A DNA stretch of 64,000 nucleotides from Escherichia phage vB_EcoM_PTE-Eco05. This document shows, in pieces, positions 1 through 64,000 of this stretch. The stretch lies in sequence record PQ306573.1; one strand, written 5' to 3'. The notes below the pieces were generated by a model that was not told the DNA's origin, did not search any database, and worked only from the letters and a program-made list of their open reading frames with translations. Within the stretch, counting starts at the first letter, position 1, and the number at the start of each line of letters is the position of its first letter. The position numbers and the translations under genes are program-made.

Positions 1-2
1 AA

Positions 3-467
3 ATGCGTCGTACTGATGTTGCTCTTGAAGCGATTAAAGCACTAGGCGAAAATGGTGTAGGATACTGTCCTAGTAAATGGGCACCACCGGCTAAGTATCC
101 TGTTATTATTGATGCTCCACACAGTGAAATCATGGAACGTCTTAAAACAGCTAAAGCACTTATCAATACGTGTCCTGACACGGGTACGGTAGAGAATAGT
201 TCTATTGAAGCCATCTCTAAAGGTGTCCCTGTGATTCAGTTAGTTTTTAAGGATTATCCGCACGCGACATTCGAATACGACCCAGATACTGTGCGTGTAG
301 AAATTGATTCCTCTACTCCTAAGAAAGAAGTAGTTGCGCTTTACACAAAAGCTGTATTAGAATTCACTGACACATACGAAGCTCGAGTTAAACGTGCTGA
401 AGCCGTATGGAAGAAGTATAACCGAGATGCAGTTGTTGCGATGTGGGATAAAATCTTCACAGCGTAA
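3..467 (+). CDS. Hypothetical protein, possibly 5'-truncated by window edge; occupies the position of the gene 60/39 topoisomerase region upstream of rIIA
   Basis: ATG at 3, 154-aa ORF; synteny only, no motif recognised. Confidence 0.3.
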   Translation: MRRTDVALEAIKALGENGVGYCPSKWAPPAKYPVIIDAPHSEIMERLKTAKALINTCPDTGTVENSSIEAISKGVPVIQLVFKDYPHATFEYDPDTVRVEIDSSTPKKEVVALYTKAVLEFTDTYEARVKRAEAVWKKYNRDAVVAMWDKIFTA

Positions 468-559
468 ATCCTGAATCGCCTGAGGCACTATTACACATAA
501 GATGATAGATTATATGGTCTTTAGTAATAGTGCCCTAGGAATCTACTGAAGAGAATATT

Positions 560-760
560 ATGAGAACATATAACGTGGACTTGGAACTTTTTGATAAAGC
601 AGTGCTCCGGGAATTCCGGCTTATCCAAAGATTTTTTGATATCGAATCAGCAGAGTCCTTTAAAGAACGCTTTAAAGAAATTCGATATAAAATACAAACC
701 GATACAGCTACTAAAGAAGAACTTCTTGAAGTAGCAGAAATTTTTAAACGTAACTTGTGA
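560..760 (+). CDS. Small protein at the rIIA.1 position
   Basis: 66-aa ORF directly upstream of rIIA. Confidence 0.4.
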   Translation: MRTYNVDLELFDKAVLREFRLIQRFFDIESAESFKERFKEIRYKIQTDTATKEELLEVAEIFKRNL

Positions 761-772
761 TGAGAGAAAAAT

Positions 773-2986
773 ATGATTATTGAAACGGCTAAAGAAACGA
801 TTATTGGTTCAGGCGGTAAGAGCACAGCATTCACTATTCAAGGCAATAGCAAAGTTTATAAGATTTTGTCTAATGACCTTTATACAAACAAAGAATTGGC
901 TTGTGTACGTGAATTAATCACAAACTGTATTGATGGACAAATTCTTAATGGTTGCACTGATAAGTTTATTGTTCAGGCTCCAGGTCGTTTAGACCCACGT
1001 TTTGTAGTTCGAGACTTTGGTCCTGGTATGAGCGATTTCACCATTCGAGGTAATGACGAAGAGCCAGGAATCTATAACTCATATTTTGCTTCAACTAAAA
1101 CATCGAGTAACGATTTCATTGGTGGATTCGGACTCGGCTCTAAAGCTCCACTAGCATATACTGATACGTTTAACCTTACGTCTTATCACAACGGTGAAGT
1201 TCGTGGTTACGTAATCTACCAAGATGACACGGGTCCCCAGATTAAGCCGACCTTCGTAGATAAGATGGGTCCTGATGACCGGACCGGCGTTGAAGTAGTT
1301 GTGCCTGTTAACCCAGAAGATTTTGAAAAGTTCGCATCCGAAATTGCTTATGTTATGCGTCCTCTCGGCGATATTGCAGAAGTTCGTGGTGTTAAAGATA
1401 TCAAATACTTCCCGGAATTCGATGATGTTTATTTAGCCAAGGAAGCTCCATGGGGTGAACGTGGTAATATCATGGCTGTTTATGGTGGTATTGTATATCC
1501 AATCGGAAGTGTTATTAAAGAACAAACATGGATGATGACGCGATGCACTACAGCTTATATTAAATTCCCTATGGGTGAACTAGATGTAGCCCCGTCTCGT
1601 GAAGCATTGTCATTTGATAAACGTACAGTAGCAAATATCCATAAACGTGTTGCAGAAATCGATGCAAAATTATTTGCTGAAGATTCTAAGAAATGGATTG
1701 ATTGTAAATACCCACGCCATGTGTTCCGTGAAATTGATTCTCTTGGTTATACCGCTCGTAAATACATGGAAAAGGCTGGGTCTAATATTGAATCACTGAA
1801 ATACTCTAAAGAACAGCTAACTTATTCCGAGTTGTACAAACGTTTTAAAATGGGACCTGAGTGGTGTAATCTTGGCATCGTATACGATATCGTTGAATCC
1901 CCTCGTCTTCGTCGTATTCGTGAAAGTGGTAGCTCATCATCAACCATTTCAATTAACAGCCTGATTGGCATTAACATTAAAAACGTTGAAATTGTTATTG
2001 ACGACGTTAAGGGACGCGTTCCATTAATGCGAGCTCTTAATTCAATTGAAATGTCTAAAGACGAGGTTAAATTAACCGGTAAAGTTCCACGCGGTTTTGG
2101 TAAAAGCGTACTATTCGTTGACCCTACAGACGAAGATGCAATGAAACTTCTGGAACGCCTTAAAGTTATCTTTGATGGCGATAACATTAACATGTACAAG
2201 ACTTCAGAGCTTTTACAAATCGTTAAGCCATGGATTGAAGTCAGGAAACGAACTAATGAGCCTCGTCCTAAATCCCCAAGTGCTCATCGGTTCTTTAAGA
2301 ATGAAAACGATGTTTGGGTATCGGAAGATCTCTTTATTCCAGCGAGTGAAGCTGATGAAATCCAAGGTTATGCTATAGTTCGTAATCGTTCTAATGCTGA
2401 ATGTCTTGACGCAGATAAAGGTTGGTTGAACTACGACTCTAATTTCTTGACCCGTATTGCCGATTTGTCAGGTATTAAAGAGTTCACTGTAGTCCGTCCA
2501 CAGATTGCTAAGAAAGTTCGTAAACTTGGTGAAGTAGAATGTTTGTTTGAAAAATCAATTAATGACTATATTATGCTAATCGATAAAGTAGATTATGATG
2601 AGTATGTATCACCAAGTCGTAGAGCACAGCCTTATTTGAATCATATTACTCGTAATGAAGAGCTTAACTTCCTTAGTAAGTATTTTAGCTCTAAGAACAA
2701 AGAAATCAGTAAAGACTTTGCAAAACTCTCAACAGTAAATAATCGTTGGGGATGGAATCGATTCGCAGGTGCTACTAATACAGACCTGAATAAGAAGTTA
2801 GAATTGTGTGCTAAAATTTTCGATAAGCTTAAAGATAATGCTTATGATAATGATAATAAAATGGTTATTGAATTCGAAACCAATTATCATATTGTGTCAG
2901 AATACATGGGACGACGTGGTACTCTTTCAAAAGAACAGGTCGCTCAAATCGTTAAATTCATGAAGGCCGTGGAAGCGGCCAAATAA
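773..2986 (+). CDS. rIIA: rIIA lysis-inhibition/membrane-integrity protein with N-terminal GHKL ATPase fold
   Basis: 737 aa; GHKL motifs ELITNCID, RDFGPGM, GGFGLGSKA; followed directly by rIIB. Confidence 0.85.
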   Translation: MIIETAKETIIGSGGKSTAFTIQGNSKVYKILSNDLYTNKELACVRELITNCIDGQILNGCTDKFIVQAPGRLDPRFVVRDFGPGMSDFTIRGNDEEPGIYNSYFASTKTSSNDFIGGFGLGSKAPLAYTDTFNLTSYHNGEVRGYVIYQDDTGPQIKPTFVDKMGPDDRTGVEVVVPVNPEDFEKFASEIAYVMRPLGDIAEVRGVKDIKYFPEFDDVYLAKEAPWGERGNIMAVYGGIVYPIGSVIKEQTWMMTRCTTAYIKFPMGELDVAPSREALSFDKRTVANIHKRVAEIDAKLFAEDSKKWIDCKYPRHVFREIDSLGYTARKYMEKAGSNIESLKYSKEQLTYSELYKRFKMGPEWCNLGIVYDIVESPRLRRIRESGSSSSTISINSLIGINIKNVEIVIDDVKGRVPLMRALNSIEMSKDEVKLTGKVPRGFGKSVLFVDPTDEDAMKLLERLKVIFDGDNINMYKTSELLQIVKPWIEVRKRTNEPRPKSPSAHRFFKNENDVWVSEDLFIPASEADEIQGYAIVRNRSNAECLDADKGWLNYDSNFLTRIADLSGIKEFTVVRPQIAKKVRKLGEVECLFEKSINDYIMLIDKVDYDEYVSPSRRAQPYLNHITRNEELNFLSKYFSSKNKEISKDFAKLSTVNNRWGWNRFAGATNTDLNKKLELCAKIFDKLKDNAYDNDNKMVIEFETNYHIVSEYMGRRGTLSKEQVAQIVKFMKAVEAAK

Positions 2987-2995
2987 GGAAACATT

Positions 2996-3922
2996 ATGTA
3001 CAATATCAAATGCTTGTCCAAAGAAGAACAGTTAGAAGCTTACAGACTGGTTGAATCAGATCAATGGACCCGTCGGGAAATTGCTGATTACTTCGACATT
3101 TCAACAGATACTCTTCGTAAGATTGTTAAGAATTTTAAAGCCGAAGATGAGACTTCGAAAGTTGAAGAAGTTCCAGAAAATGATGAACCTATTATCGGCG
3201 GCCATCGTCCTGAAATCGTATGGAATGCGTCATCTAAATTTATTTCAATTATTGAAGGACGCGTAGCATACAATGCGACTCCATCAAGTCATGCAAATTT
3301 TGAAGAAATTAAAGCTAATCTGGTCGCAGGAAACCTTAGTAAAGCTGTCGAACTTATTAACATCAAGAAAGCTATTAGTAAGTTTGTTGACGGTAATGTT
3401 GTTATTGAAGGTGGTAGTTTATTTTATCAAGGTATAGAAATTCGTTCAGGACTGGTTAATCGTATTATTGATTCTATGGAAAAAGGCGAAGACTTTAAAT
3501 TCTATCTGCCGTTCCTTGAAAACCTGTTAGAAAACCCAAGCGAAAAAGCTGTACAACGTTTATTCGACTTCTTGGTTGCAAACGATATTGAAATCACTGA
3601 AGATGGGCATTTCTATGCGTGGAAAGTAGTTCGTAAGGACTATTTAGACTGCTATAGTGGTACATTTGATAACTCCCCAGGTAAAGTTGTTTCAATGCCT
3701 CGTACTCGAGTTAACGACGATGATACTCAAACCTGTTCTCGCGGTCTCCATGTTTGTGCTAAATCTTATATTCGCCACTTTGGTTCAAGCTCAGATAAAG
3801 TTGTGAAAGTTAAAGTTCATCCACGTGATGTTGTATCCATCCCGGTTGACTATGGTGATGCTAAGATGCGTACATGTCGTTATGAAGTAATTTCAGACGT
3901 TACTGAATTGTTTGCAGAATAA
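2996..3922 (+). CDS. rIIB: rIIB protein
   Basis: 308 aa; N-terminus MYNIKCL and C-terminal region match remembered T4 rIIB. Confidence 0.9.
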   Translation: MYNIKCLSKEEQLEAYRLVESDQWTRREIADYFDISTDTLRKIVKNFKAEDETSKVEEVPENDEPIIGGHRPEIVWNASSKFISIIEGRVAYNATPSSHANFEEIKANLVAGNLSKAVELINIKKAISKFVDGNVVIEGGSLFYQGIEIRSGLVNRIIDSMEKGEDFKFYLPFLENLLENPSEKAVQRLFDFLVANDIEITEDGHFYAWKVVRKDYLDCYSGTFDNSPGKVVSMPRTRVNDDDTQTCSRGLHVCAKSYIRHFGSSSDKVVKVKVHPRDVVSIPVDYGDAKMRTCRYEVISDVTELFAE

Positions 3923-3927
3923 TAATT

Positions 3928-3949
3928 GGGGACTTCGGTCCCCTTTTTT
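3928..3949 (+). terminator. Rho-independent terminator, UUCG tetraloop hairpin
   Basis: GGGGAC-TTCG-GTCCCC followed by TTTTTT. Confidence 0.7.
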
Positions 3950-3963
3950 CTTTAGGGGTAATT

Positions 3964-4251
3964 ATGATTCATCCATTTGACGTATCAGAATCCAAAATTG
4001 CTAATCTTCGTGGTCATCATAAGTGTAAATCAGTTTATTGTGCTAAATTGGTAAAACATCCTGGCGATGCACACTACGGCTGGTTAGAATGCGACGAAGT
4101 TGTTATTGAAATTCCGCCTGTAGATGCAGAATATCTTGAAGAAGGTGACCGCATTTATTTTGGCGAACTACACATCAGAGGTATCTATGGTAAAGACGAA
4201 CTTGGGGCTGTTGAGGCTGAAGAGTCTTCCGACATTTATCCTGTCGAATGA
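3964..4251 (+). CDS. Hypothetical small protein
   Basis: 95-aa ORF with RBS AGGGG upstream; overlaps the next ORF. Confidence 0.35.
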   Translation: MIHPFDVSESKIANLRGHHKCKSVYCAKLVKHPGDAHYGWLECDEVVIEIPPVDAEYLEEGDRIYFGELHIRGIYGKDELGAVEAEESSDIYPVE

Positions 4252-4744
4252 GTTTTTGACTAGCGAAATGAAGGTTAAGATCGCTGATACTGCTCGGTAC
4301 TCGTTGAAACAAGATCCAGGTCAAATAAAAGAAGACGTTGTTCGACGTTGTAAGGTTGCAGTCTTTGCAGAGTATGTAGTAGCAAATTGGCTAGACGGAT
4401 ATGTTAATAAAGGTAATGAAGACGTAGAAGACCCGTACACGTATGCATGGGACGTTTTAGCTCATCCTAAGTACTGTGGTCTACGCGTAGAAGTAAAGAC
4501 CCATCAGATGGATTCGAAATGGATTTCGGTTACCACAGGATACAGTGGTGATTATCCGGGTGGTAATGGAATCAATATAGGGCCCTTCTTGAACCATCGA
4601 GTCGCAGATTGCATTATTATATTAGATGTCAAAGAAACCTCACCTGACGTCTTCTCTTATTCTATAAAGTTCGTGGGAGACCATGAAGACCTAAAGAAAA
4701 TCGTCCGCAAGAGCAACTACAACGGGTGGTATCTTCATCTTTAA
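4187..4744 (+). CDS. denB: Putative endonuclease IV (DenB-like) by position and length
   Basis: 185 aa from ATG 4187 with AGAGG RBS; sits where denB lies after rIIB in T4; no motif verified. Confidence 0.4.
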   Translation: MVKTNLGLLRLKSLPTFILSNEFLTSEMKVKIADTARYSLKQDPGQIKEDVVRRCKVAVFAEYVVANWLDGYVNKGNEDVEDPYTYAWDVLAHPKYCGLRVEVKTHQMDSKWISVTTGYSGDYPGGNGINIGPFLNHRVADCIIILDVKETSPDVFSYSIKFVGDHEDLKKIVRKSNYNGWYLHL

Positions 4745-4756
4745 TTTCATAAAAGT

Positions 4757-4786
4757 GTTTACAACTAAGTAGGACTATGATATAGT
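4757..4786 (+). promoter_or_regulatory. T4-type early promoter
   Basis: GTTTAC-N18-TATAGT; inverted repeat AGGACTA/TAGTCCT straddles the -10. Confidence 0.55.
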
Positions 4787-4812
4787 AGTCCTATCTAAAA
4801 GAAGATAACATC

Positions 4813-5076
4813 ATGAAATTTAAATTTTTCTACGCAAAACATAAAGTAACAGGCGAATTTGTTTCAATGTGCAACACTGCAGATGACGAAGGGATGATTT
4901 ATACCCATTTGGGTCTATCTCATTGGGACTCGGACGTGCCTTATATGTCATCTGAAGCCGAAATAACTCGTTTAGTTAACGGACATATGAACGACCATTT
5001 TGGTATTATTCTTTCTAAAGACCTTAAAGAGGTTATCAACAAAGGATATATGGAACTCGCGGAAGTTGAGATATGA
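4813..5076 (+). CDS. Hypothetical early protein
   Basis: 87-aa ORF downstream of early promoter. Confidence 0.45.
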   Translation: MKFKFFYAKHKVTGEFVSMCNTADDEGMIYTHLGLSHWDSDVPYMSSEAEITRLVNGHMNDHFGIILSKDLKEVINKGYMELAEVEI

Positions 5077-5268
5077 GCTCTAAAATGTGGATAGGAATAT
5101 GGTTGCTTAGTATCCCAATGATTTGTATAATATTTTCAATTGTGTTGAGGTACTTATGAAAAATGCACTTCTTATTGTACTAAGAACAATTTGTGATGCG
5201 TGGTTTTACATCGCATGTTCGTTCACTGGAACATGGTTGGCTTTAACATATTTTAATGTAATTTAATT

Positions 5269-5298
5269 GTTTACAACAAGGTAGGATTATGGTATAGT
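5269..5298 (+). promoter_or_regulatory. T4-type early promoter
   Basis: GTTTAC-N18-TATAGT with inverted repeat GTAGGATTA/TAGTCCTAC. Confidence 0.55.
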
Positions 5299-5326
5299 AG
5301 TCCTACTGAAACATGAGGAACACAAA

Positions 5327-5527
5327 ATGGCTAAGCTTTTTAAAGATGTTGAAATTGGTGAAAAATTTGTTCTGAATAACGGTCAGCAGCTTATTCGTGT
5401 AGCTTCTATCGCCGGACAAACTCATAACTGTATCGCCCCAACGTGTTGGACTCGATTCTTTATTGAAGATGACACTGAATGTTTAACTGTTGAAGAGCTT
5501 TTTGAACGTTCTGATATAGCCGAATAA
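5327..5527 (+). CDS. Hypothetical early protein
   Basis: 66-aa ORF with GAGGAA RBS. Confidence 0.45.
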   Translation: MAKLFKDVEIGEKFVLNNGQQLIRVASIAGQTHNCIAPTCWTRFFIEDDTECLTVEELFERSDIAE

Positions 5528-5529
5528 AA

Positions 5530-5559
5530 TTGTACAAACTCTTGAGAGCAGAGTATAAT
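5530..5559 (+). promoter_or_regulatory. T4-type early promoter
   Basis: TTGTAC-N18-TATAAT; inverted repeat GAGAGC/GCTCTC flanks the -10. Confidence 0.5.
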
Positions 5560-5605
5560 GCTCTCATGGATTACAAAAAAACATTAATCAATTGAGGAAA
5601 TTAGC

Positions 5606-6052
5606 ATGTCCAAATATTTAACTCGTAAAGACCTTCTGGCAGTTGGCGGTGAAGTTGTTGCAGTAGTTCGTAATGGCGAATACGGTTCTGAAGTTTCTAA
5701 AGAGTTTCGTTCTCGTGAAGGTTTTTACTTCTTCGTTAAAGGTTCATCTGATTGGCGACAAGTAGCAGCACGATTCTTTGTAGGACGTCAACGTTCTAAA
5801 CAAGGGTTGGATGCAATTCTTTCTCACATTCGTCAAGGCCGTTCGCAACTAGCCCGTACCATGGGCACTAACAATATTGAATATGATGTAATCTTTGTTG
5901 CAGCTAAGAACATGAAACCACTGACCACTGGTTATGGTAAAGGTCAATTGGCTCTGGCATTCACTCGCAACCATACATCAGAATATCAAACACTCACTGA
6001 AATGAACCGTCTTCTGGCTGATAATTTCAAATTCATTCTGCAGAGTTACTAA
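5606..6052 (+). CDS. ndd: Nucleoid disruption protein Ndd
   Basis: 148 aa; strong match to remembered T4 Ndd (e.g. RFYVGxQRSKQG, SHIRQxRSQLART, [20 protein letters not shown]). Confidence 0.85.
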
Positions 6053-6104
6053 TTTATACAGGCCTATTAAGTTAGGCCTTTAATTTATTTTTGAGGTAAT
6101 TAAA

Positions 6105-6251
6105 ATGGTATCATGGATTATTGCATTGTTGTGTTGGTCGTTTTTATTCGTTAACACTTTAGTTACAGGCGAAACAACGGTATTTCAACAGGCCGTATCA
6201 CAAGGCACCTTAGCGGTCTTAGCTCTTCTTAACGTGTTAAAAGGCGAGTAA
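6105..6251 (+). CDS. Small hydrophobic membrane peptide (48 aa), possibly ac/52.1-like
   Basis: Not in ORF track; ATG 6105, hydrophobic MVSWIIALLCWSFLFV; stop overlaps next start (TAATG). Confidence 0.35.
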   Translation: MVSWIIALLCWSFLFVNTLVTGETTVFQQAVSQGTLAVLALLNVLKGE

Positions 6252-6391
6252 TGATTAAGAAAATCTTAGCAGGAGCCTTCGGGCTCTTGTTGTTGCTTAC
6301 GGTTCTGTACTACGGTGTGATGTTTGGACTAATCCAAGTAGTGCTTTTCATTTCAGATGTTATAATGGTTATTCGTTCATTAATATGGTGA
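6251..6391 (+). CDS. Small hydrophobic membrane peptide (46 aa)
   Basis: Not in ORF track; MIKKILAGAFGLLLLLTVLYYGV; ends 4 nt before gene 52. Confidence 0.35.
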   Translation: MIKKILAGAFGLLLLLTVLYYGVMFGLIQVVLFISDVIMVIRSLIW

Positions 6392-6395
6392 AAAT

Positions 6396-7721
6396 ATGCA
6401 ATTGAATTCTCGTAATCTAAAAAGTATTATTGATAACGAAGCCTTAGCATATGCGATGTACACCGTTGAAAACCGTGCAATCCCAAACATGATTGATGGA
6501 TTTAAGCCGGTTCAACGTTTTGTGGTTCATCGTGCGTTAGATTTGGCTCGTGGTAATAAAGAAAAATTTCATAAACTTGCGTCAATTGCAGGAGGTGTTG
6601 CAGATTTAGGTTATCACCATGGTGAATCTTCTGCACAAGATGCAGGTGCATTGATGGCTAACACATGGAACAACAACTATCCACTGTTAGATGGCCAAGG
6701 CAACTTTGGTTCTAGAACAGTCCAAAAAGCTGCAGCATCTCGTTATATTTTTGCTCGTGTAAGTAAAAATTTCTATAACGTATATAAAGACACTGAATAT
6801 GCTCCAGCTCATGAAGATAAAGAACATATTCCACCAAAATTCTATCTTCCTATTATTCCGACAGTTCTTTTGAATGGTGTCTCTGGTATTGCAACCGGTT
6901 ACGCAACAAATATTCTGCCTCATAGTTTTAAATCAGTCAAAAAGGCTGTATTACAAGCTCTTCAAGGTAAAAATGTCACTAAGCCAAAAGTTGAATTCCC
7001 GGAATTCCGTGGTGAAGTACATGAAGTTGATGGGCGTTATGAGATTCACGGAACATATAAGTTCACGTCTCGCACTCAAATGCAGATAACTGAAATCCCA
7101 TATAAATTCGACCGTGAAACGTATGTGAGTAAGGTTCTTGACCCGTTGGAAGACAAAGGTCTAATCTCATGGGAAGATGATTGTGGTGAACACGGCTTTG
7201 GGTTTAAGGTGAAGTTCCGTAAAGAGTACTCGCTTCCTGATGATGAAGAGCTACGTCATGAAAAAATCATGAAAGATTTTAGTCTCATCGAACGTCGTTC
7301 ACAAAACATCACAGTGATTAATGAAAAGGGTAAATTAGCGGTCTACGATAACGTAGTGGACTTAATCAAAGATTTTGTTGAAGTCCGTAAGACTTACGTT
7401 CAGAAACGTATTGACAACAAAATCCTTGAATCTGAAAAAGCATTTAAACTGGCTTTTGCTAAGGCGCACTTCATCAAAAAAGTTATCAACGGTGAAATTG
7501 TGATTCAAGGCAAGACTCGTAAAGCTTTGACTGAAGAGCTAGCACAAATCGAAATGTATAAAGAACATGTCGATAAACTGGTAGGTCTTAACATCTTCCA
7601 TATCACTTCCGATGAAGCACGTAAATTAGCAGAAGAAGCTAAAGCTAAGAAAGAAGAAAATGAGTATTGGAAGTCTACTGATGTTGTGACAGAGTACACT
7701 AAAGACTTGGAGGCACTTTGA
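6396..7721 (+). CDS. 52: DNA topoisomerase II medium subunit (GyrA-like)
   Basis: 441 aa; FKPVQRFVVHRAL and YHHGESS motifs; T4 gp52 length. Confidence 0.9.
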   Translation: MQLNSRNLKSIIDNEALAYAMYTVENRAIPNMIDGFKPVQRFVVHRALDLARGNKEKFHKLASIAGGVADLGYHHGESSAQDAGALMANTWNNNYPLLDGQGNFGSRTVQKAAASRYIFARVSKNFYNVYKDTEYAPAHEDKEHIPPKFYLPIIPTVLLNGVSGIATGYATNILPHSFKSVKKAVLQALQGKNVTKPKVEFPEFRGEVHEVDGRYEIHGTYKFTSRTQMQITEIPYKFDRETYVSKVLDPLEDKGLISWEDDCGEHGFGFKVKFRKEYSLPDDEELRHEKIMKDFSLIERRSQNITVINEKGKLAVYDNVVDLIKDFVEVRKTYVQKRIDNKILESEKAFKLAFAKAHFIKKVINGEIVIQGKTRKALTEELAQIEMYKEHVDKLVGLNIFHITSDEARKLAEEAKAKKEENEYWKSTDVVTEYTKDLEAL

Positions 7722-7797
7722 GTGCCCTAGCCTTAGGATTTCTCGGTGCAATAGCTGCACTAGTGATTTGGCTGTATTGGTTGGACAAACATGATTA

Positions 7798-7817
7798 GGG
7801 AGCTTCGGCTCCCTTTT
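7798..7817 (+). terminator. Rho-independent terminator, UUCG hairpin
   Basis: GGGAGC-TTCG-GCTCCC + TTTTG. Confidence 0.65.
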
Positions 7818-7841
7818 GTGCATTTTTTTCCTCACAAAACA

Positions 7842-7870
7842 GTTTACATGTGCTTCAAACATGATATTAT
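7842..7870 (+). promoter_or_regulatory. Early/middle promoter upstream of motA
   Basis: GTTTAC-N17-TATTAT; TGCTTCA (MotA-box-like) in the spacer. Confidence 0.5.
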
Positions 7871-7909
7871 AGACCTATCAAAACAAAACAACCAAATTGG
7901 AGAAATAAA

Positions 7910-8542
7910 ATGTCTAAAGTTACTTACATCATCAAAGCTTCTGAAAACGCTCTGAATGAAAAAACTGCTGCAATAATGGTTTATATCATTAAGAACAACT
8001 TCACCACTGCTGCCAATGTCCGTGAAGCTCTGGAAGCGGAATACAACGCATCGGTTGTTAACTCTAACATTGGTGTATTGATTAAGAAAGGTTTAGTCGA
8101 AAAATCCGGTGATGGACTTGTAGCAACAGGCGAAGCAATGGATATTATCCAAAAAGCTGCAGACCTCTTTGCCCAAGAAAATGCTCCAGAACTTCTTCAG
8201 AAACGTAACACTAGAAAAGCACGTGGAGTTACTCCTGAAATGCATGAATTAGCAAACTTTGTTTTTGAAAATATTAAAGATAAAGTTGAAGTTAAAGAAA
8301 TTGGTGAAAACCGTAGTAACTTGGAAGTTCGATTTGCAAAACGAGTTCTAGGTATTCGTCAGATCGAAATTCGTCGAGATGGTTCTCTTAGAATCTTTGC
8401 ATACAACATGTCAGAAACTGAATCAAAGCTGTTTACTTCTCTTGAAAATGATGTTAAGATTAAGATCGGTGGTAAATATACTTACATTGACTTCCCTAAT
8501 GTGTCCAAAGAAATCATTACCCTTGTAACTAATGTACTGTGA
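7910..8542 (+). CDS. motA: Middle-transcription activator MotA
   Basis: 210 aa; N-terminus MSKVTYIIKAS and internal NSNIGVLIKKGLVEKSGDGL match T4 MotA. Confidence 0.9.
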   Translation: MSKVTYIIKASENALNEKTAAIMVYIIKNNFTTAANVREALEAEYNASVVNSNIGVLIKKGLVEKSGDGLVATGEAMDIIQKAADLFAQENAPELLQKRNTRKARGVTPEMHELANFVFENIKDKVEVKEIGENRSNLEVRFAKRVLGIRQIEIRRDGSLRIFAYNMSETESKLFTSLENDVKIKIGGKYTYIDFPNVSKEIITLVTNVL

Positions 8543-8552
8543 GGAATACATA

Positions 8553-8882
8553 ATGAATAAGCTGAATATTATTAACGAACTTCGTAAATGTGCAGAACCT
8601 ACTCAGGAAGGATGGGATATTTGGTACCACGGGGCTTATTTAGGGACAATTGTAAAGATTAAAGCAGGCCAATATACGGTTATTCGTGAAAATAATGACG
8701 CACCATTTGGCCTTCGTAAAAACTACATGGCAGCGATCAGTTCATTTGTTGATGCAGCTTACGAAATCTATAAAGAAGATTATAAAGAATATCAGCAGTC
8801 ACAACCGGTTATTCGTTCGATTGGTGTAAATAAACAAGCACAAAAATCTATTTGGCAACGTATTAAAGGATGGTTTAAATGA
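8553..8882 (+). CDS. Hypothetical early protein
   Basis: ORF-track frame 8532..8882; ATG 8553 preferred (GAGG RBS, clears motA stop). Confidence 0.45.
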
Positions 8883-9340
8883 AAACTTTTAAAGAACGTT
8901 TAGCTCTGTTAGATAAAGCTTTGTCGCGTGAGACTCCGGAAAGTCTGGCTGCTAAATTAGCTTCTTACGGCGGCGAATATACAGAACAAAATGTTTTAGA
9001 TGAAGTTCCTGAAATCTGTTGGCAGACTCTGTATTGGGATGAAAACCAAAAGTATCAACGTCGAATTGTCTGTGCAGCCAACCGTTTTAAATTAAAAGAT
9101 GGACGAACTCTTATTATTCCAGGTGCTCGTCATTATTCTAAAGATATGGCAGAAGTTTTAGATGTAGTTAAACCTCAATTAGTTACTCAACAAGTTTGTG
9201 GTGACGACCAAGGCTTTATCGACCAATATAGTAATTATTGGACACGTGAAGAAGCAATGATTATTGCAACTTACGCTGGACAAGTACGTATTGAACGTGG
9301 TGGTAATGAAAAAGAACTTTACTCTGAGGACCTTTACTAA
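8879..9340 (+). CDS. Hypothetical early protein
   Basis: 153-aa ORF, start overlaps upstream stop (ATGA). Confidence 0.5.
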
Positions 9341-9621
9341 TGAATCTTAAACAACTCCAGATTGATGCTATTGAAGCCCACATTAATCATATCAAACGCC
9401 TGAATGCTATGATGGAAGAAAATTATGGTATGTATGCTAATCAGCCTGGTTGGGATGCTTTAGACCATCCTTATTTGGTTAATTTATGTAAAGGTGATAC
9501 GTTAGCAATTATTCGTGATGGGTTAAAACCTTTCTTGCGCGACATGTATATTAAAATGAACGAAGAAATTATTAGCTCGTTGCAATATCAATTAAGGAAA
9601 TTAGATGATGAGAATAATTGA
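9340..9621 (+). CDS. Hypothetical early protein
   Basis: 93-aa ORF, coupled to upstream ORF. Confidence 0.5.
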   Translation: MNLKQLQIDAIEAHINHIKRLNAMMEENYGMYANQPGWDALDHPYLVNLCKGDTLAIIRDGLKPFLRDMYIKMNEEIISSLQYQLRKLDDENN

Positions 9622-9823
9622 TTCTAAAGCAGATTATTTTAATTCTGTTAATGATAAGAATAAAGCTTTAATTCGCCACTTTATTACTGAGATGGGATAT
9701 ACCGACTCTAAAGATTTGAAAGAGCACATTATCGAATGTTCTGTGGCTAAAAAGTTTTCTTTCACAGACAAATGTTTAAACGAGGTTATAAATCATTATG
9801 AACAATCTTGTAGCAAAACATGA
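9605..9823 (+). CDS. Hypothetical early protein
   Basis: 72-aa ORF. Confidence 0.45.
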   Translation: MMRIIDSKADYFNSVNDKNKALIRHFITEMGYTDSKDLKEHIIECSVAKKFSFTDKCLNEVINHYEQSCSKT

Positions 9824-9905
9824 TTTCAATAAGGCTTCTGTTCATAAGGACAAGAAGAAATCGGAACTTCAATCTAAACGCAAACAAAAACATAAGGGTA
9901 AAGAC

Positions 9906-10194
9906 TATGCTTACTAAAATCAAAGAAAATCCTGCCACTGAACTTGTTATTCGATGTGAAGAACTTGCAGAGCTTTATCAGGTTAACCGAGAAGTGTATC
10001 GTAGTGTTGTTGTAGATATGGCAGACGAAGTATGTTCTCGTATTCCTTTTAGTGTCGATTTCAATCACATGAAGCCTGGTGAAATCACTATCGTCTTTGG
10101 TTCTGACTATACTGAAGAACGGGCTCTTAATGTCCTAGAATATGAAATGTCATTCTTTGACATACAGGACTACATTGATAGTTATAAGGAATGA
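9906..10194 (+). CDS. Small acidic protein; candidate Arn-like anti-restriction protein by position and composition
   Basis: 96 aa from ATG 9906 (AAGGG RBS); alternative in-frame start 9820; acidic; arn lies near asiA in T4. Confidence 0.35.
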
Positions 10195-10195
10195 T

Positions 10196-10357
10196 ATGAG
10201 CCATAATCTTCAGAACGTAGTAGAGGCAGAACGTGAGCGTGAGGCTTTAGTCTATAATGAACTATTAGCCACGTTCTTGGCCTTACACTCGTATGAACAG
10301 GAAGACTACACTGATTACGTTAAAAGTGTAGAAAAAGCTGTTTACAATCAACACTGA
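10196..10357 (+). CDS. Hypothetical small acidic protein
   Basis: 53 aa from ATG 10196, directly after previous stop. Confidence 0.35.
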   Translation: MSHNLQNVVEAEREREALVYNELLATFLALHSYEQEDYTDYVKSVEKAVYNQH

Positions 10358-10403
10358 TAATGGTACTATACTCATATCAACTAAATGGAATGAATAAAAC
10401 GTT

Positions 10404-10676
10404 ATGAATAAAGATATTGAAATTGTACGTGAAATTATTACGGTTGCTTCTATTTTGATTAAATTCTCGAGGGAAGATATTGTTGAAGACCGAGCAAATT
10501 TCATCGGATTCTTGAATGAGATTGGAATTAAAAAAGATGGTCGGCAGCTAAATCAGAATTCGTTCAGAAAACTAATTACAAATTTAACCGCCGAAGAAAA
10601 GAAAACACTGATTAGTGAATTCAATGAAGGTTTTGAAAATATTTATCGCCATTTGACGATGTATTCTAACAACTAA
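10404..10676 (+). CDS. asiA: Anti-sigma70 factor AsiA
   Basis: 90 aa; near-identical to remembered T4 AsiA (MNKNIDxVREIITVASILIKFSREDIVE...). Confidence 0.92.
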   Translation: MNKDIEIVREIITVASILIKFSREDIVEDRANFIGFLNEIGIKKDGRQLNQNSFRKLITNLTAEEKKTLISEFNEGFENIYRHLTMYSNN

Positions 10677-11348
10677 TTATTTAGCCCGCCCTAATATCCT
10701 TGCTGCTTGGTTGCATATTGCAGCCAAGCGTTCTTCATTTAACACATCCGACCCCTTATACCAATACATAGAAACAGTTCCAGCATATATGTTATCCAAA
10801 TTGAAGTAAGGACAACTATACATATACGCCAGTTCCGGAGTTTTTGATTTGGTAGGTAAGAAAGCAAAATCTGTTTTAGAAGTAAAGTGAAGTCCACTTA
10901 AATGGACCGAATATTCTGCTGTCGTTTTATCAACAGGAAATCCTCCCATAGATTTTTCAGTTACTGTGCTAGGTAACTTACCTTCATACGCAATAAGGTC
11001 GACGAAATAATTTAGATTTTTAGGTCTGAAAGAATACACCGAACTAAAATCCGCCCTTGATGTGACGTGGACTATTTGTAGTTGTTCTAAAGCCGCAGAT
11101 TCAAATCGTGTATTTCTTTCTTTTTGAATTACTTCTGTGTAAGTATCATATTTCGACCTCACGTAATAATCCATAAAAATATTCCCTTTGTACCATATTA
11201 GTGCCATTAGGAACAAAAGAACTACAACAGCAACTCTTGAAATAAGAATATTTCCGGAGGCGTTATCTTTGAAAATGCGGTCTAGCAACCCAAATAAAAT
11301 ATCACTAGGCGAAAATGATACTTTTGGTGCTGCCATATTACCTCCCAT
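10677..11348 (-). CDS. t: Holin (lysis-inhibition-sensing holin T)
   Basis: 223 aa; N-terminal TM segment, large periplasmic domain, C-terminus ICNQAARILGRAK as in T4 T. Confidence 0.9.
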   Translation of the reverse strand: MGGNMAAPKVSFSPSDILFGLLDRIFKDNASGNILISRVAVVVLLFLMALIWYKGNIFMDYYVRSKYDTYTEVIQKERNTRFESAALEQLQIVHVTSRADFSSVYSFRPKNLNYFVDLIAYEGKLPSTVTEKSMGGFPVDKTTAEYSVHLSGLHFTSKTDFAFLPTKSKTPELAYMYSCPYFNLDNIYAGTVSMYWYKGSDVLNEERLAAICNQAARILGRAK

Positions 11349-11355
11349 TTATCAA

Positions 11356-11363
11356 TATTTATA
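11356..11363 (-). promoter_or_regulatory. Late promoter (TATAAATA) for t
   Basis: TATAAATA on - strand upstream of t start. Confidence 0.6.
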
Positions 11364-11381
11364 ATTGAGAGGTATTATCGT

Positions 11382-12167
11382 TTAAATCCAGGAGCCGTAG
11401 ATTGTGCCTGTAGCACCCCATGACGGTGAACTTCCGAATACTGCTCTGCCAGGAGAACCACCGCCGGATCTAGATAAGTGTTTACCCCATCCATCTCCGC
11501 CCCGACCTCCAGCATCACCGCCATTGCCTCCGCCGTATTGGGAAGTGTAACCGGCACTGCCCGGGGCGTCATAACTAGCATTACCGCCAGGCCAATTAAC
11601 GCCACCGCCGCCGAGGCCAAATGGTCTGCCGCCACCGCCACCTGCTGTAGCATTTGGCGCCCAGCTATTCTGTAATGACACTGCACCACCACCACCACCA
11701 CCTGATGCAATAACGCCATAGTTCCAAATACGAAGTCTTCCGCCGATATCATTTTGGATTACATCGCCACCATTTGTGCCTGGGTTTCCGTTTACAGTAC
11801 CGTTACCACCTCGTCCCCACATATGAACTCCACCATGAATATTCAAAGTAACATATTCATTTGGCGTATCGCCATACATAAAGAATAATGGAACATCTTT
11901 ACTATATGATACTAAATTTCCAGTGATATTAAACACTATAGGTGCACTACCTGCCTCAAAACATCTATCTCGGAACCATTGACCATTGAAGTTATGGTCT
12001 GCTCCAAGTGTGTGAATTACTTCAACAGATCGACCTATCATATTACTCATCCAAAACGGAATTCCCATTCTCAATCTCTGTGCGGCACCACCCATCCAAT
12101 TTTGTCCTGTATTAACTACTGCAGACGATCCTACCCACGGTCCTGTTACTGCCATATAAACCTCCAA
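11382..12167 (-). CDS. 38: Glycine-rich gp38 receptor-recognising adhesin (T2/T6 type)
   Basis: 261 aa; multiple poly-Gly runs (GGGGG) separating variable segments; sits between 37 and t. Confidence 0.75.
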
Positions 12168-12180
12168 GGGCCGAAGCCCC
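12168..12180 (-). other. Intercistronic UUCG-tetraloop RNA hairpin between 37 stop and 38 RBS
   Basis: - strand GGGGC-TTCG-GCCC followed by GGAGG RBS. Confidence 0.5.
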
Positions 12181-12185
12181 TCTTA

Positions 12186-15100
12186 TTATTTTAACAATGA
12201 TTTAACTAATGCTTTAAGTTCTTCAATTTCTGATTTAAGTTCCGCAATTTCTGTAGTATGTTCATTTATTGCAGCTGTATTTAAACCAATTACACCGTTA
12301 TAGTTCAAACGAAGTAAAGCTTCGCCATCGGGGTCACCTTCAACTAATTCTGGTAAAATAGCTTGAACTTCTTGGGCTATCAAACCGGCGTTAGGTTCCC
12401 ATTTCTGATTGCCTTCTTCGTCCGTTCCACGTTTCTGCATATAAGTGTAACCGTTAATTTTAGAAAGCTTCTCAGAAGCATTTTCAAATTTAACAAGGTC
12501 TTTTTTAACACGAATATCAGAACGGACATAAACATCACGGACAAACGTTGAATAACTATCATTTGCCTGAACGAGATGCCCATGAGAAACGATAGCTCTT
12601 CCAACTTCTGTCCAAAAAGCACCGGTTGAATCCCAAAGCCCAGGATGAGATTGATAGCCTGCTCCCCAGTTTGCAATATGTATACCATTGGCAACCATAT
12701 TGATTCGGCCGTCACCACCATGAACTAATCCGGTGTCATTATCACCAATAACAACACATGCGCCTGTCCATGCAGGGTCACCTCCACCAGCTGATATTCT
12801 TACTCCAGCTTTAACCATGTCAGGAACGTACATGTTTCCATTATGGTGGAATTCGAAGATAGCTTGTGGGTCGGAACCGTTTTCCTGATTACCTACACGA
12901 ATAATACCTTGTGCCCAGTTATTAGGAATGCGTCGCATACCAAAATCAACACCAGATACGTATCCATCATTCGTAATAACAGATTTTCCTTTGATAATTG
13001 GATAATAACTATCATTACCGACGTAGCCAAAATCCACAAATACGGGAGCTTCCTGGCGCCATTGATTTCCCCAATCGCCGGCCTGGTGTGCGGTCCAGAC
13101 CGACCCATTTATATAAATTCGGTCCCTATTAAAATTAAAAGTGGCAGTCCCTTCCGGGTTTAAAGCAATATCACCACCATTATTAACATATATGCCTGAT
13201 CTATTTTGGAAACTATAAAACGATATGGCATTATCAGCACCACCATTACCTACATACCAGTTATCAACGCCTGCTTTTTGTCCTTTCAAATAGCCAGATT
13301 CGGTTGCCGTGCTATTAATAACGATGGCATCAGAGTTTGCATTAAGAGTTAAGCGACCTGTCATCGTGTCGCCTTCTTTAGAAACACGGGTAGCTATTGC
13401 ATCGCGAATATTTGTAGTGTCTCCTGCTGAAGTAAACGATTTCCAAATATCCGAGAAAATATTACCATTACGAGCAATAGTAGCTTCACCGCCGCCGACC
13501 TGAACGTTATCTGGGAAGTTAACAGTACCGTCTTGATTAAAACGAGACGTATGGCCTTGTGAACCATCTTCTTTCAGATGATGAATAACGAATGTACCCG
13601 AACTAATTTCAGTACCTAAAGACCAAACAGCTTTACCATTTAAAAACTTCTGTTTAACAATAGGATAATATTTGCTTACAGCATCATCATCAATTTCCTG
13701 GAAAATAGGAGCCGCTTGAGCATATTGAATATCATAACCACCAGCGCCTGCGCCATGACCAGTAAATTTAATATAGCCGTTTGCTGCGAACGTATTGTAA
13801 CTTGATTGTAAATCTGGAATAGTAACTTTACCAGTATCTAAAGCCATACTAAACGGGCGAAGTGGACCGATATCACCATTTTTGCCTTCACCATAAGCAG
13901 TCGGAATAATATGAAGACTACCTTCTGAACGTCTAAAAATGGCTCCATAATCTGCGTTCCAAATACGAAGCGCATTCACTGCTCCAGATGAAATTTCGCC
14001 TGTTGTGTGAACTCCTCTATTTCCAGCAGTAACACCAGATGATTCAAATGAACCGTTAACGTTCATTTCTACTTCACCTGTTGTAAGTCTTTGAATATAG
14101 CTCATCCAACTAGTTGCATCAGAAATTTCCATGACGTTTTTACGATTACCTACACTAGGATTAGTAAACGTATTGCCCCACACAGAAATTGTCATATTAT
14201 CAACTGAACTAGCTCCGGTCGTGTTACCTCTAAACATCAGTGTAGAAGCATTATTTCTACCATCGATATTAACAGAACCACCAATAACGTCAATATTACC
14301 AGGAGTAACTAACAAACCGCCGTGAGTATTAATGTTTGTGGTACCCTTGCCGCGGAAATAATGATGATAGTTACCGCCTTGATAATATCCTAAAAGAGTC
14401 TGACCATCTCCAAACGCGTTATTATCGTGATATGTCACGACAGTAGCGAGAGCATAGTTTTCAGTTGGAGGAGTAGTTAAATCGGTTCCGTTAGTAGAAT
14501 ATCCAGCTACAAATTTTCTTAGGCTAGTTGTTTCGCTGGGACTAAATAAAAATGTTTTCGTTCCATTATTAACGCTAAAATAATATCCATCTTGATGCCA
14601 TTTAAATCCAGTATCATTATCGCCAAGAGAAATTGAAGCAGTCCCTAATTCAGAGTATCCTTTATTGCCACCAGGAGTACCAACAGAAATAGAATGGCCT
14701 GCTTTCAATCCACCTGACCAGGTAAACGACCAAAGATAAGTGTCTAAGCCATCTCCAGTATACCAAGTTATTCCATCATTATCTTTAACTTCATGGAATA
14801 CACCAGCGCCTACAGCATTGCGCATAACACGGAGATGATTAATAGCAGTAGTGCTTTCAGACAATGGAACGTTGTCTGCCATAGAATAAATGTCATAATC
14901 GCTCGTAGATTTATTATTAGTAATAACTCTATTTGTCAAAATCTGAGGAGTTGACATAGATTTCCATGCTGATACTTCAGGTGAAGTAAATAGTCCACTG
15001 CCCGAAAATGCATAGGTGCTTTCATCACCAGCGGCGTAGTCTTTAACGCGGATATTAACTACTTGCGTAGTTAATCCATCATTAGCCGGTGCATAAATAA

Positions 15101-15497
15101 TGCCACGTTCACGATCAGCCGAATCATGAAAACGAACATGTGCTGTACCTGAACTTTTTGTAATAAGTTCACCGCCTTCGGTCATAATCTGCCCAGCGGC
15201 AATAATATCACGAGTTACTCGAGCAATACCGGTTAAATTAAAATTACCTGTCTGAGTGAAGGTGCCATTTAAAGTATAATCGCCAGTTTGGTTATAATTG
15301 CCAGTATGAATAACATTCCCGTCAATACTACCACCTTTAGCAAAACCCAGATCAATAATATTTCCTTGGTCATCTTTAGTAAAAAGTACACGGTCTTTTA
15401 AGTTTATAGCCAATTCACCTTCGGCTAATACTGAAGCGGCAGGACGTGCTCCTGCAGTTTTGCTTCTTTTAAATTGTATTTGTTTTAAAGTAGCCAT
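12186..15497 (-). CDS. 37: Long tail fibre distal subunit gp37 with C-terminal intramolecular chaperone (peptidase S74-like) domain
   Basis: 1103 aa; C-terminal ~112 aa beginning SDIRVKKDL...NAGLIAQEVQ, coiled-coil tail; gene order 34-35-36-37. Confidence 0.9.
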   Translation of the reverse strand: MATLKQIQFKRSKTAGARPAASVLAEGELAINLKDRVLFTKDDQGNIIDLGFAKGGSIDGNVIHTGNYNQTGDYTLNGTFTQTGNFNLTGIARVTRDIIAAGQIMTEGGELITKSSGTAHVRFHDSADRERGIIYAPANDGLTTQVVNIRVKDYAAGDESTYAFSGSGLFTSPEVSAWKSMSTPQILTNRVITNNKSTSDYDIYSMADNVPLSESTTAINHLRVMRNAVGAGVFHEVKDNDGITWYTGDGLDTYLWSFTWSGGLKAGHSISVGTPGGNKGYSELGTASISLGDNDTGFKWHQDGYYFSVNNGTKTFLFSPSETTSLRKFVAGYSTNGTDLTTPPTENYALATVVTYHDNNAFGDGQTLLGYYQGGNYHHYFRGKGTTNINTHGGLLVTPGNIDVIGGSVNIDGRNNASTLMFRGNTTGASSVDNMTISVWGNTFTNPSVGNRKNVMEISDATSWMSYIQRLTTGEVEMNVNGSFESSGVTAGNRGVHTTGEISSGAVNALRIWNADYGAIFRRSEGSLHIIPTAYGEGKNGDIGPLRPFSMALDTGKVTIPDLQSSYNTFAANGYIKFTGHGAGAGGYDIQYAQAAPIFQEIDDDAVSKYYPIVKQKFLNGKAVWSLGTEISSGTFVIHHLKEDGSQGHTSRFNQDGTVNFPDNVQVGGGEATIARNGNIFSDIWKSFTSAGDTTNIRDAIATRVSKEGDTMTGRLTLNANSDAIVINSTATESGYLKGQKAGVDNWYVGNGGADNAISFYSFQNRSGIYVNNGGDIALNPEGTATFNFNRDRIYINGSVWTAHQAGDWGNQWRQEAPVFVDFGYVGNDSYYPIIKGKSVITNDGYVSGVDFGMRRIPNNWAQGIIRVGNQENGSDPQAIFEFHHNGNMYVPDMVKAGVRISAGGGDPAWTGACVVIGDNDTGLVHGGDGRINMVANGIHIANWGAGYQSHPGLWDSTGAFWTEVGRAIVSHGHLVQANDSYSTFVRDVYVRSDIRVKKDLVKFENASEKLSKINGYTYMQKRGTDEEGNQKWEPNAGLIAQEVQAILPELVEGDPDGEALLRLNYNGVIGLNTAAINEHTTEIAELKSEIEELKALVKSLLK

Positions 15498-15505
15498 AAG
15501 TCCTC

Positions 15506-16213
15506 TTAATAATAGCCGAAATCTTGAACAGAATCCTTAATAACAATTTGGTCAAATCGTGGAACATGTGAGGGTTGAGATGCAGGATTCTGTGAGAAAA
15601 AGTTTGGGGCAGTTAGCGCGCCGGTCATCGTATCTCCTGAACGGAGTACACGACTGTTTGCATTAGCATTAACTGTATTTATTTGACTATCAACATAATC
15701 TTTGCGAGTAAGGTCGTAATTATTTAAAGGTGCTAACGTTGTGGCTCTGAATTGAGATGCTTCAATAACGCCTTTAGAACTTATATTACCGGTGCGAGTA
15801 TCAATTACAACAGTTCTTTCACCTGTACCTTGAGATGATTTAAACCCAATACCATACCACGAAACAATATCCATGTTTGTTTGGTCGAATGTCGCGGCGT
15901 CAGCACCACCAGAAAAAATACCATTCGTTTGGTCATCTGCTGTTTTGACTGCAACACCTTCGTTAAAGATTACCTTTTTGAGATATGTCCCACCATTTGC
16001 TTTAGATACGAAATCGTTATCAGCCGCTTTTGGCTTGTTATATTCGGTGTATAATTTAAATGTTTTATATAGGATGTCATCGCCAGCTGGCATTAAAGGA
16101 AAATTGCCTTGATGCCATATGACGGAACCACCAACTGTACTTCCGGCTTTTAAATCGGCCATTTCGTGTCTCCTTATTAATATTAAAGTATTTATACGCG
16201 AAAAGGAGACCAA
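15506..16213 (-). CDS. 36: Long tail fibre distal connector gp36
   Basis: 235 aa; position between 35 and 37. Confidence 0.8.
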   Translation of the reverse strand: MVSFSRINTLILIRRHEMADLKAGSTVGGSVIWHQGNFPLMPAGDDILYKTFKLYTEYNKPKAADNDFVSKANGGTYLKKVIFNEGVAVKTADDQTNGIFSGGADAATFDQTNMDIVSWYGIGFKSSQGTGERTVVIDTRTGNISSKGVIEASQFRATTLAPLNNYDLTRKDYVDSQINTVNANANSRVLRSGDTMTGALTAPNFFSQNPASQPSHVPRFDQIVIKDSVQDFGYY

Positions 16214-16221
16214 AGTCTCCT

Positions 16222-17346
16222 TTATTCTGTGTACTCTTTAAATTCCTGCCCAAATACCTTACCTGTGTCGTTAGATAACTGAGTAGGCAAGTCCATTATA
16301 TCATTACCGGTTAATGATTCATCAATGTAATTAACACGAATACCGTTTATACCAAACTCGGCGGGTTTTGCTATACTTCCGTTACATGATACTTCAGTGA
16401 AAATAACATTTCTTAGTCCACCTTGACCGACTGAGGCCGTACGGTAACAATATACTGTAAAGCCATCAGCTTCAGCTGGTATTTCAACGTATTCTTCATA
16501 TAGCTTCCACTCCCGGGCAGTTCCATCAAAGTTTATATCTTTAGATGATATAGGAGAGCTAGATGGAGACTTAAAGAAACGAATTGAAAGTCTTGTGGTT
16601 CCTTCCTCTAATAATTCTTCATCAGCCATTAATTGAAATTTCAAATAAAGAAAATCTGTAGGCTTTAATCCATAGTTTGCGATAGGAGTAACAAGGGATG
16701 ATGTAGGCATCCTTTTTATTTCATTGTTAGTTCCTCCAACAGGAGATAAAAACGTTTCTAGAGCTTCATATGTACGTCTAGGATAGCCGGTAGCACCTAT
16801 ATCAGCAATAGAGTCATATACAATATCTAATGGAGTTGCGTAATCAGAAATTGTTTTCTTATTACTGTATTTTATGTGTTCTAATGCAATAGTATTTTTA
16901 CCTGAAACATAAAACGCTGAATATGAAATATCAACAAGACTAGCAACTTCAATCGACGGTATAACTGAACTCCCAGCAGCTTTAAACCATTCAATTATTT
17001 CTGGCGGCAAATTAAATTTGTTATTAGAAATAAATGCGAAAATGAAATTATCTGCGTATGTGTTAACAAACGAAATAAATGCAGCTGAAGTTGCATTATT
17101 TGTAGGCGCAAAATTGTATAATTTACTATCAACTATAGTTCCATTTTCCGGATTTATCACCCTAACATTTAGTCCAATACCAAAAGACTGCAACCCTAAA
17201 GGCTCATTTTGGAATAAAATATACGGATTAGTTGTTGAAAGCGGGCATGAACCCGCTATACTTAGCTTAAATCTAACTGAATTGCTTTCCGATAAAAACG
17301 GCGTTTGGACGTATCCCTGTCCAAACCTTGCCATAAATTTTTCCAT
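16222..17346 (-). CDS. 35: Long tail fibre hinge protein gp35
   Basis: 374 aa; position between 34 and 36. Confidence 0.8.
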   Translation of the reverse strand: MEKFMARFGQGYVQTPFLSESNSVRFKLSIAGSCPLSTTNPYILFQNEPLGLQSFGIGLNVRVINPENGTIVDSKLYNFAPTNNATSAAFISFVNTYADNFIFAFISNNKFNLPPEIIEWFKAAGSSVIPSIEVASLVDISYSAFYVSGKNTIALEHIKYSNKKTISDYATPLDIVYDSIADIGATGYPRRTYEALETFLSPVGGTNNEIKRMPTSSLVTPIANYGLKPTDFLYLKFQLMADEELLEEGTTRLSIRFFKSPSSSPISSKDINFDGTAREWKLYEEYVEIPAEADGFTVYCYRTASVGQGGLRNVIFTEVSCNGSIAKPAEFGINGIRVNYIDESLTGNDIMDLPTQLSNDTGKVFGQEFKEYTE

Positions 17347-17354
17347 ATAACCTC

Positions 17355-20300
17355 TTATTCAACCCATATAAATTTAACTGTTTTGTTAACCGGGTCTGGA
17401 ACAATTCTCACATTTCCTAATTGTAAGAAGTCTCGAACAGTAAGGTTTCCAATAACAGCATTATCAGATGGGATAGCACCGACATCGCTAGGTGAAGGTG
17501 GGTTGCCACTATCAAATACCATTGCAAATGAAGTCCAAGCATCTTTATTTTTCTGCCAGGTACGAGTATAACGAATACTACCACCATTTGCACCTGTAGG
17601 ATAACAAATCCAATCCTGATAAAGCGAATCTAAGCTATTGCCGAATTGAGTCAAAGTACCAGGATATTTAATTTCTTGGTCACGGTTACCTTTGTTATCA
17701 CGCGTCCAGTATCCAGGGAATTGGCTATATACAGCAGAATCGTTAATGTCAATAGACCAAAAACCTACAGTAGAAGCTGTTGGTTTATCGGTATAAACAG
17801 TGGCAGTTTGAACGCCGTTAGAAATAATTCTGTTATTTACAGTTAACCCACCGGTAGTTATTGTTGCACCACTTGTGATTTGAACACCATTGTCAAGACG
17901 AACTAAGCCTGTGGCGTTGTTAATCGTGATCGGGCGTAAGTTATTAAACGTCCCGGTCTGGTCACCTGAGTTAGTTAATGCAATATAAGAACTGTTACCA
18001 GCGTTATAAAGCATAACACCATAGTTACCGTTAATAGCTCTGAATGCAATAGGAGAACTAGAAACAATTTCGCCTGTAGCACTAATAGGCCCGGTAAAAG
18101 TAGAAACACCTGTAACATTTAATCCATTTGTAGAAACAATACCTGTTGAATAAAGTGTTCCATTAATATTAAATGATACTTTATTATCAGCAGCGCGCTG
18201 AGAATAGAAATGGTATCCGGTTTCGTCACCCGCTTCAAATACTGTATCACGGGCACCATCTGTAGCGCTATTGCCCCATGCTCTAACAACGAAATTCTCT
18301 TTATTACTAAGAGATTGGGTTCCTTTAGTGAAAACTATTTCGGAACCGCTAGAGTCATTAAGAGTTAATCTACGAGTAACAGATGCTTCGGAACCAAAAG
18401 AAGCAGTGCTTGTAGATACTAAAGGAGCACTCAGGTTGGTCTGTTTAGTAAGACTTAAAGAACCATTAACCGTCTGGTCGATGTCTCTACGGATGAACTG
18501 AAGAGAATCTAGACCATCTAACAAATTACTATCAGCTGCTTTAGCTTTCAACGGTAAGTAGTTAGCAAGTACACGGTTTAATTCATATGGAGAAATAGCA
18601 TAACTATTTTTCTCATAAAGATTCAAATCCTGGGTATTACCTTGAGTATCGTCACCGACAAATGTAATAGAACCAGATGAAGTTTTAACGAATCCACGAA
18701 TTGCCGTAGTAGCAGTCCATGATGGTTCTGATTGAACAATCCATTTTAAATTCTTAGGTGATACAGCAGTATTAGCAGAAGTTCCCGTTACAGTTTCATC
18801 TTGAGTAGCAACCTTAATCACGCCTTCAGACGTTTCAGTGGACTTAGTCCCTAAAAGCTTTTTAGGAGTAATAAGAACATCATCTAAAGTTCCTGCATTA
18901 GATTCTGCCTGGGTCGCTACGCGAAGTGTACCGCGTTGTGTTTCATTTGCTTTAGAAATATCAAGAGTATAATGGTTCCACAAGGTTCCTTCTTCAATAA
19001 GTCCGGAATCAGAATTAACACTGGTACGGTCAGAAGAATCAAAATGAGTTTTAATTTTCAGTGGAGACGAGATACGAGTATCGTCAGTTCCAGTATCAAA
19101 TTCAACTTGCGTAGCAATTTCGGCTATGCCAGATAATCCTTCCGTAGCTTTCCTATCATTTAACGTCTTAGGCGTTACTGCTCTAGTATAATCAGTTCCA
19201 GTGTTAGTTTCTGCTTGCGTAGCAATTTCAATTAAACCAATACGACCATCAGTAGAAGTTTTCTTATGCAGAGTTTCAGGGGTCACTACAGCATTAGCCC
19301 AACCGGCTTGTGATTCGCCAGCGATAACTTCACTTTCAATAGCAAGAATTACTGCACCCTGCTGAGTAGGGGTAGCTTTATACTGGTCAAGAGCCTTTGG
19401 AGAAATAGTTAAATTATCTACGGCTTTGTTATAAACGTTAGTCCCAGCATTACCGCGAATAGTAGCAGCTGTAGTACCAGTCGTAGATGTGTATTTTACA
19501 ATACCAGATAAAACTTCAGAACCTTGACGGGCATCCAATTTCTTAGGAGTAATAATAGTGGTATCATCTGTGCCAGCATTAGTTTCAGCCTGAGTTGCAA
19601 CTTCAGCAACACCTCTACGGGTTTCAGTTGCTGTACGTTCATTCAATTTCTTAGGAGAAATAATCAAATCATCCTGGAATGCAAAATCGGTATTCTGGTT
19701 AACTTGTGCAGTTGTTGCAATACGAGCAATACCACGACGAGTTTCAGTTGCTGTACGATTTGCTAATGTTTCTGGAGTAATAGCCAGTTCTTTACCAGGA
19801 GCATTTTCTAAATCAACATTTGCTTGCGCTTGAGAAGCAAGAGCAATAACACCTAAACGAGCTCGAGTTGTATTGCTCGATGCATCGACTCGTTCGACGG
19901 TTACAGTGTTTTGTTGAACTACCCAATATTTTGTTTCAGATGAATAATCTTCTATATAAGCTAACTCAAGTACAGGTACATACGAAGTATCACCATTAAA
20001 TTCCAGCTCACTAACAGAAACCCATTGTGCATCAGGTGGATACTCCGAACGTTTTGGGAACTGTAATAAAGAAATACTGCTAGCAATTGTATCGCCTTCA
20101 GCAGCTTTAATTTTTACAGTTTGCCCTTTACGCATGTAATTCAACGATATTTTAACAGTATCGCCAGACAAAATATCTGTAGGCAAAGTAAGATTTACCG
20201 TCGAGATTGTATTATTATCAGTTCCAAAAACAAGAACTTCTTCATTAGGGTGTAAATCAGTATCATTACGAACTATACGTAAACGAGATTTCTGGTCACC

Positions 20301-21188
20301 TTCCCAAACTCTCCACAAACTAGATGCTGCATCAAAAATAAAAAGAGCATCAGCAAAATTACGTCCTTCTGCTACATGAACACCGGCTTCTCGTATAGAA
20401 GTTGTATCATCGTAAGTTTTGACAATTGTGTGATATAATGGGTTTAATTTGTCTAAATCCACTAAATTAATAATATCGCCATTATTAGCATTACGAGGCA
20501 ATGTAATATTAATAGGAGCGGCTGATGTAAAACGTCGAATGATAAAATCATTAGGTTGCGCTTGATATGGCGTAGCAGGAGTTACTGTGACTGCATTACG
20601 TTCGTAATCAGAAACATACATTTGCCATAGGCGGTTGCTAAAAATGAAGACCATTTTAGATTTTGGGTGCGTCATTAAAACTGAACGAACCTGTTGTCCT
20701 CTAAAGTTTACAATACTTTGAGCCGCTGCAGTAATTTGAACTTTTACATAGCCTACTCTACCGCCAATATCAGACAAAATAACTGTATCGCCATCTAAAG
20801 GATTTTGAGGCAAAGTGAAATTAATATCAGTGCCAGCTGAAGTATCAACCGCAATAGAGTTACCTACTGATAATTGGAAATCTCCGCCTTGAACTGTAAT
20901 CCATTCTGCATCAGCACGAGTTGCCTTCCATTTAGCCAAAGAGAAAGGGCCTGCCGGAGCTGGAATATCGCTTAAAGCTTGATAAAAACGATTATTATAA
21001 AGAACAATAAAATCTTTTGTATACGCGCGCGTCTCGTCATAATTCTGTACGGTGTTTTCTTGCACCAAAAAGTCAACGTTCACGCCATCGGTGCCAACTG
21101 TGCGGTCGGCAAGCGCAACGTTAACTATCTTATCACCGCCTGCGTCAAGACCATCTTCGGCCCTGAACTTACGTTTGATGTCAACCAT
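17355..21188 (-). CDS. 34: Long tail fibre proximal subunit gp34
   Basis: 1277 aa; N-terminus FRAEDGLDAGGDKIVNVALADRTVGTDGVNVD matches T4 gp34. Confidence 0.92.
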   Translation of the reverse strand: MVDIKRKFRAEDGLDAGGDKIVNVALADRTVGTDGVNVDFLVQENTVQNYDETRAYTKDFIVLYNNRFYQALSDIPAPAGPFSLAKWKATRADAEWITVQGGDFQLSVGNSIAVDTSAGTDINFTLPQNPLDGDTVILSDIGGRVGYVKVQITAAAQSIVNFRGQQVRSVLMTHPKSKMVFIFSNRLWQMYVSDYERNAVTVTPATPYQAQPNDFIIRRFTSAAPINITLPRNANNGDIINLVDLDKLNPLYHTIVKTYDDTTSIREAGVHVAEGRNFADALFIFDAASSLWRVWEGDQKSRLRIVRNDTDLHPNEEVLVFGTDNNTISTVNLTLPTDILSGDTVKISLNYMRKGQTVKIKAAEGDTIASSISLLQFPKRSEYPPDAQWVSVSELEFNGDTSYVPVLELAYIEDYSSETKYWVVQQNTVTVERVDASSNTTRARLGVIALASQAQANVDLENAPGKELAITPETLANRTATETRRGIARIATTAQVNQNTDFAFQDDLIISPKKLNERTATETRRGVAEVATQAETNAGTDDTTIITPKKLDARQGSEVLSGIVKYTSTTGTTAATIRGNAGTNVYNKAVDNLTISPKALDQYKATPTQQGAVILAIESEVIAGESQAGWANAVVTPETLHKKTSTDGRIGLIEIATQAETNTGTDYTRAVTPKTLNDRKATEGLSGIAEIATQVEFDTGTDDTRISSPLKIKTHFDSSDRTSVNSDSGLIEEGTLWNHYTLDISKANETQRGTLRVATQAESNAGTLDDVLITPKKLLGTKSTETSEGVIKVATQDETVTGTSANTAVSPKNLKWIVQSEPSWTATTAIRGFVKTSSGSITFVGDDTQGNTQDLNLYEKNSYAISPYELNRVLANYLPLKAKAADSNLLDGLDSLQFIRRDIDQTVNGSLSLTKQTNLSAPLVSTSTASFGSEASVTRRLTLNDSSGSEIVFTKGTQSLSNKENFVVRAWGNSATDGARDTVFEAGDETGYHFYSQRAADNKVSFNINGTLYSTGIVSTNGLNVTGVSTFTGPISATGEIVSSSPIAFRAINGNYGVMLYNAGNSSYIALTNSGDQTGTFNNLRPITINNATGLVRLDNGVQITSGATITTGGLTVNNRIISNGVQTATVYTDKPTASTVGFWSIDINDSAVYSQFPGYWTRDNKGNRDQEIKYPGTLTQFGNSLDSLYQDWICYPTGANGGSIRYTRTWQKNKDAWTSFAMVFDSGNPPSPSDVGAIPSDNAVIGNLTVRDFLQLGNVRIVPDPVNKTVKFIWVE

Positions 21189-21222
21189 GGTAGTCCTCTT
21201 ATCATTATGTGTTCTATTTTAC

Positions 21223-21230
21223 TATTTATA
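21223..21230 (-). promoter_or_regulatory. Late promoter (TATAAATA) for gene 34
   Basis: TATAAATA on - strand ~35 nt upstream of gene 34 start. Confidence 0.6.
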
Positions 21231-21245
21231 AATGAGTAAAAGACT

Positions 21246-21275
21246 ATTTACGCTTTCGAACTAGTATGTTACTAT
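21246..21275 (+). promoter_or_regulatory. Early-type promoter upstream of rnh
   Basis: ATTTAC-N18-TACTAT. Confidence 0.45.
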
Positions 21276-21308
21276 GGTCTAAGTTGACTAACTGAACAAG
21301 AGGTTCAT

Positions 21309-22226
21309 ATGGATTTAGAAATGATGTTGGATGAAGATTACAAAGAAGGTATTGCGCTTGCAGACTTTAGTAACATTGCATTGGCAGCTGCATTAAACAA
21401 CTTTGAAGACGGCGATAAAATTACTGTTCCGATGGTTCGCCATGTAATCTTGAATTCAATTCGTAAAAACGTAGTGATGTTCCGTAAGCAAGGCTATACA
21501 AAATTTGTATTGTGTATGGATAATGCTACTTCAGGTTATTGGCGTCGTGACTTTGCTTACTATTACAAGAAAAATCGTAAAACCGATCGTGAAGCTTCAA
21601 AGTGGGATTGGGAAGGATATTTTACTGCACTCCATCAAGTTGTTGATGAGATTAAGAAATACATGCCATACGTTGTAATGGATATTGACAAGTATGAAGC
21701 GGATGACCATATCGGTGTATTAACTAAATATTTGTCATTAGCCGGTCATAAGGTATGTATTGTTGCATCAGACGGTGACTTTACACAATTACACAAATAT
21801 CCTAACGTTAAACAGTGGTCGCCACCACAGAAAAAATGGGTTAAAATTAAGAATGGTTCTGCTGAAATTGATTGCATGACTAAAATTCTTAAAGGTGACC
21901 GTAAAGACGGCGTTGCATCTGTTCGAGTTCGTGGCGACTTCTGGTTTACCAGAGTTGATGGTGAACGAACTCCGAGCATGAAAACAACGATTATTGAAGC
22001 AATTGCCAATGACCGTTCTCAATCTGAAGTATTATTAAGTGCAGAAGAATATAAACGGTATCAAGAAAATTTGGTTCTCATTGATTTTGATTATATCCCT
22101 GATAATATTGCTTCAACCATTATAGAGTATTATAACTCATATAAACCACAACCTAAAGGCAAGATTTATTCATACTTTGTAAAATCCGGTCTTTCTAAAT
22201 TAACAAGTGTAATTAATGAATTCTGA
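21309..22226 (+). CDS. rnh: RNase H (5'-3' exonuclease / flap endonuclease)
   Basis: 305 aa; MDLEMMLDEDYKEG start and length match T4 RNase H. Confidence 0.92.
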   Translation: MDLEMMLDEDYKEGIALADFSNIALAAALNNFEDGDKITVPMVRHVILNSIRKNVVMFRKQGYTKFVLCMDNATSGYWRRDFAYYYKKNRKTDREASKWDWEGYFTALHQVVDEIKKYMPYVVMDIDKYEADDHIGVLTKYLSLAGHKVCIVASDGDFTQLHKYPNVKQWSPPQKKWVKIKNGSAEIDCMTKILKGDRKDGVASVRVRGDFWFTRVDGERTPSMKTTIIEAIANDRSQSEVLLSAEEYKRYQENLVLIDFDYIPDNIASTIIEYYNSYKPQPKGKIYSYFVKSGLSKLTSVINEF

Positions 22227-22233
22227 GGTAAAC

Positions 22234-22503
22234 ATGGCTAAGAAAGAAGCAGTTGAATTTAATCAAGATGTGCATGGTGAAGAACTGGCTAAACTAGTCA
22301 AGGAAGCTTCCGATAACAAACTTAAAATTTCTGGTTATAATGAACTGATTAAAGACATTCGTACTCGTGCTAAAGAAGAGCTTGGTGTCGATGGAAAAAT
22401 GTTTAATCGTTTGTTAGCTCTTTATCATAAAGACGCTCGTGACCAATTTGAAGCTGAAAACGAAGAGGTAGTCGAGCTTTATGACACAGTTTTCACTAAG
22501 TGA
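22234..22503 (+). CDS. dsbA: dsDNA-binding late-transcription enhancer DsbA
   Basis: 89 aa from ATG 22234 (GAGG RBS); position between rnh and 33. Confidence 0.7.
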   Translation: MAKKEAVEFNQDVHGEELAKLVKEASDNKLKISGYNELIKDIRTRAKEELGVDGKMFNRLLALYHKDARDQFEAENEEVVELYDTVFTK

Positions 22504-22819
22504 TATTAAACCGGTTGATGAGGCCGGTTTATCTGAACAAGAATTAGCAGTAAAACACGATAAAGATGATATCGCTAAATTGCTTGATCGGCAAGAAAAC
22601 GGATTTATTATCGAATCCATGGTTGAACAATTTGGTATGTCTTATTTAGAAGCAACAACTGCTTTCTTGGAAGAAAATTCTATTCCAGAAACACAATTTG
22701 CTAAATTTATTCCTACAGGAATTGTTGAAAAAATTACAAGCGAAGCAATTGACGAAAACATGCTTCGCCCATCAGTTGCTCGTGGTGAAAAAACTAATAC
22801 GTTAGATTTCTTATTATGA
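22481..22819 (+). CDS. 33: Late transcription co-activator gp33
   Basis: 112 aa; MTQFSL...ENGFIIE...TLDFLL matches T4 gp33. Confidence 0.88.
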   Translation: MTQFSLSDIKPVDEAGLSEQELAVKHDKDDIAKLLDRQENGFIIESMVEQFGMSYLEATTAFLEENSIPETQFAKFIPTGIVEKITSEAIDENMLRPSVARGEKTNTLDFLL

Positions 22820-23469
22820 TTAAAATACGCATGCCTCCTGATGGAGAACGTTATATTAACGGAAAATCGGTATACAAACTATACTTGATGTGCAAACAAC
22901 ATTTTAATGGTCGGTATGACGTAATCAAATATAACTGGTGCATGCGTGTTTCGGATAATGCGTACCAAAAACGCCGAGATAAATATTTCTTTGAAAAACT
23001 AGCAGAGAAATATAAATTGAAGGAACTCACCTTGATATTCATAAGCAACTTAGTTGCTAACCAAGACGCATGGATTGGTGAGATATCAGACGCTGATGCA
23101 TTAGTTTTCTATAGGGAATATATTGGACGTCTCAAACAAGCCAAGGAGACGTTTGCTGAAGATGTACGTAACATCTACTATTTCAGTAAGAAAGTTGAAG
23201 TTAGTGCGCTTCAAGAGATATTTGATTATAATAACAACGTTCAGTCGAGCTACATATTCAAATTGCTACAAAGCAATATAATTTCATTTGAGACTTTCTT
23301 ATTGTTGGACTCATTTTTGAATATTATAGATAAGCACGACGAACTCACCGATAACTTAGTCTGGCAAAATTATTCTACCAAATTAAAGGCATATCGAAAA
23401 ATACTTCAAATCGATGGAAATGCTGCTAAGAAATTGTTCATAGAAACAATCAAATCATGTAAGTATTAA
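22816..23469 (+). CDS. 59: Helicase loader gp59
   Basis: 217 aa; position between 33 and 32. Confidence 0.85.
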   Translation: MIKIRMPPDGERYINGKSVYKLYLMCKQHFNGRYDVIKYNWCMRVSDNAYQKRRDKYFFEKLAEKYKLKELTLIFISNLVANQDAWIGEISDADALVFYREYIGRLKQAKETFAEDVRNIYYFSKKVEVSALQEIFDYNNNVQSSYIFKLLQSNIISFETFLLLDSFLNIIDKHDELTDNLVWQNYSTKLKAYRKILQIDGNAAKKLFIETIKSCKY

Positions 23470-23498
23470 GCTTTATTTCTTGTGTGTTAAAATTACTT

Positions 23499-23506
23499 TA
23501 TAAATA
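23499..23506 (+). promoter_or_regulatory. Late promoter (TATAAATA) upstream of gene 32
   Basis: Exact TATAAATA. Confidence 0.55.
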
Positions 23507-23514
23507 AATCATAC

Positions 23515-23586
23515 CAGCTACGAGGTATAAGTGTCGTAGCAACCAACTGTAAAATTTAATTAATAATCTAAATAAAGGCAAATAAA
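23515..23586 (+). promoter_or_regulatory. Gene 32 translational operator (5' hairpin/pseudoknot plus unstructured A/U-rich gp32 binding tract)
   Basis: GCTACGA...TCGTAGC stem followed by ~35 nt A/U-rich leader ending at the ATG. Confidence 0.6.
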
Positions 23587-24486
23587 ATGTTTAAACGTAA
23601 AAGTACCGCAGACCTCGCAGCTCAGATGGCTAAACTGAATGGTAACAAAGGTTTCTCTTCAGAAGATAAAGGTGAATGGAAGCTGAAACTCGACGCATCC
23701 GGTAATGGCCAAGCGGTAATTCGTTTCCTGCCGGCAAAAACAGATGACGCACTTCCGTTTGCAATTCTTGTTAACCACGGGTTCAAGAAAAATGGCAAAT
23801 GGTATATTGAAACCTGTTCATCTACACACGGCGATTATGACTCTTGTCCTGTATGTCAGTACATTAGTAAAAATGACCTGTACAATACCAACAAAACTGA
23901 ATATTCTCAACTGAAACGTAAAACTTCTTATTGGGCTAATATCCTGGTTGTTAAAGACCCTCAAGCTCCAGATAATGAAGGTAAAGTATTCAAATATCGT
24001 TTCGGTAAAAAGATTTGGGACAAAATCAATGCAATGATTGCAGTCGATACTGAAATGGGTGAAACTCCTGTTGATGTAACTTGCCCGTGGGAAGGTGCTA
24101 ACTTTGTGCTGAAAGTTAAACAGGTTTCTGGTTTCAGTAACTACGACGAATCTAAATTCCTGAATCAATCTGCGATTCCAAACATTGATGATGAATCTTT
24201 CCAGAAAGAATTGTTCGAACAAATGGTTGACCTTTCTGAAATGACTTCTAAAGATAAGTTCAAATCGTTTGAAGAATTGAATACTAAATTTAATCAAGTT
24301 CTTGGTACTGCCGCTCTGGGCGGTGCAGCAGCTGCCGCAGCTTCTGTTGCAGATAAAGTTGCTTCTGACCTTGACGATTTTGATAAAGACATGGAAGCCT
24401 TTAGTTCTGCAAAAACTGAAGATGACTTCATGAGTTCCTCGTCTTCTGACGATGGCGACCTCGATGACCTGTTAGCTGGTCTATAA
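23587..24486 (+). CDS. 32: Single-stranded DNA-binding protein gp32
   Basis: 299 aa; [23 protein letters not shown], zinc site CxxxxC...CPVC, acidic C-terminus. Confidence 0.95.
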
Positions 24487-24492
24487 TAAATT

Positions 24493-24514
24493 GGGAGACT
24501 TCGGTCTCCCTTTT
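24493..24514 (+). terminator. Rho-independent terminator, UUCG hairpin
   Basis: GGGAGAC-TTCG-GTCTCCC + TTTTG. Confidence 0.7.
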
Positions 24515-24541
24515 GAGTATCTGTAAATTGCCGAAAAAGTT

Positions 24542-24570
24542 GTTTACTTCTTCCCTGGATGTGTTAGTAT
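24542..24570 (+). promoter_or_regulatory. T4-type early promoter
   Basis: GTTTAC-N17-TAGTAT. Confidence 0.5.
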
Positions 24571-24599
24571 AGACCTATCAACAACATGAGGAAATCAAA

Positions 24600-24992
24600 A
24601 TGGAAATCGGAAAATCTTATATCATTAACCCTTTATTTAAAGATGACTTTGTTCAAGAAGCACCACACAATAACGCTAAGATGTTAAAATTGATTGAACT
24701 CCACGGGCCTAGTTTTGTTGTAAACGGAATGAAACCTGATTATGATAGCGATACGTCAAACGTAGTAAGTGTAACTATGGAAGATGGTACTGTATGTTCT
24801 GCCGGTGGTGAAATTGAAACTTATTTTGAGATTTATTATGATGAGTTCAAATACTTTACTGAGGTAGATTTAGTAAAGCCTCAACCTACTAACGAAGGTA
24901 TAACTTTAGGTATAACAAAAATCCATTGTATCGTAGATGAAACTAACGTCGACGAAATCATCAAACTTTTGCAAAAAACTTTTAAAAAGTAG
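24600..24992 (+). CDS. Hypothetical protein (frd.3 position)
   Basis: 130-aa ORF with GAGGAAA RBS. Confidence 0.5.
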   Translation: MEIGKSYIINPLFKDDFVQEAPHNNAKMLKLIELHGPSFVVNGMKPDYDSDTSNVVSVTMEDGTVCSAGGEIETYFEIYYDEFKYFTEVDLVKPQPTNEGITLGITKIHCIVDETNVDEIIKLLQKTFKK

Positions 24993-25021
24993 TTTATAAC
25001 AAGATAGGGCTATGTTATAGT
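24992..25021 (+). promoter_or_regulatory. T4-type early promoter
   Basis: GTTTAT-N18-TATAGT. Confidence 0.5.
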
Positions 25022-25054
25022 AGTCCTATCAAATCAAAAGTGAAGGAGAATAAA

Positions 25055-25303
25055 ATGAGATTGCAACGCCAGAGCATCAAAGATTCTGAAGTTAGAGGTA
25101 AATGGTACTTCAACATCGTTGGTAAAGATTCTGAACTTGTTGAAAAAGCTGAACATCTTTTACGCGATATGGGATGGGAAGATGAATGCGATGGATGTCC
25201 TCTTTATGAAGACGGAGAAAGCGCAGGATTCTGGATTTACCATTCTGACGTCGAGCAGTTTAAAGCTGATTGGAAAGTTGTTAAGAAAAATCTGAGGAAA
25301 TAA
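25055..25303 (+). CDS. Hypothetical protein (frd.2 position)
   Basis: ATG 25055 with GAAGGAG RBS; track start 25040 is GTG. Confidence 0.45.
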   Translation: MRLQRQSIKDSEVRGKWYFNIVGKDSELVEKAEHLLRDMGWEDECDGCPLYEDGESAGFWIYHSDVEQFKADWKVVKKNLRK

Positions 25304-25305
25304 AA

Positions 25306-25893
25306 ATGCTTAAATTAGTATTCGCATGTGCTCCGACTAAAACAGTTGATGATAAACTGGAATATGCTTTTGGATTAGGTGATGGACTTCCATGGAAGCA
25401 TATCAAACAAGATATGAGTAACTTTGTTGCTCGCACTAAAAACACTGTAATGGTTATGGGTGCTAAGACATTTGCATCATTACCTCGTCTACTCCCAGAT
25501 CGTACTCATGTGGTTGTCACTGATATGGCCAGAGAACTGCCTAGGACCAAAACCAACGAACTTGCGCGTTTCTATATCACCCAATCTGAATTTATTACCT
25601 TGGTAATGGGTGGTGAAATTAACCTGTTTAGCACTGCAACTGACGTACCATTTAAACTTTCTACTGAACATGTTGATGTATCTGTTATTGGTGGCCCTGC
25701 TTTATTGAAACAAGCATTGCCTTATGCTGATGAAATCGTGATGACTAAAATCATTAAGAAATGTCGTGTTAATTCCGATGTTCAACTTGATAAAGATTTC
25801 GTCCAAGATATTATGCTTCAACGTTCTATGGTAGAATCTCATTACTACAGAATCGATGAACTCACCGAAATTACTGAGAGCGTTTATAAATGA
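25306..25893 (+). CDS. frd: Dihydrofolate reductase
   Basis: 195 aa; GLGDGLPW, VIGGPALL motifs; precedes td. Confidence 0.88.
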   Translation: MLKLVFACAPTKTVDDKLEYAFGLGDGLPWKHIKQDMSNFVARTKNTVMVMGAKTFASLPRLLPDRTHVVVTDMARELPRTKTNELARFYITQSEFITLVMGGEINLFSTATDVPFKLSTEHVDVSVIGGPALLKQALPYADEIVMTKIIKKCRVNSDVQLDKDFVQDIMLQRSMVESHYYRIDELTEITESVYK

Positions 25894-26438
25894 AACAATA
25901 CCAATACCTGATTAAAGATATCTTAGAAAATGGCTACGAAACAGACGACCGTACAGGTACAGGCACTATTGCCCTGTTCGGAACTAAATTGCGATGGGAT
26001 CTGACTAAAGGATTCCCTGCGGTAACAACTAAGAAATTAGCATGGAAAGCTTGTATTGCCGAGTTACTGTGGTTCATGTCTGGCTCTACCAATGTTAATG
26101 ATTTGCGTATTCGTACTCATGGTAGTCTTATTCAAGGTAAAACTATTTGGGACGACAACTATGAAAATCAGGCAAAAGACCTTGGATATCATAGCGGCGA
26201 ACTTGGTCCTATTTATGGTAAGCAATGGCGTGATTTTGGTGGTGTAGACCAATTGGTCAAAACTATCGACCGTATTAAAGCTCTTCCTAATGATCGTCGT
26301 CAAATAGTTTCTGCATGGAACCCGGCTGAAATTGACCAAATGGCTCTTCCTCCTTGTCATATGTTCTATCAATTTAATGTGCGTAATGGACATCTTGATT
26401 TACAATGGTACCAACGCAGTGTTGATGTTTTCTTAGGT
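25890..26438 (+). CDS. td: Thymidylate synthase, exon 1
   Basis: 183 codons ending ...QRSVDVFLG; in-frame TAA immediately follows at intron start; exon 1 + exon 2 = 286 aa. Confidence 0.88.
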
Positions 26439-27454
26439 TAATTTAGGCCTAGGTATAAGGTGACTTATACTTGTAATCTATCTAAACGGGGGACCTCTCT
26501 AGTAGACAATCCCGTGCTAAATTGTAGGACTACCCTTTAATAAATACTTCTATATAAAAAGAGGTGTTTATGAAAAGCGGAATTTATCAGATTAAAAACA
26601 CTTTAAACGGTAAAGTGTATGTTGGAAGTGCTAAAGATTTTGAGAAAAGATGGAAGAGGCGTTTTAAAGACCTTGAAAACGGTGTTCACTCTTCTATAAA
26701 ATTTCAAAGGTCTTTTAATAAACATGGTAATGTTTTTGAATGCTCTGTACTGGAAGAAATTCCATATGAGAAAGATTTGATTATTGAACGAGAAAATTTT
26801 TTGATTAAAGAGCTAAATTCTAAAATTAATGGATATAATATTGCTGATGCGTCTTTTGGCGATGTGCTTTCAAATCATCCATTAAAAGAAGAAATTGCTA
26901 AGAAACGAGCTGAAACTGTTAAAGCTAAGATGCTTAAGCTTGGTCCTGACGGTCGGAAAGCTCTTTATGGTAAACACGGAAGTAAAAATGGCCGATGGAA
27001 TCCAGAAAACCACAAGTTTTGTAAATGCGGTGTTCGCATACCATCTTCGGCCGATACTTGTGGAAAGTGCCGAAAACGTTCAGGTGAAAATAACCCGTTC
27101 TTTAATCACAAACATTCAGAAAAAACTAAAACTAAACTATCTGAAAAGATGAAAGGCAAAAAGCCAGCTAACATCAAAAAGATTTCATGCGATGGGATTA
27201 TTTTTGAATGTGCAGCCGATGCGGCTAGACATTTTGAAATTTCATCAGGATTAGTTACTTACCGTGTAAAATCTGATAAGTGGAATTGGTTCTACATAAA
27301 TGCCTAACGACTATCCCTTTAGGGAGTAGGGTCAAGTGACTCGAAACGATAGACAACTTGCTTTAACAAGTTGGAGATATAGTCTGCTCTGCATGGTGAC
27401 ATGCAGCTGGATATAATTCCGGGATAAGATTAACGACCTTATCTGAACATAATG
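26439..27454 (+). ncRNA. td group I self-splicing intron (1016 nt) carrying the I-TevI ORF
   Basis: Begins TAATT.AGGCCT.GGTATAAGGTGACTTATAC..., ends ...GAACATAATG before exon 2; length equals T4 td intron. Confidence 0.85.
26570..27307 (+). CDS. I-TevI: GIY-YIG homing endonuclease I-TevI
   Basis: 245 aa from ATG 26570; GIYQIKN...KVYVGSAKDFEKRW GIY-YIG motif; C-terminal DNA-binding region; inside td intron. Confidence 0.9.
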   Translation: MKSGIYQIKNTLNGKVYVGSAKDFEKRWKRRFKDLENGVHSSIKFQRSFNKHGNVFECSVLEEIPYEKDLIIERENFLIKELNSKINGYNIADASFGDVLSNHPLKEEIAKKRAETVKAKMLKLGPDGRKALYGKHGSKNGRWNPENHKFCKCGVRIPSSADTCGKCRKRSGENNPFFNHKHSEKTKTKLSEKMKGKKPANIKKISCDGIIFECAADAARHFEISSGLVTYRVKSDKWNWFYINA

Positions 27455-27766
27455 CTACCGTTCAACATTGCCTCGTACGCTGCCTTGACGCATATTGTAG
27501 CGAAGATGTGTAACCTTATCCCAGGTGATTTAGTGTTCTCAGGCGGCAACACGCATATCTACAGCAATCATGTAGAACAATGCAAAGAAGTTCTTCGTCG
27601 TGAACCTAAAGAGTTGTGTTCTCTTGAAATTAATTGGCCTAGTAATTTTGAGAATTGGCCTACAAAAATCCAAATGGACTGGGTTACTGGAACGATGACA
27701 CATTCTGATTTCGTTCTTAAAAATTACGAATCTCATCCAACTATCAAAGCTAAAATGGCGGTATAA
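27455..27766 (+). CDS. td: Thymidylate synthase, exon 2
   Basis: Frame resumes LPFNIASYAALTHIV... directly after intron-terminal G. Confidence 0.85.
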   Translation, partial: LPFNIASYAALTHIVAKMCNLIPGDLVFSGGNTHIYSNHVEQCKEVLRREPKELCSLEINWPSNFENWPTKIQMDWVTGTMTHSDFVLKNYESHPTIKAKMAV

Positions 27767-28021
27767 ATGATTTTACGTTTTATTAATTCATATGGCACCA
27801 CAATTTTTGAAATGAAAAATCCAAGTGAACTGGATATCCCTTCACCGAATAGTGAAATCACAGTTAAAGGTGAACGATTCATTTGTTATTCACATGAACG
27901 AATTTATGAATATCGTGAATTTTGTGGTGGTTACGGTATGGAAAAAGAACCATTGGTTTATTTCGATATCACGGTCTTGACACCTAAAGAATACGAAGAA
28001 ATTATTGCTGAGGATAATTAA
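27767..28021 (+). CDS. Hypothetical protein (nrdA.1 position)
   Basis: 84-aa ORF overlapping td stop (TAAATG). Confidence 0.45.
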   Translation: MILRFINSYGTTIFEMKNPSELDIPSPNSEITVKGERFICYSHERIYEYREFCGGYGMEKEPLVYFDITVLTPKEYEEIIAEDN

Positions 28022-28108
28022 CGCTTCAGTTTAAAAGTGTATAATAAATTAACGGGATAAATACTATCCCGTTTGGAGTAATGTCTATCAACCTATACTG
28101 AGGAATAT

Positions 28109-29533
28109 ATGCAAGTAACTAAGAGCAGTGGTGTATCCCAAAATTTTGATGCACAGAAAATTATTCAAGTCTTAACTTGGCAATGTGAAGGAACACAAAT
28201 TGACCCATATGAATTGTACGAAGAAATTAAGACCCATCTTGTCGACGGGATGAGCACCAAAGATATCCAGAAGATTTGTATTAAAGTTGCAGCTAACTCG
28301 ATTTCTGTCGAAGAACCTGATTATCAGTATGTCGCCGCCAAAGGGCTAATGTTTGCACTTCGTAAAGATGTATATGGGCAGTTTGAACCGCCTGCTTTTA
28401 TCGACCATATTTCTTATTGTGTTAATGAAGGCAAATATGACCCTGAGCTGTTGTCTAGATATTCTGCAGAAGAAATCATTTATCTTGATTCTCGGATTAA
28501 ACATGAGCGAGATTTTGACCTGACTTATGCTGGTGCTATGCAGCTTAAAGAAAAATACCTGGTTAAAGATAAAACAACTGGGAAGATTTATGAAACTCCA
28601 CAGTTTGCTATCATGGCTATCGGTATGGCCTTACACCAAGACGAAACTCATGACCGTTTGAAACATATTATTCGTTTTTATGATGCCGTTTCTACTCATC
28701 AAGTTTCATTGCCAACCCCAATTATGGCAGGTGCTCGTACTCCAACTCGCCAGTTCTCTAGTTGTGTAGTTATTGAAGCCGGTGATTCGTTAAAATCTAT
28801 TAACAAAACTTCAGCATCAATTATTGAATATATTTCTAAACGAGCTGGTATTGGTATCAACGTTGGTATGCTTCGTGCAGAAGGTTCTAAGATTGGTATG
28901 GGTGAAGTTCGACATACAGGTGTTATTCCATTTTGGAAACATTTCCAAACTGCAGTAAAATCTTGTTCTCAAGGTGGTATTCGTGGTGGTGCTGCTACAG
29001 CGTATTATCCGATGTGGCACTTAGAAGTAGAGAACCTATTAGTTCTGAAAAATAACAAAGGCGTGGATGAAAACCGTATTCGACATATGGACTACGGAAT
29101 TCAGATTAATGACCTCATGATGGAACGCCTTGGTAAAAATGATTATATTACTTTATTTAGCCCTCACGAAATGTCAGGCGAACTATACTACTCGTTCTTT
29201 GAAGATCAAGATAAATTCCGTGAGCTTTATGAGAAAGCTGAAAAAGACCCAACAATCAGAAAGAAAAGAATCAAAGCACTAGAACTCTTTGAATTGTTCA
29301 TGACTGAACGTTCTGGTACTGCTCGAATTTATCCACAGTTTGTTGATAACACGAATAACTACACTCCGTTTATTCGTGAAAAAGCTCCAATTCGTCAGAG
29401 TAACTTATGTTGTGAAATCGCTATTCCAACTAATGATGTGAATAGCCAACAAACCCGTTTAATCAAAATTAAGAAGTCGGATGTAGCTAAGTTTTATGAA
29501 GCTAATCCTGGCGGTATAATTCAAAGCAAATAA
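28109..29533 (+). CDS. nrdA: Ribonucleotide reductase large subunit, N-terminal piece (NrdA-a): ATP cone through NLCCEI active-site motif
   Basis: 474 aa; contains NLCCEIAIPT (E. coli C439/E441 equivalent) then a 28-aa tail and stop. Confidence 0.85.
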   Translation: MQVTKSSGVSQNFDAQKIIQVLTWQCEGTQIDPYELYEEIKTHLVDGMSTKDIQKICIKVAANSISVEEPDYQYVAAKGLMFALRKDVYGQFEPPAFIDHISYCVNEGKYDPELLSRYSAEEIIYLDSRIKHERDFDLTYAGAMQLKEKYLVKDKTTGKIYETPQFAIMAIGMALHQDETHDRLKHIIRFYDAVSTHQVSLPTPIMAGARTPTRQFSSCVVIEAGDSLKSINKTSASIIEYISKRAGIGINVGMLRAEGSKIGMGEVRHTGVIPFWKHFQTAVKSCSQGGIRGGAATAYYPMWHLEVENLLVLKNNKGVDENRIRHMDYGIQINDLMMERLGKNDYITLFSPHEMSGELYYSFFEDQDKFRELYEKAEKDPTIRKKRIKALELFELFMTERSGTARIYPQFVDNTNNYTPFIREKAPIRQSNLCCEIAIPTNDVNSQQTRLIKIKKSDVAKFYEANPGGIIQSK

Positions 29534-29578
29534 AGTACACAGACCGTTAATAAATAATCCATAACAAGAGGAAAAGTT

Positions 29579-30289
29579 ATGGATTATTCTAAAATTTACA
29601 ATAACCTTATTTCTAAAGCTAAGAATAGAAAATTAGATTGCTATACCGAATCACACCATATTATACCTCTGTGTATTGGTGGTTCTGATACAAAGGAAAA
29701 CCTGGTAGATTTGACACCAGAAGAGCATTACATAGCTCATCAATTATTAGTAAAGATATATCCAGATAATCATAAATTGATATTTGCCGCTAATATGATG
29801 TGTGTTTATTCTAAAGATAATATTGAACGAAAGAACACCAATAAACGCCATGGGTGGCTTAGAAGAAAATTGGCTATTTCTGTATCTGAAAATAATAAAG
29901 GCAAACCAGCTTGGAACAAAGGTATTCCTATGTCTCCAGAAGTTAAATCTCGACTTCAAACATCTTGGGTGTTTACATTTCCGGATGGTCATGAGGAAAT
30001 TCATCGAGGTCTTAACGAATTTTGTAAAGAGCATAATTTAAATCCATCTGCAATGTCAGCCGTTTGTAAAGGTAAACGGGCGCATCACAAAGGATTTAAG
30101 TGTAAGAAATTGGATAAGATTTCAGAGCTTGATAATTTAGTTTTCGTCAGTAAACCTCATCCAAAGGGATTAAAACCCCATAACTTAATTGCTGTAAAAA
30201 TAAACGGTATAGAATATCAATCAATACATCGAGCATCTAAAGCTTTAGGAATTACTAGAAAAAAGGTAGAAGAATTAAATGAATATTGA
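29579..30289 (+). CDS. Free-standing HNH homing endonuclease (MobE/Hef-like) inserted within nrdA
   Basis: 236 aa; HNH motif ESHHIIPLCIGGSDTKENLVDLTPEEHYIAH; C-terminal HTH-like IEYQSIHRASKALGITRKKV; own RBS AAGAGGA. Confidence 0.85.
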   Translation: MDYSKIYNNLISKAKNRKLDCYTESHHIIPLCIGGSDTKENLVDLTPEEHYIAHQLLVKIYPDNHKLIFAANMMCVYSKDNIERKNTNKRHGWLRRKLAISVSENNKGKPAWNKGIPMSPEVKSRLQTSWVFTFPDGHEEIHRGLNEFCKEHNLNPSAMSAVCKGKRAHHKGFKCKKLDKISELDNLVFVSKPHPKGLKPHNLIAVKINGIEYQSIHRASKALGITRKKVEELNEY

Positions 30290-31268
30290 TTATGAATTTG
30301 TAGATGAATTTTACGAAGATGATGAGTATACTACAATAAAAGTTATTGAAAACAAGGGAGAAGTGGGGCTTTGTACTCTCTCTGCATTCGTATTAGATAA
30401 ATTTGATTGGCAAGACCAAGATAAAATTAATGAACTTGCTGAAGTACAAGTACGTGCACTTGATAACCTGTTAGACTATCAAGATTATCCGGTTCCAGAA
30501 GCTTTAAAAGCTAAAAAGCGTCGTAATCTTGGTGTTGGTGTTACGAACTATGCTGCATGGTTAGCTTCTAACTTTGCTTCATATGAAGACGCTAACGATT
30601 TGACTCATGAATTGTTTGAGAGATTGCAATATGGCCTTATCAAAGCATCAATCAAACTCGCCAAAGAAAAAGGATGTTGCGAGTATTATTCAGACACTAA
30701 ATGGTCTAGAGGCGAATTACCTATCGACTGGTACAATAAAAAGATTGACCAAATCGCAGCCCCGAACTACGTCTGTGACTGGGAAGAACTTCGAGCTGAA
30801 CTCAAAGAACATGGAATTCGTAACTCAACGTTGTCTGCACTCATGCCTTGTGAGTCAAGCAGTCAAGTATCGAACTCTACAAACGGGATTGAGCCCCCAC
30901 GTGGTCCAGTAAGTATTAAAGAATCTAAAGAAGGCAACTTCCGACAGGTTGTTCCTAATATCGAACATAACATGAGTCTTTACGACTACGCGTGGAAACT
31001 TGCTAAGAAAGGTAATAAACCTTATTTGACCCAAGTTGCTATCATGTTGAAATGGGTGTGCCAATCTGCTTCTGCTAATACTTACTACGACCCTGCAGTA
31101 TTTGAGAAAGGTAAAGTGCCAATGTCAGTAATGCTTGACGATCTGCTTTACTTCTGGTACTTTGGCGGAAAAAACCTCTACTATCATAACACCCGTGATG
31201 GGTCAGGTACAGATGACTATGAATTAGAAACACCTAAAGCTGAAGATTGCTCTGCTTGTAAGCTTTAA
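30279..31268 (+). CDS. nrdA: Ribonucleotide reductase large subunit, C-terminal piece (NrdA-b)
   Basis: 329 aa; GLCTLSAF (E. coli C462 equivalent), C-terminal CSACKL redox tail; ATG embedded in HNH gene 3' end with AAGGTAG RBS. Confidence 0.85.
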   Translation: MNIDYEFVDEFYEDDEYTTIKVIENKGEVGLCTLSAFVLDKFDWQDQDKINELAEVQVRALDNLLDYQDYPVPEALKAKKRRNLGVGVTNYAAWLASNFASYEDANDLTHELFERLQYGLIKASIKLAKEKGCCEYYSDTKWSRGELPIDWYNKKIDQIAAPNYVCDWEELRAELKEHGIRNSTLSALMPCESSSQVSNSTNGIEPPRGPVSIKESKEGNFRQVVPNIEHNMSLYDYAWKLAKKGNKPYLTQVAIMLKWVCQSASANTYYDPAVFEKGKVPMSVMLDDLLYFWYFGGKNLYYHNTRDGSGTDDYELETPKAEDCSACKL

Positions 31269-31323
31269 GACTTTTGATTATAATTTACTCATGGATGAGT
31301 TAATAACTAAGTGAGAAAATATA

Positions 31324-31999
31324 ATGAGTACAGTTTTTAATACACAACAAGTCGATGTTTTGAACGAACCGATGTTCTTTGGTTCTGGTCTTGGTCTTGC
31401 ACGGTATGATATTCAGCGTCATAAAGTTTTTGAAGAACTTATAGAAAAATCCTTGTCATTTTTCTGGCGCCCCGAAGAGGTAAACTTAATGTTGGACTCT
31501 GCACAGTTCAATAAGCTTCCTCAGTTCCAACAGGACATCTTTACAAACAATCTTAAGTATCAATCATTATTGGATTCTATCCAAGGCAGGGCCCCATCTG
31601 CGGTACTTATGGCACTGCTTTCCGACCCTTCATTAGATACGTGGGTTGCAACATGGACATTCAGTGAAACTATTCACTCTCGTTCATATACTCATATTAT
31701 GCGAAATCTTTATACCGATCCATCCAAAGTATTTGATGAGATTGTATTAGACGAAGCAATCATGAAACGAGCTGAATCAATAGGTAAATATTACGATGAT
31801 GTTCTAGTCAAGACTCGTAATTGGGAAAATGCTAAAGAATTTGTAGAACTAGCTAAAGAATCTCCTGATGCCGACTTTCGTTTAAACCGAGCTATTAAAC
31901 AAGAAGCCGAAGCTAAACGTGCTTTAATGAAATCTCTTTACCTCTGTTTGCACGTTATTAATGCCTTAGAAGCTATTCGTTTTTATGTATCTTTTGCGT
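31324..31999 (+). CDS. nrdB: Ribonucleotide reductase small subunit, exon 1
   Basis: Ends ...EAIRFYVSFA + first nt of Cys codon; in-frame TAA at intron start. Confidence 0.85.
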
Positions 32000-33090
32000 A
32001 AAATGCGCCTTTAAACGGTAACGTTTATCGAAAACTCCTTTAATTGCTGGAAAGTCCTTTATAGGAAAACTAGCAGCCAAGGTTTTGCTTGCACCTTTAA
32101 TTAGTATAATATAAATATGATTATACTTTTAAGAGGATGCACAATTGAACTATAGAAAAATTTGGATAGATGCTAACGGACCTATACCTAAAGATTCTGA
32201 TGGAAGAACATACGAAATCCATCATAAAGACGGTAACCGTGAAAATAATGATTTAGATAATTTGATGTGCCTTTCTATACAGGAACATTATGATATACAT
32301 TTAGCTCAAAAAGATTACCAGGCTTGTCATGCTATAAAGCTTAGAATGAAATATTCTCCTGAAGAAATTTCTGAATTAGCTTCTAAAGCCGCAAAATCTA
32401 GAGAAATCCAGATTTTTAATATCCCTGAAGTACGAGCTAAAAATATTGCCTCTATTAAATCTAAGATAGAAAATGGTACATTTCATCTTTTAGACGGTGA
32501 AATACAGCGTAAATCTAATTTAAATAGAGTTGCATTAGGTATACATAATTTTCAACAAGCTGAGCATATTGCAAAAGTTAAAGAACGCAATATTGCAGCT
32601 ATAAAAGAAGGTACTCATGTATTTTGCGGTGGTAAAATGCAGTCAGAAACTCAATCAAAACGGGTAAATGACGGTTCACATCATTTCTTGTCAGAAGACC
32701 ATAAGAAAAGAACATCAGCAAAAACATTAGAAATGGTTAAGAACGGAACCCATCCTGCACAAAAAGAAATCACATGTGATTTCTGCGGTCACATTGGTAA
32801 AGGTCCTGGATTTTATCTAAAACATAATGACAGATGTAAATTAAATCCAAATAGAATTCAATTGAATTGTCCATATTGTGATAAGAAAGATTTATCACCA
32901 TCAACATATAAACGATGGCACGGCGACAATTGCAAAGCAAGGTTCAACGACTAGTCTTCGGACGTAGGGTCAAGCGACTCGAAATGGGGAGAATCCCTCT
33001 GGGATTGTGATATAGTCTGGTCTGCATAGTAATATGTAGCAGTTCATAAGAGAACGGGTTGAGAATTAGCGAGCTCAATCGAACATAACG
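32000..33090 (+). ncRNA. nrdB group I intron (~1091 nt) carrying full-length I-TevIII
   Basis: Exons 31999/33091 rejoin to give FAC-TFNFHKNMEIMEGNAK; intron 3' end GAACATAACG resembles the td intron 3' end; boundaries inferred. Confidence 0.75.
32145..32954 (+). CDS. I-TevIII: HNH-family homing endonuclease I-TevIII (full length, 269 aa)
   Basis: TTG start 7 nt after AAGAGGA RBS; EIHHKDGNRENNDLDNLMCLSIQEH HNH motif; C-terminal Cys-rich zinc finger; inside nrdB intron. Confidence 0.8.
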   Translation: MNYRKIWIDANGPIPKDSDGRTYEIHHKDGNRENNDLDNLMCLSIQEHYDIHLAQKDYQACHAIKLRMKYSPEEISELASKAAKSREIQIFNIPEVRAKNIASIKSKIENGTFHLLDGEIQRKSNLNRVALGIHNFQQAEHIAKVKERNIAAIKEGTHVFCGGKMQSETQSKRVNDGSHHFLSEDHKKRTSAKTLEMVKNGTHPAQKEITCDFCGHIGKGPGFYLKHNDRCKLNPNRIQLNCPYCDKKDLSPSTYKRWHGDNCKARFND

Positions 33091-33593
33091 GTACCTTTAA
33101 CTTCCATAAGAACATGGAAATTATGGAAGGTAATGCAAAGATTATGAAGTTCATTGCTCGTGACGAACAACTCCATCTCAAGGGTACTCAGTACATTATC
33201 CGTCAACTTCAATCTGGTACTGATGGCGATGAGTGGGTTCAAATTGCTAAAGAATGTGAACAAGAAGCAGTTGACATTTTTATGGAAGTAAATCGTCAAG
33301 AGAAGGAATGGGCTGCACACCTCTTTAAAGACGGTACATGTCCAGGTATCAATACGCAGAGTATGTGTGCTTTTGTTGATTACTTGACTGTGTCTCGTAT
33401 GAAACAGTGTGGTTTGCCATGCCCAATCACTGATGCTCCGACCAAGCATCCGTATCCTTGGATTCGTGAATATCTTAACTCTGATTTAGTTCAAGCAGCT
33501 CCTCAGGAAGTTGAAATCAGTTCTTATCTTGTTGCACAAATTGATAATGATGTGGACCAAAATGTAATCAATTCATACAAAAAATATTTCTAA
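33091..33593 (+). CDS. nrdB: Ribonucleotide reductase small subunit, exon 2
   Basis: MEGNAKIMKFIARDEQLHL; exon 1 + exon 2 ~392 aa. Confidence 0.8.
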
Positions 33594-33597
33594 GGAC

Positions 33598-33611
33598 GGG
33601 ACTTCGGTCCC
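33598..33611 (+). terminator. UUCG-tetraloop hairpin downstream of nrdB (weak U tract)
   Basis: GGGAC-TTCG-GTCCC. Confidence 0.45.
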
Positions 33612-33619
33612 ACTTTATT

Positions 33620-34030
33620 ATGAAAGATATTGCCGCCGAATATTCCTTTATTAAATATATAGAATTGGAGCTATTAGAAGATGCAACAATTAAAACAGTT
33701 GATGTCCCTAATAAGAAAAATGTCATATATGCTATTGCTATAGATGACGAACTTGTGTATATTGGTAAAACCAAGAATTTAAAGAAACGCATTAACTATT
33801 ATCGAACAGCCATAAATCGAAAAGACCAGACTTCAGATTCAAGAAAATCACTTATGATTTTGGATGCCTTAATGCAAGGCAAAAAGGTTGAATTCTGGGC
33901 CCGCCAATGTTTTGACCTTTCAGTCACCAACGAACTTGGTTCAATGACCATCGCAACAATGGACCTTGAAGAACCACTTTTTATCAAAAAGTTCAACCCG
34001 CCTTGGAATATCCAACATAAGAAAAAGTAG
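33620..34030 (+). CDS. denA: Endonuclease II (DenA), GIY-YIG-like
   Basis: 136 aa; VYIGKTKNLKKRINYY motif; T4 DenA length and position. Confidence 0.85.
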   Translation: MKDIAAEYSFIKYIELELLEDATIKTVDVPNKKNVIYAIAIDDELVYIGKTKNLKKRINYYRTAINRKDQTSDSRKSLMILDALMQGKKVEFWARQCFDLSVTNELGSMTIATMDLEEPLFIKKFNPPWNIQHKKK

Positions 34031-34059
34031 TTTACATACCACAAGGATTGTGGTACAAT
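34030..34059 (+). promoter_or_regulatory. T4-type early promoter
   Basis: GTTTAC-N18-TACAAT; inverted repeat CCACAA/TTGTGG in spacer. Confidence 0.5.
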
Positions 34060-34076
34060 TTAAAAAAACTAACTGA

Positions 34077-35210
<1,134 letters not shown>

Positions 35211-35212
35211 TG

Positions 35213-35242
35213 GTTTACAAACACCAAGGAAGGTGTTACTAT
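35213..35242 (+). promoter_or_regulatory. T4-type early promoter
   Basis: GTTTAC-N18-TACTAT. Confidence 0.5.
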
Positions 35243-35272
35243 GGCTTTTATCAACAACATGAGGAGAAAATT

Positions 35273-35773
35273 ATGAATATGCAATTGATTACTAATGATA
35301 TGGTCGTAACCACTTTTGGAGACACAACTGACGGAATCCGGGTCTTTAAGAAAGGACGTCCAGTTGGTTATCTTACTGACCTCCGTGTTACACTGGCCAA
35401 AAATCTTAAAAAGAAAGTAAAACAAAAAGAGTATTCCACCCGATACGCTGAAGAGAAACGCGAAGCGATGCCGGAAGCAGTTAATGCCATGGTAGAATTT
35501 CTTCAAAACAATTTGACTAAATACGACGCTAATGTGTTTATTAATATTAGTCAACCAAACGTACATATCGCAGGTATAAAATTCTACATTATTTGCGACC
35601 CTCTTACCGACAAATTCAACCGCCTCGGAATTTCAAGCCCGTATCATACAGCAGAAGAGTTGTGTGTATTGTTTGAATCGTACAAAATCCAGTGTGATGG
35701 TTTGAAAACCGTTCTTATCAATGGATTATCCCGAGATGAAATCATTGAGATTATTAAAACATGCTTAAAGTAA
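35273..35773 (+). CDS. alc: Alc (host transcription unfolding/termination protein)
   Basis: 166 aa from ATG 35273 (GAGGAG RBS); position after rnlA; track ORF starts upstream at 35210. Confidence 0.7.
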   Translation: MNMQLITNDMVVTTFGDTTDGIRVFKKGRPVGYLTDLRVTLAKNLKKKVKQKEYSTRYAEEKREAMPEAVNAMVEFLQNNLTKYDANVFINISQPNVHIAGIKFYIICDPLTDKFNRLGISSPYHTAEELCVLFESYKIQCDGLKTVLINGLSRDEIIEIIKTCLK

Positions 35774-36117
35774 ATCCTATTTACGCTATAGTAGCAGCTT
35801 TTGCTCTAGTTTCTACGGTAACAATAGTTGTCTTAAACAACAAAGTTGATTCGTTGAATACTGAATTAGCTTCTGTCAAAGAGACTGCTAAAAACAATGC
35901 TAAAGTATTAGATGACTTCAAGGTTCAATATCAGTCAATCGAAGAAATGACTTATAAGAACCGTGTTTTAGTTGACCAACTTAAGGCTGAAAATGAAAAG
36001 CTCCGTAAGGATTCGAAGAAGAAGAACGTGGTGGCAAGTAAACCAGGATTGGTCGAAAAACAAATCAACAGGTCCTTCGATTCCTTTGCAGAAGACCTCA
36101 GGAAGCTCTCAGAATGA
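35761..36117 (+). CDS. Membrane-anchored coiled-coil protein (pseT.3 position)
   Basis: 118 aa; N-terminal TM helix IYAIVAAFALVSTVTIVVL then charged helical region. Confidence 0.45.
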   Translation: MLKVNPIYAIVAAFALVSTVTIVVLNNKVDSLNTELASVKETAKNNAKVLDDFKVQYQSIEEMTYKNRVLVDQLKAENEKLRKDSKKKNVVASKPGLVEKQINRSFDSFAEDLRKLSE

Positions 36118-36404
36118 TTAAATTAACCGCAGTTGTATTATCTATTGGCATTTTGGCTGGATGTGCCCAGGATGTGCTCTTAAGCCCTAAAGAAACTTTA
36201 CATCCGCCATGGCCTGAATCTATTGTTGAATATAACCAGAAATGGCAAGTAAAGGTTATTGATGGTAATCCGTGGGTTGGAATGCCATTTGAAGACTCTC
36301 AAGAATTTCGTATCTGGTTAAACGACGTAAAAAGATATGTACATGACCAGAAGACTATGTTATGTTATTATCGTAGTGGTTTAAAAGAGGAAAAATGCCA
36401 ATGA
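36114..36404 (+). CDS. Predicted lipoprotein (signal peptide with LAGC lipobox)
   Basis: 96 aa; MIKLTAVVLSIGILAGC; two further Cys. Confidence 0.5.
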   Translation: MIKLTAVVLSIGILAGCAQDVLLSPKETLHPPWPESIVEYNQKWQVKVIDGNPWVGMPFEDSQEFRIWLNDVKRYVHDQKTMLCYYRSGLKEEKCQ

Positions 36405-36619
36405 CTAAAGAACAGCATGAATACATTAAAGGGCTTATCTATGAATCTGAAATGGCGGCTATGATTTATGGACGCCAGATTCAACGATTAGAATCTTTGC
36501 CTCCGACTAATGACCGCTTGTTAGTTCAGTCTCGTGCTAATCTGAAAAATGAATATCAGAATAAGTGGGCAGTAGCGACTAAAGCTCTTCATGAGTATAT
36601 TGAATCTTTAGTAAAATAG
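36395..36619 (+). CDS. Hypothetical protein
   Basis: 74-aa ORF coupled to upstream ORF. Confidence 0.45.
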   Translation: MPMTKEQHEYIKGLIYESEMAAMIYGRQIQRLESLPPTNDRLLVQSRANLKNEYQNKWAVATKALHEYIESLVK

Positions 36620-36648
36620 TTTACAAACTCTCGGGAGCAGAGTATAAT
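36619..36648 (+). promoter_or_regulatory. T4-type early promoter
   Basis: GTTTAC-N18-TATAAT; inverted repeat GGAGCA/TGCTCC flanks -10. Confidence 0.5.
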
Positions 36649-36676
36649 GCTCCTATGGATAATTGAGGAAATCTAA

Positions 36677-36975
36677 ATGAAAACATTACTAGAGAATTAC
36701 ATCAAACGGTCTGATGAGTATATTGATATCTGCCGTGGAATGTCACTTGTAGATTATGGCAAAGATGCAGCAAAGGCACTAGATGAAGCAGGTAAAGCTC
36801 TTCGTAAAGCTGCTAAAGAAAAAGGGTTGGATTTGCAACAACTCAAAAGTCATATGATTAAATTTATTTCTTCAAACGTTAGAAGTACGTCAATTAATAA
36901 AAACGTTGCTGAAATTAATAAAGACCGGCGCGAGCATAACATTCGTATTCTTGAAACTTTCTTAGGAATAAAATA

Positions 36976-36976
<1 letters not shown>
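36677..36976 (+). CDS. Hypothetical protein
   Basis: 99-aa ORF. Confidence 0.45.
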
Positions 36977-38063
<1,087 letters not shown>

Positions 38064-38255
38064 ATGAAACGATTATATGAAGTGATTGAGGCCATCGAAC
38101 ATCATAAAGAATATTTGTTTGTAGCCTGGCCTTTAGTAAATGGACAGTTCGGTATTGATGTGCTGGACTATGAGCATGAAGAACGTTTGGACGGCGGTAT
38201 ATTTGATAACGTCGACCAGGCAATTGAATGGTTAAATGAAAACTATGTACGATAA
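38064..38255 (+). CDS. Hypothetical small protein
   Basis: 63-aa ORF directly after pseT stop. Confidence 0.4.
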   Translation: MKRLYEVIEAIEHHKEYLFVAWPLVNGQFGIDVLDYEHEERLDGGIFDNVDQAIEWLNENYVR

Positions 38256-38460
38256 ACATCATGAAATAGAAGATGAAGCATACAAAATGCTTCGTAAACT
38301 AGTGGGACTTAATATGAGTCCTACATTAATCAACAAACTCGCAGGAATTCGTAATGATCTGAATACTCGTTACAAAGGTGAATATCATGTAGAGTTTGTT
38401 CCTGTAGGTGAACCAACCGAGCGATTTGTTGTTCGAGTTAAAGTAAATACTGTGCACTGA
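38236..38460 (+). CDS. Hypothetical small protein
   Basis: 74-aa ORF. Confidence 0.4.
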   Translation: MKTMYDKHHEIEDEAYKMLRKLVGLNMSPTLINKLAGIRNDLNTRYKGEYHVEFVPVGEPTERFVVRVKVNTVH

Positions 38461-38467
38461 GGTAATT

Positions 38468-38743
38468 ATGTTCCCTAAATATTCTGAAATTGTAAAGGTA
38501 GTCTTCAGTCAGATTATTGCTAATAATATGTTTGAAGTGCTTGATAATGCAGCCGAACTCAGAGTTCATGCTCAACTAACTCATGTACTCAATGCTTTGC
38601 TCCCAGACCAAGTAGATTCTATTGCTATTACTCTTCTCCCTGGGTCTGCACACGTCATAGTGGTATTTGATCTTGACGGCGATTTAGTTATCCAATGTGA
38701 TATCAATTTCGGTACACAAAAAATTGAATGCAAAGCAATTTAA
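38468..38743 (+). CDS. Hypothetical small protein
   Basis: 91-aa ORF. Confidence 0.4.
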   Translation: MFPKYSEIVKVVFSQIIANNMFEVLDNAAELRVHAQLTHVLNALLPDQVDSIAITLLPGSAHVIVVFDLDGDLVIQCDINFGTQKIECKAI

Positions 38744-38745
38744 TG

Positions 38746-38775
38746 GTTTACAACATGGTGGAGTTGTGATACTAT
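38746..38775 (+). promoter_or_regulatory. T4-type early promoter
   Basis: GTTTAC-N18-TACTAT. Confidence 0.5.
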
Positions 38776-38803
38776 AACTCTACCAACAAATGAGGAAATA
38801 GAA

Positions 38804-39040
38804 ATGCTAAGTGAAAACCCAATTACAGTACACGAATTTCAGATTAAAGTAAAAGAATTTGCTCAAGCACTCATCAATAAAGTGTCTGAACGTTTCCAAG
38901 ATGCAACATTACGAGTTATTCAAGAATCTCCACGTTCTTTTCTCATAATCGTTAATCCTAAAGATGGTGACCAAATTACTAATCTTAAATTAGGCAGTGA
39001 TGGTCTTGTTGAAGCAACTCGAGTATATGGAACACTATAA
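38804..39040 (+). CDS. Hypothetical small protein
   Basis: 78-aa ORF with GAGGAAA RBS. Confidence 0.45.
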   Translation: MLSENPITVHEFQIKVKEFAQALINKVSERFQDATLRVIQESPRSFLIIVNPKDGDQITNLKLGSDGLVEATRVYGTL

Positions 39041-39160
39041 TGAGAGCTATCTCATTACTATCGAGAATGGTCATAAATCTGAGCACTACCAACTTAGCCT
39101 GTCTAATCCGGTTAAAGGTATTGTTGAATCAGAATCTGTTTATATCTCCTAAGGATTGTT

Positions 39161-40153
39161 ATGTTACCTGTCGTCAGAAAACTTATTTCTCCAAAAGAAC
39201 TGGCTGAGATTATTCCTTTGTCGGAAGCTTACGCATCACAAGTGGCTTCTCATCGCGAACAAGTTAATTCGATTATGAACGGTGAAGACCCACGCAAACT
39301 TATTGTTGTAGGTCCTTGTTCAATTCATGACCCTATTGCTGCTGTTGAATACGGCAAACGTCTGGCTGAACTTCAAACTCGTCTTCCTAATGTTCTGTTA
39401 GTGATGCGCGTTTATTTTGAAAAGCCTCGAACTACCGTAGGTTGGAAAGGTCTTGTAAATGATCCATATCTTGACGGAAGTTTTGATATGAACCACGGTC
39501 TTATAGTTGCACGAACATTGTGTCGTAAACTTCTACGTATGGGACTTCCATTAGCAACTGAAGTATTAGACCCATTCACGATTAAGTATCTTTCTGGTAT
39601 TTTCTCATGGGTTGCTATTGGCGCCCGTACGACTGAAAGTCAGACACATCGTGAAATTGCTTCAGGTCTACCGATGTGCGTAGGCTTCAAGAACGCAACC
39701 AATGGTTCTATTAAAGTAGCTACAGACGCGATGTATAGTGCCGCGCGGCCTCATCGGTATATGGGTATGGACGTCGATGGTACTGTAGGCATTGTTGAAG
39801 CTGAAGGTAATCAGAATACGCATATCGTATTGCGTGGCGGGACTAACGGCCCGAACTATCATTCTTCTGATATTCAAGAAGCTTCTAACAAAGCAAGTGC
39901 AGTAGGTCTGAATCATTATGTAATGGTTGACTGTAGCCATGCAAACGCTGCTGGGCATTATAGCAATCAAATTGGTATTGGTAAAAATTTAGCAGCTAAT
40001 GATTTGGTCAAAGGAATTATGATAGAATCATTCCTACATGAAGGAAATCAAAAAATTTCTGATAATATGTCCTATGGCGTTTCCGTTACTGATGCGTGCA
40101 TCAGTTGGGAACAAACTAAAGAGCTGTTAACTTATATTAATAAGGTTCAATAA
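39161..40153 (+). CDS. 3-deoxy-D-arabino-heptulosonate-7-phosphate (DAHP) synthase, class I (AroG/AroF/AroH-like)
   Basis: 330 aa; motifs VVGPCSIHD, MRVYFEKPRTTVGWKGL, IGARTTESQTHREIASGL, GFKN, RGG, DCSHAN, IESxLHEGNQ, ITDACISWE align with E. coli AroG. Confidence 0.85.
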   Translation: MLPVVRKLISPKELAEIIPLSEAYASQVASHREQVNSIMNGEDPRKLIVVGPCSIHDPIAAVEYGKRLAELQTRLPNVLLVMRVYFEKPRTTVGWKGLVNDPYLDGSFDMNHGLIVARTLCRKLLRMGLPLATEVLDPFTIKYLSGIFSWVAIGARTTESQTHREIASGLPMCVGFKNATNGSIKVATDAMYSAARPHRYMGMDVDGTVGIVEAEGNQNTHIVLRGGTNGPNYHSSDIQEASNKASAVGLNHYVMVDCSHANAAGHYSNQIGIGKNLAANDLVKGIMIESFLHEGNQKISDNMSYGVSVTDACISWEQTKELLTYINKVQ

Positions 40154-40734
40154 TGAAAGCTAGCACATACCTTCAGATTGCATATCTGATTTCTCAAGAA
40201 TCAAAATGTTGTTCATGGAAAGTTGGTGCCGTCATTGAAAAAGATGGACGCATTATTTCTACAGGTTATAATGGCTCTCCTTCAGGTGGTACAAACTGTT
40301 GCGAACATGCATCCGAAAACGGCTGGTTGAAGAATAAACCAAGCCCGGTCATCGTTGCTGGACATAAAGAAGGCACTACAGCATTTGGACGGGCAGATAA
40401 TTTTGTTTTGGCTAAAGAACATCGGGCCGCTCATAGTGCATGGTCTGCTAATAACGAAATCCATGCTGAATTGAATGCCATTTTGTTTGCAGCTCGTAAA
40501 GGTAATTCTATTGAAGGTGCTACGTTATATACGACACTTTCTCCATGTCCTGATTGCACTAAAGCTATCACACAGTCAGGCATTAAAAAGGTTGTATATG
40601 CAGAATTATATGACCGGTCTCCTGAAAATTGGGCAGACATTCTAAAACAAGCCGGTATTGAAGTAATTCAGTACTCTCGTAATAATCTTCGTTCTCTGAA
40701 TTGGGAACAAATTCGAAACTTTTGTGGTGAATAA
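40153..40734 (+). CDS. cd: dCMP deaminase
   Basis: 193 aa; zinc-binding HAELNA ... SPCPDC deaminase motifs; T4 Cd length. Confidence 0.88.
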   Translation: MKASTYLQIAYLISQESKCCSWKVGAVIEKDGRIISTGYNGSPSGGTNCCEHASENGWLKNKPSPVIVAGHKEGTTAFGRADNFVLAKEHRAAHSAWSANNEIHAELNAILFAARKGNSIEGATLYTTLSPCPDCTKAITQSGIKKVVYAELYDRSPENWADILKQAGIEVIQYSRNNLRSLNWEQIRNFCGE

Positions 40735-41032
40735 TATGATTTTAACTGAACAAGAAACTATGGTTCTTCGTGAACGTATTAAAACTATTCTGTCTGTAGG
40801 TGTTCATTGTGTTGTATTTGAAAAGGCTAATGGTGATGTTCGTACGATGTTTGCCTCCCGTGATGAACTTGAAGTCAAATATGAAAATAGTAACCCATCA
40901 ACAGAAGTTCGTTCTGAACCTCGTGAATCAGTTCGAGCATTCGATACCAAGTTAGGTCAGTGGCGTTCTTTCCGCCTTGATAAAGTAATTTCGGTTGATG
41001 GTACTCCGGTAGAACGTTTGCTTCTTATGTAA
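40724..41032 (+). CDS. Hypothetical protein (31.x position)
   Basis: 102-aa ORF. Confidence 0.45.
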   Translation: MVNNMILTEQETMVLRERIKTILSVGVHCVVFEKANGDVRTMFASRDELEVKYENSNPSTEVRSEPRESVRAFDTKLGQWRSFRLDKVISVDGTPVERLLLM

Positions 41033-41089
41033 TATGCTTTACGAATAGTATGGTATTATTAATCTATCGTCAAACAACAAGGAAATAAG

Positions 41090-41422
41090 ATGTCTGAAGT
41101 ACAACTCCCAATTCGTGCTGTTGGTGAATATGTCATTCTGGTTTCTGAACCCGCTCAAGCAGGTGATGAAGAAGTTACCGAATCAGGACTTGTGATTGGT
41201 AAACGTGTTCAAGGTGAAGTTCCTGAACTATGTGTAGTTCATTCTGTAGGTCCTGATGTTCCTGAAGGTTTTGTTGAAGTCGGTGATTTGACTCCACTAC
41301 CAGTTGGACAAATTCGAAATGTTCCACATCCATTTGTGGCTTTGGGACTTAAACAACCTAAAGAAATTAAACAGAAATTCGTAACATGTCACTATAAAGC
41401 TATTCCGTGTCTTTATAAGTGA
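41090..41422 (+). CDS. 31: Co-chaperonin gp31 (GroES functional homologue)
   Basis: 110 aa; [29 protein letters not shown] matches T4 gp31. Confidence 0.92.
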
Positions 41423-41546
41423 TATAAATAACTATATGAAGAGAACACTCTTCTAAGCGGTAGCCTACAACTGAGAGACTTGTCGAAAGAAGGTGAAATT
41501 CAGACGAACGTGGCTACTAAATATTATCTCGAATTGAGAATTTAAA

Positions 41547-41795
41547 ATGATTAAACAATTACAACACGCTCTTGAACTGCAACGAAACGCATGGAATAAC
41601 GGTCACGAAAACTACGGCGCGTCAATTGATGTTGAAGCCGAAGCACTGGAAATCCTGCGTTATTTCAAACATCTGAACCCGGTACAGGCAGCTTTGGCCT
41701 CTGAACTGGAAGCAAAAGATGAACTGAAATATGCTAAGCCTTTGGCTTCTGCAGCTCGTAAAGCAGTACGTCATTTTGTTATTACCCTTAAATAA
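41547..41795 (+). CDS. rIII: rIII lysis-inhibition accessory protein
   Basis: 82 aa; MIKQLQHALELQRNAWNNGHENYGASIDVEAEALEILRYF matches T4 rIII. Confidence 0.88.
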   Translation: MIKQLQHALELQRNAWNNGHENYGASIDVEAEALEILRYFKHLNPVQAALASELEAKDELKYAKPLASAARKAVRHFVITLK

Positions 41796-42089
41796 GTTTT
41801 AGGTGATTCGCTACCTTAGTGCGGCTAGAAAATCGAGGAGCCGTCGAACTGTCTGATTAATGATTTGCGAATCATTATAGTTTTAAGACCCCGACAGTTT
41901 TACGGTGTACCTCTTGAATGTATTTTGTACTATCACGCGTCAGAAAAAGGTTATCTGTCTAAGTCGTGGTTGGTATGATGACGGGTTTATGGTTATCCTG
42001 TCGTTAAATATCCAAAACCTATGTTCCCCTTGAGGGCTTGCGCAGGCAATGTCAATAAGTCCTGCATTTTCATTTAAAGAGAATTTATA

Positions 42090-42269
42090 ATGGCAAAACA
42101 AGCTAAAGCAAAGAAAGCAGTCGAAAAGAAAGTTGATGGTACCTCTAAACGCGCTGGATACAAGCGTGGGTCGAACTCTCGTATTAATCAAACAGTTGAG
42201 AAGATCATGCGCAGAGCACGTGCAGTTCTTCGAGATGATGCTTCTCGTTTTGGAAAGGTTGTTGCATAA
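42090..42269 (+). CDS. Small lysine-rich basic protein (59 aa)
   Basis: Not in ORF track (<60 aa); ATG 42090; followed by a strong terminator. Confidence 0.4.
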   Translation: MAKQAKAKKAVEKKVDGTSKRAGYKRGSNSRINQTVEKIMRRARAVLRDDASRFGKVVA

Positions 42270-42274
42270 TTTTA

Positions 42275-42296
42275 GGGAGACTTCGGTCTCCCTTTT
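42275..42296 (+). terminator. Rho-independent terminator, UUCG hairpin
   Basis: GGGAGAC-TTCG-GTCTCCC + TTTTG. Confidence 0.7.
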
Positions 42297-42329
42297 GTGA
42301 GTTTAGGGCAGAAAAAGTTTAAAAAAGAT

Positions 42330-42359
42330 GTTTACTCTCCTGTAGGATGTGTTACTATA
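42330..42359 (+). promoter_or_regulatory. T4-type early promoter
   Basis: GTTTAC-N18-TACTAT. Confidence 0.5.
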
Positions 42360-42399
42360 GACTTGTACCACCTAATCAATAAAACAACCGGAGAATAAA

Positions 42400-42765
42400 A
42401 TGAACTACATCAACTTCGAACGCAAATATGTTTCTAACGGTATCGCTGGTTCTATCGATATGGTTTGCTTGTGGAAGCATAAAAATGGTTCAGTATGTGA
42501 AATTGAGCAGTATATGACTCCTAATTACGTTTATATGCGCTTTGAAAATGGTATCACGGTTTCAATCACGATGGAAGGTTCCAACTTCAAAATTGCATTA
42601 GATGACGATTTCCGTCAACGTGATTTAGGTACTCATCCTTGCTGGAACGGTGTTAATCGTAAACTTCTGGTTAAAACTTGGATTCGTCATATCCTGAGTA
42701 ACCGAGCTAAACCTGAACATCTCGAAGCAATCTTTGATGTAGTTCTTAACGAATTCGATATCTAA
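42400..42765 (+). CDS. Hypothetical protein
   Basis: 121-aa ORF with GGAGAA RBS. Confidence 0.5.
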   Translation: MNYINFERKYVSNGIAGSIDMVCLWKHKNGSVCEIEQYMTPNYVYMRFENGITVSITMEGSNFKIALDDDFRQRDLGTHPCWNGVNRKLLVKTWIRHILSNRAKPEHLEAIFDVVLNEFDI

Positions 42766-42772
42766 TTTAACT

Positions 42773-42788
42773 GGGAGCCGAAGCTCCC
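42773..42788 (+). other. RNA hairpin (GNRA-type loop)
   Basis: GGGAGC-CGAA-GCTCCC, no clear U tract. Confidence 0.35.
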
Positions 42789-42804
42789 TATTGAGGAAAA
42801 TATT

Positions 42805-43092
42805 ATGTTTATGACCACTTATTTCGATACTCGTAAAAATTTCTGTGAAGTTGTTTTCTCTAAAGCAGGTAAAGATGTTCCTGCCGACAAACAGCCCACT
42901 CGTGAATCCATTAAGGCTTATGCTGATGTGGTTTGTCCAGTAGAATTCCGTACAGTCAATGGTCGTGACACCCTAGCAATCACTAAGCTCAACTATGATA
43001 TTAACATCGACCCTAGCGCCGCAAGTGAAGTCAATACCTCTGACATCTATGGCGGTAATGTTAAATCACACGGATTTCAGATGAGGTTCTAA
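42805..43092 (+). CDS. Hypothetical protein
   Basis: 95-aa ORF. Confidence 0.45.
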   Translation: MFMTTYFDTRKNFCEVVFSKAGKDVPADKQPTRESIKAYADVVCPVEFRTVNGRDTLAITKLNYDINIDPSAASEVNTSDIYGGNVKSHGFQMRF

Positions 43093-43286
43093 TGCAACTA
43101 TTCTTATCACAAACTGTCCAGTTAAAAGGTATAGGTATCCCCGGAATGATTTCAAAGGTTTTACATGCTTTTAAAATTAACGGTAATGTAATTAAAGAAG
43201 CCTATGCAGTCCTGTGGGTTGATGGAACTGAAGACGTCCGCATGAGCCAAGAACTGTCTGTAATCAAATGTTTAAAGCGAGGATAA
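43092..43286 (+). CDS. Hypothetical protein
   Basis: 64-aa ORF. Confidence 0.4.
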   Translation: MQLFLSQTVQLKGIGIPGMISKVLHAFKINGNVIKEAYAVLWVDGTEDVRMSQELSVIKCLKRG

Positions 43287-43287
43287 T

Positions 43288-43506
43288 ATGTTTAAGAAAC
43301 TGATGCAGAAATTGTTTGGTACGGAAATGATCGAAGTTACTTATCGTGTAACAGACGTTTTTCCATATTATGCAGAAAACCGTTTAGAACCATACGTTAC
43401 GTCAATTAAAATGCCTAAAAACGATGGAAATTTATCTATCGAAGACCGTATACCTGGATACGGTCATTGGGCTGATGTTGAAATTATAAGTGTTAAAGAT
43501 GTCTGA
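43288..43506 (+). CDS. Hypothetical protein
   Basis: 72-aa ORF. Confidence 0.4.
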   Translation: MFKKLMQKLFGTEMIEVTYRVTDVFPYYAENRLEPYVTSIKMPKNDGNLSIEDRIPGYGHWADVEIISVKDV

Positions 43507-43957
43507 ATTAGAAATAAGAAGTAATTTCAAGTGGCCGTCATGTGCATTAAGTAACTTTGCTCAATGGTCTTTTGTTATGGATGGTATTCAATTCGGAGGT
43601 CTTGAAGGATTTCTCCAAGGATGTAAGGTGAAAAATGTTGAACAACAAAGACGTATATTTGGGCTGTCTGGATTGGCTGCACAGCAAGCTGGAAGGTCTT
43701 ATGCAAGAGCTCAGGACCGTGGGACTCTCTTCTGGTTAGGAGTTCCATTTTCAAGATACTCCGAAGCATGGAAAGAATTATACACAAATGCATATTTTGA
43801 AGCCGCGATCCAAAACAAAGGGTTTCGTGATGCGTTACAAGCCTCTAAAGGAAAAATTTTGAAGCACAGCATGGCCAGCCACCTAACAAAAGATGATACA
43901 ATACTAACTGAAGCTGAATTTATTGATGTGTTAAACCTATTAAGAGACTCTTTATGA
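43490..43957 (+). CDS. Hypothetical protein (30.3 position)
   Basis: 155-aa ORF. Confidence 0.5.
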   Translation: MLKMSELEIRSNFKWPSCALSNFAQWSFVMDGIQFGGLEGFLQGCKVKNVEQQRRIFGLSGLAAQQAGRSYARAQDRGTLFWLGVPFSRYSEAWKELYTNAYFEAAIQNKGFRDALQASKGKILKHSMASHLTKDDTILTEAEFIDVLNLLRDSL

Positions 43958-44778
43958 AGCCTACTATTTTGACTGATATTGATGGTGTATGTTTAAGCTG
44001 GCAATCTGGACTTCCTTATTTTGCCCAAAAATATAATCTCCCATTAGAACATATTTTAAAAATGATTCAGGACGAAAAATTTATTTCTCCTGGTAAACTA
44101 TTCAATACCGACGATAACCTTGGTAAACAATTAATAGAAAAATATAATAGCTCTGATTTTATTCGTTACTTAGCGCCTTATTCGGATGCTCTTCGAGTTA
44201 TCAATAAACTAAAAGAAGACTATAATTTTGTAGCCGTGACGGCGCTAGGTGATTCAATTGATGCTCGATTGAATAGACAATTTAATTTGAATGCTTTGTT
44301 CCCAGGCGCTTTCTCTGAAGTAATGATGTGTGGTCATGATTCTTCAAAGGAACAATTATTTGAACTAGCTAAAACAAAATATAACGTGATTTGTTACGTT
44401 GACGATTTAGCTCATCACTGTGACCATGCAGCAGAAATTCTTAATGTACCGATTTATTGGTTGGCTCGTGGTGAACGTGATGCCATTCCTCGTACTGCAC
44501 AACGTGTACACACGTGGGATGATATTGAATCTCATTTGGTTCCACCTGAGCATAATTCAGATTCAGATCGTGAAGACCTTTTAAAACGATTGGCGGATTT
44601 GCTTAAAGAATCTGGTGCAACAAGTCCAGGTGCATGGCCTAATCAAATTGGTGGCCCCTCGACAACACGTACTCCATATACCTGGCGAACCCCAGGACCA
44701 ACTGATATGCAGCCGTGGTGGACGATTCAAAACTTTCCTTTAGATTCGTCTAAATGGACTTGGTCTATAAATTGTTAA
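43954..44778 (+). CDS. HAD-superfamily hydrolase-like protein (30.2 position)
   Basis: 274 aa; N-terminal DIDGV motif. Confidence 0.5.
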   Translation: MKPTILTDIDGVCLSWQSGLPYFAQKYNLPLEHILKMIQDEKFISPGKLFNTDDNLGKQLIEKYNSSDFIRYLAPYSDALRVINKLKEDYNFVAVTALGDSIDARLNRQFNLNALFPGAFSEVMMCGHDSSKEQLFELAKTKYNVICYVDDLAHHCDHAAEILNVPIYWLARGERDAIPRTAQRVHTWDDIESHLVPPEHNSDSDREDLLKRLADLLKESGATSPGAWPNQIGGPSTTRTPYTWRTPGPTDMQPWWTIQNFPLDSSKWTWSINC

Positions 44779-44787
44779 GGGTTAATT

Positions 44788-45057
44788 ATGTTTGTAGTTC
44801 ATGATATTACAGATGGCAAAAATACCACACGTGACTACGGTCACGTTAACATGTTCTTTCGAGACTGGCCATTGTTTCGTTCAGTAAAAGACGCAGAAAT
44901 ATTTAAAGAGTGTGTTGAACAAGGGTTCATCTACATTTCAGAATACTATGTTGAAGGACTCGGTAAATGGATTACCACTTATCAGAAAACGCTGAAATCG
45001 CTTCTAGATGAAGTGGCTTATAATAGAACCGTAACCAAAATCGAGGACATCAAATGA
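44788..45057 (+). CDS. Hypothetical protein (30.1 position)
   Basis: 89-aa ORF. Confidence 0.45.
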   Translation: MFVVHDITDGKNTTRDYGHVNMFFRDWPLFRSVKDAEIFKECVEQGFIYISEYYVEGLGKWITTYQKTLKSLLDEVAYNRTVTKIEDIK

Positions 45058-46547
45058 TTTTAGATATTTTAAACCAAATAGCTGCGATCGGTTCTACTAA
45101 AACAAAACAAGAAATCCTTAAGAAAAATAAGGACAACAAATTACTTGAACGTGTGTATCGTTTAACATATGCACGTGGTATCCAGTATTATATTAAGAAA
45201 TGGCCAGGACCAGGTGAAAGGTCTCAAGCGTATGGTCTTCTCGAATTAGATGACATGTTGGATTTTATTGAGTTCACATTAGCCACTCGTAAACTCACTG
45301 GTAATGCTGCAATTAAAGAGCTCATGGGTTATATCGCTGACGGTAAACCTGATGATGTAGAAGTCCTTCGTCGTGTAATGATGCGCGACCTTGAAGTAGG
45401 TGCTTCAGTGTCTATCGCGAATAAGGTGTGGCCTGGACTTATTCAATTGCAACCACAGATGTTAGCATCTGCATATGATGAGAAATTGATTACTAAAAAT
45501 ATTAAATGGCCTGCATTTGCTCAATTAAAAGCCGATGGTGCTCGTTGTTTCGCTGAAGTTCTCGATGATGGTGTTCAATTCTTTTCTCGTGCCGGTAACG
45601 AATACCATGGTCTTACTCTATTAGCGGATGAACTAATGGAAATGACTAAAGAAGCTCGTGAAAGACACCCTAATGGGGTTTTAATCGACGGCGAATTAGT
45701 TTATCATTCATTTGATATTAAAAAGGCTGTGAGCTCAGGAAATGACCTGTCGTTCTTATTTGGTGATAATGAAGAATCCGAAGAAGTACAGGTTGCAGAC
45801 CGTAGCACTTCAAATGGTTTAGCAAATAAATCTCTTCAAGGGACTATTTCTCCTAAAGAAGCGGAAGGTATGGTTCTTCAAGCCTGGGACTATGTTCCTT
45901 TAGATGAAGTCTATTCTGATGGCAAAATTAAAGGTCAGAAATACGATGTTCGTTTTGCTGCTCTTGAAAATATGGCTGAAGGCTTTAAGCGAATTGAGCC
46001 GATTGAAAATCAGTTAGTTCGTAATCTTGATGAAGCTAAATTGGTTTATAAAAAATATGTTGACCAAGGTCTTGAAGGTATTATCCTTAAAAACCGTGAT
46101 TCATATTGGGAAAACAAACGCTCTAAGAACCTAATTAAATTTAAAGAAGTTATTGATATCGCTTTAGAAGTTGTAGGATATTATGAACACTCTAAAGACC
46201 CTAACAAATTAGGTGGTGTCGAACTCGTATCACGTTGTCGTCGTATTACAACCGATTGTGGTTCAGGGTTTAAAGATACAACTCATAAAACAGTTGATGG
46301 TGTAAAGGTTCTTATTCCTTTAGATGAGCGTCATGATTTAGACCGTGAACGATTAATGTCCGAAGCTCGTGAAGGTAAATTGATTGGACGTATTGCTGAT
46401 TGTGAATGCAATGGTTGGGTTCATTCTAAAGGACGTGAAGGCACTGTAGGTATTTTCCTTCCAATTATTAAAGGGTTCCGTTTTGATAAAACAGAAGCGG
46501 ATTCATTTGAAGACGTATTTGGACCGTGGTCCCAGACAGGTTTATAA
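45054..46547 (+). CDS. 30: ATP-dependent DNA ligase
   Basis: 497 aa; adenylation motif AQLKADGARC (KxDG); position after 30.x ORFs. Confidence 0.9.
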   Translation: MILDILNQIAAIGSTKTKQEILKKNKDNKLLERVYRLTYARGIQYYIKKWPGPGERSQAYGLLELDDMLDFIEFTLATRKLTGNAAIKELMGYIADGKPDDVEVLRRVMMRDLEVGASVSIANKVWPGLIQLQPQMLASAYDEKLITKNIKWPAFAQLKADGARCFAEVLDDGVQFFSRAGNEYHGLTLLADELMEMTKEARERHPNGVLIDGELVYHSFDIKKAVSSGNDLSFLFGDNEESEEVQVADRSTSNGLANKSLQGTISPKEAEGMVLQAWDYVPLDEVYSDGKIKGQKYDVRFAALENMAEGFKRIEPIENQLVRNLDEAKLVYKKYVDQGLEGIILKNRDSYWENKRSKNLIKFKEVIDIALEVVGYYEHSKDPNKLGGVELVSRCRRITTDCGSGFKDTTHKTVDGVKVLIPLDERHDLDRERLMSEAREGKLIGRIADCECNGWVHSKGREGTVGIFLPIIKGFRFDKTEADSFEDVFGPWSQTGL

Positions 46548-46735
46548 TGAAAGCTTATTTAGAAACAGTTATTGTAGCTAAGAAGGATGGTGGAGATGTT
46601 TCCACCTCTTGCTCTCAGATTATATTAGATTTTCCTAATGAAAATTCGTATCGGGTTTTCGTAGATAACGTTAATGGGTACGAAAAAGGCCCCAATTTTG
46701 AAGTTTATCGTACTTTGCTCCCGATTGTGGATTAA
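46547..46735 (+). CDS. Hypothetical small protein
   Basis: 62 aa from ATG overlapping ligase stop (TAATG). Confidence 0.4.
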   Translation: MKAYLETVIVAKKDGGDVSTSCSQIILDFPNENSYRVFVDNVNGYEKGPNFEVYRTLLPIVD

Positions 46736-46754
46736 GAGCCTTCGGGCTCTTTTT
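46736..46754 (+). terminator. Rho-independent terminator, UUCG hairpin
   Basis: GAGCC-TTCG-GGCTC + TTTTT. Confidence 0.65.
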
Positions 46755-46762
46755 GGCATAAA

Positions 46763-46770
46763 TATAAATT
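46763..46770 (+). promoter_or_regulatory. Late-promoter-like element upstream of alt
   Basis: TATAAATT (7/8 to TATAAATA). Confidence 0.4.
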
Positions 46771-46790
46771 ATTACTAAAAGGAAAACACT

Positions 46791-48878
46791 ATGTCTGAAC
46801 AATTAAATGAAGTGTTTGAATCTGAAGGCAGTCTTCCTGTCGTCAATTTGAACCCTAAAGCTAAAGTTCCACAAGTCTGGAAAATTGGTGATATCGATAC
46901 AAACATCGTAGTTCGCTTATTCTCTTACCTTTCTGAAGGCGATGCTGTAAAACAAGTTAAACTTGGCGACAAATACGCTCATGTTGTTATTATGAGTCTG
47001 TCTGAAAAGGGTAATCTCGCTGAATTGAAAAATGGCCTTGGTCCTACTCCTATTGATGCAATCAACACCATTTTCAATACAGTATATGAACAGGTTAAAG
47101 CTCTTCGTATGGATGCAGTTCTGTTCCGATTCCCTACCAAGAAATTGAAAGGACGTGGACAGCAGCTTCAAACTCTTCTTGCTCGTTTAGTTTCTACTAA
47201 AACCGGTGGTCGTTTTAAAGTATTGTCGGCAATGTATCAATTCACAGGTAAACACACCTATGTGATGATGGTTCGTAAAAATGCCAACATTGAAGATATT
47301 AAAGGCATCCCTAACATTAACACAGAGTTGTACACGAAAGTAGATTCTGATGTTGGCGAAGTTTATGTGAGTAAAAAGACTGGCGAAAAGGTCACCAAAG
47401 AAACGGCTATCGCTGGTTCTATTGCTGCTGTAGAAGAAAAACGTAAAGATAAGCCTGTTATTGCTCGTACTAAAATTTCTCGTCGCGCTATTGCCGCAAG
47501 CCAATCTTTAGAAGCTGACCGCCAAGAAGGTGAGTTATTCCAGAAATATGAAAATTCTGCTAAAGAAGTTAGTGGCCCGGCTACAGCCGAATTACTTCCT
47601 GAAGCATATGAAATCGTACTAGCCCAAGCATCGTCCACAGCAAAAGGCACTTTAGTTGCTGATATCGAAAATAAGATTTATAATCGTATTGATGAATCCT
47701 TTAGATTTGCTGATGAAGTTTCTTATGGTAGTGTTATTAAGCCAACTTTAGAAAAGTTTGCTAAAAAAATTAAAACTGAAAAAACAACATCTGTTAAAGC
47801 ATTAGCTGCTTTTGTTGAAGCTGCAAATGAAATTGCAGACTCTATTAAAGACGAATGGTTTGAAGATTTTAGACGTGATAATTTCCAACTGGCCGACGAT
47901 GTTTTAGCTGAAGTATCTGAAAAAACTTGGAAACAACGTAAATCAGCGTTCTTGTCTAATGTGATGTATACTTATGCACGAGAATCGGCTAGAGGCACCT
48001 TTAATATAACAATGAATCGGGACCCTAAACAATACTCTGTTGCTGAAAAACGAGCTATTCGTGAATATGCCTCTTCTGCGTATACCGATATCAATAATAT
48101 GTTGTTAGGTCGTTATAAACCAGATTTTTACGATGTTGCGGATGAAGATGAAGTTAAACGCGCTATTGATGGTCTTGATTCGGCGTTTTTAAATGGAGAC
48201 CGTTTACCTGAAGGACTAACGTTATATAGAGCTCAGTCTATCAGAATGCCTATTTACGAAGCAATGGTTAAAAATAAGGTATTCTACTTCAGAAACTATG
48301 TTTCCACTTCACTAGCTCCTATTATTTTTGGTGGGTTTAAAGAGAACGTTGCCCTTGGACTTGCTCCTGAAGAAGTTCGCAAAGAGCTTAACATTGACAA
48401 TAATGACGAAGGTGTTACTATTTCTCCTAGTCAAGTAAGAACAGCTATGCATGCTCCAGAACAAATCCGTGTTAACGTTGGATGGGCTATTGATGGCGCC
48501 CATAAAGTTAACGTGATTTATCCAGGACAGTTGAGTAATCACCCTAATGAGCAAGAAATTATTTTGCCTAGAGGCATTCTCTTGCAGATAAATAAAATTA
48601 CAGATGCGTCATCTGACACCGGTGCAGGTTTAGAATCCAACCTTAAATTTATTCAAGCTGAAGTCATGTCCTCAGACCAGTTGGATGAAGCCGTCATTTA
48701 TGATGGTGATGTTCTCATGGAAACAGGCGAGGTGGTTGCTATGACGGGTGAAATCGAATCGGATGAGCCGGTATCGTTCTCCTCATTTGTAGAAAAAACT
48801 AGTGCACCTAAAGGTTTGAAATTGTTAGCATCTTTAATGGATTTAGAATCAGTTCCGTTTAAATTTGTCCAAGGATAG
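46791..48878 (+). CDS. alt: ADP-ribosyltransferase Alt (packaged head protein)
   Basis: 695 aa; C-terminal ART-like R / STS / E spacing; position between 30 and 54. Confidence 0.8.
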   Translation: MSEQLNEVFESEGSLPVVNLNPKAKVPQVWKIGDIDTNIVVRLFSYLSEGDAVKQVKLGDKYAHVVIMSLSEKGNLAELKNGLGPTPIDAINTIFNTVYEQVKALRMDAVLFRFPTKKLKGRGQQLQTLLARLVSTKTGGRFKVLSAMYQFTGKHTYVMMVRKNANIEDIKGIPNINTELYTKVDSDVGEVYVSKKTGEKVTKETAIAGSIAAVEEKRKDKPVIARTKISRRAIAASQSLEADRQEGELFQKYENSAKEVSGPATAELLPEAYEIVLAQASSTAKGTLVADIENKIYNRIDESFRFADEVSYGSVIKPTLEKFAKKIKTEKTTSVKALAAFVEAANEIADSIKDEWFEDFRRDNFQLADDVLAEVSEKTWKQRKSAFLSNVMYTYARESARGTFNITMNRDPKQYSVAEKRAIREYASSAYTDINNMLLGRYKPDFYDVADEDEVKRAIDGLDSAFLNGDRLPEGLTLYRAQSIRMPIYEAMVKNKVFYFRNYVSTSLAPIIFGGFKENVALGLAPEEVRKELNIDNNDEGVTISPSQVRTAMHAPEQIRVNVGWAIDGAHKVNVIYPGQLSNHPNEQEIILPRGILLQINKITDASSDTGAGLESNLKFIQAEVMSSDQLDEAVIYDGDVLMETGEVVAMTGEIESDEPVSFSSFVEKTSAPKGLKLLASLMDLESVPFKFVQG

Positions 48879-48907
48879 TTTACAAACACACAGATGTGTG
48901 ATACTAT
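48878..48907 (+). promoter_or_regulatory. T4-type early promoter
   Basis: GTTTAC-N18-TACTAT; inverted repeat ACACA/TGTGT in spacer. Confidence 0.5.
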
Positions 48908-48936
48908 CATCCCATCAACAACATGAGGAAAACGTT

Positions 48937-49230
48937 ATGAAATCTATGCTTCGCTTTAATGGTCAAGAACTAGTAGTTGAAGATGCTATCCCAGCGGATG
49001 ATGCTTTTAACGAAGCTGTGATTGACGAATTGAATCGAGTATTCCCAGGTGCATTCCATATTGCTATGGAACCTCTTAAAAACTTTCGTGACCCTGAGCA
49101 CACTGATCAAATTTTTATCGGTGTAGTGACAGGTCATTTAGAAACAGAGGTACCAATGGTCGTATTAGTTAAATACTCTAAAGATGATACTCCATTTCGA
49201 GCACCAGCATTCCTTTCATTCCGTAAATAA
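48937..49230 (+). CDS. Hypothetical protein
   Basis: 97 aa from ATG 48937 (GAGGAAA RBS); track ORF begins upstream at 48865. Confidence 0.45.
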   Translation: MKSMLRFNGQELVVEDAIPADDAFNEAVIDELNRVFPGAFHIAMEPLKNFRDPEHTDQIFIGVVTGHLETEVPMVVLVKYSKDDTPFRAPAFLSFRK

Positions 49231-49239
49231 ACCCCTAAA

Positions 49240-49261
49240 GGGAGACAACGTCTCCCTTTTT
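49240..49261. terminator. Bidirectional terminator between convergent genes
   Basis: GGGAGAC-AAC-GTCTCCC flanked by A run upstream and T run downstream. Confidence 0.65.
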
Positions 49262-49262
49262 C

Positions 49263-50225
49263 TTATAGTCCTAAAACTCTTGACGCAGAATTCACCACAC
49301 CTGTCAATGTGTTTATATTAGACACACCACCGGCAGTCCCACCTAATCTAGAAAGTCTTGATACTGCACTTCCTAGTCCAGAATCATTCTGATTATTTCC
49401 AAACATTCCTGAAACACTACTAATAAGTCCTGATTCCAGCCATTCTAAAGCAGCCTGTCTATTTACAGCACCTGATTGCATAACGCGATAAGCAAATGTT
49501 ACGTCAAAAACTGTTATCTGATTATCACCATCATACGTTAACTCAGGAGAAGAGACACTAACAGGAATACATCCGGTGAACATGACAGCGGTATGTGGTA
49601 AACCATTTCTCGCATGTAAATTAACCTGAATATCTGCTTCGACGTCTTGTGGTAAAGCGCGAAGACCTGTTACAGGGTCTTGGACTGAGTTTACCCAGTC
49701 CTGCATTGCTCTAAAGTTAGATGCTTCGGAATCCATTCTAAAGCTTATTACTAACGGATCCATTTCTCGACCGGTAATTCGGATGTTCGGGGAGTTATAG
49801 TTGAAATCCGTTTCATAAGATAATCGGTTCTCAGGCATTTTTACAGAATAAATCATTAAACCTGTATTATTATATGCCATATTGAAGAAGTCTATCAGAT
49901 AAGCTCCTACTGTGAACTCACCTAACAAGCTTTGTACCGTACGTTGACTCATTGCTCCAATCAGATATTTACTTACACCTGATTTTCGAATTAATTTCTG
50001 TGTTCCTGCTGTAATCAGGGTTGTTACGCCCTGATTGATATCACCTTGAGTCAATCCTAGCCAATCTGAATCCAACCCTAAGTTATTATAAGCAAAACTA
50101 CCAATTGACGAAATTAGTGAAGACGATTTGGTCGATGGCGTAGTAGCAAATACACAACTAAACATATTGTTTCGTTGGAAATCTGCATTTATAGCTTGGT
50201 TATTAAATTCTTCTAAAGAGTACAT
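49263..50225 (-). CDS. 54: Baseplate tail tube initiator gp54
   Basis: 320 aa (T4 gp54 length); position in baseplate cluster. Confidence 0.85.
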   Translation of the reverse strand: MYSLEEFNNQAINADFQRNNMFSCVFATTPSTKSSSLISSIGSFAYNNLGLDSDWLGLTQGDINQGVTTLITAGTQKLIRKSGVSKYLIGAMSQRTVQSLLGEFTVGAYLIDFFNMAYNNTGLMIYSVKMPENRLSYETDFNYNSPNIRITGREMDPLVISFRMDSEASNFRAMQDWVNSVQDPVTGLRALPQDVEADIQVNLHARNGLPHTAVMFTGCIPVSVSSPELTYDGDNQITVFDVTFAYRVMQSGAVNRQAALEWLESGLISSVSGMFGNNQNDSGLGSAVSRLSRLGGTAGGVSNINTLTGVVNSASRVLGL

Positions 50226-51334
50226 TAGAAAGTCCCCGCATAAAGTGAAGAACGGTTTAATGTAATAATTTCTCGCATTGTTATCTCTAACGTAAATGTT
50301 GACGGTAAGTTAGGAGCAACAGCGAGACCATTAAATTGTCCATTTGGAGTTTTATCAAAACGTACGCTTTGAATTTGACACGGGCCAAATACATCAGTTA
50401 ACCCGTCAAATTTAGATGTGTGTCCAAAGTTTTTAACCATCCAAATTGTAGGGTTGCTTACAACTAATACATTTGTTAATGACGCAGTAATCTTTTCAAA
50501 CAATGTCTTATTTTTTACTGCATCGTCTGGTGTCATAGGCTCAATAAACGTTGAACGGTACCATTCGTCTAAATAACTTTTAATCTCTTGGGCGTACTGC
50601 GATTTACCAGTCTCACCATATGAGAAATAGTTAAAATACTGGTAAATGTTTATAATAGCCATAAGGTCTTCAGTTGAACGTGGAGTTAAATCCCATGTAA
50701 AGACTTTAGTACGGTTCTCAGCACCGCCATACATACTACGAGAAGTCGTATAAATCTGTTCGTTATTATCAGCCATAAGCCCTTGAGTAATAGAATCTAA
50801 TGCACCAAAAACTGCAGTAGAAGCAATGTTACTTAAAACACCCGTAGCAGTACCTCCACCTTTAGTAATAAGGCTATCACCGATATCATTAAAACGATGT
50901 GAAGTTGTATCAACGTCAGATTTGGAACGTGGCAAAAGGATATTGGCAACAGGAGTTTTATTTATAGTAGATTTATTAGCTCCAGCAGGAAGCAATCCAT
51001 TTGAGAATTTAGTCACTGCATCTTTCACATTATCAGTTAAATCTGATATGATACCATTAGATGAAGTCCCGGCATACGCCGGACGTAAATTCCTGAGGGA
51101 TCCTGAATCGCGTGCAGACATATTGTACGCGGTAAATAATAATCCATTCTTATAAAGGTCTGTTACCTGGAAGTCTCCTGTGGAGTCATTTCCGGCTGCT
51201 CTTCCTGTAGGAAATTGAGCAACATAAGTTTTAGTAGTTGTTTCGGTTTTAGTGCTTTGCCCAGCACTTTCTGAGACTGGGATTGCTTTATTTAAATCCT
51301 TTGCATCTACTACTATTTCTTTTACACTAATCAT
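50225..51334 (-). CDS. 48: Baseplate tail tube cap gp48
   Basis: 369 aa; position between 29 and 54. Confidence 0.85.
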   Translation of the reverse strand: MISVKEIVVDAKDLNKAIPVSESAGQSTKTETTTKTYVAQFPTGRAAGNDSTGDFQVTDLYKNGLLFTAYNMSARDSGSLRNLRPAYAGTSSNGIISDLTDNVKDAVTKFSNGLLPAGANKSTINKTPVANILLPRSKSDVDTTSHRFNDIGDSLITKGGGTATGVLSNIASTAVFGALDSITQGLMADNNEQIYTTSRSMYGGAENRTKVFTWDLTPRSTEDLMAIINIYQYFNYFSYGETGKSQYAQEIKSYLDEWYRSTFIEPMTPDDAVKNKTLFEKITASLTNVLVVSNPTIWMVKNFGHTSKFDGLTDVFGPCQIQSVRFDKTPNGQFNGLAVAPNLPSTFTLEITMREIITLNRSSLYAGTF

Positions 51335-51342
51335 AATAATCC

Positions 51343-53115
51343 TTAATTAACACCGGTGGCATGGAAAATTCCAGGAGCCGTTGTACTTGTTACAGGGGTC
51401 ATATTCTGGACTACGGTATTCTTTTTGACGACATTATTTGTGTTACTAATCGCCGCTACCGGTTGCTGTTGTTTAGATTCAGAAGCACGTCCTTTCTCTA
51501 TTGACTGAACTTGTTTTGCTTCCGGAGATTTAGACGAAGATTCAGGCTTAACTGTTGTCTGAGCCTTTTTGGCTTCAGCCATTTTATTATTTAGCTTTTC
51601 AAATCTAGCATCTAGTTCCTTTTTAACAACAGGAGTTTTATTAAGTTCAGGGTCTTTAATAAGTTTACTTAAATCAGCATAAGACTTCTCGACGTTTTTA
51701 GCATTTTCCGGATTAGTCATATCGATTTTATCGATATAATCCTCAAATCTAACTAGTGCCGCACGAGTTTCATTAGCTTTTATATACGCCTCTTTACGCT
51801 CCTCTTCAGGTAACTCTTTTAATTTTGCTGATTCCGCAGCACGCTCATCGCTTGTACTAAACTCTTCTTTATTGTCATTACCACGAACCCAGTTAGTAAC
51901 GAATGTTTTGCCGCGTTGTAACATATCAAGACCTTTAGAAACGGTTCCTAATTCCCCATCGTCACGTTTCATTTGATATTTAGCGACTTTCTCTTGGTCT
52001 TCTTTCTTTAATTTGTTCCCAGTAGTTTCTTGGAATCCTTCTAAAGCACGTCCTTCTATTTCGTCCGCGGTATCGCCAAAACCTATAGCACGCAATATAG
52101 ACGCAGAGAGTTTAGCCATTCCTAATTGAATTAGTTCACCTAAGTTCATTAATGCTGTTCTTACACCTTTGACAATAGCAACGGTTAAACCACCCCAGTC
52201 TCCAGCTTCCCACAATTGTTTTATAGAGTCAATAGAAGTGAATATATCACTTAAGAATTTACCCCACTCTTTAGCTTCATCGGAGAATTTAGTAAAGTTT
52301 TCATCAAATAAATCCCAGGCAGAAGTGAACTTGTCTGTCCAATATTTGAAATGGACTATCAATAAATCAATACCGATAACAATACCAAGAATAAGTGCGG
52401 CCATTTTTGCTGCTTCAATAGCAGCCGTTATAGTGTATTTGAAAAGCATTCCAGCAATTCTGTCTGAAATTGATATTGATTTATTAAACCCGGTTTGAAC
52501 TGTTTTGGTGAGCATTGCAATTTTATCGCTCAATTTAAAGCTAATTCCGCCTTTAGAATCGGAAGTAGAATTAGCACTTTCTTGAACCGGTGTTGGGAAG
52601 AAATCTTCGTCTGGCTTATTATCAATCTTTTCAGGTGTAGGGAATGCTTTAAACAACTCATCAGAAGTTTCATTCTCAACCACTTTAACAGGTATTGCGT
52701 TCTCAATTACTTCAAGAGAGGTGCCTCCTGTATTTTGAATAGCGGTAGATGTTTGTAATTTTTGCTCTAATAATGTAGCTAATCGGTCTAACTTAGAGCT
52801 TATTGCACTAGAAACTTCGTTTATACTTTTAGTGACTTCAGTTTGTTTTTCAATAACTTCTGCGATAAGCTCTGTGCCTTCAGCAGTATTATCTGTCGAA
52901 TTCTTTAAGTCTCCAATTGATTCAATAATTCCATTGCCTTTATCTTCTACACTTTGTGATGTGAGTTCAGACGCGGCTTGGACATCGTCTAGTTTTGATG
53001 AAATGTTATTCAATGCTTCTAATGAATCGGTAGCTGCATCAGCAGCTACTTTTTGTGGTTTATTATCGGCAATGACCTTATTTCTACGCATGGATTTCAT
53101 TTCTTCAGGTTTCAT
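51343..53115 (-). CDS. 29: Baseplate hub / tail length determinator gp29
   Basis: 590 aa (T4 gp29 length), extended helical/low-complexity character. Confidence 0.85.
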   Translation of the reverse strand: MKPEEMKSMRRNKVIADNKPQKVAADAATDSLEALNNISSKLDDVQAASELTSQSVEDKGNGIIESIGDLKNSTDNTAEGTELIAEVIEKQTEVTKSINEVSSAISSKLDRLATLLEQKLQTSTAIQNTGGTSLEVIENAIPVKVVENETSDELFKAFPTPEKIDNKPDEDFFPTPVQESANSTSDSKGGISFKLSDKIAMLTKTVQTGFNKSISISDRIAGMLFKYTITAAIEAAKMAALILGIVIGIDLLIVHFKYWTDKFTSAWDLFDENFTKFSDEAKEWGKFLSDIFTSIDSIKQLWEAGDWGGLTVAIVKGVRTALMNLGELIQLGMAKLSASILRAIGFGDTADEIEGRALEGFQETTGNKLKKEDQEKVAKYQMKRDDGELGTVSKGLDMLQRGKTFVTNWVRGNDNKEEFSTSDERAAESAKLKELPEEERKEAYIKANETRAALVRFEDYIDKIDMTNPENAKNVEKSYADLSKLIKDPELNKTPVVKKELDARFEKLNNKMAEAKKAQTTVKPESSSKSPEAKQVQSIEKGRASESKQQQPVAAISNTNNVVKKNTVVQNMTPVTSTTAPGIFHATGVN

Positions 53116-53645
53116 TCAAGCAATCCAATAATTTCTGCTATACCCTTAATAGGACCATTAGGGCCGGGAATAGCAATAGTTGTCGAAAGGTCTTCTGCCC
53201 ATTTGATTACAAAAGCAGGCATCTCAAGGAAAGAAATTTCTTTCTCTTCGTCATTAACTTTTATTAAGCAATTTGATAGCATTTCACTGATTGTAGCGAA
53301 TTGTTCAAATTTGCCTGGGGGTCTAAAATAAAAAGTATTACCTTGAAATTGGAATTCTGTTCGTTGGCATACATAGACGTCATCTAGTCTATAAGTGAAT
53401 CCATCTTTTTCAACTTCAGACTTAAGTTTGTTATTAAATTCCAATATGTGTAGACATGCAAAATCAAAATCTGCGGGACTCATATTTTTACAAATAGAAT
53501 CGGCTAAGATTTTCATGTTTTCGTCAGGACCTTTAACGTCCTTTAAAAGATTATAATGTTTGAGTCCAAATTTGGGAATCATTACTTTTTTATTAGACTG
53601 TGGTAGAATTATTTTCTTTAGAGGTAGAATCAGATTTAAGTTCAT
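53112..53645 (-). CDS. 28: Baseplate hub distal subunit gp28
   Basis: 177 aa (T4 gp28 length). Confidence 0.8.
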
Positions 53646-54765
53646 TTTTAACCTTAACTGGGTTAACAGGTTCTAACACCATTGAGTTGGTAAACATGTA
53701 CAGATGAGTTTGTGAGTTGTTATTTGATAACTCATGAATAACTTCATCTACGTAAAATTCGGATTTGAATTGGTTCTTTTGGTCGACAAATATAATTTTA
53801 GTAGCAGGCGTTATGTTAAAATTACCTGTAGTAGTGCATTTAGCATATCCATCATATTGAGCCATTGTCTGAAGACGACTTGCTTCTTCAAATCCATTAC
53901 GATAGGTCATTTCAGAATATCCACCGGATCTTGACACAAGAATAGCATTATCACCATCGCCTGTAACAATAACCGGAATAGATGTATCTAAAAATGAATG
54001 AGCGAATATCGTGGCGTTTTTAATAGGGTCTCGTGTAAATTGGTTAGCTTTAGTCATCCAGGTGAAATCCCATACTAATGGATACTCAAGCTCTTGAATA
54101 TACTGACCTACGGTATTTGGCTCGCCTACAACCATCTTAATGCCTTCCTGACCAATAAGAGTATCGTAGTCAATCATGTTTACGCCTAAAATATCTTGCC
54201 ATACGAATACGAACTTATCACTCGCTGTAGCAAGTCCTAATTCTCTGACATATGCCAAATAATCATCAAATGTGCTTGTCCAAGGAATATCAGGAACATA
54301 AGCATTAATAGTGTTTATTGGCGGAGTAATTAACGTACGGTCTTTATATATGACACCTAACATTTCACGTATAGATTCTCCTGCGTCTGGGAAGAATGGT
54401 CGCCCAAATTTAAGGTTCTCTATAGAATGTATTGTTCCAAGCTCAATTGCAATAATATTGTCGCCTTTTGAGTCCACAGACACAGAATAATGTCTACATC
54501 CGTAAATTCGAGTTCTAACTTGGAGAGGTGTGTTTGAATTTGAAACAGAGATTTGGACTATCTGTCTACCATCCATTTTAGTGTGGATGTTTTTAGTGTC
54601 ATAAAATTGAAGAATCCCTTCATTTCTTCCATATAACGAATCTCGCATGGTTAAAGTTGTTATTGTTGCCGCGAGTTCAACGTATCTATTTTCTTGCCAA
54701 GCCGAATAATCTTGATATAATTTAACGCTTAAGTTAGGATATCCTGGACGTTGGAATACTGTCAT
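53593..54765 (-). CDS. 27: Baseplate hub subunit gp27
   Basis: 390 aa; position and length. Confidence 0.85.
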
Positions 54766-55514
54766 TTTTTATGGTCCTTTTCTACTAATGTTAAAGCAAT
54801 ACCACGTTCAACAGGAATCATTTGCATAATAGAATCCAATGTGTATTGACTCTTTACTAGTGAATGGTTTATCTGATAGAATGTAAAAATCTCATCAGGG
54901 TTAACTAACAATTTAAAAACCTCTAAGATATCAGTATATGTTTTAACATGACGTTCACAACAACCTAATCTAAGGGTCAAATTAATAGGATTCATAGAAG
55001 CAATAACCTTCTCGAGCGAGTCAATGTCTATTGCTTCTATTACTTGGATTTGGTTCTCTTCAGTCAAATCATTCCATGGGTACCATTCATCATTATAATA
55101 TATTTCTTTTATGTTTTCACTTATCATTAATGCCTTGTTGTCATAAAACTTTTCAGGGAAAGAAAAACGTATTTTTATACCAGCAACATCAAGTTCAGGT
55201 TCGACTAGTTCTTTTTGATATATCTCAAATGGTGCAGTTTTTTCTTTAGAGCATTTAGGGCAAGTGAAAATAACGGGAACTTTTGTTTTGCCTATAGAGC
55301 CTGCAAAAACTTGCAGGAATATAAATGGTTGCCATGTTTTAGGGTATTCGTTAAAATAATCATCAATCAGATCGGCAATTATTTCTTTTTGTTCTTGTGG
55401 CGAACGATGTTCGATATCATTTCTAACTAGTAAAAAGTCTCTATAATCCGCTACGGTGAACGGCTTGAAACGATGAACACCATCCGGTAATTTACAACGA
55501 ATTATATTAGCCAT
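54762..55514 (-). CDS. 51: Baseplate hub assembly catalyst gp51
   Basis: 250 aa; divergent from gene 26. Confidence 0.8.
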
Positions 55515-55531
55515 AATTACTCCTTTTCTAT

Positions 55532-55543
55532 TATTTATAAATA
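55532..55543. promoter_or_regulatory. Palindromic divergent late promoter shared by genes 51 (-) and 26 (+)
   Basis: TATTTATAAATA is a perfect palindrome containing TATAAATA on both strands. Confidence 0.65.
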
Positions 55544-55561
55544 CACAATAAAGGAGTTAAC

Positions 55562-56188
55562 ATGTACAAATATACGTTTACCGTACGTTTAGGCGATAAA
55601 GAAGTGAATTGTAGAGCCTTTACTTTAAAAGAATATTTAGGACTCATAGGTGCGCGGGCTACCGGTACTATTGAATCAGCAGTGAACAATATTATCACTA
55701 ATTGCTCTAACGCTAAAAACTTGACTAAACAAGAAGCCGAGTTATTGTTGGTAAATCTGTGGGCACATTCATTAGGTGAAGTGAATCAAGAACACACCTG
55801 GAATTGTTCCTGTGGGCATTCATTTCAAGTCTATATGAATTTATTGCACACTCAATTAGATGAACAGGCCGATCCCTGGTATTCGTTTAGTGGTATTAAA
55901 ATTAAGTTCCGTCAACCTAAATTATTTGACGATAAAAATATCGCATTAATGATTGCTTCATGTATTGAGGCCGTTTTTGTCAATGGAGAGTCCATCCCTG
56001 TTGAAGATTTAACTGAAGCAGAAATAAACGACCTTTATGGCCTTATAACGGAAGATGACATGATCAATATTAAAAATCTTTTAGTATCACCATCAATTTA
56101 TCTAGCAACCCCTATTAAATGTCCCAAATGTGGGGCGTCACACGTTCACACAATACGAGGCCTCAAAGAATTCTTTGAGTTACTATAA
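55562..56188 (+). CDS. 26: Baseplate hub subunit gp26
   Basis: 208 aa (T4 gp26 length); AAGGAG RBS. Confidence 0.8.
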   Translation: MYKYTFTVRLGDKEVNCRAFTLKEYLGLIGARATGTIESAVNNIITNCSNAKNLTKQEAELLLVNLWAHSLGEVNQEHTWNCSCGHSFQVYMNLLHTQLDEQADPWYSFSGIKIKFRQPKLFDDKNIALMIASCIEAVFVNGESIPVEDLTEAEINDLYGLITEDDMINIKNLLVSPSIYLATPIKCPKCGASHVHTIRGLKEFFELL

Positions 56189-56586
56189 TGTCTAATATCA
56201 ATAAACTTTATTCAGATATCGACCCAGAAATGCGTATGGATTGGAACAAGGACGTTGCTCGTTCTGTAGGACTTCGTTCTATTAAAAATAGTCTTCTTGG
56301 CATAGTGACAACTAGAAAAGGCTCACGCCCCTTCGACCCTGAATTTGGATGCGATTTGGTTGATGAACTTTTCGAGAATATGACACCACTTACAGCCGAT
56401 ACGATTGAGCGTAATATCCAGGCAGCTGTTCGTAACTACGAGCCACGCATCGACAAACTTTCTGTAAGTGTAACGCCAGTATATGATGACTATACGGTTA
56501 TAGTAGAGATTAGATTTTCGGTCGTAGACAACCCTGACGATATTGAACAAATTAAACTTCAGTTAGCGTCAAGCAATAGAGTGTAA
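56188..56586 (+). CDS. 25: Baseplate wedge protein gp25
   Basis: 132 aa; MSNINKLYSDIDPEM start as in T4 gp25. Confidence 0.88.
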   Translation: MSNINKLYSDIDPEMRMDWNKDVARSVGLRSIKNSLLGIVTTRKGSRPFDPEFGCDLVDELFENMTPLTADTIERNIQAAVRNYEPRIDKLSVSVTPVYDDYTVIVEIRFSVVDNPDDIEQIKLQLASSNRV

Positions 56587-56666
56587 TGCTTCAAGGCAAC
56601 CTATGTATAATGGTTTTAGGTCCTTCCGATACAGCCGGGAGATTATTAGTTAAAAGAGAGAATATT

Positions 56667-57080
56667 ATGAAGCTGGAAGATTTACAGGAAGAGTTAGACG
56701 CAGACTTAGCTATTGATACGACAAAGTTGCAATATGAGACGGCGAATAATGTTAAGTTATACAGCAAATGGCTACGTAAGCACTCATTTATTCGTAAAGA
56801 AATGTTGCGTATAGAGACTCAGAAGAAAACTGCTCTAAAAGCAAGATTAGACTACTACTCGGGACGAGGTGACGGTGATGAATTCAGTATGGACCGATAC
56901 GAGAAATCTGAAATGAAAACTGTCCTGGCTGCAGATAAAGATGTGCTTAAAATAGAGACTACTTTACAATACTGGGGAATTTTACTTGAGTTCTGTAGTG
57001 GTGCACTTGACGCAGTTAAATCTCGTAGTTTTGCACTTAAACATATCCAGGATATGCGAGAATTTGAAGCGGGGCAATAA
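56667..57080 (+). CDS. uvsY: Recombination mediator UvsY
   Basis: 137 aa from ATG 56667; strong match to T4 UvsY (LEDLQEEL, KLQYE, ANNV, LRIE, KARLDYYSGRGDGDEFSMDRYEKSEMKTVL). Confidence 0.88.
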   Translation: MKLEDLQEELDADLAIDTTKLQYETANNVKLYSKWLRKHSFIRKEMLRIETQKKTALKARLDYYSGRGDGDEFSMDRYEKSEMKTVLAADKDVLKIETTLQYWGILLEFCSGALDAVKSRSFALKHIQDMREFEAGQ

Positions 57081-57304
57081 TGCGTTATTCAATTGAAGAT
57101 GCCTTTAATAATGATGAAGAATTTGAAACTGAAATTAAATTCTTAATGGAAAAGTATCGTCTACGTCGTCAGGATATTCGTATCCTGGCAGACCACCCTT
57201 GTGGCGAAGACGTCCTTTATATTAAAGGAAAATTTGCCGGATATCTTGATGAATATTTTTATTCTAAAGATATGGGCATTGATATGCATATGAGAGTTGT
57301 ATAA
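57080..57304 (+). CDS. Hypothetical protein (uvsY.-1 position)
   Basis: 74-aa ORF coupled to uvsY (TAATG). Confidence 0.45.
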   Translation: MRYSIEDAFNNDEEFETEIKFLMEKYRLRRQDIRILADHPCGEDVLYIKGKFAGYLDEYFYSKDMGIDMHMRVV

Positions 57305-57307
57305 ATA
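57300..57307 (+). promoter_or_regulatory. Late promoter (TATAAATA)
   Basis: Exact TATAAATA 30 nt upstream of the ATG at 57337. Confidence 0.5.
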
Positions 57308-57336
57308 GATATGTAATTTCAACTTAGGAGGCAATC

Positions 57337-57504
57337 ATGTCAGATAAGATTTGTGTTGTCTGTAAAACTCCAATCGATTCTGCATTGGTTGTTGAAACAG
57401 ACAAAGGTCCAGCACATCCTGGTCCTTGTTATAATTATGTCCAACAATTGCCGGTTTCAGAAAGTTCAGAAGAGCAATTGAACGAAACCCAACTTTTACT
57501 ATAG
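57337..57504 (+). CDS. Hypothetical small Cys-containing protein (55 aa)
   Basis: Not in ORF track; ATG 57337 with TAGGAGG RBS; CVVC...PGPC. Confidence 0.45.
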   Translation: MSDKICVVCKTPIDSALVVETDKGPAHPGPCYNYVQQLPVSESSEEQLNETQLLL

Positions 57505-57530
57505 TGTTACCTTTTTTGCCTATGGTTTTT

Positions 57531-57560
57531 GGCCCTTCCAAAAAGGTCGGGCCTTTTTTT
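57531..57560 (+). terminator. Rho-independent terminator
   Basis: GGCCC...GGGCC stem followed by TTTTTTT. Confidence 0.55.
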
Positions 57561-57562
57561 AA

Positions 57563-57793
57563 TTAGAAGTCTTCTTCCGCATCCTCATCATCGCCTTCAA
57601 GTTCGGCACGCTTACCTGCTAAGGCATCCCTGACAGAAATATCATCTGTATCTTTTAATTCCGTTTCTTTTATACGTTTCTTATAATAAGCTTCCAATTC
57701 TTCAAGCCCTTCTAGGGTATGACAACTAGCAATTTTACTCATGAATTCGTCAATAGATGCTTCGTATAAAAATTGTTTAAATTCAAGTACCAT
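57563..57793 (-). CDS. uvsW.1: UvsW.1 small acidic protein
   Basis: 76 aa; MVLEFKQFLYEASIDEFM start as in T4 UvsW.1. Confidence 0.75.
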   Translation of the reverse strand: MVLEFKQFLYEASIDEFMSKIASCHTLEGLEELEAYYKKRIKETELKDTDDISVRDALAGKRAELEGDDEDAEEDF

Positions 57794-57805
57794 TTTTATC
57801 TCCTA

Positions 57806-57819
57806 AGGGCCGAAGCCCT
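57806..57819 (-). other. Intercistronic UUCG-tetraloop hairpin between uvsW stop and uvsW.1 RBS
   Basis: - strand AGGGC-TTCG-GCCCT. Confidence 0.45.
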
Positions 57820-59333
57820 TATAAATTAATTGTTTTCATTACATAGTTAAATTTCTCATCAGCGTATCGTTGGATACGATCAATACCGTGTTTTAACAAG
57901 TAATTAAGATGAGTATACTTCTTTTTAGTATTTAATGATTTAGGTTTTACACCTGCATCGTCGATGAGATCCCAAACTGTAGCAACAGATTTAGAACCAT
58001 GCTTACGAAGCACGCGACCTACGGTTTGAAGTACGATAATTTTTGATTTAACACCATGGGCAAAAATAACATGATGAAGATTCTTGACTGAAATACCAGT
58101 AGAGAATACTCCATATGATGCAACAATAATAATGCCTTTACCATTTTCTGCCATGACTTTAAGCGCGTTACGTGTTTCAGTATCAACTTCACCTGATACG
58201 TAATAAACTTTTTCGTATCCAAGCTCTTTAATAGCTTCAAATATTTCTTTACCGTGTGTAACGTGTTTAAACATTACAAAGGCGTTCTCGTCTTTCTTAG
58301 CCAATTTGACCGAAAGTTGAGCAATCCACTTTGTACGTCGTTTTAGTCCGGTAATAATTTTAACTTCTTCTTGGTATGTTTTACCTTTTAATTTAATGGT
58401 GAATTCGTCCGGATAACGAAGGAAAATACTATTAATCTTAAGCTCAGTTACCTGTCCGTCTTCCATTAATTTAGACGTGCTAACAGGACGGAAGATTTCG
58501 CCGAACATACCTACGTACTGCATTACATTGGCTTTTCCGTCTCTTAATGAGCCAGATAAACCGAATTTAAACATGCAATTATTTAATCCCGAGATGATTG
58601 AAGAAATACTTTTGCCTGTTGCTAAGTGGCATTCATCGTTCATCATCATACCGAACTGAGAGAACCATTCTTTAGGCTGCTTAACTACTGTTTGCCATGT
58701 GCCAACAATAATTGGAGCGTCGTTTTTAGATTTGTCTGCTTTATCAGCACCACCGCCAATTTTCTTAATCATCGAATGACTAAACAAGCGATAATCAACA
58801 AAATCATTAGCCATCTGGGTTGTCAATGCTGTTGTAGGGACGATAATGAGAATTTTACCTTCATAATTCTCTAGATAATATCGAGCTAAAAGTGCTTGGA
58901 TTAGTGATTTACCTGCTGATGTCGGAAGGTTTAAAATTCGACGACGATTAACCAGACCTTCATATACTGCATCTTTTTGATACCAATGTGGTTCGATTTT
59001 GGCGTTGCCTGAATAAATTTCTTGTTTAGAAAGCCACGCGTCAAAATCTTCCCTGGTAAGGTCTTCGGTCTCAAAGATTTTAGGGTCAATCCATACAGAA
59101 TAACTCATATTGCTACAGAACTTTTTTATTTGTCCTACAAGTCCATATGGTAACAAACGGTTGTAATCTAAAAGTCGAATTCTACCATCCCAGTTCCCAT
59201 AGCGATATTTTGGGTTAAATTTATACCCGTCAGCTTCAAAGCTAAAAAAGTCACGAAGTTCGTAAAACGTACTTTCGTCGCATTCAATGCGCACGTGACT
59301 AAAATCATAAAAATGTACTTTAATGTCAGTCAT
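57819..59333 (-). CDS. uvsW: UvsW SF2 DNA helicase
   Basis: 504 aa; Walker A PTSAGKS, DECH box, motif VI QTVGRVLR. Confidence 0.9.
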   Translation of the reverse strand: MTDIKVHFYDFSHVRIECDESTFYELRDFFSFEADGYKFNPKYRYGNWDGRIRLLDYNRLLPYGLVGQIKKFCSNMSYSVWIDPKIFETEDLTREDFDAWLSKQEIYSGNAKIEPHWYQKDAVYEGLVNRRRILNLPTSAGKSLIQALLARYYLENYEGKILIIVPTTALTTQMANDFVDYRLFSHSMIKKIGGGADKADKSKNDAPIIVGTWQTVVKQPKEWFSQFGMMMNDECHLATGKSISSIISGLNNCMFKFGLSGSLRDGKANVMQYVGMFGEIFRPVSTSKLMEDGQVTELKINSIFLRYPDEFTIKLKGKTYQEEVKIITGLKRRTKWIAQLSVKLAKKDENAFVMFKHVTHGKEIFEAIKELGYEKVYYVSGEVDTETRNALKVMAENGKGIIIVASYGVFSTGISVKNLHHVIFAHGVKSKIIVLQTVGRVLRKHGSKSVATVWDLIDDAGVKPKSLNTKKKYTHLNYLLKHGIDRIQRYADEKFNYVMKTINL

Positions 59334-59362
59334 GTCAAATTACCATGTAATAAATATAGTTA

Positions 59363-59370
59363 TATTTATA
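59363..59370 (-). promoter_or_regulatory. Late promoter (TATAAATA) for uvsW
   Basis: TATAAATA on - strand 30 nt upstream of uvsW ATG. Confidence 0.55.
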
Positions 59371-59383
59371 ATGAGGAAATACC

Positions 59384-60052
59384 ATGATCGATAAAGACTA
59401 TATTGAAGAGTTACGTGCTCTTTCTGATAAAAAGGAAGCCAAAGCTAAACTGTTCGAATATGCGAAACAATTTGGCATTAGCGTTAAGAAAACAAAATCA
59501 TTCGATAATATTGTTATTGATATCGAAGAAGCTCTTAACGCACTGGCTGATGAACCATTACCTGAAACCGATGGATTATCTATCACTGATTTAATTACTG
59601 CCGCAGATGATGTGGACGGTGTTAATTTCACCAACGAAGAAGTTAAAGAAGAAGCTATTCTGTTGTTTGATTCTCCAACAGAACAAGTTGAAGTATTAGA
59701 AGTTGTCGAACAAGAAAAAGAATTCGACCATGATAAATTCGAAGACGCAATTACTCAGGTTGTTGAATCTGAAAAAGAGCCTGAGACAGAGGTAAATAAA
59801 GAAGTAAAATTTGTTCTGCCTGAAAATTTTAGTCCTACACTCATTAAATTAGGCAAAGGCCCAGGATATGTTACTGTTCCTTGGTGGATTTATCAATGGA
59901 TAGCCGAAACCCCAGATTGGAAATCTCGTCCAACCAGTTTTGTGCACGCTTCTGCTCACCAAACATTATTTAGCTTAATTTATTATATTAATCGCGATGG
60001 ATCAGTTCTAATTCGTGAAACTCGTAATTCTTCTTTCGTAACATTAAAATAA
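59384..60052 (+). CDS. Acidic protein at the inh position (possible prohead-protease inhibitor)
   Basis: 222-aa ORF between uvsW and hoc; synteny only. Confidence 0.4.
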   Translation: MIDKDYIEELRALSDKKEAKAKLFEYAKQFGISVKKTKSFDNIVIDIEEALNALADEPLPETDGLSITDLITAADDVDGVNFTNEEVKEEAILLFDSPTEQVEVLEVVEQEKEFDHDKFEDAITQVVESEKEPETEVNKEVKFVLPENFSPTLIKLGKGPGYVTVPWWIYQWIAETPDWKSRPTSFVHASAHQTLFSLIYYINRDGSVLIRETRNSSFVTLK

Positions 60053-60061
60053 GGATAACTT

Positions 60062-61192
60062 ATGGCTTTTACAGTTGATATAACTCCTAAAACACCTACT
60101 GGAGTTATAGATGAGACTAAGCAGTTTACTGCTACTCCCGGTGGTGAAACTGGAGGTGGAACTATTACCTATGCATGGAGTGTAGACGATGCTCCTCAAG
60201 TAGGATCGGCCGAAACTTTTGATTACGTGTTAAAAGGACCTGCTGGAACAAAAACAATTAAAGTTGTTGCAACAAATACTATTCCTGATACTGATGCTGA
60301 AACAGCAGAAATTACTACGACTATCACGGTTAAAAATAAAACTCAGTCAACTACGTTGGCAGTAACTCCAAATAGTCCTTCAGCTGGAGTAATTGGAACC
60401 CCAGTTCAATTTACTGCTGCCTTAGCTTCTCAACCGGCTGGAGCGTCTGCTACGTATCAGTGGTATGTAGATGATTCACAGGTTGGTGGAGAAACTAACT
60501 CTACATTTAGCTATACTCCAACTACAAGTGGAGTAAAAAGAATTAAATGTGTAGCCCAAGTAACTGCGACAGATTATGATGCAAAGGAAGTTATTTCGAA
60601 TGAAGTATCATTAACGGTTAATAAGAAGTCAATGAATCCACAGGTTACATTGACTCCTCCTTCTATTAACGTTCAGCAAGATGCTTCGGCTACATTTACG
60701 GCTAATGTTACGGATGCTCCAGAAGAAGCGCAAATTGCGTATTCATGGAAGAAAGATTCTTCTCCTGTAGAAGGGTCAACTAATGTATATACCGTTGATA
60801 CCTCGTCTATTGGAAGTCAAACTATTGAAGTTACTGCAACTATTATTGCAACTGATTACGATAGCAAAACTATTACAGCAGAAGGTCAAGTTCAGGTAAC
60901 TGATAAAGTTGCTCCGGAACCAGAAGGTGAACTACCTTATGTTCATCCTCTTCCACATCGTACTTCAGCTTACATCTGGTGCGGTTGGTGGGTTATGGAT
61001 GAAATCCAAAAAATGACTGAAGAAGGTAAAGATTGGAAAACTGAAGATCCAGATAGTAAATACTACCTACATCGTTACACTCTTCAGAAGATGATGAAAG
61101 ACTATCCAGAAGTTGATGTTCAAGAATCACGTAATGGATACATCATCCATAAAACTGCTTTGGAAACTGGTATCATCTATACATATCCATAA
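60062..61192 (+). CDS. hoc: Highly immunogenic outer capsid protein Hoc (Ig-like repeats)
   Basis: 376 aa (T4 Hoc length); repeated ~90-aa Thr/Val-rich Ig-like modules; conserved C-terminal capsid-binding region. Confidence 0.8.
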   Translation: MAFTVDITPKTPTGVIDETKQFTATPGGETGGGTITYAWSVDDAPQVGSAETFDYVLKGPAGTKTIKVVATNTIPDTDAETAEITTTITVKNKTQSTTLAVTPNSPSAGVIGTPVQFTAALASQPAGASATYQWYVDDSQVGGETNSTFSYTPTTSGVKRIKCVAQVTATDYDAKEVISNEVSLTVNKKSMNPQVTLTPPSINVQQDASATFTANVTDAPEEAQIAYSWKKDSSPVEGSTNVYTVDTSSIGSQTIEVTATIIATDYDSKTITAEGQVQVTDKVAPEPEGELPYVHPLPHRTSAYIWCGWWVMDEIQKMTEEGKDWKTEDPDSKYYLHRYTLQKMMKDYPEVDVQESRNGYIIHKTALETGIIYTYP

Positions 61193-61198
61193 TCGTAA

Positions 61199-61218
61199 GG
61201 GGCTTCGGCCCCTTTCTT
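61199..61218 (+). terminator. Rho-independent terminator, UUCG hairpin
   Basis: GGGGC-TTCG-GCCCC + T-rich tract. Confidence 0.6.
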
Positions 61219-61287
61219 CGTTTTTAAAGCATACAAAACACAACTTGAGATTGATGTATATAATGGCACAAACCAAATAATACGGGA

Positions 61288-61488
61288 TTGATTATGAGAG
61301 CTGAAGTTGAAGTTTATACATTACATGAGGCGGGATTTTCATTCGTAGAAATTGCTCAAAAAATTGGTTTACAACCTAAAGAAGTTGGATTACTATGGAC
61401 TAAAGCCGAGACAGCTCGGTCAAAGTTTAAAGCAAAAGAAAAAGTTGTATACCGTAAACGTTTGATTAACAAAAAGGTGAAGAAATGA
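61288..61488 (+). CDS. Hypothetical small basic protein
   Basis: 66-aa ORF. Confidence 0.4.
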   Translation: MIMRAEVEVYTLHEAGFSFVEIAQKIGLQPKEVGLLWTKAETARSKFKAKEKVVYRKRLINKKVKK

Positions 61489-61736
61489 GTTTTGCACAGG
61501 AATTAAGAGAAAGGGCTCTGGCCACTAAAGCTAATTTGTTGAGTGATTTTATTACTAACTTCTCTGCGATGGCAGAGAAAGCCGCTGACAAAGGTCAGAC
61601 ACAATTCACGTACTACCCGTCAAAGAACGATTTAACTATAACTGAACAAGTCGGTCAATGGCTTCGTGATAACGGCTTTCAGTACAAAATTAATCACGAC
61701 CAGCGTGATGGTCATTGGATAGAAATCAAGTTCTAA
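61485..61736 (+). CDS. Hypothetical protein
   Basis: 83-aa ORF coupled (ATGA). Confidence 0.4.
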   Translation: MSFAQELRERALATKANLLSDFITNFSAMAEKAADKGQTQFTYYPSKNDLTITEQVGQWLRDNGFQYKINHDQRDGHWIEIKF

Positions 61737-61855
61737 TATGCTTTACATTTTTTGATGGTATAATGAATCTAGGTTCTATCCATTCAAATTAAACATTGGG
61801 CCGAAGATAGAGTCTCTGCTAATTATTTTGATATTATTATTTATAATGGTGATTT

Positions 61856-62854
61856 ATGTTTAAGAAATACAGCAGTCTTGAAAACCACTACAACTCTAAG
61901 TTTATTGAAAAACTCTACACTAATGGTTTGACTACTGGTGTTTGGGTAGCACGTGAGAAAATCCATGGGACCAACTTCTCGTTAATAATTGAACGTGACA
62001 ACGTCACATGCGCCAAGCGCACAGGCCCTATTCTTCCAGCAGAAGATTTTTATGGTTATGAAATCGTACTCAAGAAGTATGATAAAGCTATTAAAGCCGT
62101 TCAGAAATTCATGTACACAGCTCGAGCCGTATCATATCAAGTATTCGGTGAATTCGCTGGTGGTGGAATCCAGAAAGGTGTTGACTATGGTGAAAAAGAT
62201 TTTTATGTGTTCGATATCCTTATCAATACAGAAAGTGGTGATAATACGTATTTGACTGATTACGAAATGCAAGATTTCTGTAATGAATTCGGTTTTAAAA
62301 TGGCACCAATGCTTGGTCGTGGCACATTTGATGCTCTTATCATGATTCCAAACGACCTTGATTCTGTCTTAGCCGTTTATAATGCTACAGCGTCAGAAGA
62401 CCTTGTCGAAGCAAATAATTGCGTATTTGATGCTAATGTTATTGGTGATAATACTGCGGAAGGTTATGTTCTGAAGCCTTGTTTCCCTAAATGGCTGCCA
62501 AACGGTACTCGTGTAGCTATTAAGTGCAAGAACTCTAAATTCAGTGAAAAGAAAAAGTCTGATAAGCCTATTAAAACTCAGGTTCAATTAACCGAAATTG
62601 ACAAAAACTTGCTTGATGTTCTAGCTTGTTATGTTACATTAAATCGTGTTAATAATGTTATTTCTAAGATTGGGACTGTAACGCCAAAAGATTTTGGCAA
62701 AGTGATGGGATTGACTGTTCAAGATATTCTGGAAGAAACTTCTCGTGAAGGTATTGTATTAACATCATCTGATAATCCGAATCTTGTTAAGAAAGAATTA
62801 GTCCGAATGGTGCAAGATGTTCTGCGTCCTGCATGGATTGAATTAGTATCATAA
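61856..62854 (+). CDS. rnlB: RNA ligase 2
   Basis: 332 aa; [12 protein letters not shown] start, nucleotidyltransferase KIHGTN lysine motif. Confidence 0.92.
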
Positions 62855-62856
62855 CG

Positions 62857-62882
62857 AAAAAGGGACCGTAAGGTCCCTTTTT
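62857..62882. terminator. Bidirectional terminator between rnlB (+) and gene 24 (-)
   Basis: AAAAA-GGGACC-GTAA-GGTCCC-TTTTT. Confidence 0.7.
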
Positions 62883-62885
62883 CGT

Positions 62886-64000
62886 TTATTCATCTATAAT
62901 AATTTTAGGCAATTTAACACCGAGTAAAACAGACAAGTCTGAACGTCCCGCCATTTTATCCATGTCCCCGCCATCAATTATTCTCGCTTCTTTTTCATCT
63001 TTTGCTACTGTGTAAGGATTTGCTGATAAAGCGTATCTAACCAATAAACCAATAGACGGTTGCAAGCTTTCTGGATCAACTACAACTTTAAAAGCACCGA
63101 CATGTTCCGGGTCATCTAAATCTACTCCTTCAGTGTATGGAGCATAAAAGATGGACCCTACAATTTCTTTTTCGCCGATATTTTCTACAACACCCACAAT
63201 AACATAATCTAACGGACTGTTGGTATCGCAGTAAAGAGGTAATCCATTTGCCAAGAATCCATAAGCATTTTGTGAAAGATACTTGTCATCTTCGGGCTTA
63301 TGTTTTAACCAACCAGAAGCAGCAAGAATAGCAGCTGCACGAGCTGAGGCTACACAAAACGTCGCAGTATAAGTTGACTCTTTTTGAATGTGTGATACCA
63401 TTTCACACACCATTCGATATAATGAACGACCTGCTTCTGGAGCTGATGCATAGCTCAAGTCAATAAATCCAGTGTCAGTAATTCCAGTAACTTTATAACG
63501 TTTCGATACAGTAATTAAAGACTGAAGAATATCTTTATTAATTTCATCTGCCATTTCAGTAGCAAGCAAATCTTCTAAGAAGTTAGGGGCATCAAATCCA
63601 TTCGCTTCCAAATCTTGCGCTAATTCAACCGTGAGACCAGTTTTAAGTTTACGAGATTTGACTGAAGTTTGCCATTTATTAATCTGGAATCTTGCATCAG
63701 AAATTTCGCTACCAGAGCTTTCAAATTTGCTTGTTACCGCTGCATCTGAAAATAACCGTACCTTTAAATGAACGACTGCAATCTGAAGAGCTAATTCTAG
63801 ATCACTTTCTTGAATATCTGCAAATGGTGTATCTTCTAACACTTTATAGACGATATTATTATATTTGAAAAAATCGCCTTTATTTAGTGTGACTTTTGAT
63901 TCTTCTGTGAGCTCAGTAATTTTTTCTCGGTCTACATATCCAACTTCACCCGCATAAGTAGCGCCAGTTTTAAATGTGAATTCGTTATCTGGGTTAAGAT
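62886..64000 (-). CDS. 24: Head vertex protein gp24, 3' portion (N-terminus beyond window end)
   Basis: Open - strand frame runs to the window edge; major-capsid-like fold region; follows rnlB as in T4. Confidence 0.75.
   Translation of the reverse strand, partial: LNPDNEFTFKTGATYAGEVGYVDREKITELTEESKVTLNKGDFFKYNNIVYKVLEDTPFADIQESDLELALQIAVVHLKVRLFSDAAVTSKFESSGSEISDARFQINKWQTSVKSRKLKTGLTVELAQDLEANGFDAPNFLEDLLATEMADEINKDILQSLITVSKRYKVTGITDTGFIDLSYASAPEAGRSLYRMVCEMVSHIQKESTYTATFCVASARAAAILAASGWLKHKPEDDKYLSQNAYGFLANGLPLYCDTNSPLDYVIVGVVENIGEKEIVGSIFYAPYTEGVDLDDPEHVGAFKVVVDPESLQPSIGLLVRYALSANPYTVAKDEKEARIIDGGDMDKMAGRSDLSVLLGVKLPKIIIDE

Follow-up and report, generated by a model that had tools for sequence, protein, structure and literature searches.

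The early genes of Escherichia phage vB_EcoM_PTE-Eco05 (PQ306573.1) are preceded, in the window of 64,000 nucleotides analyzed here as a whole, by copies of a promoter composed of an A-rich upstream stretch, a GTTTAC -35 box, a 17–18 nt spacer and a TAnnnT -10 box, with a Shine-Dalgarno sequence and ATG located 25–60 nt downstream. The copies are confined to early-gene blocks and occur on the strand of those blocks only. Exact matches to GTTTAC-N17-19-TANNAT (n = 11, all on the + strand) compare with 0.88 expected from shuffles of the 64-kb window, and none of 100 shuffled sequences contained 11 or more. Orthologous promoters are found in T4 and RB69 ahead of motA, asiA, rnh, rnlA, alc and cd.2, the cd.2 copy being early promoter Pe133295 of the T4 RefSeq record. 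Motif, enrichment, location and these orthologues identify the promoters of this RB69/T4-like phage as the T4-type early family, in line with a preliminary description of positions 4757–48907. All 13 promoter-like elements listed in that description were recovered, with small corrections to boxes and spacers, and four further candidates (8431, 10340, 61367, 63373) bring the total to 17. Listed sites depart from the consensus originally proposed, GTTTAC-N18-TAnnAT, in the -35 box (5530, 21246, 24992), in the -10 box (TATAGT at 4757, 5269 and 24992) and in the spacer (17 nt at 7842, 24542 and 42330, 18 nt at the others). The features are as follows.

4757..4794, +, early promoter after denB and before ORF 4813-5076; -35 at 4757-4762, -10 TATAGT at 4781-4786; upstream stop codon ending at 4744, 12 nt 5' of the -35
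4769-4778 and 4785-4794, +, arms of the 4757 hairpin, straddling the -10; -13.2 kcal/mol, 0/300 shuffles equally stable; inverted repeat TAGGACTA 4770-4777 / TAGTCCTA 4786-4793, as previously quoted
5269..5307, +, early promoter before ndd.1 (5327-5527); -10 TATAGT at 5293-5298; upstream stop ending at 5266, 2 nt 5' of the -35
5280-5290 and 5297-5307, +, arms of the 5269 hairpin; sense -13.6 vs. antisense -6.3 kcal/mol, with a G.U pair; inverted repeat GTAGGATTA 5281-5289 / TAGTCCTAC 5298-5306 with one G.T pair
5530..5570, +, early promoter before ndd (5606-6052); -35 TTGTAC, -10 TATAAT at 5554-5559; upstream stop ending at 5527
5544-5549 and 5560-5565, +, 5530 hairpin GAGAGC / GCTCTC enclosing the whole -10; -13.9 kcal/mol
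7797..7870, +, motA early promoter without internal hairpin; -35 at 7842, -10 at 7865-7870; UUCG-loop terminator hairpin and T run ahead of it at 7797-7814
8431..8460, +, candidate promoter within the motA 3' end, without hairpin; status uncertain
10340..10369, +, asiA early promoter; weak hairpin only (-4.3 kcal/mol); upstream ORF stop (10357) within the spacer
21246..21275, +, rnh early promoter without hairpin, in a divergent intergenic region; -35 ATTTAC
24493..24570, +, frd.2 early promoter without internal hairpin; -35 at 24542; terminator hairpin GGGAGACTTCGGTCTCCC and T run ahead of it at 24493-24510
24992..25030, +, early promoter before frd.1 (25055-25303); -35 GTTTAT, -10 TATAGT at 25016-25021; upstream stop TAG shares the first base of the -35
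25003-25013 and 25020-25030, +, arms of the 24992 hairpin; sense -16.0 vs. antisense -8.9 kcal/mol
34030..34059, +, early promoter before rnlA; denA stop codon overlaps the -35
34037-34055, +, 34030 hairpin CCACAA / TTGTGG in the spacer, its 3' end 2 nt into the -10; -8.3 kcal/mol, 0/300 shuffles equally stable
35213..35242, +, early promoter before alc; rnlA stop ending at 35210
35220-35237, +, 35213 hairpin ACACC / GGTGT in the spacer; -7.3 kcal/mol, shuffle fraction 0.04
36619..36659, +, early promoter after pseT.1 and before ORF 36677-36976; -10 TATAAT at 36643-36648; stop codon overlaps the -35
36619 hairpin, +, GGGAGC / GCTCCT across the -10, with core GGAGC 36634-36638 / GCTCC 36649-36653; -12.2 kcal/mol
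38746..38785, +, early promoter before cd.2 (38804-39040); -10 TACTAT at 38770-38775
38756-38768 and 38773-38785, +, arms of the 38746 hairpin; 13 pairs, three of them G.U; sense -16.9 vs. antisense -8.1 kcal/mol
42274..42358, +, early promoter at 42330 without internal hairpin; terminator GGGAGACTTCGGTCTCCC upstream at 42274-42291
48878..48907, +, early promoter after alt and before alt.-3 (48937-49230); alt stop codon overlaps the -35
48887-48900, +, 48878 hairpin CACAC / GTGTG in the spacer; -5.6 kcal/mol, shuffle fraction 0.007
63373..63409, +, promoter-like site GTTGAC-N17-TACCAT, outside the range described earlier; hairpin TGTGTGA / TCACACA straddling the -10, -8.4 kcal/mol

The status of the 63373 site is uncertain, since a search downstream of it for a Shine-Dalgarno sequence and ATG found none.

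Hairpins within early promoters and the strand on which they pair

Folding of the 37–38 nt that follow each -35, compared with 300 shuffles in which the -10 was kept fixed, revealed a hairpin with a shuffle fraction ≤ 0.04 in 10 of the 17 window promoters, which agrees with the earlier observation that only part of the family carries inverted repeats. Seven hairpins (4757, 5269, 5530, 24992, 36619, 38746 and 63373) straddle the -10, with stabilities between -8 and -17 kcal/mol. For six the value is -12 kcal/mol or below, a level attained by only 0.95% of 38-nt + strand windows of the same sequence. Three shorter hairpins (34030, 35213 and 48878) lie in the spacer, have 5–8 pairs and display no strand bias. 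The remaining promoters have either a terminator hairpin upstream (three) or no or a weak hairpin (four). The inverted repeats quoted previously were found in place; the CCACAA / TTGTGG repeat (34039-34044 and 34048-34053) is present as well, but it is confined to the spacer, without enclosing the -10. Absent from the earlier list were the two most stable hairpins, at 38746 and 24992. A wider set, drawn from 24 T4-like sources (the window plus nine phage genomes and 14 IMG/VR loci), comprises 72 promoters after removal of duplicates. Of these, 35% carry a hairpin at shuffle p ≤ 0.02 and 24% one at ≤ -12 kcal/mol, against ~1% of background windows, these counts being not fully independent, as many copies are kin by descent or gene conversion.

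Hairpins recur at orthologous promoters in T4, RB69, QL01 and more distant relatives with differing arm sequences. A comparison with T4 early promoters, which had been suggested as a check on conservation of the dyad, yielded the same hairpins at orthologous positions, with embedded hairpins in T4 at the promoters of frd.1, cd.2 and 30.7. Between 38746 and its T4 orthologue Pe133295, substitutions retain pairing via wobble; orthologues of 24992 differ by G.U to G-C and C-G to U.G changes in either direction; the outer pair of 36619 is G.U in the window and A-U in DCP548, phi25-307 and ATK47; and the paralogues 5530 and 36619 differ by a compensated A-T to G-C pair. Alignment of the copies, likewise suggested beforehand, confirmed covariation of the arms with compensatory changes. 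In the TAGGACT family (18 sequences), pairing holds in 92.9% of cells vs. 20–62% with the partners slid, four pairs are altered on both sides, pair 13-38 occurs as GC, GU or AU and is paired in 18/18 sequences, and the covariation score exceeds that of 500/500 shuffles. GU states are present at 5 of the 11 pairs in alignment A1.

A stem finder that scores G.T and A.C alike returned 16 G.T pairs and 1 A.C pair (binomial p = 2.7e-4 vs. 0.5, and 0.005 vs. a composition-based expectation of 0.64). G.T is tolerated and A.C is not, and therefore pairing is maintained on the sense strand only; in wobble-containing hairpins the sense strand folds 3–9 kcal/mol more stably than the antisense strand. The bias is equally compatible with the non-template DNA strand and with RNA.

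These properties bear directly on the earlier proposal that the dyads are operators, through which a dimeric phage or host regulator would shut off or tune a subset of early promoters. Their overlap with the -10 is the classic operator position, they occur at a promoter subset only, and T4 early shut-off, for which AsiA is not required, is not fully explained (Hinton, 2010). A shared operator, however, needs a conserved and strand-symmetric sequence, and the proposal is unsupported: no fewer than six arm sequences without kinship are present in the window alone (TAGGACTA, GAGAGC, GGTGGAGTT, CCACAA, ACACC, CACAC), with further ones in relatives, loop length ranges between 3 and 13 nt, and the placement of the dyad against the -10 is variable. 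No single half-site is common to the promoters, the 16:1 ratio of G.T to A.C is meaningless for a dimer that binds a duplex, strand symmetry is contradicted by sense folds far more stable than antisense ones, and the compensatory changes conserve pairing rather than sequence. We consider an operator function highly improbable.

Upstream gene layout and terminators

Hairpin presence follows the layout of the upstream gene and not the identity of the downstream gene, which is a further point against the operator proposal. Among hairpin promoters for which an upstream ORF was called, 23/23 have its stop codon no more than 16 nt from the -35 (no upstream ORF stop was called for the 24th), compared with 19/43 hairpin-less ones (p = 1.6e-6); at nine of nine hairpin promoters in the range described earlier, the distance is -1 to 12 nt, and a Shine-Dalgarno sequence with ATG is located 25–45 nt past the -10. 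The hairpin is not obligatory, because the 19 hairpin-less promoters also adjoin an upstream stop codon. None of the 24 hairpin-bearing promoters (of 72) has an upstream terminator vs. 12 of the 48 hairpin-less ones (p = 0.006), and these 12 terminators are of the UUCG-loop type and located just upstream. Embedded hairpin and upstream terminator are thus mutually exclusive, the former being predicted by an upstream gene that abuts the -35. As such a gene ends 0–12 nt short of the -35 with no terminator in between, all of its messages necessarily extend into the hairpin. At rnh, the upstream gene 34 is on the - strand, and so no + strand transcript reaches the promoter from upstream.

Rho-independent terminators and intercistronic mRNA-stabilizing hairpins of enterobacteria are likewise stable RNA hairpins that follow soon after a stop codon, and the post-stop hairpin described here swaps position with the UUCG-loop terminators of the same genome. 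It differs in that it lacks a U tract, its stem lies over a functional promoter and its arms are constrained by promoter elements. Canonical rho-independent terminators were considered and rejected as an identity for the embedded hairpins: a U tract sought after them was absent (the tails are A-rich with 23% T), and a + strand terminator scan called none of them terminator-like. In the genuine terminators of this genome, a GC-rich stem and an immediate U tract are both present.

Could the hairpins be functionless by-products of cassette duplication, gene conversion or template-switch homogenization of quasi-palindromes? Clear paralogues exist (4757, 5269 and 24992, as well as 5530 and 36619), and the cassettes do recombine. 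Nevertheless, at least 10 unrelated stems occur in the different phages, at promoters that are orthologous as well as at others that are not, template switching predicts perfect strand-symmetric repeats and not an excess of G.T, covariation exceeds that of shuffles, and the association with gene layout is non-random by the above test, all of which makes such an origin unlikely.

The interpretation that we favor, and regard as probable, is that the elements are composite cassettes of the PeSL (promoter-early stem-loop) type with a hairpin acting most likely in read-through RNA. They combine a repeated sigma-70-type promoter, a stem-loop in or next to it, edges formed by a stop codon and by a Shine-Dalgarno/start, G-T pairs in stems, and small-ORF indels with junctions in the cassette (3/3 loci). 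Each cassette of ~90 nt runs from the upstream stop codon through a T4 early promoter of the strong sigma-70 type (A-rich upstream, GTTTAC, 17–18 nt, TAnnnT) and a shared 5' UTR to the Shine-Dalgarno sequence and the next start codon. Where the upstream gene adjoins the -35, no space is left for a separate intergenic hairpin, and the otherwise variable spacer may have become complementary to the constrained segment of -10, discriminator and +1 or, where the hairpin is shorter, to its own TGn/-10-proximal part. The preliminary description had assigned the palindromes to DNA and not to the transcript; this holds for the promoter's own transcript, which is predicted to start within the 3' arm and hence to lack the hairpin, but not for the upstream message, which contains it, in read-through transcripts 10–25 nt past the upstream stop codon. 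In vivo, the hairpin would most likely form as a 3' structure of that message, possibly attenuating or pausing read-through or else blocking 3'→5' exonucleases (attenuation and stabilization are not distinguished here), and the same job may be done by a canonical UUCG-loop terminator where the promoter has intergenic room.

A protein-free variant, in which the hairpin is neither terminator nor stabilizer but couples tandem transcription units, appears decidedly unlikely. Passage of the upstream polymerase would form a hairpin in nascent RNA or in the single non-template strand over the next -10 and +1, so that the incoming polymerase is paused or released or the -10 is masked, setting read-through against local initiation. 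If true, promoters in genomes that lack intergenic space could be insulated quite generally by this means.

Gene gain and loss at the cassettes and comparison with known systems

The repetition of PeSL-type cassettes may provide sites of homologous exchange at which small genes are added or removed. Indeed, indel junctions between close relatives fall within cassette repeats in all three cases examined. Gene 30.8 is missing from the window, where 42314-42404 matches both the P30.8 and P30.7 cassettes of JK45, and the 42330 cassette is recognizable as a hybrid remaining after loss of this gene. At the frd.2 promoter, RB69, DCP548 and ATK47 have ~110–240 nt (with RB69ORF245c in RB69) that are absent from the window and flanked by a 22–26-nt repeat of the 5' UTR. 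An 86-nt stretch of the motA cassette (7833-7918) is present in CAU_ECP01 and ATK47 as two copies flanking an extra ORF. Two of the junctions lie in a stretch bounded by the -35 region and the first codons, and one lies in the 5' UTR/Shine-Dalgarno part. Separately, the palindromic hairpin of the motA terminator is inverted between relatives.

An alternative is a structure acting at the DNA level, i.e., a non-template hairpin or cruciform extruded on unwinding (by supercoiling, polymerases or replication) that modulates the promoter or targets recombination or structure-specific nucleases and thereby shuffles cassettes. Besides the cassette-bounded indels and the motA inversion, it is favored by the tolerance of DNA hairpins for G.T, which makes sense bias alone compatible with the non-template strand, and by an RB49 crossover mapped to the loop, for which Arbiol et al. 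(2010; PMC2839356) speculate on a DNA-binding recombination protein. A cruciform, however, requires pairing of both strands, and the antisense arms contain A.C mismatches; ordinary homology suffices for the indels, because two of the three junction cassettes have no internal hairpin; and the strict link to abutting genes, together with the exclusion of RNA terminators, is a prediction of an RNA role. On balance, a role in DNA form seems rather doubtful.

As described by Arbiol et al. (2010; Genome Biol Evol 2:140; PMC2839356), the PeSL stem-loops of RB49/phi1 are located mostly between -35 and -10 or over the -10 and contain G-T pairs, and one of this type lowered reporter expression like a terminator. 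The similarity to the present cassettes includes the repeated unit (~100 nt there) composed of an AT-rich stretch with the upstream stop, a strong early promoter of the sigma-70 type, stem-loop, Shine-Dalgarno sequence and start, as well as the flanking of small ORFs and the marking of indel junctions in close relatives. The RB49/phi1 promoters are near-perfect TTGACA-N17-TATAAT, whereas a T-even GTTTAC -35 is used here; their stems are polyG/polyC, whereas those described here are AT-richer, mixed and partly built from -10 and discriminator; and terminator activity and mini-circles were established there by experiment, whereas the present elements are known from sequence alone.

PeSLs were subsequently extended to T4/PST and KVP40/nt-1 (Comeau et al., 2014; PMC4122927). 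The T4/PST elements and those of the IP locus (Repoila et al., 1994, as cited in Arbiol et al., 2010) resemble the present ones in phage group, consensus (TTTACW-N17-TAYWAT), weaker AT-richer stem-loops of variable size and association with gene exchange. In the legend of the PST figure (PMC4122927), the stem-loops are put immediately 5' of the promoter, which corresponds to the layout of terminator plus promoter at 7842, 24542 and 42330; the promoter-embedded hairpins found here and in T4 are not what this legend describes. The basic phenomenon is already published (Arbiol et al., 2010; Comeau et al., 2014) and the gain is incremental, with two points that we did not find stated in the accessible parts of these papers: selection for pairing on the sense strand only, and an exclusion between hairpin and terminator in which abutment of the upstream gene predicts which of the two is present.

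Overall, an RB69-type phage and T4 itself are added to the genomes in which early promoters also serve as stem-loop cassettes. No unknown repressor need be postulated, and in genome annotation such dyads should not be labeled as operators. For T4-like genomes with a use in phage therapy, the cassettes also point to probable breakpoints at which genes are gained or lost.

Early promoters and their embedded hairpins

The window comes from a T4-like coliphage: a 12-kb stretch is 95–97.5% identical to Escherichia phages JM17, AV111, a20 and JK45, and an 8-kb stretch is 94–97% identical to Mosigvirus genomes (e.g., ATK47, DCP548, phi25-307). The gene order is that of RB69 and T4, which are read on the complementary strand: a first block of rIIB, denB, ndd, 52, motA, arn and asiA, next t and the tail-fibre genes 38–34 on the opposite strand, then rnh, 32, frd, td, nrdA/B, denA, rnlA, alc, pseT, cd, 31, 30 and alt, and last the baseplate genes, again on the opposite strand. 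A search with Rfam 15 at gathering thresholds gave no family match anywhere in window 1–64000.

The motif GTTTAC-N17–19-TANNAT has 11 exact matches in the window, all on the + strand, vs. 0.88 expected from shuffles. A relaxed rule (at most one mismatch in the -35, a -10 of the form TAnnnT, a site in front of an ORF) yielded 17 candidates, i.e., the 13 elements of the preliminary description plus 8431, 10340, 61367 and 63373, and these are found solely in early-gene blocks. Enrichment is limited to this phage-specific motif, a generic sigma-70 scan of the window giving none over shuffles. An almost identical 5′ UTR, (T)ATCAACAACATGAGGAAA, is carried by many early genes (downstream of 5269, 24542, 35213, 38746 and 48878), with the start codon 5–7 nt later and an ATG within the Shine-Dalgarno region.

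Folding of the 37–38 nt after the -35, with 300 shuffles that held the -10 fixed as control, divided the candidates as follows.

Candidate early promoters (first base of the -35, strand) and hairpins predicted within them
4757, +, hairpin straddling the -10, -13.2 kcal/mol
5269, +, hairpin straddling the -10, -13.6 kcal/mol
5530, +, hairpin straddling the -10, -13.9 kcal/mol
24992, +, hairpin straddling the -10, -16.0 kcal/mol
36619, +, hairpin straddling the -10, -12.2 kcal/mol
38746, +, hairpin straddling the -10, -16.9 kcal/mol
63373, +, hairpin straddling the -10, -8.4 kcal/mol
34030, +, shorter hairpin, essentially within the spacer, -8.3 kcal/mol
35213, +, shorter hairpin, essentially within the spacer, -7.3 kcal/mol
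48878, +, shorter hairpin, essentially within the spacer, -5.6 kcal/mol
10340, +, weak hairpin in the fold
7842, +, no hairpin in the fold
8431, +, no hairpin in the fold
21246, +, no hairpin in the fold
24542, +, no hairpin in the fold
42330, +, no hairpin in the fold
61367, +, no hairpin in the fold

A stability of -12 kcal/mol is reached by 6/17 promoters vs. 0.95% of 38-nt + strand windows of the same sequence; together with the motif excess, this makes both the promoter family and its inverted repeats real and far beyond chance. The repeats quoted in the preliminary description are all present at the coordinates given there, although the dyad at 34039–34053, which it had placed around the -10, sits in the spacer instead, and the two strongest hairpins (38746, 24992) were missing from its list. 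The conserved -10, discriminator and +1 segment (TATAGT-AGTCCTA, TACTAT-AACTCTACC) makes up most of the 3′ arm; the 5′ arm sits in the spacer, a segment otherwise free to vary.

The comparison was extended to 72 predicted promoters (after de-duplication) from the window, nine phage genome segments (T4, RB69, QL01, phiC600P9, JK45, CAU_ECP01, DCP548, phi25-307, ATK47) and 14 IMG/VR loci located via Alc. A hairpin with shuffle p ≤ 0.02 is present in 35% of this set, and -12 kcal/mol is reached in 24%. A degenerate promoter-plus-UTR pattern run against IMG/VR returned, among the matches listed, mostly unrelated contigs, and its result was left unused. Comparison with T4 early promoters, which the preliminary description had proposed as a check, revealed hairpins straddling the -10 at frd.1 (-15.2 kcal/mol), cd.2 (-16.3) and 30.7 (-16.1). 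The cd.2 hairpin is the orthologue of 38746, with changes of G.U to A-U and of U-A to U.G; at the frd.1 promoter a hairpin is found in Mosigvirus phages, T4 and QL01 with different arms in each; and at the alc promoter, where the window has the spacer type only, hairpins in more distant contigs that carry Alc reach up to -22.9 kcal/mol.

The T4 record NC_000866 describes the 14 nt at 133300–133313 as [quoted passage not shown], and these are the loop, -10 included, of the cd.2 promoter hairpin. Inversion of this loop as a promoter switch was considered and rejected: an IMG/VR scan found the inverted form 0 times vs. 7 for the normal form, so the inverted loop of the earlier T4 sequence probably goes back to an error in older sequencing rather than to a natural switch.

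Pairing on the sense strand

What is conserved in these elements is pairing on the sense strand, not sequence. Non-Watson-Crick pairs in the window stems are G.T on the + strand, and in the stems that contain them the sense fold is much more stable than the antisense one (-13.6 vs. -6.3 kcal/mol at 5269, -16.0 vs. -8.9 at 24992, -16.9 vs. -8.1 at 38746). A stem finder that scores G.T and A.C alike, counting stems with at least 7 Watson-Crick pairs, returned 16 G.T vs. 1 A.C (binomial p = 2.7e-4 if both were equally likely, 0.005 given the 0.64 that arm composition predicts).

Covariation of the repeat arms, another proposed check, is borne out by the largest family, which has TAGGACT arms and comprises 18 distinct sequences drawn from a number of loci and phages; its score lies above 500/500 shuffles. 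A standard pair is found in 92.9% of the family's cells vs. 20–62% with the partners slid, four pairs have changed on both sides, and pair 13–38 is GC, GU or AU and paired in 18/18 sequences. The paralogues 5530 and 36619 differ at one pair, A-T in one copy and G-C in the other, and the adjacent pair is G-C, G.T or A-T, varying by copy. A substitution census on MFE-derived pairs counted 41 pairing-preserving vs. 25 disrupting one-sided changes, which we treat as merely supportive because weak terminal pairs and related sequences are included.

These properties bear on the suggestion that the dyads are binding sites for a dimeric regulator. That reading is not supported: the arm sequences are unrelated (at least six in the window alone, and further ones in relatives: TGGTACAGG, GGGTGTAAGG, CCGGAAGT, AGGGTAGTAG, AGGCTATGG, CGAGAATC), pairing rather than sequence is kept, and this on the sense strand only. 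Loops measure 3–13 nt, and the 3′ arm begins anywhere between -6 and +10, counted from the first base of the -10. A shared operator is thus unlikely.

Upstream genes, terminators and the read-through message

Presence of a hairpin in the 72-promoter set follows the upstream gene. A stop codon lies within 16 nt of the -35 in 23/23 hairpin promoters with a callable ORF vs. 19/43 hairpin-less ones (Fisher p = 1.6e-6), and 12 of the 23 stops extend onto the first -35 base, mostly as a TAG sharing the G of GTTTAC; in the range covered by the preliminary description, all nine hairpin promoters abut an upstream stop codon. The 19 stop-abutting promoters without a hairpin show that it is not obligatory. 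Conversely, the 130 nt upstream contain a canonical terminator at 0/24 hairpin promoters vs. 12/48 hairpin-less ones (p = 0.006); these 12 terminators are GC-rich hairpins with a T run, mostly with a UUCG loop, 13–35 nt upstream. In the window, GGGAGCTTCGGCTCCC or GGGAGACTTCGGTCTCCC with T runs stand in front of 7842, 24542 and 42330, which lack an internal hairpin, and 21246, also hairpin-less, sits in a divergent intergenic region that no + strand transcript enters.

With no terminator between stop codon and hairpin, the hairpin is necessarily part of every upstream-gene message. The earlier statement that the palindromes would be in DNA and not in the transcript thus holds for the promoter's own transcript, which lacks the hairpin, but not for the upstream-gene message, which must include it; the annotated T4 promoter name Pe133295 puts transcription initiation 7 nt downstream of the -10 and two bases from the 3′-arm end. 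In the simplest reading, the upstream transcription unit would have its intercistronic RNA structure in the embedded hairpin, which sits inside the following promoter for want of space elsewhere. Hairpin tails are A-rich (23% T) and have no U tract, and a + strand terminator scan called no embedded hairpin terminator-like; these are, therefore, not canonical intrinsic terminators. Possible roles are attenuation or pausing of transcription, or shielding of the upstream message from 3′ exonucleases. A literature search on T4 3′-end mapping found nothing usable. We lean towards a hairpin that acts at the RNA level, in read-through RNA.

The terminators themselves include a near-identical GC-rich family with a C(UUCG)G tetraloop and a T run, which looks like a second repeated cassette component.

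UUCG terminator family in the window
3928–3943
7797–7814
24493–24510
33598–33611
42274–42291
~46733–46748
~61195–61208

The terminators at 24493 and 42274 are identical 18-mers, GGGAGACTTCGGTCTCCC. The one upstream of the motA promoter (7797–7814) reads GGGAGC-TTCG-GCTCCC in the window and phi25-307 and is the exact reverse complement, with loop CGAA, in RB69 and DCP548, i.e., a palindromic hairpin inverted between close relatives; the CGAA form is also found in the window at 42773–42788, after ORF 42400–42765. A very stable, perfect hairpin at 62853–62886 (-24.5 kcal/mol; AAAAAGGGACCGTAAGGTCCCTTTTT), with A and T runs on either side, looks like a bidirectional terminator between convergent genes.

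Recombination at the cassettes and relation to published PeSLs

Gene 30.8, present in JK45, ATK47, RB69 and T4, is missing from the window. By blastn, window 41500–42404 corresponds to JK45 30119–31024 and window 42314–42811 to JK45 31377–31870; these two matches have 90 nt in common, namely the promoter cassette (window 42314–42404 vs. JK45 30934–31024 and 31377–31467), and the junction of the loss thus falls in the 90 nt common to the 30.8 and 30.7 promoter cassettes. A hairpin “loss” at 42330 came from an orthologue table that had paired this site with the paralogous 30.7 promoter of relatives, and was withdrawn because of the absence of 30.8 and the hybrid cassette. Genes 30.8 and 30.7 also open with the same codons (MNYxNFERKY), suggestive of an ancient tandem duplication. 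RB69, DCP548 and ATK47 have an extra ~110–240 nt (annotated as RB69ORF245c in RB69) that is absent from the window, where 24577–24602 holds a single copy of a 22–26-nt 5′ UTR/Shine-Dalgarno repeat; CAU_ECP01 and ATK47 have an extra 216-nt ORF between two motA cassettes, and window 7833–7918 matches there twice. All three indels examined are, therefore, bounded by cassette repeats.

Promoter-early stem-loop cassettes (PeSLs) were defined in RB49 and phi1 as repeated cassettes (Arbiol et al. 2010, PMC2839356). That paper has them combine an upstream stop codon, set in AT-rich sequence, with a strong early promoter, a stem-loop and a Shine-Dalgarno sequence with start codon; gives five positional subclasses, the commonest with the stem-loop between -35 and -10 or over the -10; marks G-T pairs in the stems; and reports analogous elements on T4 early promoters of T-even phages, with weaker, AT-richer stems. 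It also proposes attenuation of upstream transcription, describes one stem-loop that cut reporter expression like a strong terminator, and has small ORFs shuffled by exchanges between cassettes. A later catalogue covers T4/PST and KVP40/nt-1, with the T4/PST consensus TTTACW-N17-TAYWAT (Comeau et al. 2014, PMC4122927). For RB69, 57 early promoters were predicted (Nolan et al. 2006); a term search of that paper turned up no palindromes, stem-loops or spacers, and a literature search found no publication mentioning both PeSLs and RB69.

All sequence-level features that define PeSLs are found in the window cassettes, and the window elements are very probably of PeSL type. Overall, the basic phenomenon, a cassette of early promoter and stem-loop, is already published, and a PeSL-type cassette with a hairpin acting in read-through RNA is the best explanation of the elements described here; the mutual exclusion of hairpin and terminator, as well as the sense-strand bias, are modest additions to the published PeSL picture.

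Follow-up and report, generated by a model that had tools for sequence, protein, structure and literature searches.

Five tiny hydrophobic open reading frames (ORFs) of a T4-like Mosigvirus phage are, with a probability of roughly 80%, real and conserved early genes. Their products, of 28, 36, 48, 46, and 26 aa in genome order, are most likely single-pass proteins of the inner membrane that are made early in infection. The window analysed here, the whole 64,000-nt stretch of DNA, is Mosigvirus genome sequence and shares 98.9% identity with phage vB_Eco_mar005P1. All five hydrophobic micro-ORFs pointed out by a sequence-only reading of this DNA were located in it, with small corrections of their coordinates. 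The observation is correct but largely known already: three of the ORFs are the counterparts of T4 ndd.6, ac, and 52.1, and the RefSeq record of phage HX01 carries annotations for all five. On sequence comparison, these three are homologous to the genes for T4 Ndd.6, Ac, and gp52.1, whereas the 36-aa and 26-aa ORFs are equivalents of ndd.5 and motA.1 in position only.

Hydrophobicity and selection on the reading frames

Against a background of the 520 ORFs of 24–59 aa that the window contains in its six frames, the GRAVY values of the five ORFs fall between the 91st and the 99th percentile. Their best 17-residue Kyte–Doolittle windows score, in genome order, 2.69, 1.74, 2.11, 2.45, and 2.49, and each peptide contains a run of uncharged hydrophobic residues of sufficient length to cross a bilayer. 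Conservation of the frames was compared over 17 Mosigvirus genomes (16 for the 28-aa ORF). The frames stay open throughout, with a single break in phage F2, whose 36-aa ORF carries an insertion of 1 nt; the other indels within the micro-ORFs keep the frame. Most of the variation resides at third codon positions, and pN/pS amounts to 0.075, 0.295, 0.205, 0.250, and 0.163 in genome order, the neighbouring genes lying lower still at 0.035–0.065. For each ORF, the proposed frame is the sole stop-free frame of the plus strand and the one with the lowest plus-strand pN/pS. A Shine–Dalgarno or translational-coupling signal is present at all five.

These data have to be weighed against the view that AT-rich intergenic DNA has produced these open frames by chance and that they are not translated. 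Small ORFs are plentiful, as the 520 of this size class in the window illustrate, and T-rich codons favour hydrophobic residues. In addition, no peptide was detected for the T4 counterparts: Ac, gp52.1, MotA.1, Stp, and Ndd.2–Ndd.6 all escaped a proteome study (PMC9697503), which is weak negative evidence since short hydrophobic peptides are hard for standard LC-MS. The transcripts of T4 ac, 52.1, motA.1, and ndd.2–ndd.6 are classed as early in the same work (PMC9697503 Table S2). However, purifying selection specific to the proposed frame, together with in-frame indels, is seen in five of five ORFs, all of which carry initiation or coupling signals; three have homologs with conserved motifs over several T4-like genera, and T4 ac has a genetic phenotype. 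Chance is thus a highly improbable explanation for the set, and for ac, 52.1, and ndd.6 it is close to refuted.

The sequence-only reading had taken the ORFs for membrane micro-protein genes and had suggested looking for their frames in related phages. In these relatives the open frames are kept, with purifying selection in the proposed frames, and hydrophobicity, frame conservation, and selection together support the assignment. Family searches in Pfam and NCBIfam returned no match for four of the five peptides, all but the 46-aa gp52.1 homolog, and searches of PDB sequences with the peptides gave nothing meaningful. An Rfam scan of positions 4500–8500 found no RNA family, so that an explanation of the region by RNA elements is unsupported.

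The 28-aa and 36-aa ORFs downstream of orf87

The first coupled string opens with an 87-aa ORF (4813..5076, plus strand; pN/pS 0.064), a homolog of RB69ORF270c. It is preceded by an early-promoter-like site, TTTACA-17-TATAGT (4758..4786, plus strand), and a second such site lies after the 36-aa ORF and before ndd.1 (5270..5298, plus strand); both are consensus matches only, and promoter-like sites are no more numerous in the region than in shuffled sequence. The TGA of the 87-aa ORF and the ATG at 5073 overlap as ATGA. This ATG most likely is the start of the next cistron, a 28-aa Ndd.6 homolog (5073..5159, plus strand), as judged from the overlap and from the alignment of T4 Ndd.6 (MSSLWW...) with the peptide (MSSKMWIG...) from residue 1. 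The sequence-only reading had therefore recognized a genuine ORF here but had probably begun it too late, at the internal ATG 5085, to give 24 aa.

The 28-aa peptide consists of one hydrophobic helix (residues 5–25) flanked by K4 and R26. It matches phrog_8851 over its full length (E 3.7e-11, residues 1–28 of 28), a family also hit by T4 Ndd.6 (28 aa, NP_049886; E 1.6e-17), with which it shares its length, 53.6% identity across all 28 residues, and the motif MSS..W...WL.SIP.IC. Both genes run through an ATGA overlap into a small hydrophobic ORF, and they differ in the upstream neighbour, which is denB for T4 Ndd.6 and the 87-aa ORF in the window. Among the fetched T4-like loci, 22 have an Ndd.6 homolog, and all 16 Mosigvirus genomes compared keep the ORF intact, with the lowest pN/pS of the five. 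The family phrog_8851 bears the label 'outer membrane protein', an old localisation prediction. The inner membrane would be a better fit for an Ndd.6-type helix than this label, because the peptide has a single alpha-helical hydrophobic segment between a lysine and an arginine.

The third cistron is a 36-aa hydrophobic ORF specific to Mosigvirus (5156..5266, plus strand; phrog_18561, E 1.3e-26), for which the sequence-only reading had the right ORF and length with coordinates one position off (5157..5267). It occupies the position of T4 ndd.5, its start overlaps the stop of the 28-aa ORF as ATGA, and a GAGGT Shine–Dalgarno sequence stands 4 nt 5′ of the start. T4 Ndd.5 (32 aa, NP_049885) likewise follows ndd.6 through an ATGA overlap and is similar in size and hydrophobicity. 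Homology to Ndd.5 was considered and found no support: the PHROG of T4 Ndd.5 is 5011, whereas the sole PHROG match of the 36-aa ORF is 18561, and a search of the window with T4 Ndd.5 yielded no match at E ≤ 0.05. The 36-aa ORF also weakly resembles phrog_9347 (E 0.069), a 53-aa family that takes the ac position in other genera; the two have an FTG.W motif in common.

Being the least constrained of the five, with the highest pN/pS (0.30), and confined to Mosigvirus, the 36-aa ORF might be a decaying or non-functional remnant that has stayed open through recent common ancestry and not through selection. In phage F2 the frameshifting insertion is accompanied by a change of the Shine–Dalgarno sequence from GAGGT to GAGAT, and in PECP20 the match is split in two pieces at 75%. 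On the other hand, the ORF is full-length in about 150 of 152 phage records, all of Mosigvirus type; the three Mosigvirus genomes with a 3-nt deletion in it all keep the frame; its Shine–Dalgarno sequence is good and its ATGA coupling is that of T4 ndd.6/ndd.5; and the other two plus-strand frames hold 2–3 stops with pN/pS of at least 1. Decay is thus unlikely for the 36-aa ORF, and a maintained gene is the preferred reading.

ac and 52.1 ahead of gene 52

The second string follows ndd (5606–6052). A terminator-like hairpin directly 5′ of ac (6060..6079, plus strand; the equivalent place is annotated as a terminator in G2469 and PhAPEC2) separates the two genes, whereas T4 has stp between ndd and ac, a gene without a homolog in the window. 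The tandem pair that comes next had been proposed to stand where T4 has ac and 52.1, and family matches for both members, to phrog_2501 and to Pfam DUF7396, bear this out.

The 48-aa ORF (6105..6251, plus strand), composed of an N-terminal hydrophobic helix, a polar linker, and a short second helix, matches positions 3–49 of 50 of phrog_2501 (E 4.5e-22), the profile that T4 Ac (51 aa, NP_049877) matches at E 2.2e-25. A tblastn search of the window with T4 Ac hits positions 6117–6230 (E 3.5e-5), and relatives carry the ORF as 'acridine resistance protein'. Besides the PHROG family, the two proteins share their size and layout, the place between ndd and 52.1 on the early strand, and a VFxQAxxQG motif including a glycine, which is G38 in T4 Ac and, allowing for the alignment offset, G34 here; the G38R exchange renders T4 acriflavine-resistant. 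Their identity is just 34% over 38 residues, and their lengths differ (48 vs 51 aa). Homologs of ac are present in 18 fetched loci, and within Mosigvirus the gene shows a pN/pS of 0.21 and an in-frame deletion in F2.

The ac stop and the 52.1 start are joined as TAATG at 6249–6253, exactly as the sequence-only reading had described. The 46-aa product of 52.1 (6251..6391, plus strand; phrog_3595) is covered in full, residues 1–46 of 46, by Pfam PF24129 (DUF7396; 79.9 bits, gathering cutoff 27), a domain carried by all 12 database homologs of the ORF. It is 72% identical to T4 gp52.1 (46 aa, NP_049876, DUF7396/phrog_3595) and equals it in length and in its site directly 5′ of gene 52. The invariant core LYYGVMFGLIQVVLFISDVIM...SL.W is common to both, and the N-terminal third is unlike, reading AGAFGLLLLLTV in the window homolog vs GYSLALAALLVA in T4 gp52.1. 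An alignment of 13 sequences has 20 invariant columns; residue 40 is variable among close Mosigvirus genomes. AlphaFold2 predicts one continuous helix from residue 2 to residue 45 (pLDDT 97). Homologs of 52.1 were found in 32 fetched loci, and in these, as in T4, the gene lies directly 5′ of gene 52. Here its stop (6389–6391) is placed 4 nt before the gene 52 ATG at 6396.

The 26-aa ORF after gene 52

Gene 52 (6396..7721, plus strand) encodes the medium subunit of topoisomerase II, and its last codons hold the Shine–Dalgarno sequence and the start of the next micro-ORF. As the sequence-only reading had noted, GGAGG (7709..7713, plus strand) lies 4 nt before a TTG whose overlap with the gene 52 stop forms TTGA at 7718–7721; the GGAGG is conserved in 17 of 17 Mosigvirus genomes. 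The 26-aa hydrophobic ORF (7718..7798, plus strand; GRAVY 1.19) starting at this TTG had been recognized as well, with an end at 7796, and it extends to 7798 when the TAG stop is included. It is intact in every one of the 17 Mosigvirus genomes; in LF82-4 the start is ATG instead of TTG, through a substitution that leaves the gp52 protein unaltered. Counted by codon position, the variable sites are 4/0/7, and pN/pS, computed from only these 11 sites, is 0.13–0.16. The exact protein has one public annotation, YP_010247053.1 of HX01. The peptide matches no PHROG, Pfam, or NCBIfam family, the best PHROG match being an unrelated family at E 0.07. With this peptide, tblastn of the phage collection came back almost empty because the low-complexity filter masks it; DNA searches and unfiltered tblastn were used instead, and neither unfiltered tblastn of the fetched loci nor PHROGs detected relatives outside Mosigvirus.

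The architecture is that of T4 motA.1: a short hydrophobic ORF upstream of motA whose start overlaps the gene 52 stop. T4 MotA.1 (49 aa, NP_049874, phrog_3487) shares with the 26-aa ORF the slot, the 4-nt overlap, a Shine–Dalgarno sequence within gene 52, hydrophobicity, and, downstream, a terminator and the motA promoter. The two differ in length (26 vs 49 aa) and start codon (TTG vs ATG) and have no detectable sequence similarity. Homology found no support, with the 26-aa ORF giving no match to the phrog_3487 profile and T4 MotA.1 matching nothing in the window.

Downstream lies an intrinsic terminator, a GGGAGC-UUCG-GCUCCC hairpin with a U-tract (7797..7814, plus strand; an ARNold terminator is annotated here in PhAPEC2). 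Its stem starts inside the TAG of the 26-aa ORF (7796–7798), so that the stop codon overlaps the first two stem bases. This arrangement invites the interpretation that the ORF is a translational or transcriptional device whose peptide sequence is irrelevant: ribosomes reinitiating at the gene 52 stop would meet the terminator stem and thereby tune termination and read-through to motA, or protect the 3′ end of the mRNA. In T4 and Dhakavirus-like loci, too, 0–7 nt separate the end of the equivalent ORF from a GC hairpin and its U-tract, and neither BLAST nor PHROGs link the sequences in this slot between genera. Yet the slot occupants, save that of L026, are all strongly hydrophobic and of transmembrane-helix length (GRAVY 1.2–2.7), a pattern that a pure ribosome-traffic role does not need. 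The Mosigvirus ORF combines its low pN/pS with zero second-position changes, and in compact phage genomes it is nothing unusual for the last gene of an operon to end at a terminator. A device of this kind is therefore quite improbable.

Alternatively, the constraint at 7721–7795 could stem from an antisense 78-aa ORF (7626–7862, minus strand), since the minus-strand frame whose third codon positions coincide with those of the sense ORF has no stop in the window and a pN/pS of 0.11. A sense coding frame is, however, expected to produce a low antisense value as a mirror artefact. The start and length of the antisense ORF shift between genomes (106, 78, 77, 69, 68, and 65 aa), it is shortened to 48 aa in LF82-4 and 44 aa in phiC120, and no open antisense frame in JS09 exceeds 29 aa, the one of that length being in another frame. 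The ORF moreover opposes the direction of early transcription and crosses both terminator and promoter. Given this instability and truncation it was rejected, its probability being almost nil, and the constraint is best ascribed to the 26-aa frame.

A modest new point emerges from the comparison of loci. A hydrophobic ORF overlapping the gene 52 stop is kept in 24 of 36 T4-like loci, in at least six sequence types that neither BLAST nor PHROGs link to one another, the 26-aa TTG-initiated one of Mosigvirus among them, and in other genera a similar GGAGG or GAGGA stands ahead of the equivalent ORF. From the start/stop overlap, the products of the slot would be made in step with gp52. It is conceivable, albeit doubtful, that behind gene 52 lies a conserved slot with translational coupling, which different T4-like genera fill with single-pass membrane micro-proteins of 23–77 aa. 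Taken jointly with the variable cassettes at ndd.x and at the ac position, turnover there would then be the sign of a locus for host interaction or an arms race.

Possible functions and implications

In the proposed scheme, each ORF would yield a peptide of 26–48 aa that is essentially one hydrophobic alpha-helix, and the five would be expressed from two strings of translationally coupled genes on the strand transcribed early. The first would run from orf87 through the 28-aa Ndd.6 homolog to the 36-aa ORF by way of two ATGA overlaps, and the second from ac through 52.1 and gene 52 to the 26-aa ORF by way of TAATG, a 4-nt gap, and TTGA, ending at the intrinsic terminator. Within the first few minutes after infection, the peptides may enter the host inner membrane and modify how the envelope functions. 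The sequence-only reading had named transport, efflux sensitivity, and exclusion as possible roles; these are inferences except for Ac, where T4 genetics ties the gene to acridine sensitivity, and Ac is alone among the five in having a phenotype on record.

E. coli AcrZ is a small AcrB-binding inner-membrane protein of about 49 aa. It provides a functional analogy only for the 48-aa Ac: both fall into a similar size class, and both would act on AcrAB-TolC if the hypothesis of a recent preprint is right, but the two have no sequence relationship, and no AcrZ chain came up when the whole PDB was searched by phmmer with the window Ac (E ≤ 10). According to that preprint, deletion or point mutation of ac makes T4 acriflavine-resistant and Ac expression sensitises E. 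coli, the acridine phenotype being known for T2 and T4 only (bioRxiv 10.1101/2025.06.30.662393). The action on AcrAB-TolC is a hypothesis. Taken with T4 genetics, this 2025 work suggests that Ac raises intracellular acridine, by a block of AcrAB-TolC efflux or by a change in permeability. The remaining four peptides would be accessory envelope modifiers. By analogy with T4, in which deletions from 52.1 to denB or rIIB are viable (PMC6071114; PMC9712115), an essential role appears to be excluded under laboratory conditions.

None of this should surprise a T4 specialist, and the main value lies in the quality of annotation: the 28-aa Ndd.6 homolog and the 26-aa ORF are absent from most Mosigvirus records. 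Small phage membrane proteins are, however, an under-studied class, one member of which, Ac, has a link to the accumulation of drugs and perhaps to AcrAB-TolC. The stimulation of phospholipid synthesis that T4 induces is lost in the deletion saΔ9 (52.1 through denB; PMC6071114), and a clean list of the micro-genes that are conserved leaves fewer candidates for this effect. If the proposal for the slot after gene 52 is true, its occupants may serve, for example, in anti-defence, superinfection exclusion, or the control of efflux or lipid synthesis.

Identification and gene context

Positions 4700–8000 of the window match 153 phage records over the whole query at 95–99% identity (megablast), the closest being Escherichia virus vB_Eco_mar005P1 (98.9%), a phage of the RB69 group (genus Mosigvirus) among the T4-like phages. 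Early transcription runs along the + strand, and annotated relatives show the order rIIB, 87–95-aa ORF, denB, RB69ORF270c, ndd.1, ndd, ac, 52.1, 52, motA. This is the T4 backbone, to which T4 adds further small genes. No homolog of T4 stp, ndd.2–ndd.5, motA.1 or denB.1 is detectable across the 64-kb window and, whereas T4 carries stp (activator of the PrrC anticodon nuclease) between ndd and ac, the corresponding interval 6053–6104 holds only a terminator-like hairpin. An insertion of ~320 bp with a 71-aa ORF separates the terminator from motA in APCEc01, PhAPEC2, SF, HX01, JS09, and LF82-4 (comparison loci L001 4709–4924; L044 4930–5145; L046 6166–6381), and a comparable one in NHEP29 is annotated as a larger ORF; the insertion is missing from RB69, mar005P1, and the window, where its point lies between 7815 and 7842.

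All five small hydrophobic ORFs proposed by the sequence-only reading are present on the + strand, three of them with revised boundaries. The first, placed at 5085, is better read as a 28-aa ORF at 5073–5159 (MSSKMWIGIWLLSIPMICIIFSIVLRYL), since the alignment with T4 Ndd.6 (MSSLWWCFVWLISIPVICLTFTFVMRLL) begins at residue 1; its start codon and the stop of the 87-aa ORF upstream share an ATGA. The second indeed encodes 36 aa, at 5156–5266, one base earlier than claimed, with its start likewise sharing an ATGA with the 28-aa stop. The tandem ORFs of 48 aa (6105–6251) and 46 aa (6251–6391), joined by TAATG, lie upstream of gene 52 exactly as described. The 26-aa ORF starts, as proposed, with a TTG overlapping the gene 52 TGA as TTGA, preceded by GGAGG at 7709–7713; it spans 7718–7798 including the stop, slightly beyond the end first assigned. 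Ranked against the 520 ORFs of 24–59 aa contained in a six-frame translation of the window, the five reach the 91st–99th percentile for GRAVY and the 85th–99th for the best 17-residue hydrophobic window. All are annotated in RefSeq HX01 (NC_018855; the 26-aa ORF as YP_010247053.1), and the 28-aa and 26-aa ORFs are left out of most other records. Exact-sequence look-up returned the 28-aa protein from a few BASEL-collection phages and the 26-aa protein from the HX01 entry only.

T4 counterparts and predicted structure

Comparison with the translated small annotated genes of T4 gave clear identities for three ORFs. By sequence similarity, the 28-aa ORF is assigned to Ndd.6 (54% identity over the full length, both matching phrog_8851), the 48-aa ORF to Ac (phrog_2501, E 4.5e-22, compared with 2.2e-25 for T4 Ac; annotated as acridine resistance protein in relatives), and the 46-aa ORF to gp52.1 (72% identity; Pfam DUF7396, 79.9 bits, cutoff 27), so that the tandem pair before gene 52 corresponds to T4 ac and 52.1, as had been supposed. 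The 36-aa and 26-aa ORFs are equivalents of T4 genes by position only. While the 36-aa ORF shares with T4 ndd.5 the ATGA overlap with ndd.6, it belongs to phrog_18561 and Ndd.5 to phrog_5011. The 26-aa ORF has no family match in PHROG, Pfam or NCBIfam; its position is occupied in T4 by motA.1, a 49-aa hydrophobic ORF whose ATG, like the TTG of the 26-aa ORF, forms a 4-nt overlap with the gene 52 stop.

From a 13-sequence alignment, AlphaFold2 models 52.1 as a single unbroken helix (residues 2–45, pLDDT 97), with an N-terminal KK and D36/R42 toward the C-terminus. The other four peptides each contain one hydrophobic stretch of 17–22 residues with charges on both sides; two short helices have been predicted by ESMFold for T4 Ac (bioRxiv 10.1101/2025.06.30.662393). 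A PDB search found no related solved structure and no AcrZ chain. The label ‘outer membrane protein’ is attached to T4 Ndd.6, phrog_8851, and HX01 gp199. Given the single hydrophobic alpha-helical segment of the 28-aa peptide, flanked by K4 and R26, this looks like a legacy localisation prediction, and a single-pass inner-membrane topology would be the better fit.

Conservation within Mosigvirus

Reading-frame conservation in close relatives, one of the checks named by the sequence-only reading, was followed in an alignment of 17 Mosigvirus sequences, made up of the window, eight named GenBank species or strains, and others. The 28-, 48-, 46-, and 26-aa frames stay uninterrupted in all genomes covering them; disruption is seen in the 36-aa ORF, which is open in 15 of 16 genomes and, by tblastn, complete in some 150 of 152 records. 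In phage F2, a 1-nt insertion extends the A-run after its ATG from A5 to A6 and the Shine-Dalgarno is weakened from GAGGT to GAGAT, two lesions that suggest true gene loss rather than a sequencing error. A few genomes, with F2 and PECP20 as candidates, may be losing the 36-aa ORF; such decay is unlikely across the genus. The F2 record places this phage in Tequatrovirus; its 36-aa ORF region is Mosigvirus-like. Apart from the F2 insertion all indels keep the frame, namely 3-nt deletions in the 36-aa ORF of SF, S143_2, and NHEP29 and in F2 ac. In LF82-4 the 26-aa ORF starts with ATG instead of TTG, the change (CTT to CTA) being synonymous in gp52.

Pairwise Nei-Gojobori pN/pS amounts to 0.075 for the Ndd.6 homolog, 0.295 for the 36-aa ORF, 0.205 for ac, 0.250 for 52.1, and 0.163 for the 26-aa ORF, compared with 0.035–0.065 for orf87 (the 87-aa ORF), ndd.1, ndd, and gp52. 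Third codon positions hold most variable sites (4/0/7 by position in the 26-aa ORF). When all six frames were compared as a control, no + frame other than the proposed one was free of stops at any of the five ORFs, and the proposed one also gave the lowest ratio on the + strand; the mirror antisense frame is likewise low, as expected. An antisense ORF of 78 aa that overlies the 26-aa gene was rejected, as its start and length vary between genomes: shortened forms occur in LF82-4 and phiC120, and JS09 lacks a counterpart.

Further variation concerns the tandem pair. The ac stop is changed from TAA to CAA in SF, HX01, and JS09, adding one Gln (49 aa) and, in HX01 (L046 4510–4513), turning the TAATG junction (window 6249–6253) into a 4-nt overlap with 52.1. 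Near-invariant otherwise, gp52.1 shows V, D, I, A, and T at codon 40 (window 6368–6370; GTT, GAT, ATT, GCT, ACT) among the 17 close genomes; the changes affect the first and second codon positions, and the site may be under diversifying selection.

Turnover in the slot after gene 52

Unfiltered tblastn against 38 IMG/VR loci, retrieved with gp52 as query (47–100% identity), and further comparison loci detected homologs of Ndd.6 in 22 loci, of ac in 18, and of 52.1 in 32; the 36-aa and 26-aa ORFs were confined to Mosigvirus. A hydrophobic ORF (23–77 aa, GRAVY 1.2–2.7) is present at the gene 52 end in 24 of 36 loci with the gp52 C-terminus, beginning 4 or 10 nt before that end and preceded by a GGAGG- or GAGGA-type Shine-Dalgarno within the last gp52 codons. 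The slot is filled by no fewer than six sequence types. In a PHROG scan of three of them, the T4-type 49-aa ORF fell into PHROG 3487, the Dhakavirus-type 34-aa ORF into PHROG 16377, and the Mosigvirus type had no match. In T4, Dhakavirus-like loci, and Mosigvirus, a GC hairpin with U-tract begins 0–7 nt after the slot ORF, which makes this ORF the last cistron of the ac-52.1-52 unit. The 26-aa ORF could possibly serve as a device for ribosome traffic or terminator tuning, but such a role leaves the hydrophobicity of all but one slot occupant unexplained; a membrane micro-protein is the preferred reading.

The terminator hairpin (window 7797–7814) has two forms among Mosigvirus genomes, GGGAGC-TTCG-GCTCCC in the window and 11 others and GGGAGC-CGAA-GCTCCC in RB69, PhAPEC2, JS09, LF82-4, and S143_2 (loci L043, L044, L048, L049, and L051 compared). 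As reverse-complementing the former gives exactly the latter, the palindrome appears to have been inverted while its stem was retained. In some Dhakavirus-like genomes the N-terminus of 52.1 occurs a second time in truncated form (EILGYSVALSSLLVTLYYGVI), inside a 24-aa ORF ~290 bp upstream of intact 52.1 (L010 3061–3141; L032 3004–3084).

Functional implications

Deletions and point mutants of T4 ac (e.g., G38R) render the phage acriflavine-resistant, and E. coli becomes more sensitive to acriflavine and ampicillin when Ac is expressed. Membrane-inserted Ac has been proposed to impair AcrAB-TolC (bioRxiv 10.1101/2025.06.30.662393); a 2026 PNAS paper restates this proposal as an assumption. Allowing for alignment offset, G38 is kept in the window Ac as G34. 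No function has been reported in the literature for the other four ORFs or their T4 counterparts. The T4 counterparts are transcribed early, and shotgun proteomics did not detect their proteins (PMC9697503 Table S2). Two T4 deletions, saΔ9 (52.1 to denB) and GT7 (gp52.1 to rIIB), leave the phage viable (PMC6071114; PMC9712115), and saΔ9 abolishes the phage-induced stimulation of phospholipid synthesis (PMC6071114).

The five genes are known T4-family genes or previously annotated Mosigvirus ORFs; the initial observation was right and its interpretation sound, and novelty is minimal apart from the micro-protein turnover documented after gene 52. All five would be early, translationally coupled micro-proteins, probably inserted as single-pass proteins into the inner membrane, where they may adjust host envelope functions through presumed targets, Ac probably acting on drug efflux or permeability.

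Follow-up and report, generated by a model that had tools for sequence, protein, structure and literature searches.

The motA to asiA interval of an RB69-like Escherichia phage as a probable arn operon allele with a highly divergent, putative DNA-mimic Arn

Which genes fill the interval between motA and asiA in an RB69-like phage, and does one of them encode a counterpart of Arn, the anti-restriction protein that T4 carries at this position? We addressed this question in Escherichia phage vB_EcoM_PTE-Eco05 (PQ306573.1), of which a stretch of 64,000 nucleotides, here called the window, was analysed. The window is 97% identical in nucleotide sequence to Mosigvirus phages and thus belongs to an RB69-like T-even phage. 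Judged by its sequence, the region at 8553-10357 is the RB69-type (Mosigvirus) counterpart of the T4/T2 arn operon and is syntenic with it. We consider it probable that the interval from arn.4 to asiA.1 is a Mosigvirus allele of the arn operon that includes a divergent, putative DNA-mimic Arn. Since the operon is of a known type and one of its genes is a very divergent Arn, this finding was to be expected and is not new, save for a resemblance between Arn.3 and the bacterial antitoxin CmdA.

Gene content of the interval between motA and asiA

The genes follow one another in the order motA, arn.4, arn.3, arn.2, arn.1, a 39-aa DUF7230 gene, arn, asiA.1 and asiA (Table 1). The gene order is identical to that of the T2/T4 arn operon (arn.4-arn.3-arn.2-arn.1-arn, as defined in bioRxiv 10.64898/2026.06.19.733364), and the genes here are likewise tightly coupled and located between motA and asiA. 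The packed ORFs are real genes, given that each falls into a PHROG family (E 1e-31 to 1e-72), and they are kept across hundreds of T-even phage records. An earlier note on this DNA had described the small ORFs as tightly coupled, a description borne out both by these families and by the junctions, which comprise an ATGA overlap (arn.4/arn.3), a TAATG overlap (arn.3/arn.2), an overlap of 17 nt (arn.2/arn.1) and a gap of 1 nt (arn/asiA.1). The 10-nt gap between motA and arn.4 contains a GAGG Shine-Dalgarno sequence. Together, arn.4, arn.3, arn.2, arn.1, the DUF7230 gene, arn and asiA.1 would constitute a set of translationally coupled small early/middle genes.

Table 1. Genes and candidate transcription signals in and around the arn interval (positions in the window)
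Feature	Positions	Strand	Description
Hairpin after gene 52	7797..7814	+	GC-rich, AGGGAGC-TTCG-GCTCCCT, with T-rich tract; likely terminator
Promoter candidate, sigma-70/T4-early type	7843..7870	+	TTTACA-16-TATTAT with TG extension; upstream of motA; 10/12 consensus
motA	7910..8542	+	Middle-transcription activator, upstream flank; Pfam MotA_activ 2.4e-39, MotCF 2e-8; PHROG 4e-90
arn.4	8553..8882	+	109 aa, basic, pI 9.3; phrog_1594 6e-53
arn.3	8879..9340	+	153 aa; conserved core T4_Y16D (PF26092); variable N-terminal 30 residues (8879-8968) CmdA-like
arn.2	9340..9621	+	93 aa; phrog_1844 9e-42; 40% identical to T4 Arn.2
arn.1, long form	9605..9823	+	72 aa; phrog_4452 3e-40
DUF7230 gene (seventh)	9798..9917	+	39 aa, lysine-rich, pI 10.1, net charge +8
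arn (divergent)	9907..10194	+	95 aa, pI 4.37, net charge -11; putative DNA mimic that would inhibit type IV restriction
asiA.1, positional orthologue	10196..10357	+	53 aa, acidic, pI 4.7; phrog_5245 2e-31
Promoter-like site	10341..10369	+	TTTACA-17-TACTAT with TG extension; inside asiA.1 end; 9/12
asiA	10404..10676	+	Anti-sigma-70 factor, downstream flank; Pfam AsiA 3e-33
Terminator-like hairpin with T-tract	10704..10740	+	Just past asiA, within convergent holin gene t

The count of six ORFs given earlier fell short by one: seven genes are present, and the 39-aa basic ORF at 9798-9917 had been overlooked. This ORF matches DUF7230 (Pfam PF23876) above the gathering threshold (49.3 bits, cut-off 27, E 5.4e-13), shares 26 nt with the end of arn.1 and 11 nt with the start of arn, and has a pN/pS of 0.23 in its own frame, compared with 1.57 and 1.42 in the other two. 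The gene occurs in 1211 phage records, and the T4 copy is conserved and unannotated. An ArfA-like role of the peptide in ribosome rescue was considered and set aside (BLASTP E 0.81 against E. coli ArfA; no Pfam ArfA and no PDB match).

The cluster had also been placed where T4 carries arn and the arn.x and motA.1 genes. Synteny upholds the arn/arn.x part of this assignment, while T4 motA.1 sits between gene 52 and motA, outside the interval. In a similar way, the idea of a hypervariable island does not extend to gene content, which is syntenic with T4, and holds in the sense that the rate of divergence from T4 varies and that there is recombinational mosaicism; identity to T4 is 82% for Arn.3, ~20% for Arn and ~33% for AsiA.1, in the last case for the N-terminus only. 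Arn.4 shares 76% of its C-terminal 67 aa with T4 Arn.4, and Pfam Phage_T4_Y16F is annotated on the Arn.4 homologue in L009. Arn.1 and T4 Arn.1, which is annotated as a protein of 43 aa, are 79% identical. AsiA.1 carries the N-terminal MSHNL motif common to T4 AsiA.1 and every relative examined. Weak PADLOC matches of Arn.4 (REase_II, 16 bits) and Arn.2 (Hp1, 15 bits) were set aside. Confident homology to proteins of unrelated known function, which the earlier note had named as evidence against its reading, was found for none of the cluster ORFs in searches that included Pfam, PHROG and PADLOC, and on this point the reading therefore stands.

Transcription signals and control by ArcZ

The hairpin that follows gene 52 is likely a terminator forming the upstream boundary of the unit; the terminator scan called it on the minus strand alone, with the plus-strand T-run slightly below threshold. 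The candidate promoter upstream of motA is the best promoter match of the region by consensus, and motA through asiA would probably be co-transcribed rightwards from this site; the transcript likely ends at the hairpin just past asiA. The promoter-like site at the end of asiA.1 may be a separate asiA promoter, and it weighs little as evidence because such sites are no commoner in the region than in shuffled sequence. A search for MotA-box middle promoters found TGCTTNA only at 7851 and 9456, neither with a correctly spaced -10, and Rfam returned no RNA family for 7600-10800 at E<=1.

In T2, the genes of the arn operon share one transcript, and in T2/T4 the operon is stabilised against RNase E by the host sRNA ArcZ (bioRxiv 10.64898/2026.06.19.733364). 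The T4 pairing site for ArcZ, CCAGGGAAAT (arn.2 +285 to +294), is the complement of AUUUCCCUGG in ArcZ, the sequence of which was verified by Rfam RF00081. In contrast, the phage studied here has GATGAGAATA at this position, and CCAGGGAAAT is absent from 7600-10800 with up to 1 mismatch allowed. An ArcZ duplex-energy scan gave -24.7 kcal/mol for the best sites in the window, no better than the shuffled mean of -26.6. Moreover, the 70-nt intergenic region that separates arn.2 from arn.1 in T2/T4 and holds the RNase E site corresponds here to the N-terminal coding part of the 72-aa Arn.1; there is no arn.2-arn.1 spacer, because arn.1 overlaps arn.2 by 17 nt. At the level of sequence, then, Mosigvirus has not conserved the ArcZ/RNase E control described in T2, and the arn.2-arn.1 'intergenic region' of T2 is probably coding. 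In T4, a putative long form of Arn.1 would start at a TTG codon.

The acidic protein and its candidate targets

The earlier note had singled out a strongly acidic 96-aa product of 9906..10194 as an Arn-like candidate. Its acidity holds (20 D+E versus 9 K+R), whereas the coordinates and length needed correction: the gene starts at 9907 and encodes 95 aa, and the frame beginning at 9906 contains 15 stops. Distant homologues all start at an MITK/MLTK position equivalent to 9907. A 124-aa version from the ATGA start at 9820 was rejected, as its PHROG and homologues begin at the equivalent of 9907 and its upstream stretch is part of the DUF7230 gene, which is read in a different frame.

Direct sequence comparison with T4 Arn is marginal (BLASTP, 21% over 38 aa), and hhalign gave a probability of 2.8% between the arn family and the T4 Arn family, both represented by shallow alignments. 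Pfam DM_Arn (PF22134), on which T4 Arn scores 187 bits, yielded nothing at E<=0.1 across 9820-10191, a range that holds the whole protein, and so did not reach threshold. The product belongs to phrog_8202, separate from PHROG 3151 of T4 Arn, and a PDB sequence search with it returned spurious levivirus coat matches only.

Structure prediction, proposed earlier as a check, points to the Arn fold. Compared with the PDB in Foldseek, the 95-aa protein as modelled by AF2 (pLDDT 86) has as its top match the crystal structure of T4 Arn, 3WX4 (probability 1.00, TM 0.68/0.66 over 90 columns, with a modest E-value of 4.6e-3), and the TM of the match at rank 2 is only 0.33. As modelled, the protein shares the 3WX4 fold. 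Its genomic setting and composition are also those of T4 Arn. Both genes occupy the slot between arn.1/DUF7230 and asiA.1, and in both phages the overlap between the arn start and the DUF7230 gene measures 11 nt. The two proteins have a C-terminal (I/L)xDY motif in common and resemble each other in size and charge (92 aa, pI 4.55 and net -9 in T4; 95 aa, pI 4.37 and net -11 here), at an identity of ~18-21%.

A third line of evidence comes from bridging sequences. When 1.8 billion proteins were searched exhaustively with a profile, just two genuine extra relatives emerged, and long repetitive matches (P0019-P0021 and P0023) were discarded as compositional or repeat artefacts. One of the two relatives, the metagenomic protein P0022, aligns over its full length both with the 95-aa Arn (30% identity, E 3e-16) and with T4 Arn (33% identity, E 7e-11), and scores 16 bits on Pfam DM_Arn, where the cut-off is 26. 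No P0022 entry was found in viral and metagenome contig collections; its contig, obtained by exact look-up, shows the end of a DUF7230 gene on one side and an MSHNL protein, AsiA and a holin on the other. The bridging homologues thus have the genomic slot of arn in common. Searched with a profile built from the 95-aa Arn family and the bridging proteins, T4 Arn scores 24 bits in an alignment that spans its positions 7-91, and it matches phrog_8202 over its full length (E 0.0054). In Dhakavirus, Jiaodavirus and Kagamiyamavirus, too, the slot is taken by Arn-like alleles, whose net charges range from -10 to -16. Across Arn-like alleles L20, G58, D88 and Y89 are invariant, and six lineages agree in slot, length, charge and C-terminal motif. 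Synteny, fold and bridged homology collectively support the conclusion that the 95-aa acidic protein is orthologous to T4 Arn despite its strong divergence, and they back the earlier suggestion of an anti-restriction candidate of the DNA-mimic type.

The same gene is known from other phages under various names. The protein bas46_0084 of Bas46 (ChristianSchoenbein, MZ501056) is 100% identical and carries the GenBank label Arn, and RB69ORF259c, ~97% identical, is the same gene. In the RB69 RefSeq entry and most records, Arn is called hypothetical, and the label 'anti-restriction nuclease' is placed on arn.1, which is thereby mislabelled, or on arn.1 to arn.4.

Arn inhibits McrBC, and a DNA-mimic mode of action has been ascribed to it (PMC12707154). 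On the analogy of T4 Arn, the 95-aa protein would most likely be a small, acidic and probably dimeric mimic of DNA. It would fill the site at which McrBC, the host type IV enzyme, binds DNA, and may do the same in further DNA-binding proteins of the host. It would thereby shield new hydroxymethylcytosine DNA until this is fully glycosylated or, in Mosigvirus, arabinosylated. While we infer dimerisation, DNA mimicry and McrBC inhibition from this analogy, target specificity and surface are not transferable from T4, because ~80% of the residues differ. Ocr of T7 and ArdA of Tn916 are also small, strongly acidic, early-expressed and proposed occupants of the DNA site of restriction enzymes; however, their folds and sequences are unrelated to Arn, and their targets are type I enzymes and BREX, not type IV enzymes.

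It is possible, though in our view rather unlikely, that the Arn-descended protein has been retargeted and blocks a DNA-binding defence or host protein other than McrBC, such as an arabinosyl-hmC-recognising type IV enzyme, a GmrSD/BrxU-like enzyme, PUA-Cal-HAD or H-NS. Arn diverges fastest in the operon (~20% identity to T4, as against the 82% of Arn.3), and at least five mutually distant alleles fill its slot in different genera. In addition, T4 Arn also binds H-NS and PUA-Cal, and single substitutions switch binding (PMC12871103, PMC12707154); between T4 and T2 Arn, three substitutions already alter which defence protein is bound (PMC12871103). The DNA to be protected differs too, with arabinosyl-hmC as the modification in Mosigvirus (PMC8594841) in place of the glucosyl-hmC of T4. 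Nevertheless, an arms race with McrBC variants predicts fast divergence equally, and the tools used pointed to no alternative target. A divergent Arn that would act on McrBC is the reading we prefer.

Arn.3, the CmdA antitoxin and the meaning of the locus

The conserved core of Arn.3 has no recognisable fold. Its residues 1-30, on the other hand, match the PADLOC profile PD-T4-9_B (CmdA) with an E-value of 1.4e-8, and this profile also matches 11 of the 47 members of the Arn.3 family. Twenty of the 30 residues (67%) are identical to CmdA of a verified CmdTAC locus, in which CmdT and CmdC flank it; over the same stretch nucleotide identity is just 59%, and 11 codon differences are synonymous. 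The Arn.3 model places helices at 4-8 and 20-29, within an N-terminus of low confidence (pLDDT ~65), and the folded conserved domain, which ends in ...SEDLY, reaches pLDDT >90. Neither PD-T4-9_A nor PD-T4-9_C of PADLOC was matched by the neighbouring arn.4 and arn.2.

CmdTAC restricts T-even phages specifically, and the only folded part of CmdA is its two N-terminal helices (PMC11618068), the part to which the first 30 residues of Arn.3 correspond. The remainder of CmdA consists of a disordered chaperone-addiction tail and a ClpXP Ala-Ala degron, whereas Arn.3 has neither and instead possesses a conserved 110-aa globular domain. The settings of the two genes differ as well: CmdA adjoins CmdT (an ADP-ribosyltransferase) and CmdC (a SecB-like chaperone), while Arn.3 is phage-encoded beside arn.4 and arn.2. 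Orphan antitoxins are known as counter-defences in T4-like phages (PMC11825919).

It is tempting to hypothesise that Arn.3 could be a phage-encoded, degron-less surrogate of CmdA, in which CmdT-binding helices are fused to a stable phage-specific domain, although we consider this improbable. According to this hypothesis, capsid synthesis would trigger the loss of host CmdA, and Arn.3 would keep the mRNA ADP-ribosyltransferase CmdT neutralised. A related alternative, which we find just as doubtful, holds that Arn.3 is the main counter-defence of the cluster, its N-terminal helix pair copying the toxin-binding end of CmdA and keeping CmdT neutralised after degradation of host CmdA. The profile match and its recurrence in the family, the residue identity retained despite low nucleotide identity and synonymous codon differences, the specificity of CmdTAC for T-even phages together with the folded state of the CmdA N-terminal helices, the lack of tail and degron in Arn.3 and the orphan antitoxin precedent all argue in its favour. 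The published restriction of BASEL phages argues against it. Among the BASEL Tevenvirinae, only Bas35 and Bas38 escape restriction by the CmdTAC system of ECOR22 (PMC11618068). Bas46 is apparently restricted, since only these two phages escape, yet it matches CmdA at 18 of the 30 positions, and the escaper Bas38 at just 15 of the 30; T4 is restricted, and the N-terminus of its Arn.3 hardly matches CmdA. Across the BASEL phages, no simple correlation was found between the CmdA similarity of the Arn.3 N-terminus and escape from CmdTAC. The similarity, moreover, spans 30 residues only, in the weakly modelled part of the protein. If the hypothesis were true, an arn.x gene would for the first time have a function, Arn.3 would be the first anti-CmdTAC factor known from nature, and its variable N-terminus would track CmdTAC variants. 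The resemblance offers a concrete and cheap test of the long-standing question of arn.x function.

We attach very little credence to the remaining alternative, that the acidic ORF is unrelated to Arn and a chance acidic protein in its slot with a coincidental fold match, for while the missing DM_Arn match, the low hhalign probability and the scope for convergence among small alpha/beta folds speak for it, 3WX4 stands alone as a fold match, intermediates align over their full length with both proteins, and six lineages share slot, length, charge and C-terminal motif.

With the interval read as a Mosigvirus arn operon that includes a divergent Arn, the real Arn gene of RB69-like phages is pinpointed, and the RefSeq and GenBank labels prove to be misplaced. 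The Arn alleles of Mosigvirus, Dhakavirus and Jiaodavirus are missed by Pfam and PHROG models, and their correct annotation bears on how well restriction evasion can be predicted for T-even phages used in therapy. Arn emerges as a family that evolves fast while keeping a fixed place in the genome, where at least five very distant alleles are found, and this set of alleles represents a natural panel for what sets the target specificity of DNA mimics.

Organization of the arn operon

The small open reading frames between motA and asiA at 8553-10357 are real genes, each belonging to a PHROG family (E-values of 1e-31 to 1e-72), and together they constitute a Mosigvirus arn operon. Over the surrounding 3 kb, identity to coliphages of the genus Mosigvirus (RB69-like T-even phages), CAU_ECP01, JK36 and mar005P1 among them, is 96-97.5%, and the layout is the same as that of T4, where the order is asiA, asiA.1, arn, arn.1, arn.2, arn.3, arn.4, motA, motA.1 and 52. 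Beyond asiA lie the convergent holin gene t, gp38 and gp37. The junctions are as tight as the earlier note had described (ATGA, TAATG, a 17-nt overlap and a 1-nt gap), but the genes number seven rather than six, and the acidic frame, hereafter ORF5, starts at 9907 rather than 9906 and encodes 95 rather than 96 residues. Likewise, motA.1, which had been placed in this interval, lies outside the corresponding interval in T4. An alternative 124-aa reading of ORF5 from 9820 is wrong. For Arn.4, Arn.2, Arn.1 and AsiA.1, the searches we ran, Pfam, PHROG and PADLOC among them, gave no informative matches.

Features of the motA-asiA region; identities are from pairwise protein alignments with T4
Feature	Coordinates	Strand	Remarks
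Gene 52	6396-7721	+	Upstream of motA
T4-early-type promoter	7843-7870	+	Consensus match; preceded by hairpin after gene 52
motA	7910-8542	+	Upstream of small genes
Arn.4 counterpart	8553-8882	+	76% identity, C-terminal 67 aa
Arn.3 counterpart	8879-9340	+	82% identity
Arn.2 counterpart	9340-9621	+	40% identity
Arn.1 counterpart	9605-9823	+	79% identity
DUF7230 gene	9798-9917		Seventh small gene
ORF5 (divergent arn)	9907-10194	+	Acidic product
AsiA.1 counterpart	10196-10357	+	33% identity, N-terminal 40 aa; MSHNL start in both
Second promoter-like site	10341-10369	+	Consensus match
asiA	10404-10676	+	Downstream of small genes
Terminator-like hairpin	10704-10740	+	Putative transcript end

The seventh gene encodes a lysine-rich peptide of 39 aa that matches Pfam DUF7230 above threshold and is present in 1211 phage records. 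A crude pN/pS estimate over non-overlapping codons of eight loci gave 0.23 in its own frame, against 1.57 and 1.42 in the other two, which indicates that the gene is under purifying selection in that frame. Its 3' end and the arn start share 11 nt. T4 has conserved the gene, although the T4 reference genome leaves it without annotation (T4 locus L003 2200-2081, minus strand), and it is kept even where arn.1 is missing (loci L009 and L014). In Pseudotevenvirus/Slopekvirus and Gualtarvirus, the DUF7230 gene occupies another genome position (L012 1501-1939, L016 901-1342, L013 1501-1828), and there its end is again overlapped by a small, strongly acidic frame (109 aa, net charge -11; 71 aa, net charge -10) in which no similarity to Arn is detectable. 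Basic peptide and acidic protein may form a recurrent pair, EcS1 and Cronus being exceptions to the pattern.

Between 52 and motA, an additional insertion of ~320 bp that includes a hypothetical gene of 71 aa is present in CAU_ECP01, APCEc01 and several further Mosigvirus phages (L001 501-930); the window's interval (7722-7909) contains neither this insertion nor a motA.1 homologue. T4 preserves the first 42 codons of Arn.4 as an uninterrupted frame (L003 3460-3335 against window 8553-8680), with ATA at the codon aligned with the ATG start of the window, so that T4 Arn.4 is annotated from an internal methionine, with 68 aa against 109 aa in the window.

Identity and proposed function of ORF5

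The composition of ORF5 (95 aa, pI 4.37, net charge -11) fits Arn (92 aa, pI 4.55, net charge -9 in T4). Direct sequence evidence linking the two is poor: BLASTP aligned them over 38 aa only, at 21% identity; Pfam DM_Arn did not match ORF5; Arn was absent from the results of a PDB sequence search; hhalign gave a probability of 2.8% between two shallow alignments; and a word-indexed search recovered only relatives of at least 81% identity. Four independent lines nevertheless tie ORF5 to T4 Arn, namely fold, intermediates, profiles and proteins of other genera. The structure prediction proposed in the earlier note as a check for a DNA-mimic fold bears out its suggestion of an Arn-like candidate, as the best PDB match of the AlphaFold2 model (pLDDT 86) is 3WX4, the crystal structure of T4 Arn (Foldseek probability 1.00, TM 0.68/0.66 over 90 columns; next match TM 0.33). 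When 1.84 billion representatives were searched exhaustively with a profile, only two genuine additional relatives came out, P0022 and P0018. P0022 (91 aa, net charge -12) aligns full length with ORF5 at 30% identity (E 3e-16), and its identity to T4 Arn is 33% (E 7e-11); it sits in the same slot, between the DUF7230 end and an MSHNL protein followed by AsiA and a convergent holin. The P0018 locus shows the complete array motA, arn.4, arn.3, arn.2, DUF7230, X, MSHNL and asiA. A profile of the ORF5 family with both relatives aligns T4 Arn end to end (24 bits), and in the reverse search T4 Arn finds the ORF5 PHROG along the entire length (E 0.0054). Finally, Dhakavirus IME341, Jiaodavirus KEN25_2 and Kagamiyamavirus EcS1 have acidic proteins of 91-93 aa in this slot, and the slot proteins form a connected similarity network with invariant L20, G58, D88 and Y89, residues that include a C-terminal (I/L)xDY motif. 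We therefore identify 9907-10194 as a divergent orthologue of arn, with gene structure, homology and fold established here.

This identity is not entirely new. Two database records, for proteins 100% (Bas46, BASEL) and 96% (Bas38) identical to ORF5, already carry the label "anti-restriction nuclease protein Arn", while the standard family models miss the protein. In the RB69 RefSeq record (NC_004928, L004), the orthologue is "RB69ORF259c hypothetical protein", a gene unmentioned in the literature searched, and "anti-restriction nuclease" is assigned to arn.1. Other records spread that label over arn.1 to arn.4. Among public records, RB69, JK45 (NC_054940, L005) and CAU_ECP01 (L001) show the name on arn.1 or on all four of these genes, although none of them is Arn, and leave the true orthologue as hypothetical; PHROG 4452 bears the label as well. 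We also observed that Arn ends in ...YKE (GAA TGA) in this phage and Bas46 (window 10189-10198), whereas RB69, mar005P1 and Bas38 have GAA CAA and read on to QYES with an 11-nt asiA.1 overlap; the C-terminus is therefore four residues shorter, and the overlap lost, in the former two.

Restriction of non-glucosylated hmC DNA by McrBC is inhibited by T4 Arn, a protein that has been modelled as a DNA mimic binding McrB and that also binds H-NS (review PMC12707154). T4 Arn can block PUA-Cal-HAD as well, three T4/T2 Arn substitutions deciding binding (PMC12871103). By homology, the ORF5 product is most likely an acidic DNA mimic aimed at a type IV restriction enzyme, which would be one threatening hmC DNA before arabinosylation. 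Mosigvirus DNA is hydroxymethyl-arabinosylated (PMC8594841). Dimerisation, DNA mimicry and target are inferred by analogy. Because ~80% of its residues differ from T4 Arn, a relative with another target than T4 Arn is a serious rival, although we consider it the less likely reading by some distance.

An Arn.3 segment resembling the antitoxin CmdA

An unexpected match links residues 1-30 of Arn.3 (window 8879-8968) to PADLOC PD-T4-9_B (E 1.4e-8), as it does 11 of 47 Arn.3 family members. PD-T4-9 is another name for CmdTAC, a toxin-antitoxin-chaperone system that acts in restriction of T-even phages, and component B is the antitoxin CmdA, with two N-terminal helices and a disordered chaperone-addiction tail carrying a ClpXP degron (PMC9519451, PMC11618068). 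A genome scan located a Lelliottia locus in which CmdT, CmdA and CmdC were verified (E 2e-90, 4e-34 and 2e-56); of the first 30 residues of this CmdA, 20 (67%, E 1e-10) are identical in Arn.3 (L018 2501-2590). Nucleotide identity over this stretch is 59% and 11 codon differences are synonymous, which argues for peptide conservation and against recent DNA transfer. This phage shows the strongest likeness, RB69 and Bas46 a weaker one and T4 a marginal one. That Arn.3 serves as a stable antitoxin surrogate for CmdA, as this N-terminal match could suggest, is improbable, given that ECOR22 CmdTAC restricts all BASEL Tevenvirinae but Bas35 and Bas38 (PMC11618068), so that Bas46 is apparently restricted despite matching CmdA at 18/30 positions while Bas38 escapes with only 15/30, T4 being restricted with 12/30.

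Expression and exchange of the cassette

Judging from the promoter matches, the arn operon is probably expressed as a transcript that starts at the T4-early-type promoter, covers motA, the seven small genes and asiA and ends at the terminator-like hairpin. For T2, a 2026 preprint describes arn.4-arn.3-arn.2-arn.1-arn as one transcript and reports pairing of the host sRNA ArcZ with arn.2 at +285 to +294, by which the transcript is shielded from RNase E, an enzyme that cleaves it in a spacer of 70 nt preceding arn.1 (bioRxiv 10.64898/2026.06.19.733364). The same positions of T4 arn.2 read CCAGGGAAAT, the complement of AUUUCCCUGG in ArcZ (sequence checked against E. coli genomes and Rfam RF00081). 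In contrast, the homologous bases differ in the window, whose arn operon has no such site at up to one mismatch. Unlike T2 and T4, the window also has no spacer, since its arn.1, which encodes 72 aa, begins within arn.2. In T4, the "spacer" also turns out to be open in the reading frame of arn.1, starting from a TTG that aligns with the window's ATG (window 9590-9700; L003 2399-2306), and 8 of its 17 changed codons are synonymous by hand count on the alignment. T4 Arn.1 is therefore probably also 72 aa rather than the annotated 43, and the reported ArcZ site would overlap its start.

Bas38 (AugustSocin), a Tequatrovirus by classification, matches T4 at 92-100% identity between motA and mid arn.3; from that point up to and including asiA, its identity is 90-100% to the window and only 30-60% to T4 (L019 250-3100 against window 7860-10700 and T4). 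The crossover falls inside the arn.3 core, which is ~95% identical in nucleotides among all three. Arn.3 of the window matches T4 at 126/153 and RB69 at 125/153 positions, its core being T4-like. AsiA.1-like proteins (42-112 aa; window 10196-10357 and homologues in L003, L008, L009, L011, L014 and L015) have only an N-terminal MSHNL(E/Q)xV in common and then diverge fully. These comparisons indicate exchange of the arn cassette between genera, with conserved sequences as anchors (the core of arn.3, the DUF7230 gene and the start of asiA.1 that encodes MSHNL), and it is in this sense that the variable island claimed earlier holds. The conserved 5' end of asiA.1 may be a recombination anchor flanking the variable arn cassette.

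Follow-up and report, generated by a model that had tools for sequence, protein, structure and literature searches.

Is the distal long tail fibre of Escherichia phage vB_EcoM_PTE-Eco05 built like that of T4, with a gp37 needle and a removable gp38 chaperone, or like that of T2, with gp38 itself as the adhesin, and which receptor would such a tip recognise? We addressed this question in a 64,000-nt window of the phage sequence (PQ306573.1), to which all positions below refer. The original prediction had described a gp37 with a self-cleaving C-terminal chaperone together with a T2/T6-type glycine-rich tip adhesin in place of the T4-type chaperone. This reading was borne out by family matches, by full-length homology to the PDB entries 6F45 (the solved S16 gp37-gp38 complex of Dunne et al. 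2018) and 9V85 (a PP01 gp38 domain), and by near-identity to the annotated genes of RB69, RB51 and FL31. With high confidence, the module is the distal long-tail-fibre host-recognition unit of an RB69-like (Mosigvirus) T-even phage, constructed on the known T2/S16 plan, and no feature of the sequence speaks against this model. For both proteins, the analysis shows the gene structure and the family membership, the conservation of catalytic and docking residues, near-identity with relatives that have been characterised and a mosaic ancestry; cleavage of gp37, a 3:1 gp37:gp38 assembly and binding to OmpF we infer by homology only. The open reading frames, Pfam matches and glycine content exclude a chance pattern for the gp37 chaperone and gp38 adhesin features. 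The tip module is thus real and was correctly read, and its biology is already known: gp37 processing, the gp38 adhesin, the design of glycine motifs and variable loops, the crystal structure and the recognition of OmpF by this gp38 subtype have all been published, and little of the biology is new.

Organisation of the 37-38 module

The list of open reading frames placed both genes where they had been predicted, on the minus strand. Gene 37 (12186..15497) encodes the precursor of the long tail fibre distal subunit (1103 aa plus stop), which PHROG 1699, 'long tail fiber protein distal subunit', matches over its full length. Gene 38 (11382..12155) encodes the tail-fibre tip adhesin of 257 aa plus stop. 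It had been read from a TTG as a protein of 261 aa (11382..12167); we corrected this to 257 aa, since the TTG adjoins and partly overlaps the Shine-Dalgarno sequence (CCCTTGGAGGTTTATATG) and the 774-nt coding sequence is annotated from the ATG in RB69, FL31 and RB51. The 37-38 intergenic spacer (12156..12185, minus strand) contains a C(UUCG)G-closed hairpin (12166-12181) and then the Shine-Dalgarno motif GGAGG (12161-12165), 5 nt before the ATG. The hairpin is present, yet the whole 76-nt stretch folds no better than shuffled sequences (z = -1.06).

Late promoter boxes were found before g34 (21223-21230), g36 (16189-16196) and t (11356-11363); g37 and g38 have no such box of their own. From what is known of T4, the T4-type box upstream of gene 36 (TATAAATA, 16189..16196, minus strand) probably drives a late transcript of genes 36-37-38. 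The phage backbone is that of Mosigvirus (RB69-like). The original prediction had set a T2-like fibre beside T4/RB3-like introns: the statement on the introns checks out, but the odd pairing that it implied does not, since the gp38-adhesin architecture is usual in a Mosigvirus backbone.

Family assignment and docking domain of gp38

Pfam assigns gp38 to PF05268 (GP38) on aa 45-257 (E=6.3e-84, 281.6 bits, cut-off 25) and to PF21721 (Gp38_N) on aa 1-40 (E=1.8e-21, 76.3 bits, cut-off 25), with no other family at E≤0.01. The match to PHROG 2056 spans the full-length protein, aa 1-257 align to residues 1-249 of S16 gp38 (6F45_D, E=2.6e-50), and the receptor-binding domain of PP01 gp38 (9V85) matches with E=2.3e-75. 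Amino acid identity is 97.7% to RB51, RB68 and FL31 and 95.7% to RB69. In some records (RB69, JS10, UPEC01) the homologous gene is still labelled 'distal long tail fiber assembly catalyst', as would suit a T4-type assembly chaperone that is absent from the virion and leaves receptor binding to the gp37 tip. There is hardly any probability in such a role, given the membership of gp38 in the GP38 adhesin and Gp38_N families, its full-length homology to an S16 protein that was crystallised on the gp37 tip, and a note in the RB69 record itself that names the unrelated 'gp38' of the T2 subfamily as an adhesin. When the PDB was searched with full-length gp37, S16 gp37 and gp34 domains were the only hits at E≤0.01, and no tip structure of T4 gp37 was among them. 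A T4-type distal fibre was therefore rejected, as gp38 matches adhesin families only and the T4 gp37 tip is not matched; 'tail fibre tip adhesin' is a better label for gene 38 than 'assembly catalyst'.

The N-terminal attachment domain of the adhesin (aa 1-40; 12036..12155, minus strand), delimited by the Gp38_N match, contains Trp7, Trp20 and Trp35. They correspond to W7, W20 and W36 of S16, are conserved in T2 and T6, and belong to the N-terminal Trp residues of gp38 whose role is described in PMC7917993. One gp38 monomer would dock on the gp37 tip via this domain. The C-terminal half would fold as a polyglycine-II sandwich, with the glycine-rich motifs as its core and the receptor contacted by five variable loops at its distal end. 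S16 gp38, although only about 47-49% identical, shows the domain plan proposed here, with a three-Trp docking domain, a beta-helix and a polyglycine-II sandwich. AlphaFold2, run on the gp38 sequence alone, gave no usable model (pLDDT 31.3, pTM 0.19), and the proposed fold draws its support from sequence homology to crystal structures, not from an independent model.

Chaperone domain and predicted cleavage of gp37

The last 111 residues of gp37 (aa 993-1103; 12189..12521, minus strand) would constitute an intramolecular chaperone of the Peptidase S74 type, released after trimerisation. Pfam PF13884 (Peptidase_S74) matches aa 993-1052 of 1103 (E=9.6e-13, 48.7 bits, cut-off 22), the alignment of aa 911-1103 to S16 gp37 (6F45_A, E=1e-43) extends to the last residue, and matches to these ~110 aa sit at the very C-terminal end of many unrelated tail-fibre PHROGs. 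The S74 domain and the coiled coil that had been proposed were both found; the domain, which begins with SDIRVKKDL at residue 993, measures 111 aa instead of ~112. As read from the sequence, three clean heptads occupy the last 21 residues (aa 1083-1103, EIAELKSEIEELKALVKSLLK; 12189..12251, minus strand; a/d = I,L,I,L,V,L). This short segment, predicted to form a triple coiled coil, resembles the terminal one of the T5 pb1 chaperone (PMC4690869).

The cut had originally been put at the S-D bond. Homology to S16 gp37 and T5 pb1 places it one residue earlier, most likely at Arg992|Ser993 (codons at 12519..12524, minus strand), with Ser993 as the nucleophile and Lys998 (12504..12506, minus strand) as the predicted general base of the catalytic dyad. 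S16 gp37 is cut at DLNVS^SDRRIKK and that of the fPS phages at DVYIR^SDGRLKI (PMC7917993). In T5 pb1 the cut falls at Thr1263^Ser1264, the Lys (Lys1269) has the same Ser+5 spacing, and the Ser departs with the chaperone (PMC4690869, which also describes the mechanism). The SD.R.K motif with Ser993 and Lys998 is invariant in 8-9 homologues (RB69, FL31, RB51, KMB40, Bas47, T2, T6, S16) and can be aligned with the MyRF ICA motif as well. In S16 gp37, too, the tip precedes an S74 chaperone that carries S-D-x-R-x-K, but the protein is 749 aa long and has Ser at P1, where Arg stands here. The chaperones of K1F endosialidase and T5 pb1 (MEROPS/Pfam S74) share the C-terminal position and size (~110-130 aa), the Ser nucleophile with a Lys five residues on, the trimeric coiled coil at the end and the release after trimer folding (PMC4690869), the last being a prediction for gp37. 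In contrast to these systems, where profile-level similarity is detectable over the first ~60 residues only, release in our phage would bare the place where a separate adhesin docks, not the receptor-binding site itself.

Trimerisation of gp37 would start at the C-terminus. Once the triple beta-helix before the chaperone is properly formed, Ser993, activated by Lys998, would attack the Arg992-Ser993 bond in each chain and the chaperone would depart. This would leave a mature gp37 of aa 1-992 (12522..15497, minus strand) ending in ...RDVYVR992, as judged from the alignment to 6F45_A and the cleavage position in PMC7917993. A flat tip of three ...DVYVR992 strands would thereby be exposed, and this strand is the one predicted to form the gp38 docking tip; entry 6F45 holds three gp37 chains and one gp38 chain. 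The S74-like domain could instead persist on the mature fibre, either as an auto-chaperone that does not cleave or as a structural cap, with gp38 bound elsewhere, and some auto-chaperone-like C-terminal domains do stay uncleaved, for instance the P22 tailspike fin (PMC4690869). Such retention is very improbable here: the Ser/Lys(+5) dyad and its surrounding motif are intact and invariant, the gp37 of T2 and T6 undergoes C-terminal proteolytic processing before gp38 capping (PMC3157838, citing Drexler 1986), and in S16 the cleaved gp37 tip serves as the docking surface for gp38 (PMC7917993). Release of the domain with gp38 on the bared tip is hence the reading that we retain.

Specificity domain of gp38 and predicted receptor

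Glycine makes up 34% of the glycine-rich specificity domain of gp38 (aa 113-257; 11385..11819, minus strand) vs 12.5% of residues 1-112, which explains a local G+C peak of 0.51. Its motifs (GRGG 114-117, G6 152-157, G5 172-176, GGG 208-210 and GGG 231-233) bracket the variable loops. As had been predicted for the poly-glycine motifs, in our alignments they are invariant across OmpF, Tsx and T2 types, and the intervening segments vary. Identity over aa 113-257 is 96.6-97.2% to RB69, RB51, FL31 and Bas47 (AlbertHofmann). For the T6/KMB40, T2 and PP01 types it is 50-56%, and for S16 47%. T6 uses Tsx, T2 uses FadL/OmpF, and the receptor of S16 is Salmonella OmpC. The classical T2/T6 fibres share with ours the processed gp37, the conserved chaperone catalytic motif and a ~260-aa glycine-rich adhesin cap with hypervariable segments (PMC3157838), but their gp37 is just 27-35% identical overall and their gp38 specificity domain 52-55%. 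Loops A (120-125), B (161-170), C (184-188), D (203-207) and E (223-228) were mapped by HMMER alignment to PP01 with the loop definitions of PMC12892980, and these limits are approximate, as is the alignment within the hypervariable loops.

Loops A-C are identical to those of RB69, RB51, FL31, Bas47 and most other sampled relatives, and the specificity domain clusters with experimentally typed OmpF users. Because the loops are of the RB69/RB51/FL31/AlbertHofmann/fPS-2 type, the predicted primary receptor is OmpF, which would be bound with probably some dependence on the LPS core. The receptor class first proposed (OmpA/OmpC/OmpF/Tsx/FadL) could thus be narrowed by alignment with typed adhesins, and the practical value of the analysis is that a likely receptor and a cleavage site at Arg992|Ser993 can be named, both as predictions. 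Dependence on OmpF was reported for RB69 and RB51 (PMC3157838), AlbertHofmann/Bas47 (PMC8594841), FL31 (weak), FL33 and FL34 (PMC12032242), and fPS-2 and fPS-90 (PMC7917993). OmpF may not be the sole or strict receptor, since plating of FL31, which is among the closest gp38 relatives, was reduced by only about one log on an ompF mutant (PMC12032242), and RB69 and RB51 are also reported to require FhuA together with a full LPS core (PMC3157838).

One stretch of gene 38 (11454..11558, minus strand) carries four residues, G200S, F207Y, N225K and A234S, that are absent from all 14 sampled close relatives; its best DNA matches are FL33 (97.2%) and fPS-2 (96.8%). They fall within loops D and E or close by and could modify specificity. 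With the architecture unchanged, they might direct the fibre to a receptor other than K-12-type OmpF, such as another OmpF allele, OmpC, FadL or chiefly LPS. Y207 aligns with PP01 Tyr209, a loop D residue that infection requires, and K225 aligns with PP01 Ala228, an OmpC contact at the tip of loop E (PMC12892980), two pairings that share the approximate nature of alignments within the hypervariable loops. Host range was altered by single loop changes in Ox2 (PMC12892980 introduction) and in fPS phages (PMC7917993), and the merely weak OmpF dependence of FL31 points the same way. Nevertheless, the OmpF group has the same loops A, B and C, identity to it does not fall below 96.6% over the whole domain, and closely related gp38 proteins so far share one receptor (PMC12032242); moreover, Y207 and K225 are also present in gp38 of T2, a reported user of OmpF and FadL. 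We consider a different receptor unlikely and keep OmpF as the predicted one. That F207Y and N225K, with G200S and A234S, whose positions correspond to the loop D and E residues by which PP01 gp38 chooses its porin, retune an OmpF-type adhesin to another porin allele or a second receptor is likewise quite doubtful; if true, two to four residues would suffice for a natural switch of specificity in a Mosigvirus fibre with a shaft imported from Tequatrovirus.

Mosaic ancestry of the module

By sequence comparison, the module is a patchwork of segments of different ancestry: the flanks and the gp37 N-terminus are RB69/FL31-like, Tequatrovirus KMB40 (vB-Eco-KMB40) is the nearest match for the shaft and tip of gp37, and the gp38 specificity domain goes with RB69, RB51, FL31 and AlbertHofmann. 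RB69 (AY303349) is a Mosigvirus of the same backbone genus, with reported need for OmpF (PMC3157838), the gene order 36-37-38-t, genes of 3312 and 774 nt (1103 and 257 aa), 93.9% DNA identity over the module and a gp37 95.4% identical to ours. It differs in the gp37 tip (aa 901-1000) and the first 25 gp38 residues, which match FL31 and KMB40 instead, and does not share the four private gp38 residues described above. KMB40 gp37, also of 1103 aa, is 96.2% identical overall and 98-100% over aa 701-800 and 901-1103, and the gp38 N-terminal domain is 95.5% identical, whereas the flanking genes t and 36 show just 66-79% DNA identity, as befits a different genus, and the gp38 specificity domain is T6-like (49.7% identity). 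The locus is a further clear case of the exchange of tail-fibre segments between Mosigvirus and Tequatrovirus, with crossover points within conserved stretches, and such exchange is relevant to host-range engineering.

Type of the tail-fibre module and transcription of its genes

The tail-fibre genes lie in a contiguous late-gene block on the minus strand of the window, comprising genes 34 (17355-21188), 35 (16222-17346), 36 (ORF 15506-16213; 15506-16165 and 219 aa from its ATG), 37 (12186-15497; 1103 aa), 38 (11382-12155; 257 aa) and the holin gene t (10677-11348). The gp37-gp38 feature is real, and the original prediction, which described a T2-type module of distal fibre subunit and tip adhesin, read it essentially correctly; corrections were needed to the length of gp38, the predicted scissile bond and the genus context, and the receptor call could be narrowed. 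The module is a standard published system, with the same one present in RB69.

Gp38 matched the Pfam families GP38 (E=6e-84) and Gp38_N (E=2e-21) and, over its full length, PHROG 2056. Homology to S16 gp38 (6F45_D, E=2.6e-50) and to the receptor-binding domain of PP01 (9V85, E=2.3e-75) extends across the whole protein. S16 gp38 docks onto the gp37 tip through three N-terminal tryptophans (PMC7917993), all of which have counterparts here (W7, W20 and W35). In the 6F45 structure one gp38 chain accompanies three of gp37, which fits one adhesin per trimer. The variable segments are flanked by glycine motifs, as had been noticed from the sequence, and these motifs are invariant in gp38 alignments; glycine makes up 34% of residues 113-257, and its codon bias there accounts for a local G+C peak of 0.51. 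The AlphaFold2 model of gp38 alone (pLDDT 31) was too low in confidence for a fold search, and the predicted fold is supported by sequence homology to the two crystal structures. We rejected the possibility that gp38 is solely a T4-type chaperone, as gp38 matched no T4-type chaperone family and gp37 did not match the T4 gp37 tip structure. NCBIfam, a library aimed at bacterial and archaeal genomes, contained no model matching gp37 or gp38.

The coordinates originally given for genes 37 and 38 were correct. The 261 aa proposed for gp38 were not, since the TTG start adjoins and partly overlaps the ribosome-binding site CCCTTGGAGGTTTATATG; a 774-nt, ATG-started gene 38 is annotated in RB69, FL31 and RB51, hence the length of 257 aa. 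T4-type late-promoter boxes (TATAAATA) precede genes 34, 36 and t but neither gene 37 nor gene 38, a distribution which, judged by T4 biology, suggests that genes 36-37-38 are probably expressed as a single late transcript. In the 37-38 spacer, a 6-bp hairpin with a C(UUCG)G tetraloop (12166-12181, minus strand) separates the stop codon of gene 37 from the Shine-Dalgarno sequence of gene 38. Folding of the surrounding 76 nt is no better than that of shuffled sequences (z = -1.06); the hairpin could affect mRNA stability or translational coupling, and we make no functional claim for it.

Two in-frame ATGs, 12 nt apart (ATGGGAGGTAATATG), occur at the start of holin gene t (11336-11348, minus strand), the first overlapping a GGAGG expected to serve the other one. 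RB69 is annotated with the longer form (672 nt), FL31 and AlbertHofmann with the shorter (660 nt).

The C-terminal chaperone of gp37 and its predicted cleavage

The SDIRVKKDL motif of gp37 starts at residue 993, 111 residues from the C-terminal end. Residues 993-1052 matched Pfam Peptidase_S74 ("chaperone of endosialidase") above the cut-off (E=9.6e-13), residues 911-1103 gave an end-to-end alignment with the fragment of S16 gp37 in 6F45 (E=1e-43), and the C-terminal 21 residues read as three regular heptads. Matches to the C-terminal ~110 residues also lay at the very C-terminal ends of many tail-fibre PHROGs that are unrelated in other respects, as a portable module would be expected to show. 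Ser993 and Lys998 are invariant across RB69, FL31, RB51, KMB40, AlbertHofmann, T2, T6 and S16, with the spacing of the Ser1264/Lys1269 dyad of T5 pb1 (PMC4690869).

In T5 pb1 the Thr1263-Ser1264 bond is cut and the serine departs with the chaperone (PMC4690869). The S16 site is quoted as DLNVS^SDRRIKK (PMC7917993, citing Dunne et al. 2018), and for the fPS phages a cut at DVYIR^SDGRLKI was predicted (PMC7917993). By analogy with these positions, gp37 should be cut at RDVYVR^SDIRVKK, between Arg992 and Ser993, one residue upstream of the S-D bond named originally. C-terminal processing of T2/T6 gp37 followed by gp38 capping is described as established in PMC3157838, citing Drexler et al. 1986.

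Further upstream, gp37 contains a segment (residues 418-561; 13815-14246, minus strand) with homology to gp34, the proximal fibre protein, in its C-terminal trimerisation domain (Pfam Gp34_trimer, E=1.5e-7; PDB 4UXE, E=1.3e-12). This is a shaft module common to both half-fibres.

Predicted receptor

The specificity domain of gp38 (aa 113-257) is 96.6-97.2% identical to those of RB69, RB51, FL31 and AlbertHofmann, and only 47-56% identical to the T2, T6, PP01 and S16 types. For RB69 and RB51 the requirements are OmpF, FhuA and a complete LPS core (PMC3157838); OmpF is the target of AlbertHofmann (Bas47) (PMC8594841), FL33 and FL34 depend on it, FL31 only to a small degree, losing roughly one log (PMC12032242), and fPS-2 and fPS-90 use OmpF and LPS (PMC7917993). 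Since gp38 proteins that are close relatives are reported to share their receptor (PMC12032242), the earlier list of OmpA/OmpC/OmpF/Tsx/FadL-class candidates narrows to OmpF, which we predict with good confidence to be the receptor.

Four residues (G200S, F207Y, N225K and A234S) differ from all 14 of the sampled close relatives. In a HMMER alignment to PP01 gp38, with loops defined as in PMC12892980, Y207 corresponds to Tyr209 of loop D, essential for PP01 infection, and K225 to Ala228 at the tip of loop E, an OmpC contact (PMC12892980). The private residues could fine-tune specificity. However, the alignment within the variable loops is approximate, and T2 gp38 also has Y207 and K225. Import of the 11500-11650 patch (93-95% identity) from a different gp38 type was rejected because its best DNA matches, FL33 (97.2%) and fPS-2 (96.8%), are also OmpF-type; point divergence within the OmpF subtype is thus the simpler reading.

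Genus and mosaic ancestry

The flanks of the module are 96-97% identical to Mosigvirus genomes, e.g. FL31, PhAPEC2, p000v and mar005P1, and the 4.3-kb module as a whole shares 93.9% identity with RB69, in which gene order and gene lengths match exactly. The backbone is that of a Mosigvirus (RB69, PhAPEC2 and FL31-like, 96-97% identity), not of a T4/T2-type Tequatrovirus. Within the 24-kb stretch 15600-40000, no sequenced phage in the collection combined at least 99% identity with full coverage.

Mosaicism was analysed in 150-nt DNA windows and in protein windows. RB69/FL31-like sequence, at 99-100%, makes up genes t and 36 as well as gene 37 as far as codon ~280, whereas gene 37 from ~14650 down to its end at 12186, together with the start of gene 38, is nearest to Tequatrovirus KMB40 (mostly 93-100%; 89-90% in two windows), whose own flanks are only 66-79% identical. 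Across 12249-11650, identity to KMB40 drops from 99% through 93% and 83% to 51%; the KMB40 specificity domain is T6-like, in contrast to the RB69/RB51/FL31/AlbertHofmann-like one found here. This places the crossover within conserved sequence that precedes the first variable segment. Such exchanges have been described for this tail-fibre locus (PMC3157838). The exact gp38 sequence was found only on two Logan contigs, and the exact gp37 sequence was absent from the 15-billion-protein collection.

Putative introns and split genes

The original prediction contrasted a T2-like fibre architecture with T4/RB3-like intron content. The remark on introns is supported by the split nrdB gene; in Mosigvirus, however, phages usually carry a gp38 adhesin, so the architecture is no surprising hybrid. 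Rfam at gathering thresholds gave no match anywhere in the 64-kb window, and two intron cores were seen only in a permissive search. Gene nrdB (31324-33593, plus strand) is split into 31324-32001 and 33114-33593, and between the pieces lie a 269-aa HNH endonuclease ORF (32145-32954), which appears I-TevIII/RB3-like, and one of the sub-threshold group I intron matches (32799-33039; 33.9 bits, E=6.5e-5).

The thymidylate synthase gene (25890-27766, plus strand) is likewise split, with exon 1 at 25890-26441 covering positions 1-175 of the Pfam profile and exon 2 at 27452-27766 covering positions 176-266. The interval contains an I-TevI-like GIY-YIG endonuclease ORF (26564-27307) together with a group I intron match that is full-length though sub-threshold (27176-27406; 36.2 bits, E=1.4e-5); the intron looks like the T4 td type.

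Gene nrdA (28109-31268, plus strand) consists of two ORFs between which the barrel domain is exactly divided, the first (28109-29533) ending at profile position 221 of 523 and the second (30279-31268) beginning at position 219. Between them we found a 236-aa I-HmuI/NUMOD-like endonuclease ORF (29579-30289) and no intron RNA match; nrdA may have been split by a free-standing homing endonuclease. In phage AV111, nrdA is likewise annotated as two pieces.
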